DNA from: Leucoraja ocellata
Taxonomy: Eukaryota
DNA: 64,000 nucleotides
Assembly (NCBI GenBank): GCA_036785375.1
Contig: JAWMAR010001106.1
Location: forward strand, 124,001 to 188,000
Direction of reading: 5' to 3'
Both the position numbers and the translations under genes were made by a program. The notes under the pieces are model-generated. The model ran no database searches and was not told where the DNA came from. It was given only the letters and a program-made list of their open reading frames with translations. Below, piece by piece: positions 1 to 64,000 of this stretch (position 1 is its first letter; the number at the start of each line of letters is the position of its first letter).

Positions 1-486
1 TTGCAGATCGCAGGTTCCCGCGGTTGGAGCGCACGAAGACAGTCTCCTGCAAAGGCCACCAACTCCTTGATGTTAGGCCGCAGTGCGGACTGAGATACGA
101 TAGCGAACAAAATCGCATCTCCGTCGAGGTAATGCATTCGAAAAGGTTTTTCCCAACTCCACGCCCCCCCCCCCCCCCCCGCACATAAAACAAGCTAAAG
201 AACACTAAAAACATACATTTGGCACATCCAAAAAAAACAACAAAGAAGGCAGGAACAAACAGACTTTGCGAGGCAGCCATTACTGTCGCCAGCCGTTGGA
301 AAGATGTTGCTGAAATGTTCCTGGAATATTATGTGCAGTATACAGTATTATGTCGCCATATCGTGAGTAAAATGAATCCAACAAATCGTTACGAATGTTT
401 TTTGTCGCGTATTGTCCTGGAGCGATTAATCACCTTTGTGGTGTCTCCCCTTCGAGTATCGAACATTTAATGTATATCCCCAGTCT

Positions 487-821
487 GACATTCTTCCTAC
501 CACTGACTCCCATGGCTATGTGGACTACACTTCTTCCCACCCTGCTTCCTGTAAGGACCCAATTTGCTCCGTCTACGGCATCTGCTCCCAGGATGAGAGG
601 TTCCACACCAAGGCACCTGAAATGTCCTAATTCTTCAGGGAACCGGTGTTCCCCTCCCCCACCATAGATGAGGCTAGCACCAGGGTCTCTTGGGTCTCTT
701 CCATACCTCGTAACAGTGCTCTCTCCCCCCCCCCCTCGTAACAAGGACAGGGTCCCTCGAGTCCTCACCTGTCGCCCCACTAGCCGTCACATACAACAAG
801 TAATGCTCCGTCAGTTTCGCC
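487..821 (+). mobile_element. Truncated Penelope-like fragment (also at 45803-46136; local duplicate at 9910-10250)
   Basis: PTDSHGYVDYTSSHPASCKD; truncated at CAGTTTCGCC|AGCTAATCTC. Confidence 0.8.
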
Positions 822-1882
822 AGCTAATCTCTCATCTTCCGTCGCTCCTGAGAAACAATCCATCCTTTTAGGCGTCAATAGCCAAGAGAGAACAATTGTC
901 ATCTGAAATGGGATCGGAACAATCAATGTCTTACTTTCTGCAGCTTAACTGGCACGTTAACGTATCCACAAGACAAATAAGTATTGCAACGAAGAATAAT
1001 ACAATAAATGATTAGTTATCATTTACATTACTTACACCTAACATTCTCAATCCGCGCAACATCCTAGCGACCTCTTTAGCATCTATCCCGAAGCTTTCAC
1101 GTGCTTCCTATAATGTGACAATCTGCACTGTACAGAATACTCCATATCTGGTCGAATTAAAGTTTTTTTGCAGGTGCAACATGACTTCCCAACTTTTATA
1201 CCTCATCTCACCTCCTTTCTTTCGTCGTGTGGCTGCGTATCCAATTATACTCACCTTACAACTTTAATTTATTTCAGTTCTCTCTAACACACACTCTATC
1301 ATGTTACTAAATGTTTATACAATAGAGATATTGGTAAAATGCGCATCTCAGACATTGGTGGTGAGCATGCGTGAAGTGCTTGTGTGATTGGCAGAACATT
1401 TATCTACAAATACGACGGCTGCAGGAACTCAAGATTACTGCACTTTTTCCGCAAGGATACCGTGACGGAACGTTTAGTCCTGCTGGAGAGAAAATAAAAC
1501 TATGTATTTACTTTGTAAGTCGTGATGTCAGCTTCCAGATTTTTTTTTGCGCTGTACGTTGAAGAACGTAATTTAGGGACAATCATGGATTGTAACGACG
1601 GAAATATGGCTGAAGTGATGAGAGTTCTTGCTTCAGACATCTAGCGAAATTACTTGGAAAATTTTCATTTCGACAAAGAAAGAAAACAAAGCATGGGAGT
1701 TCGGAGAAACCGTGTGGCATGCTTAAGAGAAAGGATGCAAAAGAAATGGTGAAGAGCGATGCTCTCAAAGTGCAGTAATTATATGTGTGTATATATAAGA
1801 AAATTTAAACCCGAATATAATATATCCACATAACTAAAAGTATTTGTCTTGTTTATGTGCGTGTGCCCACGATGTGTCAATC

Positions 1883-2219
1883 NNNNNNNNNNNNNNNNNN
1901 NNNNNNNNNNNNNNNNNNNNNNNNNNNNNNNNNNNNNNNNNNNNNNNNNNNNNNNNNNNNNNNNNNNNNNNNNNNNNNNNNNNNNNNNNNNNNNNNNNNN
2001 NNNNNNNNNNNNNNNNNNNNNNNNNNNNNNNNNNNNNNNNNNNNNNNNNNNNNNNNNNNNNNNNNNNNNNNNNNNNNNNNNNNNNNNNNNNNNNNNNNNN
2101 NNNNNNNNNNNNNNNNNNNNNNNNNNNNNNNNNNNNNNNNNNNNNNNNNNNNNNNNNNNNNNNNNNNNNNNNNNNNNNNNNNNNNNNNNNNNNNNNNNNN
2201 NNNNNNNNNNNNNNNNNNN
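1883..2219. other. Assembly gap (337 N)
   Basis: N run. Its flanks match the flanks of 47198-47318, which contains the GATA repeat. Confidence 0.98.
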
Positions 2220-5213
2220 CAGGGGAAATTCAGGTGTCCTTGCAGCACACTAATAAAAATATTCCAAACGCTAGTCCACAGCCTTCCCATTTTCACATAC
2301 CCTACTCCCATTTTTCCCGTCTTGGCAATACACATCTTCCTGTCGCATTCCCACATATAGTTCCGAAGTTATTAATCCATTAAATTTTCAAAACAGCCCA
2401 AACAAACTCACCATTTCGGAAAAAAAGTGACGCGACAATGAACTCGCAAGGCAGGACGGGACACTCCGGGAGGGAGGGGCACTCAAGCGCTCGCGGTGAA
2501 CGAGGAGTGGTGGCAGCTGCCGGCGCCCGACGCCAGATTACCTGGTGGGGAGGGTGGTGTCTCGGGCCGTGCCCGGAGGGTGGGCCTGGGCTGGAGCCGA
2601 TCCTGGTGCTGGAGCTGGAGTGAGGGCTTCGGATGGGGCCATGACCGGGGCTGACGGCTGGAGTTTACAGCCAGGGCCAGCCCGAGTTCGAGAACCAGGC
2701 CGAGTTCCTTTCTATTAAAATCTTTTTATTTATTTCCCCCCCCCCCAAAAAAAAAGCCAAAATAAAACATAAAAAACAGACCAAATAGAATAATGATAAA
2801 CATAACAATGGTATTGATACATAGGGATCAGTGTTACATTAATAACAGGCATAGCCTAATATGAGACCAGTGTCAAAATACACAATGAATATAGACCTCC
2901 CGGTTTCTATGTAAATATAGTTAGATCTTTAAAATGAAACTTATAAATGTTAAAAAAAAACCACACAGATAAAAAGACAAATAGAAAAAGAAAAAATGAA
3001 AGAAACAAACAACCCCCCCCCCCCCCCCTGAACTAAAGAAAGAAAAAAAAGAGAAGATTTGATAATAATAAAATACGAATAAAAATAAAATAAATAAAAA
3101 CCAAAGCAAAGCTAAACCAAATCTGAACTGAAAATTTCAACAATGTAGGTCTGTTTGTCGTCAAATCCGTTCCACCCTATAGAGGTAAAATATATTTTTA
3201 TAACGGTTAAAGAGGGAGCAATTTATGTTGTATGAAAATGTTCAATAAATTTTCCCCAAGTCTTAGCAAATTTAACCAAGGGTTCAACAGTGTCACTCCT
3301 GATTTTTTTTATAAACTTAAACATGATTTCGTTTCCGAATACCACTGGAGTGTGGTCGGAAGGTTGGAGTCTTTCCATTTAAATGAAATAGATCTTCTGG
3401 TGATTAATGTTGTAAAAGCAATCAACCGATGGTCGGGACGGGACAAATGAATAGAATCTAACATTGGTGGCCCAAAATTTACAGGTGTCGGGGCCCTTCT
3501 TCATACTCTAAGTCATAACTTCGACGTCTGAGTACGAATAAAGGTCTCGTTTCTAAATTCGTCTGCATATTCCCTCCACAGATACTGCCCGACTCATAGA
3601 GTTCCACCAGCATTTGTTCTTTTGTTCAAGATTCAAACATCTGGAGTTTTATTTTGTTTCCACGCGACAATGTGTGCGGTTCAATCCACGAATGTGGAGA
3701 GGATGTTTCCACCAATGAGAGAATTGACCAGAGGCCATGTACTCAGATTAAAAGGATGTGCCTTTAGAAAGGAGATGAAAAGGAATTTATATCGTCAGAG
3801 GGCGGGGTGTCAGTGGAATGTATTATACCAAACGGCCGTGGAGGCCATCAATTACAGATTATTGATTAGTAAGTTTGGCAGGGGCTATGGGGCGAAAGCG
3901 GGAGAATTGGGTTGAGAGCAAATATTCTGTTCCTTGAAGGTGTGGCGCAGAGGAATGAATGCCTAAACCACAACAAGATCTTCACCAATTGGGGAATTGG
4001 ATCATAGGATAACAGATGGAGCGGGACTCGTACGAGCATGAAGTTATGCAGTTGAGGAAGTTAACCCAAGGCATGAAGTACACAATAAATGGCAGGGCCC
4101 ATGAGAATGTTGTCGAGTTTTGACCGGAGATTCCATTATCCTATCGTCCATATTTCTTTTATCTAGCCAATCTCAGCAAATCTAAGGTGCCTTCCGTAAT
4201 ATGATATTTCATTTCCCACAATAATTAATAAATACTGTCAGATGAAACCAGCTCAGTTTATGTGAAGGCTGTGTGTCCGTGCTGTTTAGTTCTTTGAGTC
4301 CAGTAGCAAGTGCAGCGGATAAATGTAAAACGATAATGTTGATACATTTGGATTTTCTGAACACATCTGATAGATTGCAGCATCAAACATGATTATGGAA
4401 AATAAATGCTCGTCGTATACGAGATAACCTACTCGGATTAGTGGAGTTTGGCTACCTGACAAGAAATGGACCAGAGCATAATTTGGTCTATTTTCCGATG
4501 GATAAATATACCAAGTGATGTGCCAGGGGTATAAGTGCATAAGTCTCAATATTATGTAACTTACACAAATGACTTAAATGAAAGCTGCAAATGAGTGGTT
4601 GCTAAATTTGCCGATTGCCAATGACAGGTCGGAAACTTAGTTGCAAAGAGGACAACAAACAAAAGATAGTTAGATTTTAGGATGACAAATTAAAATAAGA
4701 GTAAACTGTGAGATATAACCGAACTTTGAGATGGAAAGTAACCTGCCGCCTTTACACATGGTTCGCTGGGAATTAGTTTGCAAGCAGGCCAAACATAGTA
4801 TTATTGGTTATTGTGAGTAAATGTAATGCTTTTGTTACATCGAGCATTGATAAGAAAAGGTGTGAAGTACAGTACTGATCACCTTTTTTAAGAATGCATG
4901 TAGACGTGTTGGAGGTACTTCAGAAAACATTTGCAGGGCATACACACTGAAGTCGAAAACGTAATAATAGACGATGCGGGATAAGACCTTGTATCCGGAG
5001 TGAAAGGCCTTTATTTACAAGGATGAAGAGTGTTTTATTGTCATATGCTCCTAAACTGAACAACGATACTCGTGCTTGCAGCAGCACAACATAATTTTAA
5101 CATAGTAATCAGTAAACATCGTAATAAACAACACAATTATGTAAACGAACAATAATAGCGCAAAGACAACAACAACAAAAAATAATGCCGTCTTTTCATG
5201 TACTTCGGAGCTT

Positions 5214-5510
5214 ATTTAGTTTAGTTTAGGGATACAGCGCGGAATCAGGTCCTTCGGCCAACAGAGTCCGCACCATCCAGCGATCCCCGCGTATTAACAC
5301 TATCCTACACACACGAGGACCAATTTACAATTTCCACAAACAGCAAACTAATTAACCTGTATACCTCTACGTCTTCGGAGTGTGGAGAGAAACCGAAGAT
5401 CTCGGAGAAAACCCACGCGTTCACGGAGAAAACGTGGAAACTCCGCACATACAGCACCCGTCGCCGCGATCGACACCGGGTCTCCGGCGCTGCGCTTATT
5501 TGGCAGCAGT
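5214..5510 (-). mobile_element. tRNA-derived V-SINE-like element, one per unit (also ~21722-22033, 32384-32680, 42020-42330, 50331-50627, 57214-57525)
   Basis: (TAAAC)n tail, CCCGGTGTCGATC B-box-like segment and V-domain-like core CGCGTGGGTTTTCTCCGAG...CTCTCCACACTCCGAAGACGT. Confidence 0.7.
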
Positions 5511-5659
5511 GTTTAATGATCTGATCGTAGAATGAAGGAAACTGCTCCCGCCCCGAGACGTTACAGTTTTGAAGTTCCTATGCTTTCTTCCACATGGCAG
5601 GAATTAAATAAGCGAGTGGCCAGTGTGGAGCGGGCCTCTGATCATGCGGGCTGCATTAT

Positions 5660-5866
5660 AGAAACATAGAAATTACATGCAGGAGTAGGCCATTCGGCCC
5701 TTCGAGCCTGCACCGCCATTCAATATGATCATGGCTGATCATCCAACTCAGTATCCCGTACCTGCCTTCTCTCCATACCCCCTGATCCCCTTAGCCACAA
5801 GGACCACATCTAACTCCCTCTTAAATATAGCCAATGAACTGGCCTCAACTACCCTCTGTGGCAGAG
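5660..5866 (-). mobile_element. CR1 3'-end insertion (duplicate at 50777-50983)
   Basis: ATAGAAAC tail; ATTAT TSD at 5655-5659 and 5867-5871. Empty site CTGCATTATCAAGG at 32821. Confidence 0.85.
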
Positions 5867-6245
5867 ATTATCAAGGACCAAGAAAGGAGTCGTCAGTACT
5901 TCAGTTCGCACTTTCTCGCATTTCAATACACTCTTTACCCCATTCTGCTCTTTTGCATTTGCTGCATTTATCTGTCATTGCTTGATATTGTTTAGTCTGT
6001 GAGCTGCATGTCAATAAGCAATTCATTGTAATCTCGCGTGACAACAATAATCTAATCTTGTGCAATTTGATTTTCATCTAGTGCTGTGTTTTTTTTCTCA
6101 ATGAGCCGTGGGTCTTTGAAAATATCTTCTTAAAATGATACTTAAAGCAAATAGTAAATATTATTTTTTGAATATTAAAGGTGGAGGGAGGTGGATGATT
6201 AATACAAAGTTTATGAATAATTACAGGGAAAAGCGGAAAAACTGA

Positions 6246-6770
6246 AGAACATTCTTGCCATAGAGGGTGTACAGAGTATGTTCCCCACACTGATTCCTAG
6301 TATGTCAGGACTTTCATATGAAGAATGACTGGGTAGAGTCGGCTTGTACTCGCTAGAAGTTTGAAGATTGAGGGCGAATCTTATAGAAACTTATAATATT
6401 CTTAAGACGTTGGACAGGCTAGATGCAGGATGGTTGTTCCCGATGTTGGGGAAGTCCAGAACAAGGGGTCACAGTTTAATGATAAAGGGGAAATATATTA
6501 GGACCGAGATGAGAAAATCATTTTTTACACAGAGAGTGGCGAATCTCTGGAATTCTCTGCCACAGAATGTAGTTGAGGCCAGTTCGTTGGCTATATTTAA
6601 GAAGGAGTTAGATGAGGCCCTTGTGGCTAAAGGGATCAGGGAGTATGGAGAGAAGGCAGGTACAGGATACCGAGTTGGATGATCAGCCATGATCATATTG
6701 AATGGCGGGCGGGCTCGAACGGCCGAATGGCCTACTCCTGCACCTATTTTTCTATGTTTCTGTGATTCTA
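6246..6770 (+). mobile_element. CR1 LINE 3' fragment
   Basis: LIETYNILK...RTRGHSL...FFTQRVANLWNSLP, with tail TCTATGTTTC. Absent in units G2, G4 and G6. Confidence 0.88.
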
Positions 6771-7098
6771 TTACAGATAGATCAACGGTGATACTGCTTG
6801 ACGGGGGAAACTTGGTGATTGAATGGCGTTCTCTTGCTCCGAGTTCATCTGTCTGTACATGGTGAACGAGGCATGAGACATACATTTCCGAGCCCGTGTC
6901 AATCTCAATTTGTTGGCCAGTGTGTACTTTGCCTCTAAACAATCAAGTGCTCGATTTCCAACGTCTCCATGCCCGTCCATGTATGTGAATTCACTTTATA
7001 TGGAACATCTGAGATTGAGTTAATTCACGATTCGAACTGGAGACAGTAACTGGATCAACGGATATAATACATCATAGGATGATTAAATGGAAATCAAG

Positions 7099-8982
7099 TC
7101 AGCATAATTTAAATAACATAACAATGCAATTCAGTGGATATTTTACCCCATTCATTAACTCCTCTTTGATTTTTTGCTGCGTTCCTGCATAAATGAATGG
7201 ATTTATACATGAACGCAAAAGCTGAAGCATAAATCCGCTTTCTTCCAACGTAAAATTTGAATCATTGAAGTTAGAACCCGAGAAATATCGAACCTTCGCA
7301 ATCCGAACATAAAGAAATGTGATGAAAACTAACACCCAGGACAGGATGGAACCGCAAGATATTAACAGGAGCAAAATGATGGATTTTCTCCGGTTTTCCA
7401 TTTCTGGGTCACATTGATTATCTCCGTTTCTGTTGGACATTAATCTCCTTCTAGAGAACATTGAATAGTAGTATCAGAAAGAATGGAAGGCATGGAGTTA
7501 TGATGCGGTGAATCCATTCACAGGCACCCCATGCAGGCAAGGTAGTGAAAGATAACTTTAATTTGCAGAACCAGCGGACGCCGTCAGTTATAAATGAAGG
7601 CTCGTATATAAAATACCATGGAATGTTTCTGACACAACTCACTGCACAAATTGTTACGATGACAATGACCGCTTTTTTCTCAGTGCAGTACTTTGCTTTC
7701 AGCTTCTGGAAACAAATGGCTATATATCGGTCAAGTGTGAACATCACTGTCACCCAGACTGCACAGTCTTAGATTCCATAAATTAGAACAAGGCTGACGC
7801 TGCAGACTGGAGTGATGGACATGAAGCTGAATGGGAAATATATACCTACCACTCGGTTAAATATCACAGCCGTGATAATGACTAAGAGATCGGTCACAGC
7901 CATAGCCACCAGGTAGCAAGTGATGCATTTGGAAAGGCCGCATCTTCCCAGGGACAGTACCACAATCACTGCCAGATTAGCTGTAGATGAAAAATAGCAA
8001 GTGCTAGTCAATGAATACATCCCAGACCTCAAACAACGGGGAACAAAAAAGCTAAAATCTCACCAGGTCTGTCCGTGTCAGTAAACAATGAACACCTTTA
8101 GCCTGATGTATCGCACCGACATTATTGCTCCCTCTCATCGATCCATTTCCACAACGGAATTTCTAACATCAGTTTCTATACAATGCTGCCATGAGCTTTG
8201 TTCCGTTACTGGCGGAGTTGAAACGAAACAAGGCGGAAACAAATCGTTTCAGATATCGTAGATATCATATCAAAGAATGTACAAAGTAATAGGGCCAATA
8301 GGACAACCATGCCATATACGCATTGTAATAACTATTTTGCAATTCATAGCCCCAATTAACAAAACCTGGTAGCAATACTATAAAACTAAGGATACAAATG
8401 GGAATAGAGCATGTTGGAAATACTTATCCGACGGTACAGCATTGGTGAAAGGACAAAATGTGTAGGAAATAACTTCAGATGCTGGTTTAAATCGAAGGTA
8501 GTCGCAAAATGCTGGAGTGACTGAGCGGGTCAGGCAGCATCTCAGATCAGCATCAGAGACATGCGTCCTGACCCGCTGAGTTACTCCAGCATTTTGTGTC
8601 TACCCATTGGTGAAAGGCGACGTTTCTGGACTGAGATCCTTCCTTGAAAGTGAGAATGTCAACTATTTTCCCTGTTTCGACAGAAGCTGATTGAACATGA
8701 TTATTTGCTTTATTTTCTGTTCTTCGATTTAATGATACACATCGGTAGTGGAACATTTCGGACGTCGTAATATATTAAATCGGGCGAAGGAAGTTAATAT
8801 ATGCCGTAATAATCATTGTTTCGCGAGTGGGGCATCACTTTCATTCAGAGAGGACGCTAGATTTACAATCGAACATTATAACCAGAGGAAATCACTAATA
8901 AAAACACTTTACCCGTAACTCCAATAACTCCCAGGGCTGGATAGTATATGGCAAATAGGAGACCTTCCGATATTCCATGCAT
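7099..8982 (-). pseudogene. G1: GPR139/GPR142-like class A GPCR pseudogene (exon 1 8913-8982, exon 2 7099-7980)
   Basis: Exon 1 encodes MHGISEGLLFAIYYPALGVIGVT and ends at a GTAAAG donor; acceptor is TCTACAG. Exon 2 has DRY and NPFIY motifs but carries a CAA>TAA stop in TM3 (7769-7771) and a 32-nt frameshifting deletion near 7454 (882 nt versus 914 nt in intact copies). Confidence 0.9.
8497..8604. repeat. Intronic inverted repeat made of two PLE-tail-derived segments (present in the introns of all copies; left arm truncated in G4)
   Basis: CAAAATGCTGGAGTGACTGAGCGGGTCAGG ... CCTGACCCGCTGAGTTACTCCAGCATTTTG. Confidence 0.75.
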
Positions 8983-10454
8983 GTTTATCAGAATTGAGAA
9001 CACATCTAACACTGCATGCAAAATGGTTTAACCTATAGACCCCAAGACAACCTCCGGGGAGTTACTTGGGTGGCTTGCTCTGTTAAAATAATAGCTGAAT
9101 TGAAGCAATCAGCTTTGCAAATGCCTCTCGGGATCATAGCGGGACACAAGAGACGGCATGTACAGTAACCTTGAGCAACACACGATGTGATGTGGCAACT
9201 CAGCTGGTCAGGCACCTTTTGAAAAGGGAAACGGACAAATGGCGTTTTTGGTCGGGACCTTTCTTCAGACTCAGACTGATTCTTAGAGTGGTAATAGACA
9301 CGCTGTATCTGAAGTGGGGTCCCGACCCTGAGCGTCACCTATCCTTGTTCTCCAGCGATGCTGTCTGATACGCTGAGTTACTCAGATTCAGATTCACATT
9401 CACATTTATTGTCACATGCACCAATTGAGGTACAGGGGTATTTGAGTTACCATGCGACCATACAATTAAAAGAACTCAACACAATTGAAAAGAACGACAT
9501 AACTTAACATAAATACCCACCGCAGTGATCACTGTGATGGAAGGTAATAAAGTTCAGTCAGTCTTCCTCCTTTTGTTCACCCGTGTTTGGGGTCTTGCAG
9601 TTCGCAGGTTCCCGCGGTTGGAGCGCACGAAGACAGTCTCCTGCAAAGGCCACCAACTCCTTGATGTTAGGCTGCAGTGCGGACTGAGATAGGATACCGA
9701 ACAAAATCGCATCTCCGTCGTAGTAATGCATTCGAAAAGGTTTTTCCCAACTCCACGCCCCCCCCCCCCCTCCCTCGCACATAAAACAAGCTAAAGAACA
9801 CTAAAAACATACATTTGGCACATCCAAAAAAACAACAAAGAAGGAAGGGACACACAGACTTTGCGCACTAATGTATATCCTCAGATAATATTTATCCTCA
9901 GTCTAACATTCCTCCTACCACTGACTCCCATGGCTATCTGGACTACACTTCTTCCCACCCTGCTTCCTGTAAGGACTCAATTTGCTCCGTCTACGCCGCA
10001 TCTGCTCCCAGGATGAGAGGTTCCACACCAGGGCATCTGAAATGTCCTAATTCTTCAGGGAACCGGGGTTCCCCTCCCCCACCATAGATGAGGCTCGCAC
10101 CAGGGTTTCTTGGGTCTCTTCCATACCCCGTAACAGTGCTCTATCTCCCCACCCCCCCTATCCCCCCCACTCGCAACTAGGGCACAATCCCTCTAGTCCT
10201 CACCTTTCACCCCACTAGCCGTCACATACAACAAGTAATCCTCCGTCAGTGTCGCCAGCCGTTGGAAAGGTGTTGCTGAAATGTTCCTGGAATATTATGT
10301 GCAGTATACAGTATTATGTCGCCATATCGTGAGTAAAATGTATCCAACAAATCGTTACGAATGTTTTTTTGTCGCGTATTGTCCTGGAGCAATTTATCAC
10401 CTTTGTGGTGTCTCCCCTTCGAGGATCGAACATTTAATGTTTATCCTCAGTCTG

Positions 10455-11515
10455 ACATTCCTCCTACCACTGACTCCCATGGCTATCTGGACTACACTTC
10501 TTCCCACCCTGCTTCCTGTAAGGACCCAATTTGCTCCGTCTACCGCATCTGCTCCCAGGATGAGAGGTTCCACACCAGGGTATCTGAAATGTCCTCATTC
10601 TTCAGGGAACCGGTGTTCCCCTCCCCCACCATAGATGAGGCTCGCACCAGGGTCTCTTGTGTCTCTTCCATACCCCGCAACAGTGCTCTCTCTCCCCACC
10701 CCCCCCCCCCCACTCGCAACAAGGACAGAGTCCCTCTAGTCCGCACCTTTTACCCCACTAGCCGTCACATACAACAAGTAATCAGTTTCGCCACCTCCAA
10801 CGTGACCCCACCACTCGCCACATATTCCCATCTACCCCCTCCCCCCGGCTGCCTTCCGCTCCCTCCGTAACTCCCTTGCAATTCTTCCCTTCCCTCCACT
10901 TACCACCCCCCCCCCCCCGGCACTTTCCCTTGCAACCGCAAAAGAGATAATACACTTGTCCCTTTACCTCCCCCCTCGACTCCATTCAAGGACCAAACAG
11001 TCGTTCCAGGTGCGACAGAAAATCTCCTGCATCTCCTCCAACCTCATCTATTGCGTCCGATGCTCGTGATGTCAGCTGATCTACATCGGTGAGACCAAGC
11101 GGAGGCTTGGCGATCGTTTCGCGGAACACCTCCGCTCGGTCCGCATTAACGAACCTGACCTCCCGGTGGCTCAGCACTTCAACTCCCCCTCCTATTCCGT
11201 ATCCGACCTCCCTGTCCTGGGCCTCCTCCACGGCCAGTGCGAGCACCACCGGAAATTGGAGGAATAGCACCGCATATTCCGCTTGGGGAGTCTGTATCCT
11301 GGTGGCATGAACATTGAATTCTCCCAATTTTGTTAGCCCTTCCTGTCTGCTCATTTTCCTATCTCTCCCTCAGCCCTCGGGCTCCTCCTCCTCCCCTTTC
11401 CTTACTCCCCCCCCCCCCCCCCCCCATCAGTCTGATGAAGGGTTTCGGTCCGAAACGTTGCCTATTTCCTTCGCTCCATAGATGCTGCTGTTTCTCCAGC
11501 ATTTTTGTGTATCTC
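10455..11515 (+). mobile_element. Penelope-like element 3' portion (RT C-terminus, GIY-YIG endonuclease, pLTR tail)
   Basis: PTDSHGYLDYTSSHPASCK and the GIY-YIG motif LIYC...YIGETKRRL. Tail CTGATGAAGGGTTTCGGTCCGAAACGTT. Confidence 0.85.
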
Positions 11516-12384
11516 CTACCATCCATTTGGGGCTCTGTTTTGTCCCTGTTTTCAGATTGAGACCAACAACCATCGTTCCACAAACAGTGACTCACATTTC
11601 ACTACTTAGTCCCTCATTATATATTTACCAGTGCACATGGTATGGTGGCCTATTCATACATTCATACATTTTGTCGCAGTGATAAAAGTGACTAGTTGCG
11701 CCTCCAGAGCCCATGAAATCCCGATAATCAGCGGAAAGACCGGATGTTCTGTTTTTTGTTTTCCTGGATCCCGATGAAGGAATTGCTAGGGTATAATTTG
11801 CGGTGGTTCCTCAGACGGAAGGAGGTAATGCGGTGATGGGATTGGTAAATAATATTACAAGTAGAGCTCCGTGATATTTTTGTTCCAATTTCCATTAGGG
11901 TGTGGAAAGAGGGCAATCACAACAATTTGCATGGACATTTTCAAGCGGTTAATCCGCTCCCCCCTCCCCAAAAATGTCGTCCCGGGTCCTTTTAATAGCT
12001 TCTGTTTTGATAACCACTTCACAGCCTTCTGTTAGTTTGCCCTACCCTTCACTACTTCTCTGGTGCAGAAGACTCAACTTGCGATTTAATTGTAAGATTT
12101 GTCCGCCCGATGCAGAAACAATCTCCTACGTCGCTACATTTACGAAACCCGGCGAGGTACGTCAGCCTATCCGTTCCGCAACAACTTATTTTTTATCTTT
12201 AAATTTTATATTTGTAGTAGTGTGATTTTTCATATTGGATATCTCCATACCTCCAGATTCACGGCCACTTTCTTCCCATCTGTTATCAGGCAACTGAACC
12301 ATCCTACCGCAACCAGAGAGCAGTCCAGAAGTATTATCTACCACAACCACCACCAATATCCAACATGCACTCAAATTCATTTAA

Positions 12385-12905
12385 ACCATCTCCGCCACCT
12401 CCCTCCCCTTTCTTGATCTCACCGTCGCCATTACAGGAGATAGACTATGGACTGGCATCTATTACAAACCCACTGATTCCCACAACTGTCTCGACTACAT
12501 TTCTTCCCGCCCTGCTTCCTATAAATATTTGATCTCCTTTTCCCCGTTTCTCCGTCTATGCCGCATCTGCGCCCAAGACATAATAGGACACCTGATGAGT
12601 CCTCAATTCTTTAGTGAACGGGGAACCCCTCTTCCATCATAGACGAGACCCTCGCACGTGTGTCCTCGTTGCTCGGCAAATCCGCCCTTGCCCCCCTCGC
12701 CGCCCCTAGTCCTAACAGTTTCAGAGTCCCTCTTGGCCTTGCATCTCACCCCATCAGCCGTCGTGTACAACACAGAATCCTCCGACATTTACGCCACCTC
12801 CAACTGGATCCTAGCACGAGTCACCTTTTTTCAATCTCCACCCCTTTCCAACTTCCGCAGAGACATTTCCCTCCGCAACTCCCTGGTTAATTCTCCCTTT
12901 CCACT
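12385..12905 (+). mobile_element. Second, older Penelope-like fragment (copies at ~38862-39365, 54531-55048, 62808-63325)
   Basis: The 62.8-kb copy translates as LPFLDLTVAITGDRLWTGIYYKPTDSHNYLDYISSHPAS, typical of the PLE RT C-terminus. Confidence 0.75.
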
Positions 12906-13479
12906 CAAACTCAGATTCAATTTTAAGATTTAGATTCAATTTTAATAGTAAGATTAAACGAGAACTTACCAGTTTGAAGTTTGATCTGTATTTTATGAGG
13001 AGTTACGATGAGGGTTTACGTGAAGAAGCCCGTCCCAGGACGCGTTGCGGCATACTTCAAAGCAGCGGTGTGGAATCACAGATAGACACAAGTATTTGAA
13101 GTAACATAGTAAAGAATAAAGAGACATCAATTATCAGTTTGATCCATGTAATGAGGGTGGGAGCGGAGGGCACGTAAACCCTCATCGTAACTCCTCATAA
13201 AATACAGATCAAACTTCAAACTGGTAAGTTCTCGTTTAATCTTACTATTTTACTTCGGAGTCACGTGAGTGATTCCGTGAAGATTTCAAAGCTCTGTGAT
13301 TTCAAACCGTGTAACAGTTATACTACACTCACTGCCGAAGTCTTTGAGGGAGGAAGTGTGTATCGTAACCAACCAATGATTCTGTTATAGAAAACCCAAT
13401 GGTATTTTTACAATAGACACTGAAGAAATTTAAATGCTCCCTTTGGCTAATTTGAATATTTGCAGATTGGAATCTTTCC

Positions 13480-14300
13480 TGCAAATGAAAAAACAGGTTT
13501 TGTCAACAGTTTATAATAAATTATTTCTCTGAACGTTTTACCCCACTATTCTGCTGGAGCCAGGATGTGGTTTATAGGTACGTCCATTCTTTTGCCGTTG
13601 ACGTGGAAGCTTCTCCTGTGGGATGACAACTTTGACATGTTAGTTTTATCCCAGGAGCTTTAACCTGCTTGAGCCATTTCAAAAAAGGCTTGTTACCCGA
13701 CCACAAGGTTTTTTGTGACCAACCCACAAGGCTTTTCATCTCCCTCGCATAATTAGGTTGTGTCTATGTAAGGTAAAAAAGGGTCTTGGTACATTACCGT
13801 GTTTTCTGGCGGGTAAGCCCGGGTTTTATGACTGGATAAGGTATTCCTGGTCTGGTTTGACCATTCCCTGGACAAATGATAGATATCTGGTCTGAAGCTG
13901 TGAGCATGGTGTCCAGTTGAAATAGGAGTAGTGACTGGACCCTCTGTGCTGCTCAGTGCGCCTTCAACATATGTTTTTAGTGCATAGAAGGTTCAGGTTT
14001 AGGGCTCTGGCTGGTGAGTATCCCCTGAAGTATGGTTAACCATTGTGACATCCCACATATGGGTGTACTTGGTCTAGGGTTTTAGAATTTTAATACCCTT
14101 CAAATTTACCACCAGCCAGTGACCCCATACCTGTTGTCCTGAAGCTGTTTTGAAAAAGAACAGTCAGGGCAATTCTAGCTGTGTTGATGGTACTGTAGCC
14201 GAATCCTTCATCGTGATGACGGTTTTCCAGGAATTCCAGTTTGTAGTACCTGTATCGGATGAGTAGGTTTTCCCTGTATCCTTGCAGCACTTCTCTTGAT
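13480..14300 (-). pseudogene. Decayed tyrosine recombinase of the DIRS element
   Basis: Fragments GYSTINTARIAL, SAQRVQSL and the C-terminal (HSTR)-ASTSTAKRMDVPINHIL region; many frameshifts. Confidence 0.65.
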
Positions 14301-14857
14301 GCTGGACAAGTGTTGTAGTCCAGTGAATGTTCAAAAGGATGCTGACGTGGTGTTGATTGTTCAGAATAACAATCCCAGTCCCAGAGGCTTGCGCAGAATC
14401 TGCAGCTCAGGAGCTTATTTTCTCATGGCACAGTTGATTTGTGCCCGGCTCCGATTGTTAATAATCCTGGGTACTGGAAAAACACCATCCAAGTTCCAAC
14501 AATCATGTCATAGCGTAAGTTCTGAAACAGAATCCTTTTGTACTGTGCGTTGTTCTCGATTTGTGAGGCAGAAGGGAAAATACATAGAATTAATTTCACC
14601 AATGCAACATGAACGCATTTGTATATCAATATCAATATTGTTACAATATAAATACATTGTTGAATCACAACATGACCTATAGGTCAGAAAAGTTAATATA
14701 TATAGCTTACAAGCTTTCCGCTGGAACTATCTGTCCCAAAGAAAAAATATTTATATATATGAGGATTCCACTGCCCCAGGGTCTGGTTTCCCCCGCGACA
14801 TACATAGGACATCCCCGAACCCCTGGTGATATAGCATTGATGCAAATAATCGATATC

Positions 14858-14920
14858 AGATTCACATTCCATTTTAATTGTCATTGTCAGTGTGCAGTAC
14901 AGAGACAATGAAATGCATTA
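14858..14920 (-). mobile_element. 63-bp Rex1/Babar LINE 3'-end insertion inside the DIRS element
   Basis: Matches the LINE 3' end at 12930-12946 plus 17502-17542; flanked by an ATATC duplication at 14853-14857 and 14921-14925. Confidence 0.75.
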
Positions 14921-15670
14921 ATATCTGTTGCATCGTATAGCTTGATAGTTTTGTTAAACTTTATATGAAAACATCTAATTGATGTTGTCCTTAATTTTAT
15001 GTGACCTGGTGTCTGTCACTGTATTTTGCTTACCAGGCAGGTAAGTTGTTGATAGTCCAATACCTCTATGGATATACCATTGCCAAATTGTTTTGACCAA
15101 CTTGTCATATGATACCGACTTTATGCTGCCATATGGTTAATATAGGCCACCTCCATAGTGTAGTCTTATTTATACCCATACATGCAAGTGCTTAAACTCA
15201 TAAATTTCACCCGAGCATTTTTTAGATACTTAATGCCCAGTATAAGTGGTAACCCCACCACTGTCTTTCTGATATTATTTCAGTGGGTAACTTCATGAGA
15301 TGCTCAATGACAACCTATATGTTGTTTTTGATACTAACATCTGAATCATGTAGGCAGAAAATGGTACCATTTTTCCCCCAATTACTCTGTTATTTGTCGA
15401 GTAGTTGGTAGTTTGACCATTAATTTGTTCCTTGTTTGTGCCAATTCAACTATGTTGTCTCTTGGCAACATTAAAGTTACGTGGACTGAATTAATATGAA
15501 AGCCAAGATAGTCCAAGAAAGCGCTCTATTTGCTGGTAGGAACCAGACCCACCTACCTCCATGGTTATTGGCGGGGTTGTGGTTTTTCTTTTTCAATGTT
15601 CTTCTCTGTCGACGTGCTGGCGATGTTGGGGGGAGGCGCATTTTCCAGGGGGTCCGCTGCGGGCCCTGAC

Positions 15671-16658
15671 CTAAAAAGGTCTCTGGGGATAGTGCGGCCC
15701 CAAGCTTTGACCAGTCGCATATTCGGGACGCCGACTGGTAGATACAGTGGTGTGCTGCCGCCTGGGTGGAATGAAAAGCTTTGGTATGTTCGTCGCCGGT
15801 ACTGCCCTCATGAGGCTAAAGGTCTTGGACGCCTCATCCATCTCTTTTAGCTGTTTATTCAGGTCCTTCCCAAATAAGAAAGAGTCGGTCTCGACTGTTG
15901 GAACTTTGCATAACCCTGCAAACTTGGATTGAGGGCCGGCCTGATGTTCTCTCTTCCTGTGCCCGAATTGGTCCCCCCACATTGCCCCAGATTTGAGGAT
16001 TGAGGCTCTTTACTTTAAGAGCCTCATAATTGTCCGGGGCTGTGTGCTCCTCAAGCACTTGGGCGAGCACCTTCTCCTGAAGTGGCTTGTTGGAGAGATG
16101 GTTAATGCTGGCAGCCATCCTTGGCTCCAGCGGCGCTCCAACCTTTGGGGTAGCGACAAATCGGCTTACGACCCCCAGCAGCTCTTCCTGCACACCCTGC
16201 TCTCTTTCGACTCCTTCCGCCTGCCCCATGCTCAGACCAGCCCTGCCCTGGTCACCGATGCTAACCTCCCATTCCTGGTCCGAGGTCGCAAAGGGAGGTG
16301 CCGGACTCAGCACCATGGAGGGGGCGCCTGTCCTGTCTGTCCGAGAGCGCTGCTGCTCTCGGTAGATCATCCCCTCCAATAGCTGCTGGATGCAGCTTAG
16401 GCGGCTGTCTCTCCCCCGCTTTGGGGTGGACATTTCCCCCTCCGACGAGTCGGAGACGACCGGCCGTTTGGCTTCCTAGCCCCTTTCCCAGTCCGCCGTG
16501 CAGGCTATGGCGAGACTGGCTTGGCTCGGTCTCAGGGATAGCGAAAACGCTCTGCGAGCGACGCTGCCGCCGGTTGCTGCCCTGCTGGTAGAGTTGGAGC
16601 GGGGCAGTTCCTCTTTGCGAGTTTTGCGTTGTGTTCCTGAACTCTGTAATAAAAACAC
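15671..16658 (-). pseudogene. Frameshifted gag-like ORF1 of the DIRS element
   Basis: Consecutive minus-strand ORFs 16476-16658, 15855-16433 and 15671-15982 (PDNYEALKVKSLNPQIW...FLFGKDLNKQLKEM) at the ORF1 position of DIRS elements. Confidence 0.6.
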
Positions 16659-17621
16659 AACTGCAAACTTACCTTTGGAATGCCCAAGAGCTGCTCCTGC
16701 AGTTCAGGCGGCTGTCTCTCCCCCTCCTGGGTGGAGAGACGTCCCAGTCCGATGTTGGCTGTCTCTCTCCTCCACCGCCGGGTTTACACACATCCAGCCC
16801 GCTGCTCAGGCGCTAGCGGGCTGGCTCGGTCCCGGTGTCGGGTTTGTGGACCGCCCGCTAAGCGGTCCCACCCCCTGTTGCTGCCCAAAAAAACGTCCTT
16901 TCGTCGGGCAGGTGCAGCATTTCCCTCCCAGCCCGCAGCTGATGCTGACGGGCTTGGTGCAGAGTCGGGAGCGGGGCGCTGATTAGCGGTCCTCCCCTTC
17001 TCTATCTCTCTGTTCTCGGGCTGCTGCACTCGGGCTGCAGCGCACTCACGGCAGCACTGCACAGTGGGTCCCCTTAACGGCTCCGCAAAAGTCGGAAGCC
17101 TCCTCCCGCCCGCCTGCCTGCCTCACCTGGACAGTCCTTGAGGGCGAGCGAGGACTGAGGGGAACCCCCAGCACAGTGCTAGCCCCGCGCCGATGTCGCC
17201 CCTGTGGACAGTTACCGGCACCCGCACCATGGTCCGCCGGTGAGTCCTTGTTGCGTCCTCCCCTCCCGACAACGGAAAAACTCCTCCCGGAGTCCAAGGG
17301 GCCGCTTGCATGCCCTGCAGGGAAACAAGCAGACGCAAAGGCTGTAAAGTAAAGGTAAGTACTTACCTAAACTTTAGTTTTTCTTGTTTCTGCGGGAGCC
17401 CTGTCTCCCGCGCTGCCGCTTGGCCTGCTGAAACGTAATGCCGCAACGCGTCCTGGGACGGGCTTCTTCACGGAATCACTCACGTGACTCCGAAGTAAAA
17501 TTGTCATTGTCAGTGTACAGTACAGAGACAACGAAATGCATTTTGCATCTCCCTTGAAGAGCGACATAGCAAACGATTAGAATAAAAAAAAAATAAACGT
17601 GGGGGGGGTGGTGATTGGCAG

Positions 17622-19040
17622 TCACCGAGGTACGTTGTTGAGTAGAGTGACAGCCGCCGGAAAGAAGCTGCTCCTCGACCTGCTGGTTCGGCAACGGAGA
17701 GACCTGTAGCGCCTCCCGGATGGTAGGAGGGTAAACAGTCCATGGTTGGGGTGAGAGCAGTCCTTGTCGATGCTGAGCGCCCTCCGCAGACAGCGCTTGC
17801 TTTGGACAGATTCAATGGAGGGGAGCGTGGAACCGGTGATGCGTTGGGCAATTTTCACCACCCTCTGCAATGCCTTCCGGTCGGAGACAGAGCAGTTGCC
17901 ATACCATACTGTGATGCAGTTGGTAAGGATGCTCTCGATGGTGCAGCGGTAGAAGTTCACCAGGATCTGAGGAGACAGATGGACCTTCTTCAGTCTCCTC
18001 AGGAAGAAGAGACGCTGATGAGCCTTCTTGATCAGAGTAGAGGTATTGTGGGTCCAAGAGAGGTCATCGGAGATGTTGACTCCCAGGAACCTGAAGCTAG
18101 AAACACGTTCCACCTCCGTCCCGTTAATGTGGATGGGGGTGTGCGTGCCGCCTCTGGACTTCCTGAAGTCTACAATGAGCTCCTTGGTCTTCTTGGAGTT
18201 AAGGGCCAGGTTGTTGTCAGCGCACCATGCTGCTAAGTGCTGGACCTCCTCCCTGTAGGCCAGCTCATCGTTGTTGCTGATGAGGCCAATCACCGTTGTA
18301 TCATCTGCATACTTGATGATGGTGTTAGTACCATGTACAGGTGTGCAGTCATAGGTGAAGAGGGAGTAGAGGAGGGGGCTCAGCACACAGCCCTGAGGAA
18401 CGCCGGTGTTCAGGTTGAGGGTTGAAGAGGTGTGCATGTCTAACCTCACAGACTGGGGTCTGTTGGTTAGAAAGTCCAGTATCCAGTTGCAGAGGAAGGG
18501 GTCGATGCCCAGGTTACCGAGTTTGGTGATCAGTTTTGATGGAATAATGGTGTTGAATGCTGAGCTGTAATCGATGAACAGCATTCTTACATAAGTGTCT
18601 CTGTTGTCGAGGTGGAAGAGGGCGGAGTGAAGTGCCGTTGAGATGGCATCCTCCGTACTCCTGTTCTTGCGGTAGGCAAACTGATAGGGATCCAGTGTGG
18701 GGGGTAGGCAGCTTTTGAGGTGTGCCAGGACCAGCCTCTCGAAGCACTTGGTGATGATGGGGGTAAGTGCAACTGGGCGGAAGTCGTTGAGGCTTGCCGC
18801 AGTGGAGTGTTTTGGCACTGGCACGATGGAGGTGGCTTTAAGGCAAGTGGGGACAACTGCTTGGGCAAGTGACAGGTTGAAGATGTCAGTCCAGACATCT
18901 GTCAGCTGCGCAGCACAGGCCCTGAGCACGCGCCCGGGGATGCCGTCAGGGCCAGCAGCCTTACGTGCATTAGTCCTACTCAGTGCCACGTACACGTCGT
19001 AGGGGGTGAGTGTGAGGGGTTGGTGATCGGCAGGTAGCAC
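17622..19040 (-). CDS. LINE reverse transcriptase (Rex1/Babar type), uninterrupted but lacking the endonuclease (5' truncated)
   Basis: Motifs [45 protein letters not shown] and RFLGV, plus the Rex-type C-terminus SFFPAAV. Confidence 0.88.
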
Positions 19041-19094
19041 AGCCTTGGGATAAACTACGCCTACATAGGATGCACTACGCCTATATCCTATAAT

Positions 19095-21375
19095 TATATT
19101 AAAAGTAAAGGGGAAAAGGTTTTTTTAATGGTGGTATGGTCGTCAGCGCGTGGAGCCATAAGAGATGGACGAGGTCTTAAATGAATACCTGTCATCTTCA
19201 TTTACCATGGGGAAGTTTATACAAGGGAATTGGAGGAATAGTATAGGGACGTCCAGAAGCACACGGCCATTACGGCGAGGGGGTACTGGCAGTGTTGAGG
19301 AACGAATACGTGGATAACGGCCTGCCGAGATATACCATGAGGTTCCGTGGGGAGGAAGTATAGAAATGCCGGGGCCCTGGCAGAGGTGATTTGTATCTTC
19401 CTTCGCTAGAGGTGACGTCCTGGGCTATTGGAGCGTGGATAGCATTTGGCCTATATTGGGGAAGGACTGAAAGACAATCTGCGGATCGACCTTCTCGAGA
19501 GCGTAGTAAATGAATGTGAGAGGAATTTGACAGGCATGATCTATTTGCACTTACAACAGTCAGGACTAATTGGGAATAACCAGTGACCAATGCAGTTCTT
19601 TGGACATTGTTTACATGGACTTTACCAACGCATTTGCCAAGTTCCTTAAACGTAGGCTAAGATCTGGGATTCGGTGAGAGCTAACCAAATGGGTACATAA
19701 TTGGCTTGATGGTGGGTATCAGAAGGTGGTAGAGGAGAGTTGTTATCCAGGTAGTTTTCCAGATTGGAGGTTTATGGCAGGATCGGAGCTGGATCCGCTA
19801 GTGATGCCATGTTGATGCCATGTATGTTAATCATTCGGATTAGAAAACACTTCGCCGTATCAGAATTTTAACAGGCGACAATCAATGAGTTTGTGAGGCG
19901 ACTGCAATGGTAGCATTTCATTCGAGAGGGCTAGAATACAATAATAGAGATGTATTGCTGAGGCTTTATCAAGCACAGTATTGTGAGTAGTTTTGTGCCA
20001 AATCTGAAGAAGGCTGTGCTGGCCTTGGAGACGATCCCAGCAGGTTTACCAGAATGATTCCAGGAATAATTGTGTTAACATCTGATGAGCGTTTGTAGGC
20101 ACTAAGGCCTGTAATCTGGCGTTTAAAAGGATGTGACGGGACCTCATAAAAACTTAGACATGAGTAAAATGCCCGGTAGAATGAATGTGGAGAGGATGTT
20201 TCCAACAGTGGGAGAGTTGATGACCAGAGGCCATATACTCAGATTAAAAGGATGTGCCTTTAGAAAGGAGGTAAAAATGAATTTATTTCGTCAGAAGGTG
20301 GTGTGTCTGTGGAATTCATTACCACATGCGGCAGTGGAGGCCATCAATGACAGATTATTGATTAGTTAGGTTGGCAGGAGCTATGGGACGAAAGCGGGAG
20401 AATTGGGTTGAGAGCAAAAAGTCTGTTCTTTGAACGTATGAAGGTATGAGTTGAGTGGCGGAGAGGAATGAATGCTTAAACCACAACAAGATCTGCACCA
20501 ATTGGTGAATTGGATCATAGAATAACAGATGGAGAGGAACTCGAACGAGCATGAATTTATGCAGTTCAGGAAGTTAACCCAAGGCATGAAGTACACAATA
20601 AATGGCAGGGCCCAGGAGAATGTTGTGGAATTTTGACCGGAGATTCCATTATCCTAATGTCCATATTTCTTTTATCTAGCCAATCTCAGCAAATCTAAGG
20701 TTCCTTGCATAATAAGATATTTCATTTCCCACAATAATTAATAAATGCTGTCAGATGAAACCAGCTCAGTTATTAAGGATCTGTTTTCACGCTGTTTATT
20801 TCTATGAGTCCAGTAGCAAGTGCAGCGGATAAAAGTGAAACGATAATGTTGATACATTTGGATTTTCGGAACACATCTGACAGATTGCAGCATCAAACAT
20901 GATTATGGAAAATGAATGCTCGTCGTATACGAGATAACCTACTCGGATTAGCGGAGTTTGGCTACCTGACAAGAAATGGACCAGAGCATAATTTGGTCTA
21001 TTTTCCGATGGATAAATATAACAAGTGATGTGCCAGTGGTATAAGTGCATAAGTCTCAATATTATGTAACTTACACAAATGACTTAAATGAAAGCTGCAA
21101 ATGAGTGGTTGTTAAATTTGCCGATTGCCAATGACAGGTGGGAAGCTTAGTTGCAAAGAGGACAAAAGGCGGCATTGATAGTTAGATTTTAGGATGACAA
21201 ATTAAATTTTGAGTAAACTGCGATATAACCGAATTTTGAGATGCAAAGCAACCTGCCGCCTTTACACATGGTTCGCTGGGAATTAGTTTGCAAGCAGACA
21301 AAACATAATGATATTGGTTATTGTGAGCAAATGTAATGCTTTTGTTACATCGAGCATTGATAAGAAAAGGTGTGA
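19095..21375 (+). mobile_element. Old, fragmented CR1-like LINE remnants (copies at ~39400-41670, 55085-56865, 63362-64000; partial at 3690-4865, 31003-32060, 48807-49985)
   Basis: Decayed RT motifs (VLNEYLSS, VYMDF...AF) and a 3' region NVERMFP...TRGH.LR.KG...WNSLP. Confidence 0.65.
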
Positions 21376-22592
21376 AGTACAGCACTGATCACCTTTTTTA
21401 AGAATGCATGTGGACCTGTTGGTGGTACTTCAGAAAACACTTGCAGGGCATACACACGAAAGTCGAAAACGTCAGAAAAGACGATGCAGGGATAAGACTT
21501 TGTATCAGGAGTGAAAGGCCTTTATTTACGAGTGAAGAGTGTTTTATTGGCATATGCGCCGAAACTGAACAAAGATATTCGTGCTTGCAGCAGCACAACA
21601 TAATTTAAACATAGTACTCAGTAAACATCGTAATAAACAACACAATTATGTAAACGAACCATAATAGAGCAAAGACAACAACAAAAAAGACAATGCCGCA
21701 TTTTCACGTACTTCGGAGCTTATTTAGTTTAGTTTAGTTTAGTTTAGGGATACAGCGCGGAAACAGGTCCTTCGGCTCACCGAGTCAGCACCCACCAGCG
21801 ATCCCCGCGTATTAACACTATCCTACACACATGAGGAACAATTTACAATTTACAATTTACACAGACACCAAGCTAATTAACCTGTATACCTCTACGTCTT
21901 CGGAGTGTGTGAAGAAACCGAAGATCTCGGGAAAAACCCACGCGTTCACGGAGAGAACGTAGAAACTTCGTACAGACAGCACCCGTCGCCGCGATCGACA
22001 CCGGGTCTCCGGTGCAGCTCTTATTTGGGAGCAGTGTTTCATAATCTGAAAGAAAATGCTCCCGAACCTAGACGTTACAGTTTTGAAGTTCCTATGCTTT
22101 CTTCCTAATTAAATAAGAGTGTGGCCAGTGTGGAGTGGGCCTCTGATCATATTGGCTGCTTTTTCAAGAAACAAGAAAGGAGTCGTCAGTACTTCAGTTC
22201 GCACTTTTTCGGATTGCAATACAATCTTTACCCCATTCTGCTCTTTTGCATTTGCTGTATTTATCTGTCATTGCTTGATATTGTTTAGTCTGTGAGCTGC
22301 ATGTCAATAAGCAATTCATTGTAATCTCGCGTTACGACAATAATCGAATCTTCTGTAACTTGATTTTCATCTGGTGATGTGTTTTTTTTTCTCAGCGAGT
22401 CGTGGGTCTTTGAAAATATCTTCTTAAAATTATACTTAAAGCAAATATTAAATATTATTTTTTGAATATTAAAGTTGGAGGTAGGTGGATGATTAATACG
22501 CAGTTGATGAATATTTACAGGAAAAAGCGGAAAAACGTATCTTACCGTTAGATCAACGGTGATACGGCTTGACGGGCGAATCTCAGGCGATT

Positions 22593-22905
22593 AAACATAG
22601 AAACATAGAAATTAGGTGCAGGAGTAGGCCATTCGGCCCTTCGAGCCTGCACCGCCATTCAATATGATCATGGCTGATCATCCAACTCAGTATTCCATAC
22701 CTGTCTTCTCTCCATACCCCCTGATCCCCTTAGCCACAAGGGCCACATCTAAATCTCTCTTAAATATAGCCAATGAACTGGCCTCAACTACCCTCTGTGG
22801 CAGAGAATTCCAGAGATTCGCCACTCTCTGTGTGAAAAAATTTCTTCTCATCTCGGTTTTAAAGGATTTCCCCTTTATCCTTAAGCTGTGACCCCTTGTC
22901 CTGGA
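22593..22905 (-). mobile_element. CR1 3'-end insertion unique to G2
   Basis: AAACATAG tail, ATT TSD. Empty site GGCGATTGAATGG at ~42666. Confidence 0.85.
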
Positions 22906-23179
22906 ATTGAATGGCGTTCTCTTGCTCCGAGTTCATCTGTCTGTACATGGCGAACGAGGTATGGGACATACATTTCAGAGTCCGCGTATAATCTCAAGTT
23001 ATTGGCTTTTTGCCTCTAAACAATCAAGTGCTCGATTTCCAATGTCTCCATGCCCGTCCATATCTGTAAATTCACTTTATATGGAACACCTGAGATTGAA
23101 CTAATGCATGATTCGAAATGGAGACAGTAACTGGATCACCGGATATAATACATCATAGGGTGATTAAATGGAAATCAAG

Positions 23180-24093
23180 TCAGCATAATTTAAATAACAT
23201 AACAATTAAATTCAGTGGATACTTTACCCCACTCATTAACTGCTCTTTGATTTTTTGCTGCGTCCCTGCATAAATGAATGGATTTATACATGAACTCAAA
23301 AGCTGAAGCATAGATCCGCTTTCTTCCAACGTAAAATTTGAATCATTGAAGTTAGAACCCGAGAAATATCGAACCTTCGCAATCCGAACATAAAGGAACG
23401 TGATGAAGAATAACGCCCAGGATAGGATGAAACCGCAAGATATTAACAGGAGCAAAACGATGGATTTTCTCCGGTTTTCCATTTCTGGATCACATTGATT
23501 ATCTCCGTTTCTGTTGGACATTAATCTCCTTCTAGTTCTCATTGCAGCTAGAATATGTCTGACGGTGAGTACATTGAAAAGTAGTATCAGAAAGAATGGA
23601 AGGCATGGAGTTAAGATGCGGTGAATCCAATCAAAGGCACCCCATGCAGGCAAGGTAGTGAAAGATAACTTTATTTGGCAGAGCCAGCGGACGCCGTCAA
23701 TTATAAATGAAGGCTCGTATATAAAATACCACGGAATGTTTCTGACACAACTCACTGCACAAATTGTTACGATGACAATGACCGCTGTTTTCTCAGTGCA
23801 GTACTTTGCTTTCAGCTTCTGGCAACAAATGGCTATATATCGGTCAAGTGTGAACACCACTGTCACCCAGACTGCACAGTCTTGGATTCCATAAATTAGA
23901 ACAAGGCTGACGCTGCAGACTGGAGTGATGGACATGAAGCTGAATGGGAAATATATACCTACCACTCGGTTAAATATCACAGCCGTGATGATGACTAAGA
24001 GATCGGTCACAGCCATAGCCACCAGATAGCAAGTGATGCATTTGGAAAGGCCGCACCTCCCTCGGGACAGTACCACGATCACTGCCAGATTAG
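23180..24093 (-). CDS. G2 exon 2: intact GPR139/GPR142-like orphan class A GPCR (327 aa with exon 1)
   Basis: 914-nt open exon after the TCTACAG acceptor. Motifs: ANL (N1.50), AMAVTDLL (D2.50), PVC (C3.25), TLDRY, ECL2 Cys, PCLPF, SW (W6.48), CINPFIY. Confidence 0.92.
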
Positions 24094-25013
24094 CTGTAGA
24101 TGAAAAATAGCAAGTGCTAATCAATGAATACATCCCAGACCTCAGACAACGAGGAACAAAAAATCTAAAATCTCATCAGGCTTGTCCGTGTCAGTAAACA
24201 ATGAATGCCATTAGCCTGATGAATCGCACCGACATTATTGCGCCCTCTCATCGATCAATTTCCACAACGGAATTTCTAACAGCAGTTTCAATACACTGCT
24301 GCCATGAGCTTAGTTCCGTTACTGGCGGAGTTGAAACGGAACAAGGCGGAAACAAATCGTTTCAGACATCGGAGATATCATATCAACGAATGTACAAAAT
24401 AATAGGGCCAATGGGACAACCATGCCATACGCGCATTGTAATAACAATTTTGCAATTCATAACCCCAATTCACAAAACCTGGTAGCAATACTATAAAACT
24501 AAGGATACAAATAGGAATAGAGCATGTTGGAAATACTTATCGGACGGGACAGCATTGGTGAAAGGCAAAATATGTAGGAAAGAACTTCAGATGCTGGTTG
24601 AAATCGAAGGTAGACGCAAAATGCTGGAGCGACTCAGCGGGCCAGGCAGCATCTCAGATCAGCATCAGAGAAATGCGACCTGACCCGCTGAGTTATTCCA
24701 GCATTTTGTGTCTACCCATTGGTGAAAGGCGATGTTTCTGGACTAGGAGTGAGAATGTCAACTCTTTTCCCTTTTTCGACAGAAGCTGATTGAACATGAA
24801 TATTTCCTTTATTATCTGTTCTTCGATTTAAGGATACACATCGGTAGTGGAACATTTCGGACGTCGTAATATATTAAATCGGGCGAAGGAAGTTCATATA
24901 AGCCGTAATAATTGTCGTTTCGCGAGTGGTGCATCACTTTCATTCAGAGAAGACGCTAGATTTACAATCGAACAGAGGATTTCCAGAGGAAATCTCTAAT
25001 AAAAACACTTTAC

Positions 25014-25083
25014 CCGTAACTCCAATAACTCCCAGGACTGGATAGTAAATGGCAAATAGGAGACCTTCCGGTATTCCATGCAT
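25014..25083 (-). CDS. G2 exon 1 (MHGIPEGLLFAIYYPVLGVIGVT, phase 1)
   Basis: ATG...ACG G|GTAAAG donor. Splices in frame to CT AAT CTG (Ala-Asn-Leu), completing TM1; 70+914=984 nt. Confidence 0.85.
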
Positions 25084-25486
25084 GTCTATCAGAATTGAGA
25101 ACACACCTAACACTGCATGCAAAATGATTTAACCTATAGTCCCCAAGACAACCTCCGGGGAGTTACTTGGGTGGCTTGCTCTGTTCCAATAATAGCATAA
25201 TTGAAGCAATCAGCTTTGCAAATGCCTCTCGGGATCATAGGAGGGCACAAGAGCCGGCATGTACAGTAACCTTGAGCAACACACGATGTGATGTGGCAAC
25301 TCAGCTGGTCAGGCAACTTCTGAAAAGGGAAACGAACAAATGGCATTTTTGGTCGGGACCTTTCTTCAGACTCAGACTGTTTCTTATGGTGGTAGTCGAC
25401 ACGCTGTATCTGAAGTGGGGTCCCGACCCTGAGCGTCATCTATCCTTGTTCTCCAGCGATCCTGTCTGATACGCTGAGTTACTCAG

Positions 25487-26008
25487 ATTCAGATTCAGAT
25501 TCACATTTATTGTCACATGCACCAATTGAGGTACAGGGGTATTTGAGTTACCATGCGACCATACAATTAAAAGAACTCAACACAATTGAAAAGAACGATA
25601 TAACTTAACATAAATACCCACCGCAGTGATCACAGTGATGGAAGGTAATACATTTCAGTCAGTCTTCCTCCTTTTGTTCACCCGTGTTTGGGGTCTTGCA
25701 GTTCGCAGGTTCCCGTGGTTGGAGCGCACGAAGACAGTCTCCTGCAAAGGCCACCAACTCCTTGATGTTAGGCCGCAGTGCGGACTGAGATACGATAGCG
25801 AACAAAATCGCATCTCCGTCGAGGTAATGCATTCGAAAAGGTTTTTCCCAACTCCACGCCCCCCTCCCCCCCCCCCCCCCCCCCCTTCCTCGCATATAAA
25901 ACAAGCTAAAGAACAATAAAAACATACATTTGACACATCCAAAAAAACAACAAAAAGGAAGGGGCAAACAGACTTTGCGAGGCAGCCATTACTGTCGCCA
26001 GCCGTTGG
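25487..26008 (-). mobile_element. Non-autonomous retroelement with (TGAATC)n tail, upstream of each GPCR (also 9385-9866, 36172-36677, 45110-45615, 60472-60970, 1-300; truncated at 54301-54353)
   Basis: Microsatellite tail of the same type as the Rex LINE, and a LINE-5'UTR-like head (GGCGACAGTAATGGCTGCCTCGC); no coding capacity. Confidence 0.55.
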
Positions 26009-26197
26009 AAAGATGTTGCTGAAATGTTCCTGGCATATTATGTGCAGTATACAGTATTATGTCGCCATATCGTGAGTAAAATGAATCCAACAAATCGTTA
26101 GGAATGTTTTTTGTCGCGTATTGTCCAGGATCGATTAATTACCTTTGTGGTGTCTCCCCTTCGAGTATCGAACATTTAATGTTTATCCTCAGTCTGA

Positions 26198-27265
26198 CAT
26201 TCTTCCTACCACTGACTCCCATGGCTATCTGGACTACACTTCTTCCCACCCTGCTTCCTGTAAGGACCCAATTTGCTCCGTCTACGGCATCTGCTCCCAG
26301 GATGAGAGGTTCCACACCAAGGCATCTGAAATGTCCTAATTCTTCAGGGAACCGGTGTTCCCCTCCCCCACCATAGACGAGGCTAGTACCAGGGTCTCTT
26401 GGGTCTCTTCGATACCTCGTAACTGTGCTCTCCCCCCCCCCCCTCGTAACAAGGCCAGGGTCCCTCTAGTCCTCACCTGTCGCCCCACTAGCCGTCACAT
26501 ACAACAAGTAATCCTCCGTCAGTTTCGCCACTTCCATCGTGGCCCCACCACTCGCCACACCTTCCCATCTCCCCCCACCCCCCCTGCCTTACGCAAAGAC
26601 CGCTCCGTCCGTTACTCCCTTGCAATTCTTCCCTCCCCTCCACTTACCACCACCTCCCCCAGCACTTTCCCTTGCAACCGCAAGAGATGCTACACTTGTC
26701 CCTTTACCTCCCCCCTCGACTCCATTCAAGGACCCAAGCAGTCGTTCCAGGTGCGACAGAAAATTACCTGCATCTCCTCCAACCTCATCTATTGCATCCG
26801 CTGCTCGAGATGTCAGCTGATCTACATCGGTGAGACCAAGCGGAGGCTTGCCGATCGTTTCGCCGAACACCGCCGTTCGGTCCGCATTAACGAACCTGAC
26901 CTCCCGGTGGCTCAGTACTTCAACTCCCCCTCCCATTCCGTATCCGACCTCCCTGCCCTGGACCTCCTCCACGGCCAGAGCGAGCACCACCGGAAATTGG
27001 ATGAATAGCACCGCATATTCCGCTTGGGGAGTCTGCATCCTGGTGGCATGAACATTGAATTGTCCCAATTTTGTTAGCCCTTGCTGTCTCCACCCCTTCC
27101 TATCTCTCCCTCAGCCCTCGGGCTCCTCCTCCTCCCTTTTCCTTTCTTCTCCCCGCCCCCCCCTCCCCCCCCCCACCCCCCATCAGTCTGAAGAAGGATT
27201 TCGGCCCGAAACGTTGCTATTTCCTTCGCTCCATAGATGCTGCTGTTTCTCCAGCAGTTTTGTGT
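26198..27265 (+). mobile_element. Penelope-like element 3' portion with GIY-YIG ORF 26355-27008
   Basis: CNRKRCYTCP, NLIYCIRCSRCQLIYIGETKRRLADRFAEH. Confidence 0.88.
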
Positions 27266-27329
27266 ATCTCTTACCATCAACTCGTCTCTATCTTATTCTA
27301 TTTGGGGCTCTGTTTTGTGTATGTTTTCA

Positions 27330-27557
27330 GGTAGTTATTTTGTAGGATCCAATTTCAATGACCCAAGCTTCATTCTACAGGAAAGTGGATACATGCTCCA
27401 GCTCTGGAGTTGTTGCACTAACACGTGCATTTATGCAGGGACCCAGAGGAAATTCAGAGAAGAGCTAAAGAAGGCTGTGATATATCCATTTGACTTAATA
27501 TGTAAGCTCTCGAAGAATTATTGTTGCAACAATTGGGCATCTTTGATACACTTATAG
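27330..27557 (+). pseudogene. Remnant (ECL3-TM7-C tail) of a divergent GPCR paralog in opposite orientation
   Basis: GSYFVGSNFNDPSFILQESGYMLQLWSCCTNTCIYAGTQRKFREELK aligns with RYFSGSNFNDSNFTLEESGFMLQLLSSCINPFIYAGTQQKIKEELM of the array genes. Confidence 0.85.
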
Positions 27558-28983
27558 AACATACAACGTTAACATATACAATATAACACAGTACATCTGT
27601 CACAAAAATTAAGCTAACAATATCATTGCCCTGCAGTGGTTGGTATCCCTCCAACACCCGACTGTTTAATGGTCGGTCTAAATGCCACTTAAATGTCGCT
27701 ACAGCATATGATCTCCAATCTACTTGCTTGGGGAATGGCCTACAAACCTCATGCCCCCCCCCCCCCCCCCCCCCCCCCACCCCCGCAAGTCATCTTAAAC
27801 CTCGGGCTTTGGAATTCATGTTTCCACCCTGGATTAAAATACTATGGCTATTACTTTATGCACGCCCTCATAATTTTGTTAATTTCGAGCAGCTAATCTC
27901 TCATCTTCCGTCGCTCCTGAGAAACAATCCATCCTTTTAGGCGTCAATAGCCAAGAGAGATTAATTGTCATCTGAAATGGGATCGGAACAATCAATGTCT
28001 TACTTTCTGCAGCTTAACTGGCACGTTAACGTATCCACAACACAAATAAGTATTGCAACGAAGAATAATACAATAAATGATTAGTTATCATTTACATTAC
28101 TTACACCTAACATTCTCAATCCGCGCAACATCCTAGCGACCTCTTTAGCATCTATCCCGAAGCCTTCACGTGCGTCCTATAATGTGACAATCTGAACTGT
28201 ACACAATACTCCACATCTGGTCGAATTAAAGTTTTCTTACAGCTGCAACATGACTTCCCAACTTTTATACCTCATCTCACCTCCTTTCTTTCGTCGTGTG
28301 GCTGCGTATCCAATTCTACTTACCTTACAACTTTAATTTATTTCAGTTCTCTCTAACACACTCTATCCTGCTACTAAATGTTTATACAGTAGAGGTATTG
28401 GTAAAATGCGCATCTCAGACATTGGTGATGAGCATGCGTGAAGTGCTTGTGTGGTTGGCAGAACATTTATCTACAAATACGTCAGCTGCAGGAACTCAAG
28501 ATTACTGCACTTTTTCCGCAAGGTCACCGCGACGAAACGTTTAGTCCTGCTGGAGAGAAAATAAAACTATGTATTTACTTTGTAAGTCATGATGTCAGCT
28601 TCCAGATTTTTTTTGCGCTGTACGTTGAAGAACGTAATTTAGGGACAATCATGGATTGTAACGACGGAAATATGGCTGAAGTGATGAGAGTTCTTGCTTC
28701 AGACATCTAGCGAAATTTCTTGGAAAATTTTCATTTCGACAAAGAAAGAAAACAAAGCATGGGAGTTCGGAGAAACCGTGTGGCATGATTAGGAGAAAGG
28801 ATGCAAAAGAAATGGTGAAGGGCGATGCTCTCAAAGTGCAGTAATTATATGTGTGTATATATAAGAAAGTTTAAACCCGAATATAATATATCAATATAAC
28901 TAAAAGCATTTGTCTTGTTTATGTGTGTGTGCCCACGATGTGTCAATCTGTTGTTCCTATCATATTAGATAGATAGATAGATG

Positions 28984-29015
<32 letters not shown>

Positions 29016-29540
29016 TTACTTCATCCCCTTATTCAGGGGAAATTCGGGTGTCCTTGCAGCACACTAATAAAAATATTCCAAACGCTAGTCCACAGCCTTC
29101 CCATTTCCACATACCCTACTCCCATTTTTCCCGTCTTGGCAATACACATCTTCCTGTCGCATTCCCACATATAGTTCCGAAGTTATTAATCCATTAAATT
29201 TTCAAAACAGCTCAAACAAACTCACCATTTCGGAAAAAAAGTGACGCGACAATGAACTCGCAAGGCAGGGCGGGACACTCCGGGAGGGAGGGGCACTCAA
29301 GCGCTCGCGGTGAACGAGGAGGGGTGGCAGCTGCCGGTGCTCGACGCCCGGCAACAGTCGCCCGACGCCCGATTACCTGGTGGGGAGGGTGGTGTCTCGG
29401 GCCGTGCCCGGGGAGGGGGCCTGGGCTGGAGCCGATCCTGGTGCTGGAGCTGGAGTGAGGGCTTCGGATGGGGCCATGACCGGGGCTGACGGCTGGAGTC
29501 TACAGCCAGGGCCAGCCCGAGTACGAGAACCAGGCCGCGT

Positions 29541-31002
29541 TCCTTTCTATTAAAATGTTTTTATTTATTTCCCCCCCCCCCAAAAAAAAGCCAAAATAAA
29601 ACATAAAAAACAGAGCAAATAGAATAATGATAAACATAACAATGGTATTGATACATAGGGATCAGTGTTACATTAATAACAAGCATAACCTAATATGAGA
29701 CCAGTGTCAAAATACACGAAGAATATAGACCTCCCGGTCTCTATGTAAATATAGTTAAATCTTTAAAAGGAAACTTATAAATGTTAAAAAAAACACACAG
29801 ATAAAAAGACAAAGAGAAATAGAAAAAAGGAAAGGAACAAACAAAAAGAAAAACAACCCTAAACTAAAGAAAGAAAAAAAAGAGAAAATTTGGTAATAAT
29901 ATTAAAATACGAATAAAAATAAAATAGATAAAAAACAAAGCAAAGCAAAACCGAATCTGAACTGAAAATGTCAACAATGTAGGTCTGTTTGTCGTCAAGT
30001 CCGTTCCACCCTATAGAGGTAAAATATTTTTTTCTAACGGTTAAAGAGGGAGCAATTTATGTTGTATGAAAATGTTCAATACATTTTCCCCAAGTCTTAT
30101 CTAATTTAACCAAGGGTTCAACAGCGTCACTCCTGATTTTTATCTAAATTTGAACATGATATCGTTTCCGAATACCACTGGAGTGTGGTCGGAGGGTTGG
30201 AGTATTTCCATTAAAATAAAATAGATCTTCTGGTGATTAATTTTGTGAAAGCAATCAACCGATGGGCGGAGCGGGACAAATGAATAGAATCTAACATTGG
30301 TGGTCCAAAATTTGTAGTAACAGGACGAGGTTGTAAATGTATGCCTAAGACTGCAGAAATAGTATCAAACATTTATTTCCAATATTTTTCCAAAGAAGGG
30401 CAGGACCAAAACGTATGGGTCAACAAGGCCACTTCAGAGTTACGTCTGTAACAGGTAGGATTTATGTGACCATAAAAACGAGCTAACTTATGTTTTGACA
30501 TACGAACTCAGTGAACCACCTTGAATTGTATCAGAGCGTGTCTTGCACACATTTAAGAAGTATTAACTAATTGAAGAATGCTCTCCCATTTCTCCATACA
30601 TTAAGAAATTCGGAGTTCTCTTTCCCAGCCATTCTTAATTTTATCAAATGTATCTATTTGTAATTTCAAAACCAACTCATAAATAGTCGTTATTAATCCT
30701 TTCTGATAAGAGTTCAACTGTAAAATTGTTTCCAAAAATTCGGATTGATGTGGTAGCGGAAATAGGGATAGAGTAGCCTTCAAAAACGTCTAATTTGTAA
30801 TTATTTAAAGAAGTGTGAATTAGGTAAGTTATATTCATTGGAGGGTTGTTCGAAGGACATAGAACAACCCTCCAAAACAAATCAGGAAAAGCTACTAATC
30901 CATTCCTCTTCCATAACAAAAATTTGATCAGTACAAGATGGTTGGAAGAGAACATTGGATAAAATAGGACTCGATAAGATAAATTCATTTAGTCCAAAAA
31001 AT
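29541..31002 (-). mobile_element. L1/Tx1-like LINE 3' fragment (shorter copies at 2706-3480 and 47826-48597)
   Basis: Minus strand encodes ...EVALLTHTFWSCPSLEKYW (L1 C-terminal CCHC region), followed by a T-rich 3' UTR and an A-rich end. Confidence 0.7.
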
Positions 31003-33204
31003 GTGTCAGTGGAATTCATTACCACAGACGGCCGTGAAGACCATCAATGACAGATTATTGATTCGTAAGGTTGACAGGGGCTATGGGGCGAAATCGGGAG
31101 AATTGGGTTGAGAGCAAAAATTCTGTGTTGCGGTGAGGCGGAGAGGAATGAATGCCTAAACCACAACAGGGTCTGCACCAATTGGGGAATTGGATCATAG
31201 ATAACAGATGGAGTGGAACTCGTGCGAGCATGAATTTATGCAGTTGAGGAAGTTAACCCAAGGCATGAAGTACAGAATAAATGGCAGGGCCCTGGAGAAT
31301 GTTGTGGAATTTTGACCGGAGATTCCATTATCCGAATGTCCATATTTCTTTTATCTAGCCAATCTCAGCCAATCTAAGGTTCCTTGCATAATAAGATATT
31401 TCATTTCCCACAATAATTAATACATGCTGTAAGATGAAACCAGCTCAGTTTATAAGGCTCTGTTTTCATGTTGTTTAGTTCTATGAGTCCAATAGCAAGT
31501 GCAGCGGATAAAAGTGAAACGATGATGTTGATACATTTGGCTTTTCTGAACACATCTGATAGATTGCAGCATCAAACATGATTATGGAAAATGAATGCTC
31601 GTCGTATACGAGATAACCTACTCGGATTAGCGGAGTTTGGCTACCTGACAAGAAATGGACCAGAGCATAATTTGGTCTATTTTCCGATGGATAAATATAA
31701 GAAGTGATGTGCCAGTGGTATAAGTGCATACGTCTCAATATTATGTAACTTACTCAAATGACTTAAATGAAAGCTGCAAATGAGTGGTTGCTAAATTTTC
31801 CGATTGCCAATGACAGGTGGGAAATTTAGTTACAAAGAGGACCAAAGGCGGCATCGATTGTTAGATTTTAGGATGATAAAATACATTTTGAGTAAATTGT
31901 GAGATATAACCGAACTTTGAGATGCAAAGTAACCTGCCGCCTTTACAAATGGTTCGTTGGGAATTAGTTTGCAAGCAGACAAAACATAGTATTATTGGTT
32001 ATTGTGAGTACATGTAATGCTTTTGTTACATCGAACATTGATAAGAAAAGTTGTGAAATACAGCACTGATCACCTTTTTTAAGAATGCATGTAGACGTGT
32101 TGGAGGTACTTCAGAAAACATTTGCAGGGCATACACACTAAAGTCGAAAACGTAATAATAGACGATGCGGGATAAGACCTTGTATCCGGAGTGAAAGGCC
32201 TTTATTAACGAGTGTTTTATTGTCAGATGCGCCGAAACGGAACAAAGATACTCGTGCTTGCAGCAGCACAAACACAGTACTCAGTAAACATCGTAATAAA
32301 CAATACAATTATGTAAACGAACAATAATAGCGCAAAGCCAACAAAAAAAAAACAATGCCGTCTTTTCATGTACTTCGGAGCTTATTTAGTTTAGTTTAGG
32401 GATACAGCGCGGAAACAGGTCCTTCGCCCAACAGAGTCCGCACCAACCAGCGATCCCCGCGTATTTACACTATCCTACACACAAGAGGAACAATTTACAA
32501 TTTACACAAACACCAAACTAATTAACCTGTATACCTCTACGTTTTCGGAGTGTGGGAAGAAACCGAAGATCTCGGAGAAATCCCATGCGTTCACGGAGAT
32601 AACGTAGAAACTCCGCACATACAGCACCTGTCGCCGCGATTGACATCGGGTCTCCCGCGCTGCGCTTATTTGGCAGCAGTGTTTAATGATCTGATCATAG
32701 AATGAAAGAATCTGCTCCCTAACCTAGACGTTACTGTTTTGAATTTCCTATGCTTTCTTCCACATGGCAGGAATTAAATAAGAGTGTGGCCAGTGTGGAG
32801 TGGGCCTCTGATCATATTGGCTGCATTATCAAGGACCAAGAAAGGAATCGTCAGTACTTCAGTTCGCACTTTCTCGGATTTCAATACAATCTTTACCCCA
32901 TTCTGCTCTTTTATATTTGCTGCATTTATCTGTCATGGCTTGTTATGGTTTAGTCTGTGAGCGGCATTGTCAATAAGCAATTCATTGTAATCTCGCGTGA
33001 CAACAATAATCGAATCTTCCGTAATTTGATTTTCATCTGGTGATGTGTTTTTTTTCTCAATGAGCCGTGGGTCTTTGAAAATATCTTCTTAAAATGATAC
33101 TTAAAGCAAATATTAAATATTATTTTTTGAATATTAAAGGTGGAGGTAGGTGGATGATTAATACACAGTTGATGAATAATTACAGGGAAAAGCGGAAAAA
33201 CGGA

Positions 33205-33730
33205 AGAACATTCTTGCCATAGAGGGTGTACAGAGTAGGTTCACCACACTGATTCCTAGGATATCAGGACTTTCATATGAAGAATGACTGGATAGACTCG
33301 GCTTGTACTCGCTAGAATTTTGAAGATTGAGGGGGGATCTTATAGAAACGTATAATATTCTTAAGAGGTTGGACAGGCTAGATGCAGGATTATTGTTCCC
33401 GATGTTGGGGAAGTCCAGAAAAAAGGAGTCACAGTTTAATGATAAAGGGGAATCTTTTAGGACCGAGATGAGAAAATCATTTTTTACCCAGAGAGTGGCG
33501 AATCGCTGGAATTCTCTGCCACATAATGTAATTGAGGCCAATTCGTTGGCTATATTTAAGAAGGAGTTAGATGAGGCCCTTGTGGCTAAAGGGAGCAGGG
33601 AGTATGGAGAGAAGGCAGGTTCAGGATACCGAGTTGGATGATCAGCCATGATCATATTGAATGGCGGTGCGGGCTCGAACGGCCGAATGGCCTACTCCTG
33701 CACCTATTTGTCTATGTTTCTGTGTTTCTA
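33205..33730 (+). mobile_element. CR1 LINE 3' fragment (same insertion as 6246-6770)
   Basis: RGDLIETYNILKRLDRLDA...NRWNSLP. Confidence 0.88.
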
Positions 33731-34059
33731 TTACAGTTAGATCAACGGTGATACTGCTTGACGGGAGGAAACTTGGTGATTGAATGGCGTTCTCTTGCTC
33801 CGAGTTCATCTGTCTATACATGGTGAACGAGGCATGGGACATACATTTCAGAGTCCGTGTCAATCGCAATTTGTTGGCCAGTTGGTCCTTTGCCTCTAAA
33901 CAATCAAGTGCTCGATTTCCAATGTCTCCATGCCCGTCCATGTCTGTGAATTCACTTTATATGGAAAACCTGAGATTGAGTTAATTCACGATTCGAACTG
34001 GAGACAGTAAGTGAATCAACGGATATAATACATCATAGGATGATTAAATGGAAATCAAG

Positions 34060-34973
34060 TCAGCATAATTTAAATAACATAACAATGCAATTCAGTGGAT
34101 ATTTTACGCCATTCATTAACTCCTCCTTGATTTTTTGCTGCGTTCCTGCATAAATGAATGGATTTATACATGAACTCAAAAGCTGAAGCATAAATCCGCT
34201 TTCTTCCAACGTAAAATTTGAATCATTGAAGTTAGAACCCGAGAAGTATCGAACCTTCGCAATGCGAACATAAAGAAATGTGATGAAGAATAACGCCCAG
34301 GACAGGATGAAACCGCAAGATATTAACAGCAGCAAAACGATGGATTTTCTCCGGTTTTCCATTTCTGGATCACATTGATTATCTCCGTTTCTGTTGGACA
34401 TTAATCTCCTTCTAGTTCTCATTGCAGCTAGAATATGTCTGACGGTGAGTACATTGAAAAGTAGTATCAGAAAGAATGGGAGGCATGGAGTTAAGATGCG
34501 GTGAATCCAATCAAAGGCACCCCATGCAGGCAAGGTAGTGAAAGATAACTTTACTTGGCAGAGCCAGCGGACGCCGTCAGTTATAAATGAAGGCTCGTAT
34601 GTAAAATACCATGGAATGTTTCTGACACAACTCACTGCACAAATTGTTACGATGACAATGACCGCTGTTTTCTCAGTGCAGTACTTTGCTTTCAGCTTCT
34701 GGCAACAAATGGCTATATATCGGTCAAGTGTGAACACCACTGTCACCCAGACTGCACAGTCCCGCATTCCATAAATTAGAACAAGGTGGACGCTGCAGAC
34801 TGGAGTGATAGACATGAAGCTGAATGGGAAATATATACCTACCACTCGGTTAAATATCACAGCCGTGATAATGACTAAGAGATCGGTCACAGCCATAGCC
34901 ACCAGATAGCAAGTGATGCACTTGGAAAGACCGCACCTTCCCCGGGACAGTACCACGATCACTGCCAGGTTAG
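34060..34973 (-). CDS. G3 exon 2: intact GPR139/GPR142-like orphan class A GPCR
   Basis: 914-nt open exon with the same motifs as G2. Distinct TM3 (CSVHLVLIYGMRD) and TM7 (ESGFML). Confidence 0.92.
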
Positions 34974-35690
34974 CTGTAGATGAAAAATAGCAAGTGCTAG
35001 TCAATGAATACATCCCAGGCCTCAAACAACGAGGAACAAAAAATCTAAAATCTCATCAGGTCTGTCCGTGTCAGTAAACCATGAATACCATTAGCCTGAT
35101 GAATCGCACCGACATTATTGCGCCATCTCATCGATCCATTTCCAAAACGGAATTTCTAACAGCAGTTTCAATACACTTAAGGATACAAATAGGAATAGAG
35201 CATGTTGGAAATACTTATCCGACGGGACAGCATTGGTGAAAGGACAAAATATGTAGGAAAGAACTTCAGATGCTGGTTTAAATCGAAGGTAGACGCAAAA
35301 TGCTGGAGCGAATTAGCGGTCCAGGCAGCATCTCAGATCAGCATCAGAGACATGCGTCCTGACTCGCTGAGTTACTCCAGCATTTTGTGTCTACCCATTG
35401 GTGAAAGGCGATGTTTCTGGACTAGGAGTGAGAATGTCAACTCTTTTCCCTTTTTCGACAGAAGCTGATTGAACATGAATATTTCCTTTATTTCCTGTTC
35501 TTCGATTTAATGATACACATCGGTAGTGGAACATTTCTGACGTCGTAATATATTAAATCGGGCGAAGGAACTTCATATAAGCCGGAATAATCATCGTTTC
35601 GCGAGAGGTGCATCACTTTCATTCAGAGAAGACGCTAGATTTACAATCGAACATTATAACCAGAGAAAATCTCTAATAAAAACACTTTAC

Positions 35691-35760
35691 CCGTAACTCC
35701 AATAACTCCCAGGACTGGATAGTAAATGGCAAATAGGAGACCTTCCGGTATTCCATGCAT
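35691..35760 (-). CDS. G3 exon 1 (MHGIPEGLLFAIYYPVLGVIGVT)
   Basis: 70 nt, ATG start, GTAAAG donor; intron 717 nt. Confidence 0.85.
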
Positions 35761-36876
35761 GTTTATCAGAATTGAGAACACATCATGCAAAATGGTTTAA
35801 CCTATAAACTACAAGACAACCTCCGGGGAGTTACTTGGGTGGCTTGCTCTGTTCCAATAATAGCAGAATTGAAGCAATCAGCTTTCAAATGCCTCTCGGG
35901 ATCATTGGGGGAGGGGGGGGGGGGGGGGGGGACACAAGGGCCGGCATGTACAGTAACCTTGAGCAACACACGATGTGATGTGGTAACTCAGCTGGTCAGG
36001 CAACTTCTGAAAAGAGAAACGGACAAATGGCATTTTTGGTCGGGACCTTTCTTCAGACTCAGACGGTTTCTTATGGTGGTAGTCGACACGCTGTATCTGA
36101 ACTGGGGTCACGACCCTGGGCGTCATCTATCCTTGTTCTCCAGCGATGCTGTCTGATACGCTGAGTTACTCAGATTCAGATTCAGATTCACATTTATTGT
36201 CACATGCACCAATTGAGGTACAGGGGTATTTGAGTTACCATGCAACCATACAATTAAAAGAACTCAACACAATTGAAAAGAACGATATCACTTAACATAA
36301 ACATCCACCGCAGTGATCACTGTGATGGGAGGTAATGCAGTTCAGTCAGTCTTCCTCCTTTTGTTCACCCGTGTTTGGGGTCTTGCAGTTCGCAGGTTCC
36401 CGCGGTTGGAGCGCACGAAGACAGTCTCCTGAAAAGGCCACAAACTCCTTGATGTTAGGCCGCAGTGCGGACTGAGATACGATACCGAACAAAATCGCAT
36501 CTCCGTCGAGGTAATGCATTCGAAAAGGTTTTTCCCAACTCCACGCCCCCCATTCCTCGCACATAAAACAAGCTGAAGAACACTAAAAACATACATTTGG
36601 CACATCCAAAAAAAACAACAAAGAAGGAAGGGACAATTAGACTTTGCGAGGCAGCCATTACTGTTGCCAGCCGTTGGAAAGATGTTCCAATGTTCCTGGA
36701 GTATTATGAAATGTTCCTGGAGTATTATGTGCAGTATACAGTATTATGTCGCCATATCGTGAGTAAAATGTATCCAACAAATCGTTTTTTGTCGCGCAGT
36801 GTCCTGGAGCAATTAATCACCTTTGTGGTGTCTCCCCTTCGAGGATCGAATATTTAATGTTTATCCTCAGTCTGAC

Positions 36877-37970
36877 ATTCCTCCTACCACTGACTCCCAT
36901 GGCTATCTGGACTACACTTCTTCCCACCCTGCTTCCTGTAAGGACCCAATTTGCTCCGTCTACCGCATCTGCTCCCAGGATGAGAGGTTGCACACCAGGG
37001 CATCTGAAATGTCCTAATTCTTCGGGGAACCGGGGTTCCCCTCCCCCACCATAGACGAGGCTCGCACCAGGGTCTCTTGGGTCTCTTCGATACCTCCTAA
37101 CAGTGCTCTCCCCCCCCCCCCCCCCCACTCGCAACAAGGACAGGGTCCCTGTAGTTCTCACCTGTCACCCCACTAGCCTTCACATACAACAAGTAATCCT
37201 CCGTCAGTTTCGGCACTTTCAACGTGACCCCACCACTCGCCACATCTTCCCATTTCCCCCTCCCGCCCCCGCTGCCTTCCGCAAAGACCGCTCCCTCCGT
37301 AACTCCCTTGCAATTCTTCCCTTCCCTCCACTTACCACCCCCTCCCCCGGCACTTTCCCTTGCAACCGCAAGAGATGCTACACTTGTCCCTTTACCTCCC
37401 CCCTCGACTCCAATCAAGGGAGCATTCGTTCCAGGTGCGACAGAAAATCACCTGCATGTCCTCCAACTTCATGTATTGCATCCGCTGCTGGAGATGTCAG
37501 CTGCTCTACATCGGTGAGACCAGGCGGAGGCTTGGCGATCGTTTCGCCGAACACCTCCGCTCGGTCCGCATTAACGAACCTGACCTTCCGGTGGCTCAGC
37601 ACTTCAACTCCCCCTCCCATTCCGTATCCGATCTCCCTGTCCTGGGCCTCCTCCACGGCCAGAGCGAGCACCACCGGAAATTGGAGGAATAGCACCGCAT
37701 ATTCCGCTTGGGGAGTCTGCATCCTGGTGGCACGAACATTGAATTCTCCCAATTTTGTTAGCCCTTGCTGTCTCCTCCCCTTCCTATCTCTCTCTCAGCC
37801 CTCGGGCTCCTCCTCCTCCCGTTTCCTTTCTTCTCCCCGCATCCCCCCCCCCCCCGCCCCCCCCCCCCCCCCCATCCCGCATCAGTCTGATGAAGGGTTT
37901 CGGCCCGAAACGTTGCCTATTTGGCGAAACAGCAGCCAGATGCTGCGGTTTCTCCAGCATTTTTGTGTAT
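36877..37970 (+). mobile_element. Penelope-like element 3' portion
   Basis: Paralogous copy of 26198-27265 with a frameshifted GIY-YIG region. Confidence 0.85.
37884..37920 (+). ncRNA. Minimal hammerhead-ribozyme-like motif in the PLE tail (variants at 11428-11465 and 27185-27220)
   Basis: CTGATGA-A-GGG(TTTCGG)CCC-GAAAC-GTT: conserved core boxes around a helix II hairpin. PLEs are known to carry minimal hammerheads. Confidence 0.55.
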
Positions 37971-40900
37971 CTCCTACCATCAAGTCGTCTCGATCTTACT
38001 CCATTTGGGCTCTGTTTTGTGTCTGTTTTCAGATTGAGACCAACAACCATCGTTCCACAAACAGTGACTCACATTTCACTACTTAGTCCCTCATTATATA
38101 TTTACCAGTGCACATGGTATGGTGGCCTATTCATAAATTCATACATTTTGTCGCAGTGATAAAAGTGACTAGTTGCGCCTCCAGAGCCAATGAAATCCCG
38201 ATAATCAGCGGAAAGGCCGGATGTTCTGTTTTTGTTTTCCTGGATCCCGATGAAGGAATTGCTAGGGTATAATTCGCAGTGGTTCCTTAGATGGAAGGAG
38301 GTAATGCGGTGATGGGATTGGTAAATAATATTACAAGTAGACCTCCGTGATATTTTGTTCCAATTTCCATTAGGGTGTGGAAAGAGGGCAATCACAACAA
38401 TTTGCATGGACATTTTCAAGCGGTTAATCCGCTCCCCCCTCCCCAAAAATGTAATCCCGGGTCCTTTTAATAGCTTCTGTTTTGATAACCACTTCACAGC
38501 CTTCTGTTAGATTGCCCTACCCTTCACTACTTCTCTGGTGCAGGAGACTCAACTTGCGATTCAATTGTAAGATTTGTCTGCCCGATGCAGAAACAATCTC
38601 CTACGTCGCTACATTTACGAAACCCGGCGAGGTACGTCATCCTATCCGTTACGCAACAACTTATTTTTTAATCTTTAAATTTTATATTTGTAGTAGTGTG
38701 ATTTTTGATATTGGATATCTCCATACCTCCAGATTCACGGCCACTTTCTTCCCATCTATTATCAGGCAACTGAACCACCATACCGCAATCTGAGAGCAGT
38801 CCAGAAGTATTATCTTCCACAACCACCACCAATGTCCAACATGCACTCAAATTCATTTAAACCATCTCCGCCACCTCCCTCCCCTTTCTTGATCTCACCG
38901 TCGCCATTACAGGAGATAGACTATGGACTGGCATCTATTACAAACCCACTGATTCCCACAACTGTCTCGACTACATTTCTTCCCAACCTGCTTCCTATAA
39001 ATACTTTATCTCCTTTTCCCCGTTTCTCCGTCTATGCCGCATCAGCGCCCAATACATAATAGGACACCTGATGAGTCCTCAATTCTTTAGTGAACAGGGA
39101 ACGCCTCTTCCATCATAGACGAGACCCTCGCACGTGTGTCCTCGCTGCTCGGCAAATCCGCCCTTGCCCCCCTCGCCGCCGTAGTCCTAACAGTTTCAGA
39201 GTCCCTCTTGGCCTTGCATCTCACCCCATCAGCCGTCGCGTACAACACAGAATCCTCCGACTTTAAAGCCACCTCCAAATGGATCCTATTTCAATCTCCA
39301 CCCTTTTCCAACTTCCGCAGAAACATTTCCCTCCGCAACTCCCTGGTTAATTCTCCCTTCCCACTCAAACTACGCCTATATCCTATAATTCTATTAAAAG
39401 TAAAGGGGAACAGGTTATTTTAATGGTGGTATGGTCGTCTACGCGTGGAGCCATACGAGATGGACGAGGTCTTAAATGAATACCTCTCATCTTCATTTAC
39501 CATGGGGAAGTTTATACAAGGGAATTGGAGGAATAGTATAGGGACGTCCAGAAGCACACGGCCATTACGGCGAGGGGGCGCTGGCAGTGTTGAGGAACGA
39601 ATACGTGGATAACGGCCTGCCGAGATATACTATGAGGTTCCGTGGGGAGGAAGTATAGAAATGCCGGGGTCCTGGCAGAGGTGATTTGTATCTTCCTTCG
39701 CCAGAGGTGACGTCCTGGGCTATTGGAGCGTGGATAGCATTTGGCCTATATTGGGGAAGGACTGAAAGACAATCTGCGGATCCACCTTCTCGAGAGCGTA
39801 GTAAATGAATGTGAGAGGAATTTGACAGGCATGATCTATTTGCACTTATAACAGTCAGGACTAATTGGGAATAACCAGTGGCCAATGCAGTTCTTTGGAC
39901 GTTGTTTACATGGACTTTAGCAACGCATTTGTCAAGTTCCTTAAACGTAGGCTAAGATCTGGGATTCGGTGAGAGCTAACCAAATGGGTACATAATTGGC
40001 TTGATGGTGGGTATCAGAAGGTGGTAGAGGAGAGTTGTTATCCAGGTAGTTTTCCAGATTGGAGGTTTATGGCAGGATCGGAGCTGGATCCGCTTGTGAT
40101 GCCATGTTGATGCCATGTATGGTAATCATTCGGATTAGAAAACACTTCGCCGTATCAAAATTTTAACAGGCGACAATCAATGAATTTGTGAGGCGACTGC
40201 AATGGTAGCATTTCATTCGAGAGGGCTAGAATACAATAATAGAGATGTATTGCTGAGGCTTTATCAAGCACAGTATTGTGAGTAGTTTTGTGCCAAATCT
40301 GAGGAAGGTTGTGCTGGCGTTGGAGACGGTCCCAGCAGGTTTACCAGAATGATTCCAGGAATAATTGTGTTAACATATGATGAGCGTTTATAGGCACTAA
40401 GGCCTGTAATCTGGCGTTTAAAAGGATGTGACGGGACCTCATAAAAACTTAGGAATGAGTAAAATGCCGGGTAGAATGAATGTGGAGAGGATGTTTCCAA
40501 CAGTGGGAGAGTTGATGACCAGAGGTCATATACTCAGATTAAAAGGATGTGCCTTTAGAAAGGAGGTAAAATAGAATTTATTTCGTTAGAAGGTGGTGTG
40601 TCTGTGGAATTCATTACCACAGACGGCAGTGGAGGCCATCAATGACAGATTATTGATTAGTTAGGTTGGCAGAAGCTATGGGACGAAAGCGGGAGAATTG
40701 GGTTGAGAGCAAAAATTCTGTTCTTTGAACGTATGAAGGTATGAGTTGAGTGGCGGAGAGGAATGAATGCCTAAACCACAACTAGATCGGCACCAATTGG
40801 GGAATTGGATCATAGAATAACAGATGCAGAGGAACTCGAACGAGCATGAATTTATGCAGTTGAGGAAGTTAACCCAAGGCATGACGTACACAATAAATGG

Positions 40901-42943
40901 CAGGGCCCAGGAGAATGTTGTGGAATTTTGACCGGAGATTCCATTATCCTAATGTCCATATTTCTTTTATCCAATCAATCGCAGAAAATCTAAGGTTCCT
41001 TGCATAATAAGATATTTCATTTCCCACAATAATTAATAAATGCTGTCAGATGAAACCAGCTCAGTTTATAAGGATCTGTTTTCATGATGTTTAGTTCTAT
41101 GAGTCCAGTAGCAAGTGCAGCGGATAAAAGTGAAACGATAATGTTGATACATTTGGATTTTCGGAACACATCTGACAGATTGCAGCATCAAACAGGATTA
41201 TGGAAAATTAATGCTCGTCGTATACGAGATAACCTACTCGGATTAGCGGAGTTTGGTTACCTGACAAGAATTGGACCAGAGCATAATTTGGTCTATTTTC
41301 CGATGGATAATTATAACAAGTGATGTGCCAGTGGTATAAGTGCATAAGTCTCAATATTATGTGACTTGCACAAATGACTTAAATGAAAGCTGCAAATGAG
41401 TGGTTGCTATATTTGCCTATTGCCAATGACAGGTGGGAAACTTAGTTGCAAAGAGGACCAAAGGCGGCATTGATAGTTAGATTTTAGGATGACAAATTAA
41501 ATTTTGAGTAAACTGCGATATAACCGAATTTTGAGATGCAAAGCAACCTGCCGCCTTTACACATGGTTCGCTGGGAATTAGTTTGCAAGCAGACAAAACA
41601 TAATATCATTGGTTATTGTGAGCAAATGTAATGCTTTTGTTACATCGAGCATTGATAAGAAAAGGTGTGAAGTACAGCACTGATCACCTTTTTTAAGAAT
41701 GCATGTAGACCTGTTGGTGGTACTTCAGAAAACACTTGCAGGACATACACACGAAAGTCGAAAACGTCAGAAAAGACGATGCAGGGATGAGACTTTGTAT
41801 CAGGAGTGAAAGGCCTTTATTTACGAGTGAAGAGTGTTTTATTGTCAGATGCGCCGAAACTGAACAATGATACTCGTGCTTGCTGCAGCACAACATAATT
41901 TAAACACAGTACTCAGTAAACATCGTAATAAACAACACAATTATGTAAACGAACAATAATAGCGCAGAGACGACAAAAAAAAAAAGACAATGCCGCATTT
42001 TCATGTACTTCGGAGCTTATTTAGTTTAGTTTCGATTAGTTTAGGGATACAGCGCGGAAACAGGACCTTTGGCTCACCGTGTCAGCACCCACCAGCGATC
42101 CCCGCGTATTAACACTATCCTACACACACGAGGAACAATTTACAATTTACAATTTACACAGACACCAAGCTAATTAACCTGTATACCTCTTCGTCTTCGG
42201 AGTGTGTGAAGAAACCGAAGATTTCGGAAAAAAACCCACGCGTTCACGGAGAGAACGTAGAAACTCCGTACAGACAGCACCCGTCGCCGCGATCGACCAC
42301 GGACCGGTGCTGCTCTTATTTGGGAGCAGTGTTTCATGATCTGAAAGAAATTGCTCCCGAACCTGTCATTGCTTGATATTGTTTGGTCTGTGAGCTGCAT
42401 GTCAATAAGCGATTAATTGTAATCTCGCGTTACGACCATAATTGAATCTTCTGTAATTTGATTTTCATCTGGTGATGCGTTTTTTTTTCTCAGTCGTGGG
42501 TCTTTGAAAATATCTTCTTAAAATTATATTTAAAGCAAATTTTAAATAATGTTTTTTGAATTATAAAGCTAGGTGGATGATTAATAAACAGTTGATGAAT
42601 ATTTACAGGAAAAAGCGGAAAAAACGGATCTTACAGTTAGATCAACGTCAGACGGGCGAAGCTCAGGCGATTGAATGGCGTTCTCTTGCTCCGAGTTCAT
42701 CTGTCTGTACATGGTGAACGAGGCATGGGTCATACATTTCAGAGTCCGCGTATAATCTCAAGTTATTGGCCTTTTGCCTCCAAACAATCAAGTGCTCGAT
42801 TTCCAATGTCTCCATGCCCATCCATATCTGTAAATTCACTTTATATGGAACAGCTGAGATTGAGTTAATGCATGATTCGAACTGGAGACAGTAAGTGAAT
42901 CAACGGATATAATACATCATAGGGTGATTAAATGGAAATCAAC

Positions 42944-43857
42944 TCAGCATAATTTAAATAACATAACAATGAAATTCAGTGGATATTTTACCCCACTCAT
43001 TAACTGCTCTTTGATTTTTTGCTGCGTTCCTGCATAAATGAATGGATTTATACATGAACTCAAAAGCTGAAGCATAGATCCGGTTTCTTCCAACGCAAAA
43101 TTTGAATCATTGAAGTTAGAACCCGAGAAATATCGAACCTTCGCAATGCGAACATAAAGAAATGTGATGAAAACTAACGCCCATGACAGGATGAAACCGC
43201 AAGATATTAACAGGAGCAAAACGATGGATTTTCTCCGGTTTTCCATTTCTGGATCACATTGATTATCTCCGTTTCTGTAGGACATTAATCTCCTTCGAGT
43301 TCTCATTGCAGCTACAATATGTCTGACGGTGAGTACATTGAAAAGTAGTATCAGAAAGAATGGAAGGCATGGAGTTAAGATGCGGTGAATACAATCAAAG
43401 GCACCCCATGCAGGCAAGGTAGTGAAAGATAACTTTATTTGGCAGAGCCAGCGGACGCCGTCAGTTATAAATGAAGGCTCGTATATAAAATACCATGGAA
43501 TGTTTCTGACACAACTCACTGCACAAATTGTTACGATGACAATGACCGCTGTTTTCTCAGTGCAGTACTTAGCTTTCAGCTTCTGGCAACAAATGGCTAT
43601 ATATCGGTCAAGTGTGAACACCACTGTCACCCAGACTGCACAGTCTTGGATTCCATAAATTAGAGCAAGGCTGACGCTGCAGACTGGATTGATGGACATG
43701 AAGCTGAATGGGAAATATATACGTACCACTCGGTTAAATATCACAGCCGTGATAATGACTAAGAGATCGGTCACAGCCATAGCCACCAGGTAGCAAGTGA
43801 TGCATTTGGAAAGGCCGCACCTACCTTGGGACAGTACCACGATCACTGCCAGATTAG
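42944..43857 (-). CDS. G4 exon 2: intact GPR139/GPR142-like orphan class A GPCR
   Basis: 914-nt open exon with DRY and NPFIY; TM6 reads SWALVF. Confidence 0.92.
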
Positions 43858-44639
43858 CTGTAGATGAAAAATAGCAAGTGCTAGTCAATGAATACATCCC
43901 AGACCTCAAACAACGAGGAACAAAAACTCTAGAATCTCATCAGGTCTGTCCGTGTCAGTAAACGATGAACACCATTAGCCTGATGAATCGCACCGACATT
44001 ATTGCGCCCTCTCATCGATCCATTTCCACAAATGCATTTCTAACAGCAGTTTCAATACACTGCTGCCATGAGCTTAGTTCCGTTACTGGCGGAGTTGAAA
44101 CGGAACAAGGCGGGAACAAATCGTTTCAGATATCGCAGATATCATATCAACGAATGTACAAAATAATAGGGCCTATGGGACAACCATGCCATAAACGCAT
44201 TGTAATAACTATTTTGCAATTAATAACCCCAATTCACAAAACCTGGTAGCAATACCGCGACTCTGCGTGTCAGGCAGCATCTTAGATCAGCATCAGAGAA
44301 ATGCGTCCTGACCCGCTGAGTTACTCCAGCATTTTGTGTCCACCCATTGGTGAAAGGCGATGTTTCTGGACTAGGAGTGAGAATGCCAACTCTTTTCCCT
44401 TTTTCGACAAAAGCTGATTGAACATGAATATTTCCTTTATTTTATGTTCTTCGATTTAATGATACACATCGGTAGTGGAACATTTCGGACGTCGTAATAT
44501 ATTAAATCGGGCGAAGGAAGTTCATATAAGCCGTAATTATCGTCGTTTCACGAGTGATGCATCACTCTCATTCAGATAAGACGCTAGATTTACAATCGAA
44601 CATTATAACCAGAGGAAATATCTAATAAAAACACTTTAC

Positions 44640-44709
44640 CCGTAACTCCAATAACTCCCAGGACTGGATAGTAAATGGCAAATAGGAGACCTTCCGGTAT
44701 TCCATCCAT
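44640..44709 (-). CDS. G4 exon 1 (MDGIPEGLLFAIYYPVLGVIGVT)
   Basis: 70 nt, ATG start, GTAAAG donor; intron 782 nt. Confidence 0.85.
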
Positions 44710-47214
44710 GTTTATCAGAATTGAGAACACATCTAACACTGCATGCAAAATGGTTTAACCTATAAACCCCAAGACAACCTCCGGGGAGTTACTTGGGTGG
44801 CTTGCTCTGTTCCAATTATAGCATAATTGAAGCAATCAGCATTGCAAATGCCTCTCGGGATCATAGGGGGGCACATGAGACGGCATGTACAGTAACCTTG
44901 AGCAACCCACGATGTGATGTGGCAACTCAGCTGGTCATGCAACTTCTGAAAAGTGAAACGGCTAAATGGTATTTTTGGTCGGAACCTTTCTTCAGACTCA
45001 GACTGTTTCTTATGGTGGTAGTCGACACGCTGTATCTGAAGTGGGGTCCCGACCCTGAGCGTCATCTATCCTTGTTCTCCAGCGATGCTGTCTGATCCGC
45101 TGAGTTACTCAGATTCAGATTCACATTTATCGTCACATGCACCAATTGAGGTACAGATGTATTTGAGTTACCATGCAACCACACAATTAAAAGAACTCAA
45201 CACAATTGAAAAGAACGATATAACTTAACATAAACATCCAACACAGTGATCACTGTGATGGAAGGCAATAAAGTTCAATCAGTCCTCCTCCTTTTGTTCA
45301 CCCGTGTTTGGGGTCTTGCAGATCGCAGGTTCCCGCGGTTGGAGCGCACGAAGACAGTCTCCTGCAAAGGCCACCAACTCCTTGATGTTAGGCCGCAGTG
45401 CGGACTGAGATACGATAGCGAACAAAATCGCATCTCCGTCGAGGTAATGCATTCGAAAAGGTTTTTCCCAACTCCACGCCCCCCCCCCCCCCCCCCGCAC
45501 ATAAAACAAGCTAAAGAACACTAAAAACATACATTTGGCACATCCAAAAAAAACAACAAAGAAGGCAGGAACAAACAGACTTTGCGAGGCAGCCATTACT
45601 GTCGCCAGCCGTTGGAAAGATGTTGCTGAAATGTTCCTGGAATATTATGTGCAGTATACAGTATTATGTCGCCATATCGTGAGTAAAATGAATCCAACAA
45701 ATCGTTACGAATGTTTTTTGTCGCGTATTGTCCTGGAGCGATTAATCACCTTTGTGGTGTCTCCCCTTCGAGTATCGAACATTTAATGTCTATCCCCAGT
45801 CTGACATTCTTCCTACCACTGACTCCCATGGCTATGTGGACTACACTTCTTCCCACCCTGCTTCCTGTAAGGACCCAATTTGCTCCGTCTACGGCATCTG
45901 CTCCCAGGATGAGAGGTTCCACACCAAGGCACCTGAAATGTCCTAATTCTTCAGGGAACCGGTGTTCCCCTCCCCCACCATAGATGAGGCTAGCACCAGG
46001 GTCTCTTGGGTCTCTTCCATACCTCGTAACAGTGCTCTCTCCCCCCCCCCTCGTAACAAGGACAGGGTCCCTCGAGTCCTCACCTGTCGCCCCACTAGCC
46101 GTCACATACAACAAGTAATGCTCCGTCAGTTTCGCCAGCTAATCTCTCATCTTCCGTCGCTCCTGAGAAACAATCCATCCTTTTAGGCGTCAATAGCCAA
46201 GAGAGAACAATTGTCATCTGAAATGGGATCGGAACAATCAATGTCTTACTTTCTGCAGCTTAACTGGCACGTTAACGTATCCACAAGACAAATAAGTATT
46301 GCAACGAAGAATAATACAATAAATGATTAGTTATCATTTACATTACTTACACCTAACATTCTCAATCCGCGCAACATCCTAGCGACCTCTTTAGCATCTA
46401 TCCCGAAGCTTTCACGTGCTTCCTATAATGTGACAATCTGAACTGTACAGAATACTCCATATCTGGTCGAATTAAAGTTTTTTTGCAGGTGCAACATGAC
46501 TTCCCAACTTTTATACCTCATCTCACCTCCTTTCTTTCGTCGTGTGGCTGCGTATCCAATTATACTCACCTTACAACTTTAATTTATTTCAGTTCTCTCT
46601 AACACACACTCTATCATGTTACTAAATGTTTATACAATAGAGATATTGGTAAAATGCGCATCTCAGACATTGGTGGTGAGCATGCGTGAAGTGCTTGTGT
46701 GATTGGCAGAACATTTATCTACAAATACGACGGCTGCAGGAACTCAAGATTACTGCACTTTTTCCGCAAGGATACCGTGACGGAACGTTTAGTCCTGCTG
46801 GAGAGAAAATAAAACTATGTATTTACTTTGTAAGTCGTGATGTCAGCTTCCAGATTTTTTTTTGCGCTGTACGTTGAAGAACGTAATTTAGGGACAATCA
46901 TGGATTGTAACGACGGAAATATGGCTGAAGTGATGAGAGTTCTTGCTTCAGACATCTAGCGAAATTACTTGGAAAATTTTCATTTCGACAAAGAAAGAAA
47001 ACAAAGCATGGGAGTTCGGAGAAACCGTGTGGCATGATTAAGAGAAAGGATGCAAAAGAAATGGTGAAGAGCGATGCTCTCAAAGTGCAGTAATTATATG
47101 TGTGTATATATAAGAAAATTTAAACCCGAATATAATATATCCACATAACTAAAAGTATTTGTCTTGTTTGTGTGTGTGTGCCCACGATGTGTCAATCTGT
47201 TTTTCCTATCATAT

Positions 47215-47300
<86 letters not shown>
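47215..47300 (+). repeat. (GATA)n microsatellite (shorter copy at 28965-29014)
   Basis: Direct reading of the sequence. Confidence 0.95.
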
Positions 47301-50300
47301 TTACTTCATCCCCTTATTCAGGGGAAATTCAGGTGTCCTTGCAGCACACTAATAAAAATATTCCAAACGCTAGTCCACAGCCTTCCCATTTTCACATACC
47401 CTACTCCCATTTTTCCCGTCTTGGCAATACACATCTTCCTGTCGCATTCCCACATATAGTTCCGAAGTTATTAATCCATTAAATTTTCAAAACAGCCCAA
47501 ACAAACTCACCATTTCGGAAAAAAAGTGACGCGACAATGAACTCGCAAGGCAGGACGGGACACTCCGGGAGGGAGGGGCACTCAAGCGCTCGCGGTGAAC
47601 GAGGAGTGGTGGCAGCTGCCGGCGCTCGACGCCCGGCAACAGTCGCCCGACGCCAGATTACCTGGTGGGGAGGGTGGTGTCTCGGGCCGTGCCCGGAGGG
47701 TGGGCCTGGGCTGGAGCCGATCCTGGTGCTGGAGCTGGAGTGAGGGCTTCGGATGGGGCCATGACCGGGGCTGACGGCTGGAGTTTACAGCCAGGGCCAG
47801 CCCGAGTTCGAGAACCAGGCCGAGTTCCTTTCTATTAAAATCTTTTTATTTATTTCCCCCCCCCCCAAAAAAAAAGCCAAAATAAAACATAAAAAACAGA
47901 CCAAATAGAATAATGATAAACATAACAATGGTATTGATACATAGGGATCAGTGTTACATTAATAACAGGCATAGCCTAATATGAGACCAGTGTCAAAATA
48001 CACAATGAATATAGACCTCCCGGTTTCTATGTAAATATAGTTAGATCTTTAAAATGAAACTTATAAATGTTAAAAAAAAAACCACACAGATAAAAAGACA
48101 AATAGAAAAAGAAAAAATGAAAGAAACAAACAACCCCCCCCCCCCTGAACTAAAGAAAGAAAAAAAAGAGAAGATTTGATAATAATAAAATACGAATAAA
48201 AATAAAATAAATAAAAACCAAAGCAAAGCTAAACCAAATCTGAACTGAAAATTTCAACAATGTAGGTCTGTTTGTCGTCAAATCCGTTCCACCCTATAGA
48301 GGTAAAATATATTTTTATAACGGTTAAAGAGGGAGCAATTTATGTTGTATGAAAATGTTCAATAAATTTTCCCCAAGTCTTAGCAAATTTAACCAAGGGT
48401 TCAACAGTGTCACTCCTGATTTTTTTTATAAACTTAAACATGATATCGTTTCCGAATACCACTGGAGTGTGGTCGGAAGGTTGGAGTCTTTCCATTTAAA
48501 TGAAATAGATCTTCTGGTGATTAATGTTGTAAAAGCAATCAACCGATGGTCGGGACGGGACAAATGAATAGAATCTAACATTGGTGGCCCAAAATTTACA
48601 GGTGTCGGGGCCCTTCTTCATACTCTAAGTCATAACTTCGACGTCTGAGTACGAATAAAGGTCTCGTTTCTAAATTCGTCTGCATATTCCCTCCACAGAT
48701 ACTGCCCGACTCATAGAGTTCCACCAGCATTTGTTCTTTTGTTCAAGATTCAAACATCTGGAGTTTTATTTTGTTTCCACGCGACAATGTGTGCGGTTCA
48801 ATCCACGAATGTGGAGAGGATGTTTCCACCAATGAGAGAATTGACCAGAGGCCATGTACTCAGATTAAAAGGATGTGCCTTTAGAAAGGAGATGAAAAGG
48901 AATTTATATCGTCAGAGGGCGGGGTGTCAGTGGAATGTATTATACCAAACGGCCGTGGAGGCCATCAATTACAGATTATTGATTAGTAAGTTTGGCAGGG
49001 GCTATGGGGCGAAAGCGGGAGAATTGGGTTGAGAGCAAATATTCTGTTCCTTGAAGGTGTGGCGCAGAGGAATGAATGCCTAAACCACAACAAGATCTTC
49101 ACCAATTGGGGAATTGGATCATAGGATAACAGATGGAGCGGGACTCGTACGAGCATGAAGTTATGCAGTTGAGGAAGTTAACCCAAGGCATGAAGTACAC
49201 AATAAATGGCAGGGCCCATGAGAATGTTGTCGAGTTTTGACCGGAGATTCCATTATCCTATCGTCCATATTTCTTTTATCTAGCCAATCTCAGCAAATCT
49301 AAGGTGCCTTCCGTAATATGATATTTCATTTCCCACAATAATTAATAAATACTGTCAGATGAAACCAGCTCAGTTTATGTGAAGGCTGTGTGTCCGTGCT
49401 GTTTAGTTCTTTGAGTCCAGTAGCAAGTGCAGCGGATAAATGTAAAACGATAATGTTGATACATTTGGATTTTCTGAACACATCTGATAGATTGCAGCAT
49501 CAAACATGATTATGGAAAATAAATGCTCGTCGTATACGAGATAACCTACTCGGATTAGTGGAGTTTGGCTACCTGACAAGAAATGGACCAGAGCATAATT
49601 TGGTCTATTTTCCGATGGATAAATATACCAAGTGATGTGCCAGGGGTATAAGTGCATAAGTCTCAATATTATGTAACTTACACAAATGACTTAAATGAAA
49701 GCTGCAAATGAGTGGTTGCTAAATTTGCCGATTGCCAATGACAGGTCGGAAACTTAGTTGCAAAGAGGACAACAGACAAAAGATAGTTAGATTTTAGGAT
49801 GACAAATTAAAATAAGAGTAAACTGTGAGATATAACCGAACTTTGAGATGGAAAGTAACCTGCCGCCTTTACACGTGGTTCGCTGGGAATTAGTTTGCAA
49901 GCAGGCCAAACATAGTATTATTGGTTATTGTGAGTAAATGTAATGCTTTTGTTACATCGAGCATTGATAAGAAAAGGTGTGATTTACAGTACTGATCACC
50001 TTTTTTAAGAATGCATGTAGACGTGTTGGAGGTACTTCAGAAAACATTTGCAGGGCATACACACTGAAGTCGAAAACGTAATAATAGACGATGCGGGATA
50101 AGACCTTGTATCCGGAGTGAAAGGCCTTTATTTACAAGGATGAAGAGTGTTTTATTGTCATATGCTCCTAAACTGAACAACGATACTCGTGCTTGCAGCA
50201 GCACAACATAATTTTAACATAGTAATCAGTAAACATCGTAATAAACAACACAATTATGTAAACGAACAATAATAGCGCAAAGACAACAACAACAAAAAAT

Positions 50301-51362
50301 AATGCCGTCTTTTCATGTACTTCGGAGCTTATTTAGTTTAGTTTAGGGATACAGCGCGGAATCAGGTCCTTCGGCCAACAGAGTCCGCACCATCCAGCGA
50401 TCCCCGCGTATTAACACTATCCTACACACACGAGGACCAATTTACAATTTCCACAAACAGCAAACTAATTAACCTGTATACCTCTACGTCTTCGGAGTGT
50501 GGAGAGAAACCGAAGATCTCGGAGAAAACCCACGCGTTCACGGAGAAAACGTGGAAACTCCGCACATACAGCACCCGTCGCCGCGATCGACACCGGGTCT
50601 CCGGCGCTGCGCTTATTTGGCAGCAGTGTTTAATGATCTGATCGTAGAATGAAGGAAACTGCTCCCGCCCCGAGACGTTACAGTTTTGAAGTTCCTATGC
50701 TTTCTTCCACATGGCAGGAATTAAATAAGCGAGTGGCCAGTGTGGAGCGGGCCTCTGATCATGCGGGCTGCATTATAGAAACATAGAAATTACATGCAGG
50801 AGTAGGCCATTCGGCCCTTCGAGCCTGCACCGCCATTCAATATGATCATGGCTGATCATCCAACTCAGTATCCCGTACCTGCCTTCTCTCCATACCCCCT
50901 GATCCCCTTAGCCACAAGGACCACATCTAACTCCCTCTTAAATATAGCCAATGAACTGGCCTCAACTACCCTCTGTGGCAGAGATTATCAAGGACCAAGA
51001 AAGGAGTCGTCAGTACTTCAGTTCGCACTTTCTCGCATTTCAATACACTCTTTACCCCATTCTGCTCTTTTGCATTTGCTGCATTTATCTGTCATTGCTT
51101 GATATTGTTTAGTCTGTGAGCTGCATGTCAATAAGCAATTCATTGTAATCTCGCGTGACAACAATAATTTAATCTTGTGCAATTTGATTTTCATCTAGTG
51201 CTGTGTTTTTTTTCTCAATGAGCCGTGGGTCTTTGAAAATATCTTCTTAAAATGATACTTAAAGCAAATAGTAAATATTATTTTTTGAATATTAAAGGTG
51301 GAGGGAGGTGGATGATTAATACAAAGTTTATGAATAATTACAGGGAAAAGCGGAAAAACTGA

Positions 51363-51887
51363 AGAACATTCTTGCCATAGAGGGTGTACAGAGTATGTTC
51401 CCCACACTGATTCCTAGTATGTCAGGACTTTCATATGAAGAATGACTGGGTAGAGTCGGCTTGTACTCGCTAGAAGTTTGAAGATTGAGGGCGAATCTTA
51501 TAGAAACTTATAATATTCTTAAGACGTTGGACAGGCTAGATGCAGGATGGTTGTTCCCGATGTTGGGGAAGTCCAGAACAAGGGGTCACAGTTTAATGAT
51601 AAAGGGGAAATATATTAGGACCGAGATGAGAAAATCATTTTTTACACAGAGAGTGGCGAATCTCTGGAATTCTCTGCCACAGAATGTAGTTGAGGCCAGT
51701 TCGTTGGCTATATTTAAGAAGGAGTTAGATGAGGCCCTTGTGGCTAAAGGGATCAGGGAGTATGGAGAGAAGGCAGGTACAGGATACCGAGTTGGATGAT
51801 CAGCCATGATCATATTGAATGGCGGGCGGGCTCGAACGGCCGAATGGCCTACTCCTGCACCTATTTTTCTATGTTTCTGTGATTCTA
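51363..51887 (+). mobile_element. CR1 LINE 3' fragment (duplicate of 6246-6770)
   Basis: Same sequence at offset 45117. Confidence 0.88.
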
Positions 51888-52215
51888 TTACAGATAGATC
51901 AACGGTGATACTGCTTGACGGGGGAAACTTGGTGATTGAATGGCGTTCTCTTGCTCCGAGTTCATCTGTCTGTACATGGTGAACGAGGCATGAGACATAC
52001 ATTTCCGAGCCCGTGTCAATCTCAATTTGTTGGCCAGTGTGTACTTTGCCTCTAAACAATCAAGTGCTCGATTTCCAACGTCTCCATGCCCGTCCATGTA
52101 TGTGAATTCACTTTATATGGAACATCTGAGATTGAGTTAATTCACGATTCGAACTGGAGACAGTAACTGGATCAACGGATATAATACATCATAGGATGAT
52201 TAAATGGAAATCAAG

Positions 52216-53097
52216 TCAGCATAATTTAAATAACATAACAATGCAATTCAGTGGATATTTTACCCCATTCATTAACTCCTCTTTGATTTTTTGCTGCGTT
52301 CCTGCATAAATGAATGGATTTATACATGAACGCAAAAGCTGAAGCATAAATCCGCTTTCTTCCAACGTAAAATTTGAATCATTGAAGTTAGAACCCGAGA
52401 AATATCGAACCTTCGCAATCCGAACATAAAGAAATGTGATGAAAACTAACACCCAGGACAGGATGGAACCGCAAGATATTAACAGGAGCAAAATGATGGA
52501 TTTTCTCCGGTTTTCCATTTCTGGGTCACATTGATTATCTCCGTTTCTGTTGGACATTAATCTCCTTCTAGAGAACATTGAATAGTAGTATCAGAAAGAA
52601 TGGAAGGCATGGAGTTATGATGCGGTGAATCCATTCACAGGCACCCCATGCAGGCAAGGTAGTGAAAGATAACTTTAATTTGCAGAACCAGCGGACGCCG
52701 TCAGTTATAAATGAAGGCTCGTATATAAAATACCATGGAATGTTTCTGACACAACTCACTGCACAAATTGTTACGATGACAATGACCGCTTTTTTCTCAG
52801 TGCAGTACTTTGCTTTCAGCTTCTGGAAACAAATGGCTATATATCGGTCAAGTGTGAACATCACTGTCACCCAGACTGCACAGTCTTAGATTCCATAAAT
52901 TAGAACAAGGCTGACGCTGCAGACTGGAGTGATGGACATGAAGCTGAATGGGAAATATATACCTACCACTCGGTTAAATATCACAGCCGTGATAATGACT
53001 AAGAGATCGGTCACAGCCATAGCCACCAGGTAGCAAGTGATGCATTTGGAAAGGCCGCATCTTCCCAGGGACAGTACCACAATCACTGCCAGATTAG
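52216..53097 (-). pseudogene. G5: GPCR pseudogene, near-identical to G1, exon 1 deleted
   Basis: Same TAA stop and 32-nt deletion as G1. A 199-nt deletion at 53983/53984 (TTAC microhomology) removes exon 1. Confidence 0.9.
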
Positions 53098-56000
53098 CTG
53101 TAGATGAAAAATAGCAAGTGCTAGTCAATGAATACATCCCAGACCTCAAACAACGGGGAACAAAAAAGCTAAAATCTCACCAGGTCTGTCCGTGTCAGTA
53201 AACAATGAACACCTTTAGCCTGATGTATCGCACCGACATTATTGCTCCCTCTCATCGATCCATTTCCACAACGGAATTTCTAACATCAGTTTCTATACAA
53301 TGCTGCCATGAGCTTTGTTCCGTTACTGGCGGAGTTGAAACGAAACAAGGCGGAAACAAATCGTTTCAGATATCGTAGATATCATATCAAAGAATGTACA
53401 AAGTAATAGGGCCAATAGGACAACCATGCCATATACGCATTGTAATAACTATTTTGCAATTCATAGCCCCAATTAACAAAACCTGGTAGCAATACTATAA
53501 AACTAAGGATACAAATGGGAATAGAGCATGTTGGAAATACTTATCCGACGGTACAGCATTGGTGAAAGGACAAAATGTGTAGGAAATAACTTCAGATGCT
53601 GGTTTAAATCGAAGGTAGTCGCAAAATGCTGGAGTGACTGAGCGGGTCAGGCAGCATCTCAGATCAGCATCAGAGACATGCGTCCTGACCCGCTGAGTTA
53701 CTCCAGCATTTTGTGTCTACCCATTGGTGAAAGGCGACGTTTCTGGACTGAGATCCTTCCTTGAAAGTGAGAATGTCAACTATTTTCCCTGTTTCGACAG
53801 AAGCTGATTGAACATGATTATTTGCTTTATTTTCTGTTCTTCGATTTAATGATACACATCGGTAGTGGAACATTTCGGACGTCGTAATATATTAAATCGG
53901 GCGAAGGAAGTTAATATAAGCCGTAATAATCATCGTTTCGCGAGTGGGGCATCACTTTCATTCAGAGAGGACGCTAGATTTACTTGGGTGGCTTGCTCTG
54001 TTAAAATAATAGCAGAATTGAAGCAATCAGCTTTGCAAATGCCTCTCGGGATCATAGCGGGACACAAGAGACGGCATGTACAGTAACCTTGAGCAACACA
54101 CGATGTGATGTGGCAACTCAGCTGGTCAGGCACCTTTTGAAAAGGGAAACAGACAAATGGCGTTTTTGGTCCGGACCTTTCTTCAGACTCAGACTGTTTC
54201 TTAGAGTGGTAATAGACACGCTGTATCTGAAGTGGGGTCCCGACCATGAGCGTCACCTACCCTTGTTCTCCAGCGATGCTGTCTGATACGCTGAGTTACT
54301 CAGATTCAGATTCAGATTCACATTTATTGTCACATGCACCGATTGAGGTACAGTATTTGTAGTAGTGTGATTTTTGATATTGTATATCTCCATACCTCCA
54401 GATTCACGGCCACTTTCGTCCCATCTGTTATCAGGCAACTGAACCATCCTACCGCAACCTGCGAGCAGTCCAGAAGTATTATCTACCACAACCACCACCA
54501 ATATCCAACATGCACTCAAATTCATTTAAACCATCTCCGCCACCTCCCTCCCCTTTCTTGATCTCACCGCCGCCATTACAGGAGATAGACTATGGACTGG
54601 CATCTATTACAAACCCACTGATTCCCACAACTGTCTCGACTACATTTCTTCTCACCCTGCTTCCTATAAATACTTTATCTCCTTTTCCCCGTTTCTCCGT
54701 CTATGCCGCATCTGCGCCCAAGACATAATAGGGCACCTGATGAGTCCTCAATTCTTTAGTGAACAGGGAACGCCTCTTCCATCATAGACGAGACCCTCGC
54801 ACGTGTATCCTCGTTGCTCTGCAAATCCGCCCTTGCCCCCCTCGCCGCCCCTAGTCCTAACAGTTTTAGAGTCCATCTTGGCCTTGCATCTCACCCCATC
54901 GGCCGTCGCGTACAACACGGAATCCTCCGACTTTTACGCCACCTCCAACTGGATCCTAGCACGAGTCACCTATTTCAATCTCCACCCCTTTCCAACTTCC
55001 GCAGAGACACTTCTCTCCGCAACTCCCTGGTTAATCCTCCCTTCCCACTCAAACTACGCCTATATCCTATAATTATATTAAAAGTAAAGGGGAACTGTTT
55101 TTTTTAATGGTGGTATGGTCGTCCACGCGTGGAGCCATAAGAGATGGACGAGGTCTTAAATGAATACCTCTCATCTTCATTTACCATGGGGAAGTTTATA
55201 CAAGGGAATTGGAGGAATAGTATAGGGACGTCCAGAAGCACAGGCCATTACGGCGAGGGGGTGCCGGCAGTGTTGAGGAACGAATACGTGGATAACGGCC
55301 TGCAGAGATATACCGTGAGGTTCCGTGGAGAGGAAGTATAGAAATGCCGGGAGCATGGCAGAGGTGATTTGTATCTTCCTTCGCCAGAGGTGACGTCCTC
55401 GGCTATTGGAGCGTGGATAGCATTTGGCCTATATTGGGGAAGGACTGAAAGACAATCTGCGGATCGACCTTCTCGAGAGCGTAGTAAATGAATGTGAGAG
55501 GAATTTGACAGGCATGATCTATTTGCACTTATAACAGTCAGGACTAATTGGGAATAGCCAGTGACCAATGCAGTTCTTTGGACATTGTTTATGTGGACTT
55601 TAGCAACTCATTTGTCAAGTTCCTTAAACGTAGGCTAAGATCTGGGATTCGGTGAGAAGTAACCAAATGGGTACATAATTGGCTTGATGGTGGGTATCAG
55701 AAGGTGGTAGAGGAGAGTTGTTATCCAGGTAGTTTTCCAGATTGGAGGTTTATGGCAGGATCGGAGCTGGATCCGCTAGTGATGCCATGTTGATGCCATG
55801 TATGTTAATCATTCGGATTAGAAAACACTTCGCCGTATCAGAATTTTAACAGACGACAATCAATGAGTTTGTGAGGCGACTGCAATTGTAGCATTTCATT
55901 CGAGAGGGCTAGAATACAATAATAGAGATGTATTGCTGAGGCTTTATCAAGCACAGTATTGTGAGTAGTTTTGTGCCAAATCTGAGGAAGGCTGTGCTGG

Positions 56001-58369
56001 CGTTGGAGACGATCCCAGCAGGTTTACCAGAATGATTCCAGGAATAATTGTGTTAACATATGTTGAGCGTTTATAGGCACTAAGGCCTGTAATCTGGCGT
56101 TTAAAAGGATGTGACGGGACCTCATAAAGATTTAGGAATGAGTAAAATGCCCGGTAGAATGAATGTGGAGAGGATGTTTCCAACAGTGGGAGAGTTGATG
56201 ACCAGAGGCCATATACTCAGATTAAAAGGATGTGCCTTTAGAAAGGAGGTAAAAAGGAATTTATTTCGTCAGAAGGTGGTGTGTCTGTGGAATGCATTAC
56301 CACAGACGGCAGTGGATGCCATCAATGACAGATTATTGATTAGTTAGGATGGCAGGAGCTATGGGACGAAAGCGGGAGAATTGGGTTGAGAGCAAAAATT
56401 CTGTTCTTTGAACGTATAAATGTATGAGTGGCGTGGCGGAGAGGAATGAATGCCTAAACCACAACAAGATCTGCACCAATTGGTGAATTGGATCATAGAA
56501 TAACAGATGGAGAACGAGCATGAATTTATGCAGTTGAGGAAGTTAACCCAAGGCATAAAGTACACAATACATGGCAGGGCCCAGGAGAATGTATCCTAAA
56601 TTTGCCGATTGCCAATGACAGGTGGGAAACGTACTTGCAAAGAAGACAAAAGGCGGCTTTGATAGTTAGATTTTAGGATGACAAATTAAAATTTGAGTAA
56701 ACTGTGCGATATAACCGAATTTTGAGATGCAAAGCAACCTGCCGCCTTTACACTTGTTTTGTTGGGAATTAGTTTGCAAGCAGCCAAAACATAATATTAT
56801 TGGTTATTGTGAGCAAATGTAATGCTTTTGTTACATCGAGCATTGATAAGAAAAGGTGTGAAGTACAGCACTGATCACCTTTTTTTTAAGAATGCATGTA
56901 GACGTGTTGGTGGTACTTCAGAAAACACTTGCAGGGCATACACACGAAAGTCGAAAACGTCAGAAAAGACGGTGCAGTGATAAGACTTTGTATCAGGAGT
57001 GAAAGGCCTTTATTTACGAGTGAAGAGTGAGTGTTTTATTGTCAGATGCGCCGAAACTGAACAAAGATACTCGTGCTTGCAGCAGCACAACATAATGTAA
57101 ACACAGTACTCAGTAAACATCGTAATGAACAACACAATTATGTAAACGAACAATAATATAGCAAAGCCAACAAAAAAAAAGACAATGCCGCATTTTCATG
57201 TACTTCGGAGCTTATTTAATTTAGTTTAGTTTAGTTTAGGGATACAGCGCGGAAACAGGTCCTTCGGCTCACCGAGTCAGCACCAACCAGCGATCCCCGC
57301 GTATTAACACTATCCTACACACGAGGAACAATTTACAATTTACAATTTACACATACACCAAGCTAATTAACCTGTATACCTCTACGTCTTCGGAGTGTGG
57401 GGAGAAACCGAAGATCTCGGGAAATACCCACGCGTTCACGGAGAGAACGTAGAAACTCCATACAGACAGCACCCGTCGCCGCGATCGACATCGGGTCTCC
57501 GGTGCTGCTCTTATTTGGGAGCAGTGTTTCATAATCTGAAAGAAGTTGCTCCCGAACCTAGACGTTACAGTTTTGAAGTTCCTATGCTTTCTTCCTAATG
57601 GCAGGAATTAAATAAGAGCGTGGCCAGTGTGGAGTGGGCCTCTGATCATATTGGCTGCTTTTTCAAGAAACAAGAAAGGAGTCGTCAGTACTTCAGTTCG
57701 CACTTTTCCGGAATGCAATACAATCTTTACCCCATTCTGTTCTTTTGCATTTGCTGTATTTATCTGTCATTGCTTGATATTGTTTAGTATGTGAGCTGCA
57801 TGTCAATAAGCAATTCATTGTAATCTCGCGTTACGACAATAATCGAATATTCTGTAATTTGATTTTCATCTGGTGATGTGTTTTTTTTTCTCAGCGAGTC
57901 GTGGGTCTTTGAAAATATCTTCTTAAAATTATACTTAAAGCAAATATTAAATATTATTTTTTGAATGATAAAGGTGGAGGTAGGTGGATGATTAATACAC
58001 AGTTGATGAATATTTACAGGAAAAAGCGGAAAAACGGATCTTACAGTTAGATCAACGGTGATACTGCTTGACGGGCGAATCTCAGTCGATTGAATGGCGT
58101 TCTCTTGCTCCGAGTTCGTCTCTCTTTGCATGGTGAACGAGGCATGGGACATACATTTCAGAGTCCGCGTATAATCTCAAGTTATTGGCCAGGGTGCCTT
58201 TTGCCTCTAAACAATCAAGTGCTCGATTTCCAATGTCTCCATGCCGTCCATATCTGTAAATTCACTTTATATGGAACACCTGAGATTGAGTTAATGCATG
58301 ATTCGAAATGGAGACATTACCTGGATCAACGGATATAATACACCATAGGGTGATTAAATGGAAATCAAG

Positions 58370-60070
58370 TCAGCATTATTTAAATAACATAACAATGAAA
58401 TTCAGTGGATGTTTTACCCCACTCATTAACTGCTCTTTGATTTTTTGTTGCGTTCCTGCATAAATGAATGGATTTATACATGAACTCAAAAGCTGAAGCA
58501 TATATCCGCTTTCTTCCAACGTAAAATTTGAATCATTGAAGTTAGAACCCGAGAAATATCGAACATTCGCAATCCGAACTTAAAGGAACGTGACGAAAGG
58601 TAACGCCCAGGACAGGATGAAACCGCAAGATATTAACAGGAGCAAAACAATGGATTTTCTCCGGTTTTCCATTTCTGGATCACATTGATTATCTCCGTTT
58701 CTGTTGGACATTAATCTCCTTCTAGTTCTCATTGCAGCTAGAATATGTCTGACGGTGAGTACATTGAAAAGTAGTATCAGAAAGAATGGAAGGCATGGAG
58801 TTAAGATGCGGTGAATCCAATCAAAGGCACCCCATGCAGGCACGGTAGTGAAAGATAACTTTATTTGGCAGATCCAGCGGACGCCGTCAATTATAAATGA
58901 AGGCTCGTATGTAAAATGCCTTGGAATGTTTCTGACACAACTCACTGCACAGATTGTTACGATGACAATGACCGCTGTTTTCTCAGTGCAGTACTTTGCT
59001 TTCAGCTTCTGGCAACAAATGGCTATATATCGGTCAAGTGTGAACACCACTGTCACCCAGACTGCACAGTCTTGGATTCCATCAATTAGAACAAAGCTGA
59101 CGCTGCAGACTGGAGTGATGGACATGAAGCTGAATGGGAAATATATACCTACCACTCGGTTAAATATCACAGCCGTGATAATGACTAAGAGATCGGTCAC
59201 AGCCATAGCCACCAGGTAGCAAGTGATGCATTTGGAAAGGCCGCACCTACCTCGGGACAGTACCACGATCACAGCCAGATTAGCTGTAGATGAAAAATCG
59301 CAAGTGCTAGTCAATGAATACATTCCAGACCTCAAACAACGAGGAACAAAAAATCTAAAATCTCATCAGGTCTGTCCGTGTCAGTAAACCATGAATACCA
59401 TTAGCCTGATGAATCGCACCGACATTATTGCGCCCTCTCATCGATCCATTTCCACAACGGAATTTCTAACAGCAGTTTCAATACACTTAAGGATACAAAT
59501 AGGAATAGAGCATGTTGGAAATACTTATCCGACGGGACAGCATTGGTGAAAGGACAAAATATGTAGGAAAGAACTACAGATGCTGGTTTAAATCGAAGGT
59601 AGACGCATAATGGTGGAGCGACTCAGCGGGCCAGGCAGCATCTCAGATCAGCATCAGAGACATGCGTCCTGACCCGCTGAGTTACTCCAGCATTTTGTGT
59701 CTACCCATTGGTGAAAGGCGATGTTGCTGGACTAGGAGTGAGAATGTCAACTCTTTTCCCTTTTTCGACAGAAGCTGATTGAACATGAATATTTCCTTTA
59801 TTTTCTGTTCTTCGATTTAATGATACACATCGGTAGTAGAACATTTCTGACGTCGTAATATATTAAATCGGGCGAAGGAACTTCATATAAGCCGTAATAA
59901 TCATCGTTTCGCGAGAGGTGCATCACTTTCATTCAGAGAAGACGCTAGATTCACAATCGAACATTATAACCAGAGGAAATCTCTAATAAAAACACTTTAC
60001 CCGTAACTCCAATAACTCCCAGGACTGGATAGTAAATGGCAAATAGGAGACCTTCCGGTATTCCATGCAT
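58370..60070 (-). pseudogene. G6: GPCR pseudogene or truncated gene (exon 1 60001-60070, exon 2 58370-59283)
   Basis: Full-length 914-nt exon 2, but a TAT>TAA stop at 58580-58582 (end of TM6) removes TM7. A second TAA lies two codons before the ancestral stop. Confidence 0.88.
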
Positions 60071-61159
60071 GTTTATCAGAATTGAGAACACATCTAACAC
60101 TGCATGCAAAATGGTTTAACCTATAGTCCCCAAGACAACCTCCGGGGAGTTACGTGGGTGTCTTGCTCTGTTCCAATAATAGCATAATTGAAGCAATCAG
60201 CTTTGCAAATGCCTCTCGGGATCATAGGGGGGCACAAGAGCCGGCAAGTACAGTAACCTTGAGCAACACACGATGTGATGTGGCAACTCAGCTGGTCAGG
60301 CAACTTCTGAAAAGGGAAACGGACAAATGGCATTTTTGGTCGGGACCTTTCTTCAGACTCAGACTGTTTCTTATGGTGGTAGTCGACACGCTGTATCTGA
60401 AGTGGGGTCCCGACCCTGGGCGTCATCTATCCTTGTTCTCCAGCAATGCTGTCTGATACGCTGAGTTACTCAGATTCAGATTCAGATTCACATTTATTGT
60501 CACATGCACCAATTGAGGTACAGGGGTATTTGAGTTACCATGCAACCATATAATTAAAAGAACTCAACACAATTGAAAAGAACGATATAACTTAACATTA
60601 ACCTCCACCGCAGTGATCACTGTGATGGAAGGTAATAAATTTCAGTCAGTCTTCCTCCTTTTGTTCACCCGTGTTTGGGGTCTTGCTGTTCGCAGGTTCC
60701 CGTGGTTGGAGGGCACGAAGACAGTCTCCTGCAAAGGCCTTGATGTTAGGCCGCAGTGCGGACTGAGATACGATACCGAACAGAATCGCATCTCCGTCGA
60801 GGTAATGCATTCGAAAAGGTTTTTCCCAACTCCACGCCCCCCCCCCTCCCTCGCAGAGAAAACAAGGTAAAGAACACTAAAAACATACATTTAGCACATC
60901 CAAAAAACAACAAAGAAGGAAGGGACAATTTGACTTTGCGAGGCAGCCATTACTGTCGCCAGCCGTTGGAAAGATGTTGCTGAAAGATGGTCCTGGAATA
61001 TTATGTGCAGTATACAGTATTATGTCGCCATATCGTGAGTAAATTGTGTCCAACACATCGTTACGAATGTTTTTGCCGCGTATTGTCCTGGAGCAATTTA
61101 TCACCTTTGTGGTGTCTCCCCTTCGAGGATCGAACATTTAATGTTTATCCTCAGTCTGA

Positions 61160-61895
61160 TATTCCTCCTACCACTGACTCCCTTGGCTATCTGGACTACA
61201 CTTCTTCCCACCCTGCTTCCTGTACGGACTCAATTTGCTCCGTCTACGCCGCATCTGCTCCCAGGATGAGAGGTTCCACACCAGGGCATCTGAAATGTCC
61301 TAATTCTTCAGGGAACCGGGGTTCCCCTCCCCCACCATAGATGAGGCTTGCACCAGGGTTTCTTGGGTCTCTTCCATACCCCGCAACAGTGCTCTCTCTC
61401 CCCACCCCCCACTCGCAACAAGGGCACAGTCCCTCATGTCCTCACCTTTCACCCCACTAGCCGTCACATACAACAAGTAATCCTCCGTCAGTTTCGCCAC
61501 CTCCAACGTGACCCCACCACTCGCCACATCTTCCCATCTCCCCCCCCCCCCCCCCCCACTGCCTTCCGCAATGACCGCTCCCTCCGTAACTCCCTTGCAA
61601 TTCTTCCCTTCCCTCCAGTCCCTCCCCCGGCACTTTCCCTTGCAACCGCAAGAGATGCTACACGTGTCCCTTTACCTCCCCCCTCGACTCCATTCAAGGA
61701 CCAAAGCAGTCGTTCCAGGTGCGACAGAAAATCACCTGCCTCTCCTCCAACCTCATCTATTGCATCCGCTGCTCGAGATGTGAGCTGATCTACATCGGTG
61801 AGACCATGCGGAGGCTTGGCGATCGTTTCGGCCAGAAAGGTTGCCTATTTCCTTCGCTCCATAGATGCTGCTGTTTCTCCAGCATTTTTGTGTAT
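61160..61895 (+). mobile_element. Penelope-like element 3' portion, internally deleted
   Basis: Paralogous copy; sequence jumps from GATCGTTTCG to GCCAGAAAGG at ~61830. Confidence 0.8.
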
Positions 61896-64000
61896 CTCCT
61901 ACCATCAAGTCGTCTCTATCTTACTCCATTTGGGGCTCTGTTTTGTGTCGGTTTTCAGATTGAGACCAACAACCATCGTTCCACAAACAGTGACTCACAT
62001 TTCGCTACTTAGTCCCTCATTATATATTTACCAATGCACATGGTATGGTGGCCAATTCATAAATTCATACATTTTGTCGCAGTGATAAAAATGACTAGTT
62101 GCGCCTCCAGAGCCCATGAAATCCCGATAATCAGCGGAGAGAACGGATGTTCTGTTTTTTGTTTTGCTGGATCCCGATGAAGGAATTGCTAGGGTATAAT
62201 TTGCGGTGGGTCCTCAGACGGAAGGACGAAATGCGGTGATGGGATTGGTAAATGATATTACAAGTAGACCGTGATATTTTTGTTCCTATTTCCATTAGGG
62301 TGTGGAAAGAGGGCAATCACAACAATTTGCATGGACATTTTCAAGCGGTTAATCCGCTCCCCCCTCCCCAGAAATGTCATCCCGGGACCTTTTAATAGCT
62401 TCTGTTTTGATAACCATTTCACAGCCTTGTGTTAGTTTGCCCTACCCTTCACTACTTCTCTGGTGCAGGAGACTCAACTTGCGATTCAATTGTAAGATTT
62501 GTCCGCCCGATCTCAATCGGATCTCAATCGGGCGGAGATACAATCTCCTACATCGCTACATTTACGAAACCCGGCGAGGTACGTCAGCCTATCCGTTCCG
62601 CAACAACTTATTTTTTATCTTTAAATTTTATATTTGTAGTAGTGTGATTTTTGATATTGGATATCTCCATACCTCCAGATTCACGGCCACTTTCTTCCCA
62701 TCTGTTATCAGGCAACTGAACCACCCTACCGCAACCAGAGAGCAGTCCAGAAGTATTATCTACCACAACCACCACCAATGCCCAACATGCACTCAAATTC
62801 ATTTAAACCATCTCCGCCACCCCCTTCCCTTTCTTGATCTCACCGTCGCCATTACAGGAGATAGACTATGGACTGGCATCTATTACAAACCCACTGATTC
62901 CCACAACTATCTCGACTACATTTCTTCCCACCCTGCTTCCTATAAATACTTTATCTCCTTTTCCCCGTTTCTCCGTCTACGCCGCATCTGCGCCCAAGAC
63001 ATAATATGACACCTGATGAGTCCTCAATTCTTTAGTGAACAGGGAACGCCTCTTCCATCATAGACGAGACCCGCGCACGCGTGTCCTCGTTGCTCGGCAA
63101 ATCCGCCCTTGCCCCCCTCGCCGCCCCTAGTCCTAACAGTTTCAGAGTCCCTCTTGGCCTTGCATCTCACCCCATCAGCCGTCGCGTACAACACAGAATC
63201 CTCCGACTTTTACGCCACCTCCAACTGGATCCTAGCACGAGTCACCTATTTCAATCGCCACCCCCTTTCCAACTTCCGCAGAGACATTTCCCTCCGCAAC
63301 TCCCTGGTTAATTCTCCCTTCACACTCAAACTACGCCTATATCCTATAATTATATTAAAAGTAAAGGGGAACAGGTTATTTTAATGGTGGTATGGTCGTC
63401 TACGCGTGGAGCCATACGAGATGGACGAGGTCTTAAATGAATACCTCTCATCTTCATTTACCATGGGGAAGTTTATACAAGGGTATTGGAGGAATAGTAT
63501 AGGGACGTCCAGAAGCACACGGCCATTACGGCGAGGGGGTGCTGGCAGTGTTGAGGAACGAATACGTGGATAACGGCCTGCCGAGATATACCATGAGGTT
63601 CCGTCGGGAGGAAGTATAGAAATGCCGGGGCCCTGGCAGAGGTGATTTGTATCTTCCTTCGCCAGAGGTGACGTCCTCGGCTATTGGAGCGTGGATAGCA
63701 TTTGGCCTATATTGGGGAAGGACTGAAAGACAATCTGCGGATCGACCTTCTCGAGAGCGTAGTAAATGAATGTGAGAGGATTTTGACAGGCATGGTCTAT
63801 TTGCACTTAGAACAGTCAGGACTAATTGGGAATAACCAGTGACCAATGCAGTTCTTTGGACATTGTTTACATGCACTTTAGCAACGCATTTGTCAAGTTC
63901 CTTAAACGTAGGCTAAGATCTGGGATTCGGTGAGAGCGAACCAAATGGGTACACAATTGGCTTGATGGTGGGTATCAGGAGGTGGTAGAGGAGAGTTGTT

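Follow-up and report, generated by a model that had tools for sequence, protein, structure and literature searches.

A tandem receptor array in Leucoraja ocellata belongs to a large elasmobranch class A GPCR family of the GPR139/142 branch with a putative role in chemical sensing

In a window of 64,000 nucleotides from Leucoraja ocellata (the whole stretch of DNA analyzed here), we found six tandem receptor copies that appear to form a young sub-branch of an old class A GPCR multigene family in sharks and rays. This family would have originated from a single-copy orphan of the GPR139/142 branch that amphibians and sturgeon still keep as a lone, conserved gene, and its turnover in elasmobranchs would have proceeded by birth and death via segmental tandem duplication. 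The whole account, in which this birth-and-death family constitutes a combinatorial chemical-sensing repertoire, has in our judgment about an even chance of being correct. Given the evolutionary pattern, the most likely role is a broadly defined chemosensory one; the leading alternative is sensing in immune or barrier tissues.

Organization of the array

The six copies (A-F) lie between 7099 and 60070, all on the minus strand; B, C and D are intact (327 aa each) and A, E and F are broken. The gene model comprises an exon 1 of 70 nt and an exon 2 of 914 nt, separated by a GT-AG intron in phase 1 (717-932 nt), yielding a protein of 327 aa. The intron splits TM1, presumably at the same codon position as in GPR139. 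The features are as follows.

1..64000, no strand: higher-order segmental repeat, two-gene unit present three times (A,B; C,D; E,F)
7099..7980, minus strand: copy A exon 2, pseudogene (codon 94 stop, 32-nt deletion with frameshift)
8913..8982, minus strand: copy A exon 1, 70 nt (intron 7981-8912)
23180..24093, minus strand: copy B exon 2, intact
25014..25083, minus strand: copy B exon 1 (intron 920 nt)
27336..27524, plus strand: remnant G, TM7 and helix 8 only, opposite strand to the array
34060..34973, minus strand: copy C exon 2, intact
35691..35760, minus strand: copy C exon 1 (intron 717 nt)
42944..43857, minus strand: copy D exon 2, intact
44640..44709, minus strand: copy D exon 1 (intron 782 nt)
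52216..53097, minus strand: copy E exon 2, pseudogene, same as A exon 2; no exon 1
58370..59283, minus strand: copy F exon 2, pseudogene (codon 258 and codon 326 stops)
60001..60070, minus strand: copy F exon 1 (intron 717 nt)

The original prediction described six same-strand two-exon receptors, half of them pseudogenised. The six minus-strand copies stand, but only five of them have two exons, because a 199-nt deletion at 53983/53984 removed exon 1 and the splice donor of copy E. Likewise, three of the six copies are indeed broken, but they reflect two independent inactivations rather than three, because A and E have identical exon 2 sequences (882/882 nt), including the codon 94 stop and the 32-nt deletion. 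The surrounding blocks (1-8866 and 45316-53983) differ by 13 mismatches in ~8,550 aligned bases, and thus A and E either were duplicated very recently or reflect a haplotype left uncollapsed. An assembly artefact, in which A and E, flanks included, are allelic haplotypes of a single locus and the real copies number four or five, is rather unlikely: this near-identity and an N gap within block A (1883-2219) favor it, but E differs from A by the 199-nt deletion and a further ~2.8 kb upstream deletion, a 6.2-kb insertion (12912-19073) is absent from E, and the partner copies B and F are only 96.9% identical. The artefact reading bears on the copy count alone and not on the family.

The segmental repeat is extensive, with 88% of the window having a same-strand match elsewhere within it, and the duplicated units (6-16 kb) are whole, transposons included. 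Identity of the 3' flanks was 92.5-99.8% within A/C/E, 93.7-95.5% within B/D/F and 87.7-89.7% when one class was compared with the other. No Pfam match was obtained for the decayed retroelement frames (14093-16668), and an Rfam search gave 0 matches. Apart from the A/E pair, exon-2 DNA identity among copies was 95-97%, so the window holds one young sub-branch and is not itself a diverse repertoire. The divergent seventh remnant that had been noted is present as well. It is a member of a different subfamily (82% to a Heptranchias paralogue vs 60% to the array) and sits in a segment, 27331-27889, that occurs once in the window. Exact matches to an O/E-type promoter motif were found upstream of none of the copies (1 in the window vs 3.8 expected), a point against the chemical-sensing account.

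Class A receptors of the GPR139/142 branch

The array genes are class A (rhodopsin-like) GPCRs, with a Pfam 7tm_1 match (78.4 bits vs a cut-off of 30.5, chance excluded), a seven-helix fold (predicted structure, pLDDT 86; Z 24-26 to class A structures), and DRY and NPxxY motifs, the latter as NPFIY in the translation. We used the in-frame part of copy C exon 2 (34063-34971) as the query of all homology searches. When the family profile was compared with solved structures, GPR139 was the best match (78.4 bits), followed by a second at 60.9 bits, with CCR1 at 60.7 bits, and the top Atlas clusters also pointed to the GPR139/142 branch. The affinity to GPR139 recognized earlier from motifs was thus borne out, with GPR139 as the nearest characterized receptor. 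TRHR ranked top in the single-sequence PDB search, a result that the profile search replaced. Structural comparison has no resolving power here, because dozens of peptide receptors score Z 24-26 and GPR139 ranks 17th (25.0 vs 26.4 for the top match).

We found no sign of the named chemoreceptor classes, outside which the family had been placed: 7tm_1 was the sole Pfam match at E <= 0.01, without 7tm_4 or any match to the V1R/ORA and T2R profiles, and no TAAR occurred among the best 60 of 509 profile matches, the best being GPR139. ORs have an intronless coding region and an N-terminal sequon; the array genes have an intron and lack that sequon. Nor were MRGPRs or formyl-peptide receptors the nearest characterized relatives in either single-sequence or profile searches. 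The window proteins had no match to Srw (PF10324), while two look-alike Atlas clusters carried Srw on 17% and 42% of their members. What the family shares with the OR, TAAR, V1R/ORA and T2R repertoires is tandem birth and death, pseudogenes and pocket diversification.

A short N-terminus lacking a sequon was also confirmed, as the hydrophobic TM1 window starts within the first ten residues and no N-x-S/T precedes it; sequons occur only in ECL3 (N273, plus N276 in B and C). This trait had been offered as a chemosensory hallmark. However, the amphibian single-copy sister and a second single-copy relative have the same, and we therefore dropped the argument: compared across these relatives, the short unglycosylated N-terminus is ancestral, not diagnostic.

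GPR139 and GPR142, orphan class A receptors of vertebrates, respond to L-Trp and L-Phe. By sequence, the array genes are not GPR139 orthologues: the copy C query scored 23.3 bits to GPR139, while two non-mammalian orphans reached 138.2 and 125.6 bits, measured against a human-zebrafish GPR139 identity of 70% as the orthologue yardstick and with true GPR139/142 sequences outside the tree described below. The structural alignment of GPR139 to the array model has 21% identity, and GPR139 lacks the TM3 cysteine in the alignment, whereas the TM3 and ECL2 cysteines are near-invariant in the array family. GPR139 has two exons (PMC7318219), as do the array genes, but it is highly conserved and CNS-restricted, while the array family is multi-copy and variable. 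The L-Trp/L-Phe site was described as F3x33, H5x43, W6x48 and N7x38 (PMC5430874), together with R6x51 (PMC8807744). Copies B, C and D have Y at 3x33 (F109), H at 5x43 (H187) and W at 6x48 (W241), but N7x38 (N271) is replaced by S/F/S and R6x51 (R244) by F/F/V; P6x50 of GPR139 is L in the window copies. Across the family these sites are variable, with N7x38 in 13 of 120 near paralogues and no basic residue among the five commonest at 6x51. Retention of the GPR139/142 amino-acid pocket is therefore rejected.

A lineage-specific expansion in elasmobranchs

The homologue search returned 1645 proteins at E <= 1e-3. Every one of the 120 top-ranking homologues listed came from elasmobranchs (11 genera), including 74 from Heterodontus (horn shark), 53 of which lie on one 59.5-Mb contig; these 74 represent 68-74 distinct sequences (90-99% clustering). 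The suspected lineage expansion is therefore real, and the family is large in elasmobranchs. In the tree, the expanded elasmobranch clade (97/92) was sister to an amphibian and sturgeon clade (99/98), and among the sequences placed there was no nesting within a receptor clade with a known ligand. Subfamilies were common to sharks and batoids, and dozens of intact divergent paralogues were found.

The single-copy amphibian and sturgeon orphan (P0233 group) matches the array family in profile-profile comparison (E 1.5e-56) but differs in having one 90%-identity cluster per genus (21 genera) and a nearly invariant pocket (F3x33, W6x48, K6x51, N7x38), with N7x38 and K6x51 each in 21/21. For both single-copy sister profiles the best solved relative was GPR139. 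A further group (P0225) comprises coelacanth, sharks, ray-finned fishes, amphibians and reptiles and lies on the same branch as the array family. In both, mis-predicted models are interrupted at one and the same position ahead of N1.50, and this implies a common intron. Non-mammalian GPR139-like orphans have been named 'GPR210A/B' (PMC6504862) and 'NMOGPR' or 'Orphan 139-like' (Table 1 of PMC5207463, following Yun et al. 2015), and the P0225 group is probably one of these. Such orphans are low-copy, unlike the array family, and the sharks' own P0225 member sits outside the expansion, which had no mention in the accessible portions of PMC6504862 and PMC5207463.

Pocket variability and selection

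We defined the pocket as 14 GPR139-equivalent sites by HMM alignment, leaving out ECL2 residues, and compared it with 54 other outer-TM sites and 80 inner-TM sites by mean entropy in bits, a quantity that relaxed constraint would likewise raise at the pocket. Entropy (pocket/other outer-TM/inner-TM) was 1.57/1.00/0.50 among the 120 near paralogues and 2.87/2.20/0.97 among 51 distant paralogues, and the pattern ran the other way in the two single-copy sister groups (0.16/0.39/0.48, 21 sequences; 0.51/0.93/0.62, 47 sequences), a contrast of paralogues with orthologues. Pocket variation exceeded that of neighboring outer-TM sites (p = 0.008 and 0.002, sites and related sequences taken as independent). 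In these alignments, elasmobranch sequences combine a hypervariable predicted pocket with a conserved cytoplasmic half, and the sister pocket is GPR139-like and conserved, in agreement with the proposed diversification of the predicted pocket across the family.

Among the intact copies, dN/dS was 0.17, 0.27 and 0.36 (Fisher p <= 0.003), and by this measure they are under purifying selection; pairs among D, F and A gave 0.67-0.71, indistinguishable from 1. Among the three, copy D has accumulated the largest number of private amino-acid changes. The extracellular half (119/327 sites) holds 14 of the 21 amino-acid differences among intact copies (p = 0.005) vs 6 of 22 synonymous-only codons, on small counts and with region boundaries chosen by the analyst. 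Three of the 14 pocket sites differ among intact copies (p = 0.053); B and C are distinguished at 3x36 and 7x38. A lineage-specific birth-and-death expansion and a hypervariable pocket, which together make up a chemosensory-type evolutionary pattern, are both present.

A putative chemical-sensing repertoire and its rivals

We propose that the canonical TM pocket of each paralogue would accept its own set of short peptides or of small molecules carried in water, polar or aromatic, and that all would signal via a common G protein (Gq/11, by analogy with GPR139). They may act in environment-facing chemosensory cells, such as those of the olfactory epithelium, gill and gut, taste cells or solitary chemosensory cells. 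Similar patterns are known elsewhere. Nematode srw genes are a high-turnover expansion with variable pockets and proposed environmental sensing, derived from relatives of FMRFamide/myosuppressin receptors (PMC2576165), a branch that also includes GPR139/142 (PMC8514136), and lophotrochozoan lineage-specific class A expansions follow the same pattern, again with proposed environmental sensing (PMC11886862). Both are analogous rather than orthologous; the array family, whose window proteins gave no Srw match, would be an independent vertebrate expansion. A narrower version is tentative and less probable than the broad account: an undescribed vertebrate chemoreceptor family from the GPR139/peptide-receptor branch, independent of srw, expressed in scattered olfactory or taste neurons and in some species outnumbering all known OR, TAAR, V1R and V2R genes together. 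For comparison, the whole known chemosensory repertoire of the catshark is given as 65 genes (PMC6368271). A catshark brain and olfactory library had no GPCR among its 50 most specific genes (PMC11979771), which counts weakly against a sensory role, because V2Rs, themselves GPCRs, are also missing from that list. In sharks, transcripts of OR genes and of certain V2R genes occur in spleen, gut, testis or rectal gland (PMC11979771), and thus the evolutionary pattern does not fix the tissue.

Such expression of OR-like genes in spleen and stomach (PMC11979771) fits the main rival, in which the receptors are immune, barrier or somatosensory sentinels of leukocytes, mast-like cells and sensory ganglia that sense microbial peptides, irritants or damage metabolites, standing in for the MRGPR/FPR arrays of bony vertebrates. 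MAS1/MRGPR genes are absent from cartilaginous fishes (PMC8455134). We regard this reading as unlikely on balance but the strongest of the alternatives. It predicts the same signatures as a chemosensory repertoire. MRGPR and FPR receptors show tandem turnover, a variable pocket and a short N-terminus. Against it, the best match among solved structures was GPR139, a neuronal receptor, and not a chemoattractant receptor (78.4 vs 60.7 bits for CCR1).

Mostly neutral copy-number drift, with unequal crossing-over in repeat-rich regions and most copies redundant or decaying, would explain the duplication of whole units with their transposons, the three broken copies and the near-neutral ratios of the D, F and A pairs; batoid tandem duplication also scales with genome size generally (bioRxiv 2025.06.08.657570), which counts against a sensory explanation. 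However, purifying selection on the intact copies (dN/dS 0.17-0.36), the dozens of intact divergent paralogues in subfamilies common to sharks and batoids, and the concentration of variation in the pocket relative to neighboring outer-TM sites make drift improbable. Most improbable are brain or endocrine receptors for an endogenous neuropeptide or amino-acid signal, with copies multiplied to raise dosage or to divide expression among regions, a reading that suits the GPR139-branch ancestry, the aromatic 3x33, H5x43 and W6x48 kept in the window copies and the peptide-receptor folds matched by the predicted model, but not the scarcity of N7x38 (13/120) and of a basic 6x51 in near paralogues vs N and K in 21/21 sister sequences, nor the low gene turnover argued for endogenous-peptide receptors (PMC2576165).

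Prior notice and implications

Family genes carry the database label 'probable GPR139', an automatic label under which at least ~70 distinct members are hidden in one shark. Our literature searches, which covered open literature and the top part of the results of broad queries, found no paper describing the elasmobranch expansion, and the readable supplements of the whale shark and little skate papers do not mention GPR139. Sharks and rays have been described as having ~65 chemosensory receptor genes (PMC6368271) and a paucity of GPCRs (PMC8455134); both surveys queried known families. If the chemical-sensing reading is correct and the family is sensory, the elasmobranch chemoreceptor repertoire could be double the reported size, and a further receptor branch would have been recruited for chemoreception in vertebrates; were the genes chemoreceptors of olfactory or taste neurons, the view of a shark nose depending on V2Rs alone would need revision. 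If they are immune, the jawed vertebrates that branched off first would have a sentinel system of a new kind. A simple route to the ancestral ligand may lie in the frog sister gene, which is conserved and single-copy.

Receptor copies and formation of the array

The window holds a real array of receptor copies. Six copies (A-F) were located by tblastn, self-BLAST and exact gene models, all on the minus strand, together with a partial seventh (remnant G):

7980, minus strand: exon-2 acceptor of copy A
24093, minus strand: exon-2 acceptor of copy B
34973, minus strand: exon-2 acceptor of copy C
43857, minus strand: exon-2 acceptor of copy D
53097, minus strand: exon-2 acceptor of copy E
59283, minus strand: exon-2 acceptor of copy F
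27336-27524, plus strand: remnant G, covering only TM7 and helix 8

The receptor gene comprises a 70-nt exon 1 and a 914-nt exon 2, separated by a phase-1 GT-AG intron that falls immediately ahead of the TM1 Asn (1.50), and its 327-aa product has the short, sequon-free N-terminus that the original prediction described. The same prediction of six same-strand, two-exon receptors was correct in number and strand, but only five have two exons, as copy E has lost exon 1 within a 199-nt deletion. Three copies (B, C and D) are intact; stops interrupt F at codons 258 and 326 and A at codon 94, and A also carries a 32-nt deletion. Half of the copies are broken, as had been claimed, yet exon 2 is identical in A and E (882/882 nt; 94.8-97.2% DNA identity in other pairs), and pseudogenes A, E and F are thus the products of two inactivations, not three. 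The divergent seventh remnant was also present, on the opposite strand, with 82% identity to a Heptranchias paralogue.

By the identity of their 3' flanks, the copies form two classes (A/C/E, 92.5-99.8% identity; B/D/F, 93.7-95.5%; between classes, 87.7-89.7%), and the array is therefore a two-gene unit repeated three times, its transposon load duplicated along with the genes. Remnant G lies at the B-C junction, and the corresponding junctions preceding A and E lack its segment; a neighbour in the opposite orientation was probably severed at some time by a duplication boundary. The A and E blocks (1-8866 and 45316-53983) could be a false haplotype duplication in the assembly, given only 13 differences in ~8,550 bases (99.5% identical) and a 337-nt N assembly gap (1883-2219) inside block A, although several large indels distinguish the blocks upstream. 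Among B, C and D, synonymous divergence (0.065-0.094) was larger than the p-distance of the introns (0.046-0.061), and exon 2 offered few informative sites, which conflicted with one another; this suggests patchy gene conversion.

An elasmobranch receptor family related to GPR139

The window proteins are class A GPCRs with 7tm_1 as their sole Pfam match and a confident predicted 7TM model. A homologue search returned 1645 proteins (E ≤ 1e-3), of which the best 120 were all elasmobranch (identity 60-74%, two exceptions lower) and in most cases carried the automatic name 'probable G-protein coupled receptor 139'. Heterodontus francisci supplied 74 of these 120 (68-74 distinct sequences after clustering) from five contigs, 53 of them on one, a lower bound covering one neighbourhood of the family only, in support of the predicted lineage expansion; an exhaustive search gave 114 clusters (50% identity, E ≤ 1e-30). 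The window array is one young cluster within this large family, which databases mislabel as GPR139. About 28 of the 120 best homologues (P0001-P0120) are database models with a wrong or absent N-terminus, broken mostly at the intron position; the 70-nt first exon is often overlooked by annotation.

The GPR139 affinity originally recognised from motifs was borne out by a 50-sequence family profile, for which GPR139 was the best solved relative (78.4 vs 60.9 bits for the next); with a single window copy as query, GPR139 reached merely 23.3 bits and TRHR ranked first. GPR139/142 orthology was rejected on scores and intervening clades, true GPR139/142 being absent from the tree. In this IQ-TREE tree (73 rows drawn from 412 retrieved sequences plus three window copies), the expansion (46 rows, 22 taken as chondrichthyan from tree position; support 97/92) is sister to an amphibian and sturgeon clade (99/98), and a second low-copy group, including its own shark members, falls outside it. 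The window copies cluster with two Narcine proteins (100/96), which makes a batoid their probable source. Subfamilies common to sharks and batoids show the expansion to be old, with turnover continuing.

The sister clade is a single-copy orphan GPCR (salamander protein P0233, with P0389-P0408) whose GPR139-like pocket hardly varies. It occurs as one gene in each of 20 amphibian genera and is also present in sturgeon; no amniote or teleost occurred among the 25 matches of its homologue search. This gene is a good target in the search for the ancestral ligand. The second GPR139-like gene (coelacanth protein P0225, with P0247 and P0271-P0388) belongs to non-mammalian jawed vertebrates, occurring also in sharks, ray-finned fishes, amphibians and reptiles, while the named matches listed include neither mammal nor bird; its models P0274 and P0372 carry TMEM183A-isoform names, suggesting that it adjoins TMEM183A. 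The single-copy amphibian genes start about a dozen residues ahead of the TM1 Tyr-Pro, and an N-terminal sequon occurs in 1 of 36 scorable proteins of the P0225 group. A short N-terminus without a sequon is hence ancestral, and its proposed value as a chemosensory hallmark fails.

Named single-copy relatives include GPR210A/B (PMC6504862) and NMOGPR / Orphan 139-like (PMC5207463, Table 1). Surveys of shark chemoreceptors have searched with known families (PMC6368271, PMC11979771), with 65 genes counted in catshark (PMC6368271) and 0 occurrences of 'GPR' in the accessible text of PMC11979771; that of a batoid tandem-gene survey names SUCNR1, Pcdh and V2R, its lone 'GPR' being GPR91 (bioRxiv 2025.06.08.657570). 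The GPR142 orthogroup of a whale shark paper (70 proteins, 35 taxa; PMC8455134) was rejected as too small to contain the expansion. OG0000181, a 7tm_1 orthogroup in the accessible supplement (199 proteins, 17 taxa, no human gene name found there), is a candidate that may be this family. Two GPR139 reviews (PMC7318219 and PMC12208981) were not among the papers found to link GPR139 with sharks or cartilaginous fishes. The literature searched, with most subscription journals outside its scope and a prior description thus possible, yielded no account of the expansion.

Ligand pocket, selection and putative function

Through HMM alignment we carried over to the family 14 transmembrane pocket positions described for the solved GPR139 structure (PMC8807744). 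Four residues are needed for L-Trp/L-Phe activation of GPR139 (F3x33, H5x43, W6x48 and N7x38; PMC5430874); the window copies retain H5x43 and W6x48, have Y instead of F3x33, and have N7x38 replaced and R6x51 lost. The amphibian/sturgeon sister keeps F3x33 (21/21), W6x48 (20/21) and N7x38 (21/21), with a basic K at 6x51 (21/21). Mean entropy was higher in the pocket than at neighbouring outer-TM sites among 120 near paralogues (1.57 vs 1.00 bits, p = 0.008; conserved inner TM half, 0.50) and 51 distant ones (2.87 vs 2.20 bits, p = 0.002; inner TM half, 0.97), whereas the pocket was less variable in both single-copy groups (0.16 vs 0.39 and 0.51 vs 0.93 bits), in a comparison that sets paralogues against orthologues, with non-independent sequences and sites and region limits of our own choice.

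Among B, C and D, dN/dS was 0.17-0.36 (near 0.7 for pairs among D, F and A). Their amino-acid differences lay in the extracellular half at 14 of 21 sites (expected share 119/327, p = 0.005), compared with 6 of 22 synonymous-only codons, and affected 3 of 14 pocket sites (p = 0.053). The family bears the evolutionary marks of a repertoire diversifying its ligands. In its evolution it behaves like a chemoreceptor family, yet it lies outside all the named ones and has a putative sensory role.

The sequences show that genes were duplicated and lost, that purifying selection acts, and that the pocket has diverged over a conserved cytoplasmic face. From this pattern, chances are about even that individual paralogues would detect different small molecules or peptides from outside and, in chemosensory cells, signal via a shared G protein; olfactory or taste expression as such is possible but doubtful. 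By analogy with MRGPRs, missing in cartilaginous fishes according to the accessible text of PMC8455134, the receptors might instead serve immune, barrier or somatosensory sensing, a rather unlikely reading. Neutral drift seems improbable, and an endogenous ligand very improbable.

Transposons and repeats around the receptor genes

Repeat-derived sequence surrounds the genes:

17625-19124, minus strand: LINE reverse transcriptase frame, 500 aa, no stops (RVT_1 113.9 bits, ALKBH8_N 57.3 bits)
13000-16700, minus strand: decayed frames
26340-27005, 37303-37689 and 61590-62009, plus strand: Penelope-like fragments (weak GIY-YIG matches, below cut-off)
5660-5867 / 6554-6761: inverted repeat fragments, 209-317 nt, with copies near 22593-22908, 33513-33727 and 50777-51884

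The LINE frame sits in a 6.2-kb segment (12912-19073) that occurs once in the window. The decayed frames, without a match in a Pfam search, may derive from a DIRS-type retrotransposon, which they resemble in Gag, RT/RNase H and recombinase pieces. The Penelope-like fragments, with further similar sequence at about 10250-11500, lie upstream of several receptor copies and were duplicated together with the units. The inverted repeat fragments are 88-92% identical and located downstream of receptor genes.

Follow-up and report, generated by a model that had tools for sequence, protein, structure and literature searches.

Aromatic amino acids activate GPR139 and GPR142, two orphan class A GPCRs of vertebrates. 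Expanded sensory and immune GPCR repertoires are those of the OR, V2R, TAAR and TAS2R receptors and, further, FPR and MRGPR. The protostome RFamide/Wamide supergroup (MIP, proctolin and FMRFamide type 1 receptors) is placed as the sister of GPR139/142 in the part of PMC8557429 drawn on here. For a catshark, 2 canonical OR, 6–7 OR-like and about 32–35 V2R or V2R-like genes are listed in the sections of PMC11979771 consulted, which portray cartilaginous fishes as smelling almost solely with a few dozen V2Rs; these fishes are portrayed as GPCR-poor in the consulted part of PMC8455134.

We identified genes of a related receptor family in the window, i.e., the whole 64,000-nucleotide stretch of Leucoraja ocellata DNA that was analysed. 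The family matches Pfam 7tm_1 (E = 5e-22) and no other Pfam family, and class A traits are present (seven helices, N1.50, D2.50, DRY, W6.48, NPxxY and C3.25–ECL2 Cys). The model predicted for exon 2 (pLDDT 68.5) matches class A structures, with family placement left unsettled by the fold search. By sequence, GPR139 and GPR142 appear to be the nearest known relatives, which would make the family a member of the GPR139/142 supergroup. GPR139 is the solved structure best matched by the family profile, by a margin over TRHR of less than 2 bits, and a single-sequence search placed TRHR above GPR139/142. With GPR139 as the query, family genes are the next-best matches after GPR142, and most family members carry the RefSeq label "probable GPR139". 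The splice acceptor (phase-1, AG two bases before N1.50) is shared with GPR139 and GPR142 of the same genome, in a comparison covering the acceptor side (exon 1 of these two genes was not located).

The family differs from GPR139/142 in several respects. Identity is only about 25% over the N-terminal half, and the family forms a separate clade. Orthology to GPR139 was rejected, as the genome's own GPR139 and GPR142 pair (100/100) outside this clade. Lacking are E3.32, R6.51 and P6.50 of GPR139 and, in the window subfamily, also N7.39, whereas C3.25 and the ECL2 cysteines, absent from GPR139/142, are kept. A GPR139-type ligand anchor was also rejected, given Ile at 3.32 in 39/41 intact paralogs, V, S, F, P or T at 6.51 and F, S or Y at 7.39, instead of E, R and N. 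GPR139 occupies one locus, this family hundreds.

Bony-vertebrate orphans labelled "probable GPR139", with few representatives among the search matches, group with the family (salamander, XP_069092602, 100/99; coelacanth, XP_005988539, and teleosts, 99/97) and are possibly the GPR210A/B of PMC6504862. Look-alikes of the family include FMRFamide-receptor-like clusters, with Srw on 17–42% of members; the protostome RFamide/srw-type receptors, similar at the level of these clusters, are a separate expansion. The OR, V2R, TAAR and TAS2R repertoires resemble the family in their tandem arrays, birth-and-death, very short N-terminus, variable pocket and conserved intracellular face, but are a different lineage (7tm_1 is the only Pfam match of the family). 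A literature search, with most subscription papers beyond its reach, found no paper describing this receptor family.

Receptor genes in the window and the array

The window holds six copies (Table 1), three of them broken (G1, G5 and G6), and the array comprises 41 intact and 8 broken copies (49). Copies of about 9–11 kb arise by tandem duplication, and some die. The copy units contain LINE, GIY-YIG and SINE-like pieces. Silent-site divergence among array copies is only about 5%. The copies are mosaic, with homoplasy at about twice the no-recombination level. Exon 2 of G5 lies inside a 6.7-kb duplication (99.5%) and is identical to that of G1, so these two copies count once. The plus-strand remnant has 97–99% identity to a different subfamily; thus, its Tyr at 7.39 is no data point for the window subfamily. 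The relation between contigs C1106 and C128 is not one of simple haplotype colinearity, and many genes have no close mate. They represent divergent haplotypes or two arrays, and each contig was therefore also analysed alone.

Table 1. Receptor genes, codons of interest and remnants in the window.
Feature	Position	Strand	Remarks
G1 pseudogene	7099..8982	−	exon 1 8913–8982, exon 2 7099–7980; stop at 3.36 and 32-nt deletion
G2 exon 2	23180..24093	−	intact; 327-aa class A GPCR; 3.28/3.33/3.36/6.51/7.39 = S/Y/Q/F/S
G2 codon 7.39	23312..23314	−	array: F20 S14 Y7 (n = 41 intact paralogs)
G2 codon 7.33	23330..23332	−	array: T25 A7 P4 R4 K1; Thr of N-F-T sequon in 25/41
G2 codon 6.51	23408..23410	−	array: V13 S12 F8 P6 T2 (n = 41); most variable site
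G2 codon 3.28	23906..23908	−	array: S26 H11 and 4 singletons (n = 41 intact paralogs)
G2 exon 1	25014..25083	−	70 nt; ATG to phase-1 GT donor
3' remnant (TM7 and tail), gene of another subfamily	27330..27530	+	
G3 exon 2	34060..34973	−	intact; 3.28/3.33/3.36/6.51/7.39 = H/Y/R/F/F
G3 exon 1	35691..35760	−	
G4 exon 2	42944..43857	−	intact; 3.28/3.33/3.36/6.51/7.39 = S/Y/Q/V/S
G4 exon 1	44640..44709	−	
G5 pseudogene	52216..53097	−	stop at 3.36 and 32-nt deletion; exon 1 deleted
G6 pseudogene	58370..60070	−	exon 1 60001–60070, exon 2 58370–59283; stop at 6.57

Re-reading of the window genes bore out the residues given in the preliminary description: S or H at 3.28 (codons AGC and CAC), IQ or MR at 3.35–3.36, F, V or P at 6.51, S, F or Y at 7.39, and four readings of the ECL2 Cys region. 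The numbering is sound, with C3.25 in register, and agrees with an alignment to GPR139 (3.33, 5.42, 6.51 and 7.39 correspond to F109, H187, R244 and N271). The intact genes credited with three different pocket combinations, G2, G3 and G4, are indeed all intact and two-exon. Some variants proved peculiar to a few copies: Asp at 3.33 was read correctly, but is found solely in pseudogene G6, with Tyr in 41/41 intact paralogs, and of the ECL2 readings Ile161 occurs in 0/41 and Phe161 in 1/41 intact paralogs. TM2 had been called almost invariant; 2.47, 2.56, 2.57 and 2.65 vary across the array.

We compared these differences with a 39-site set that we take to represent the pocket. Among G1–G6, 40 exon-2 sites vary in amino acid, 14 of them in this set (p = 1e-4); for G2, G3 and G4 the numbers are 20 and 6 (p = 0.03). 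The earlier mapping of paralog differences onto the pocket holds as an enrichment, but many variable non-pocket sites had gone unmentioned. Of its five named pocket sites, only 3.28, 6.51 and 7.39 contribute to the signal; 3.33 does not vary, and the variation at 3.36 is a single Q/R change in 6/41.

Variation in the predicted ligand pocket

Variation at pocket sites exceeds the neutral rate, a result of moderate strength (p about 0.02–0.04 in conservative tests), and purifying selection acts on the intracellular half. Values of piN/piS are 1.62 for the pocket set (bootstrap interval 0.98–2.55), 1.16 for the extracellular half, 0.34 for the intracellular half and 0.17 for the intracellular loops. 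Without the five sites named earlier the pocket value is 1.32, and for these five sites it is 4.9 in the 37 genes outside the window. Diversity at 0-fold sites is higher in the pocket (0.083) than in introns (0.056, p = 0.018; L018 and L027, with exon 1 beyond the retrieved flank, left out) or at 4-fold sites (0.055, p = 0.021). There is no excess over introns for the whole extracellular half (p = 0.26), and for the 17 published GPR139 contact sites the comparison yields only p = 0.056 with introns and p = 0.16 with the extracellular half.

Two checks had been proposed, for sites with dN/dS > 1 and for a random spread of variable sites. Site models favour positive selection (M8a/M8 2dL 46.2; 17.7 and 33.7 for each contig alone; 35–40 with 2–4 segment trees), and such sites are present, 6.51, 7.33 and 3.28 ranking highest. 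The spread is non-random among 40 paralogs, the pocket being more variable than all sites taken together (p < 0.0002) and than the extracellular half (p = 0.013). This 40-gene set leaves out the 8 broken copies, the outgroup (L046) and a duplicate (L006); a 48-gene set leaves out frameshifted L112 and L114. There are 31 pocket types in 41 genes, with residues at 3.28, 6.51, 7.39 and ECL2 in many combinations. Variants at 6.51 and 7.39 are also visible in other sequencing runs, which served for residue variants and not for estimates of copy number from depth. CpG hypermutation was ruled out for 3.28, 6.51 and 7.39, where the changes are not CpG changes; it may play a part at 6.49 and at residue 163.

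A second young subfamily varies at 6/15 of the top sites of the array (p = 0.0006); taken alone, it shows no pocket enrichment (5/25, p = 0.21). In 95 database homologs (25/120 outside 300–345 aa were dropped), 3.29, the ECL2 residue after Cys, 5.42, 4.60, 6.51 and 3.32 are all within the top 13/301 sites, and pocket sites compared with other extracellular TM sites give p = 0.07, 0.81 and 0.08 in the deep sets.

A pocket more variable than neutral DNA, together with a conserved signalling side, suggests a repertoire of sensors for different outside molecules. The window is part of a tandem array of young class A GPCR genes with two exons each. We consider it likely (probability about 0.65) that their pocket diversity reflects selection for ligand range in a very large repertoire with a shared G-protein output. 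Gene conversion would shuffle residues among copies and selection would maintain several residues at 3.28, 6.51, 7.39 and ECL2. The residue changes may alter ligand preference, and output would pass through shared G-protein coupling, with chemosensory or immune function as the candidate role. The kinship to GPR139/142 and the conserved polar pocket residues D3.37, E7.36 and Q7.42 point to peptides or amino-acid derivatives as the probable ligands. Of the diversifying selection on ligand specificity proposed earlier, the selection signal in the pocket stands, with statistics weakened by gene conversion; the change of specificity we infer from sequence.

Relaxed constraint combined with gene conversion is a rather unlikely explanation. 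Functional but redundant genes would let their extracellular half drift, and conversion would mimic positive selection. The extracellular half is indeed near neutral, its value being reached in 51/450 fully neutral simulations. Site incompatibility is 0.197, compared to 0.08–0.10 without recombination. The PHI test for recombination was not significant (p = 0.10), so the claim of mosaicism rests on the level of incompatibility. Simulated conversion inflates the LRT (median 10–16, maximum 75), and conversion alone gave 2dL ≥ 44.3 in 2/45 null runs; the nominal codon-model p of 1e-10 is overstated and becomes about 0.04. However, simulations with a neutral pocket and conversion reached the pocket ratio in 1/900 runs, the top-5 value in 1/900 and the top heterozygosity in 6/900. 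The pocket also exceeds real intron and 4-fold sites, as well as the remaining extracellular half.

Selection could have acted on activation, surface delivery or shielding instead of ligand choice, which we regard as improbable. Pro6.51, for example, might re-kink TM6 in the absence of P6.50, and 7.33 might be a glycan switch. About half of the top sites are outside the canonical pocket (7.33, 4.63, 4.47, 3.30, 5.36 and 6.49), the N276 sequon is missing in 16/41 genes via six sequence variants, and 6.50 is Leu in 41/41 (P6.50 and W4.50 are absent). In contrast, GPR139 has ligand contacts at the residues aligned with 6.51 and 7.39, and hardly any variation is seen at intracellular and microswitch positions.

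Passive amplification, in which unequal crossing-over multiplies repeat-rich units whether or not they function, leaving most copies silent and with a pattern that stems from few functional ancestors, is very unlikely: the repeat pieces, the broken half of the window copies, the similar pocket pattern of five pseudogenes (piN/piS 1.60) and an assembly duplication that accounts for part of the count are in line with it, but young pseudogenes are expected to retain the parental pattern anyway, the constraint on the intracellular loops is evident despite the low silent divergence, and no internal break was found in the examined part of 41/49 array copies, 18/20 sampled matches and 132/134 family-type matches.

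Family size and significance

Two family motifs have 1,476 and 1,677 matches in the genome; all 20 sampled matches are family members, and 18/20 are open. GPR139 and GPR142 are each present twice (98.6–98.8% alike), and RAG2 is single. Counts were therefore halved for a lower bound, and a minimum of about 800 loci remains for the family even on the assumption that the whole genome was assembled twice. A count of OR genes with PF13853 at E ≤ 1e-30 gave 0 matches, which says nothing on OR number. Four RNA runs, labelled as another organism, contain mostly intron repeat reads and few partial TM3 reads, and were kept out of the evidence.

More tentatively, sharks and rays may possess an overlooked repertoire of about 1,000 genes, on the scale of mammalian odorant receptors. 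It would represent a third GPR139/142-related lineage, with a pocket diversifying by selection and conversion, and might be the main means of peptide and amino-acid sensing in nose and skin or immune cells, filling the gap left by few ORs and missing MAS-related receptors.

Pocket variability alone is an ordinary signature of receptor repertoires; its worth here is as evidence for function and varied ligands. The young array offers near-identical receptors that are two or three pocket residues apart, a simple setting for deorphanisation and structure-function tests. The size of the family is the larger finding: at least about 800 loci, mostly open and automatically labelled "probable GPR139", would alter the picture of cartilaginous fishes as GPCR-poor and reliant on few V2Rs.

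Gene copies and their repeat units

The six minus-strand copies G1-G6 of one class A GPCR gene lie in repeat units of 9-11 kb, with a layout of 70-nt exon 1, GT-AG intron of 717-932 nt and 914-nt exon 2, encoding 327 aa. The intact genes are G2, G3 and G4. G1 and G5 have identical exon 2s, both with a stop codon at 3.36 and a deletion of 32 nt; G5 has lost exon 1, and G6 carries a stop codon at 6.57. The already broken G1/G5 gene sits in a block duplicated at 99.5% identity, so pseudogenes are duplicated together with the array. A plus-strand remnant belongs to another subfamily. The decayed GIY-YIG element of the repeat units is presumably Penelope-like. The SINE-like stretch in the G2 intron attracts thousands of RNA reads carrying another organism label.

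Features of the receptor array and its repeat units (positions in the window)
Feature	Position	Strand	Remarks
Duplicated 6.7-kb block	2220-8866 and 47319-53983		two copies, 99.5% identity; carries the already broken G1/G5 gene
Frames resembling the decayed GIY-YIG element	10337-10870 and 37055-38086		GIY-YIG-type element recurs in most units
LINE reverse-transcriptase frame	17622-19124	-	open, 500 aa; RVT_1 and ALKBH8_N-type tail; insertion within a single repeat unit
N-F-T glycosylation sequon	23330-23338		G2 residues 276-278, above TM7
SINE-like stretch	about 24560-24720		highly repeated, transcribed; inside G2 intron
Decayed element	26340-27008	+	weak GIY-YIG match, under Pfam cut-off

Variation at the predicted ligand pocket

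The preliminary description, which mapped paralog differences onto the predicted ligand pocket, is partly confirmed: all residues quoted for G1-G6 were found and the numbering is correct, but the list was selective. Pocket enrichment exceeds chance (14 of 40 variable exon-2 sites of G1-G6, p = 1e-4; 6 of 20 among intact G2, G3 and G4, p = 0.03), although most variable sites lie outside the pocket. The 39-site set used, a generic class A list, was chosen before the test but includes the five sites (3.28, 3.33, 3.36, 6.51 and 7.39) of that description. A second set of 17 sites came from the accessible part of the GPR139 paper (PMC8807744), where ligand contacts include F109, R244 and N271; the quoted positions align with these three.

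A genome search recovered 49 subfamily copies on two contigs, 41 intact and eight broken. One broken-looking copy, L048 (G000:C1106:231110), has six single-base indels that may be consensus errors rather than true decay. The proposed Y versus D difference at 3.33 does not hold among intact copies (Y in 41/41). The other positions vary: 3.28 (S26/H11/four others), 3.36 (Q35/R6), 6.51 (V13/S12/F8/P6/T2) and 7.39 (F20/S14/Y7), with residues at 3.28, 6.51 and 7.39 in many different pairings and 31 distinct pocket types overall. Position 7.33 (T25/A7/P4/R4/K1), which holds the Thr of the N-F-T sequon, ranks among the top selected sites; the sequon is kept in 25 of the 41 and lost via six variants.

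Among 40 non-identical genes, piS equals intron diversity (0.056). The ratio piN/piS is 1.62 in the pocket (CI 0.98-2.55), dropping to 1.32 once the five sites are removed, and 1.54 at GPR139 contacts, versus 0.86 at remaining extracellular sites, 0.34 in the intracellular half and 0.17 in intracellular loops. In the 37 genes that lie outside the window, and are related by descent to those inside, the five sites alone give 4.9.

Tests for selection and conversion, and replicate sets

Codon site models (our implementation, FastTree branch proportions fixed, omega grid) gave 2dL of 44.3 for M1a/M2a and 46.2 for M8a/M8, and the test is significant on either contig taken alone. These models yield a positively selected class (about 7-9% of sites, omega 3.4-3.7), but its nominal significance is inflated by conversion. 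Fifteen sites have posterior >=0.8; 13 are on the extracellular side, and the pocket accounts for 7.

The copies form mosaics, with a site incompatibility of 0.197 compared with 0.08-0.10 in recombination-free simulations, although the PHI test for recombination was not significant (p = 0.10). In null simulations without positive selection, with conversion tuned to the observed incompatibility, 2 of 45 runs gave a 2dL of at least 44.3, so that an honest p is about 0.04; without conversion, 2dL was <=5.4 in all 16 runs. Segment-wise trees still gave 34-40. In a tree-free test against 900 simulations of a neutral pocket with conversion (UPGMA tree, uniform mutation rates), the pocket ratio was attained once and the top heterozygosity six times.

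Relaxed constraint is the main rival, and an unlikely one. In 25 genes, pocket 0-fold diversity exceeds that of introns (0.083 versus 0.056, p = 0.018); compared with real neutral sites, p is 0.056 for GPR139 contacts and 0.26 for the extracellular half.

Another young subfamily, made up of 15 genes with about 61% identity to G2, has amino-acid changes at 25 sites, including 6.51 (V/A/M), 4.60 (W/R), 4.63, 4.47, 3.29 and 3.30. Six of the 15 top sites of the first subfamily are also variable here (p = 0.0006, or 0.003 when only variable sites are considered); no pocket enrichment was found in this subfamily taken alone. Across the 95 of 120 database homologs used, six pocket positions rank within the top 13 of 301; pocket and other extracellular TM sites did not differ significantly there (p = 0.07) or in two deep sets from the same genome as the window (p = 0.81, 0.08). 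A further large, very young subfamily with shortened ECL2, on several small contigs (L138-L140, L143, L144), is fit to serve as a third replicate.

Taken together, the replicate and selection tests show firmly that variable sites cluster on the extracellular and pocket side; they make positive selection likely at a few sites and do not establish a pocket-wide effect. Diversifying selection on ligand specificity, as originally proposed, is thus partly supported. The most likely reading (probability about 0.65) is a birth-and-death receptor repertoire whose signalling face stays constant while selection and conversion diversify the pocket.

Kinship and size of the family

The best 120 of 1,645 database hits come from sharks and rays throughout, mostly named 'probable GPR139', and the closest named relative in the tree is from a ray. 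GPR139 and GPR142 of the same genome have the family's intron position and form a separate clade; the family clusters with orphan receptors of salamanders, coelacanth and teleosts (tree of 48 rows, rooted at the midpoint). It lacks the E3.32/R6.51 anchor of GPR139 and, unlike GPR139, retains the TM3-ECL2 cysteines. In the accessible parts of the sources, GPR139/142 are sister to protostome RFamide/Wamide receptors (PMC8557429), and GPR210A/B are bony-fish orphans near GPR139/142 (PMC6504862).

Two unrelated family motifs have 1,476 and 1,677 exact matches in the whole genome and none in reversed controls; the first 100 matches listed already spread over many contigs and dense arrays. Twenty of these, picked non-randomly on large contigs, were all family members (42-54% identity), 18 with exon 2 open. 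Each motif recovers 54 of the 70 loci already known, which makes these counts minimum values. True GPR139 and GPR142 (L131-L136; G000:C465, C123) are each present as two copies on a single contig, 98.6-98.8% identical with their flanks included, which probably reflects assembly duplication, whereas RAG2 is assembled once; the counts were therefore halved. By this estimate a haploid set contains about 800 loci at minimum, and perhaps 1,000 or more.

Our literature search, which covered few subscription journals, found no published description of the family, and the accessible parts of PMC13113109 and PMC2817399 contain nothing on it. Cartilaginous fishes are described, in the portions available, as having a paucity of GPCRs, with MAS1 relatives lacking (PMC8455134), and V2Rs as their main olfactory family (PMC11979771). 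The family's significance rests on its size and apparent obscurity more than on the pocket pattern.
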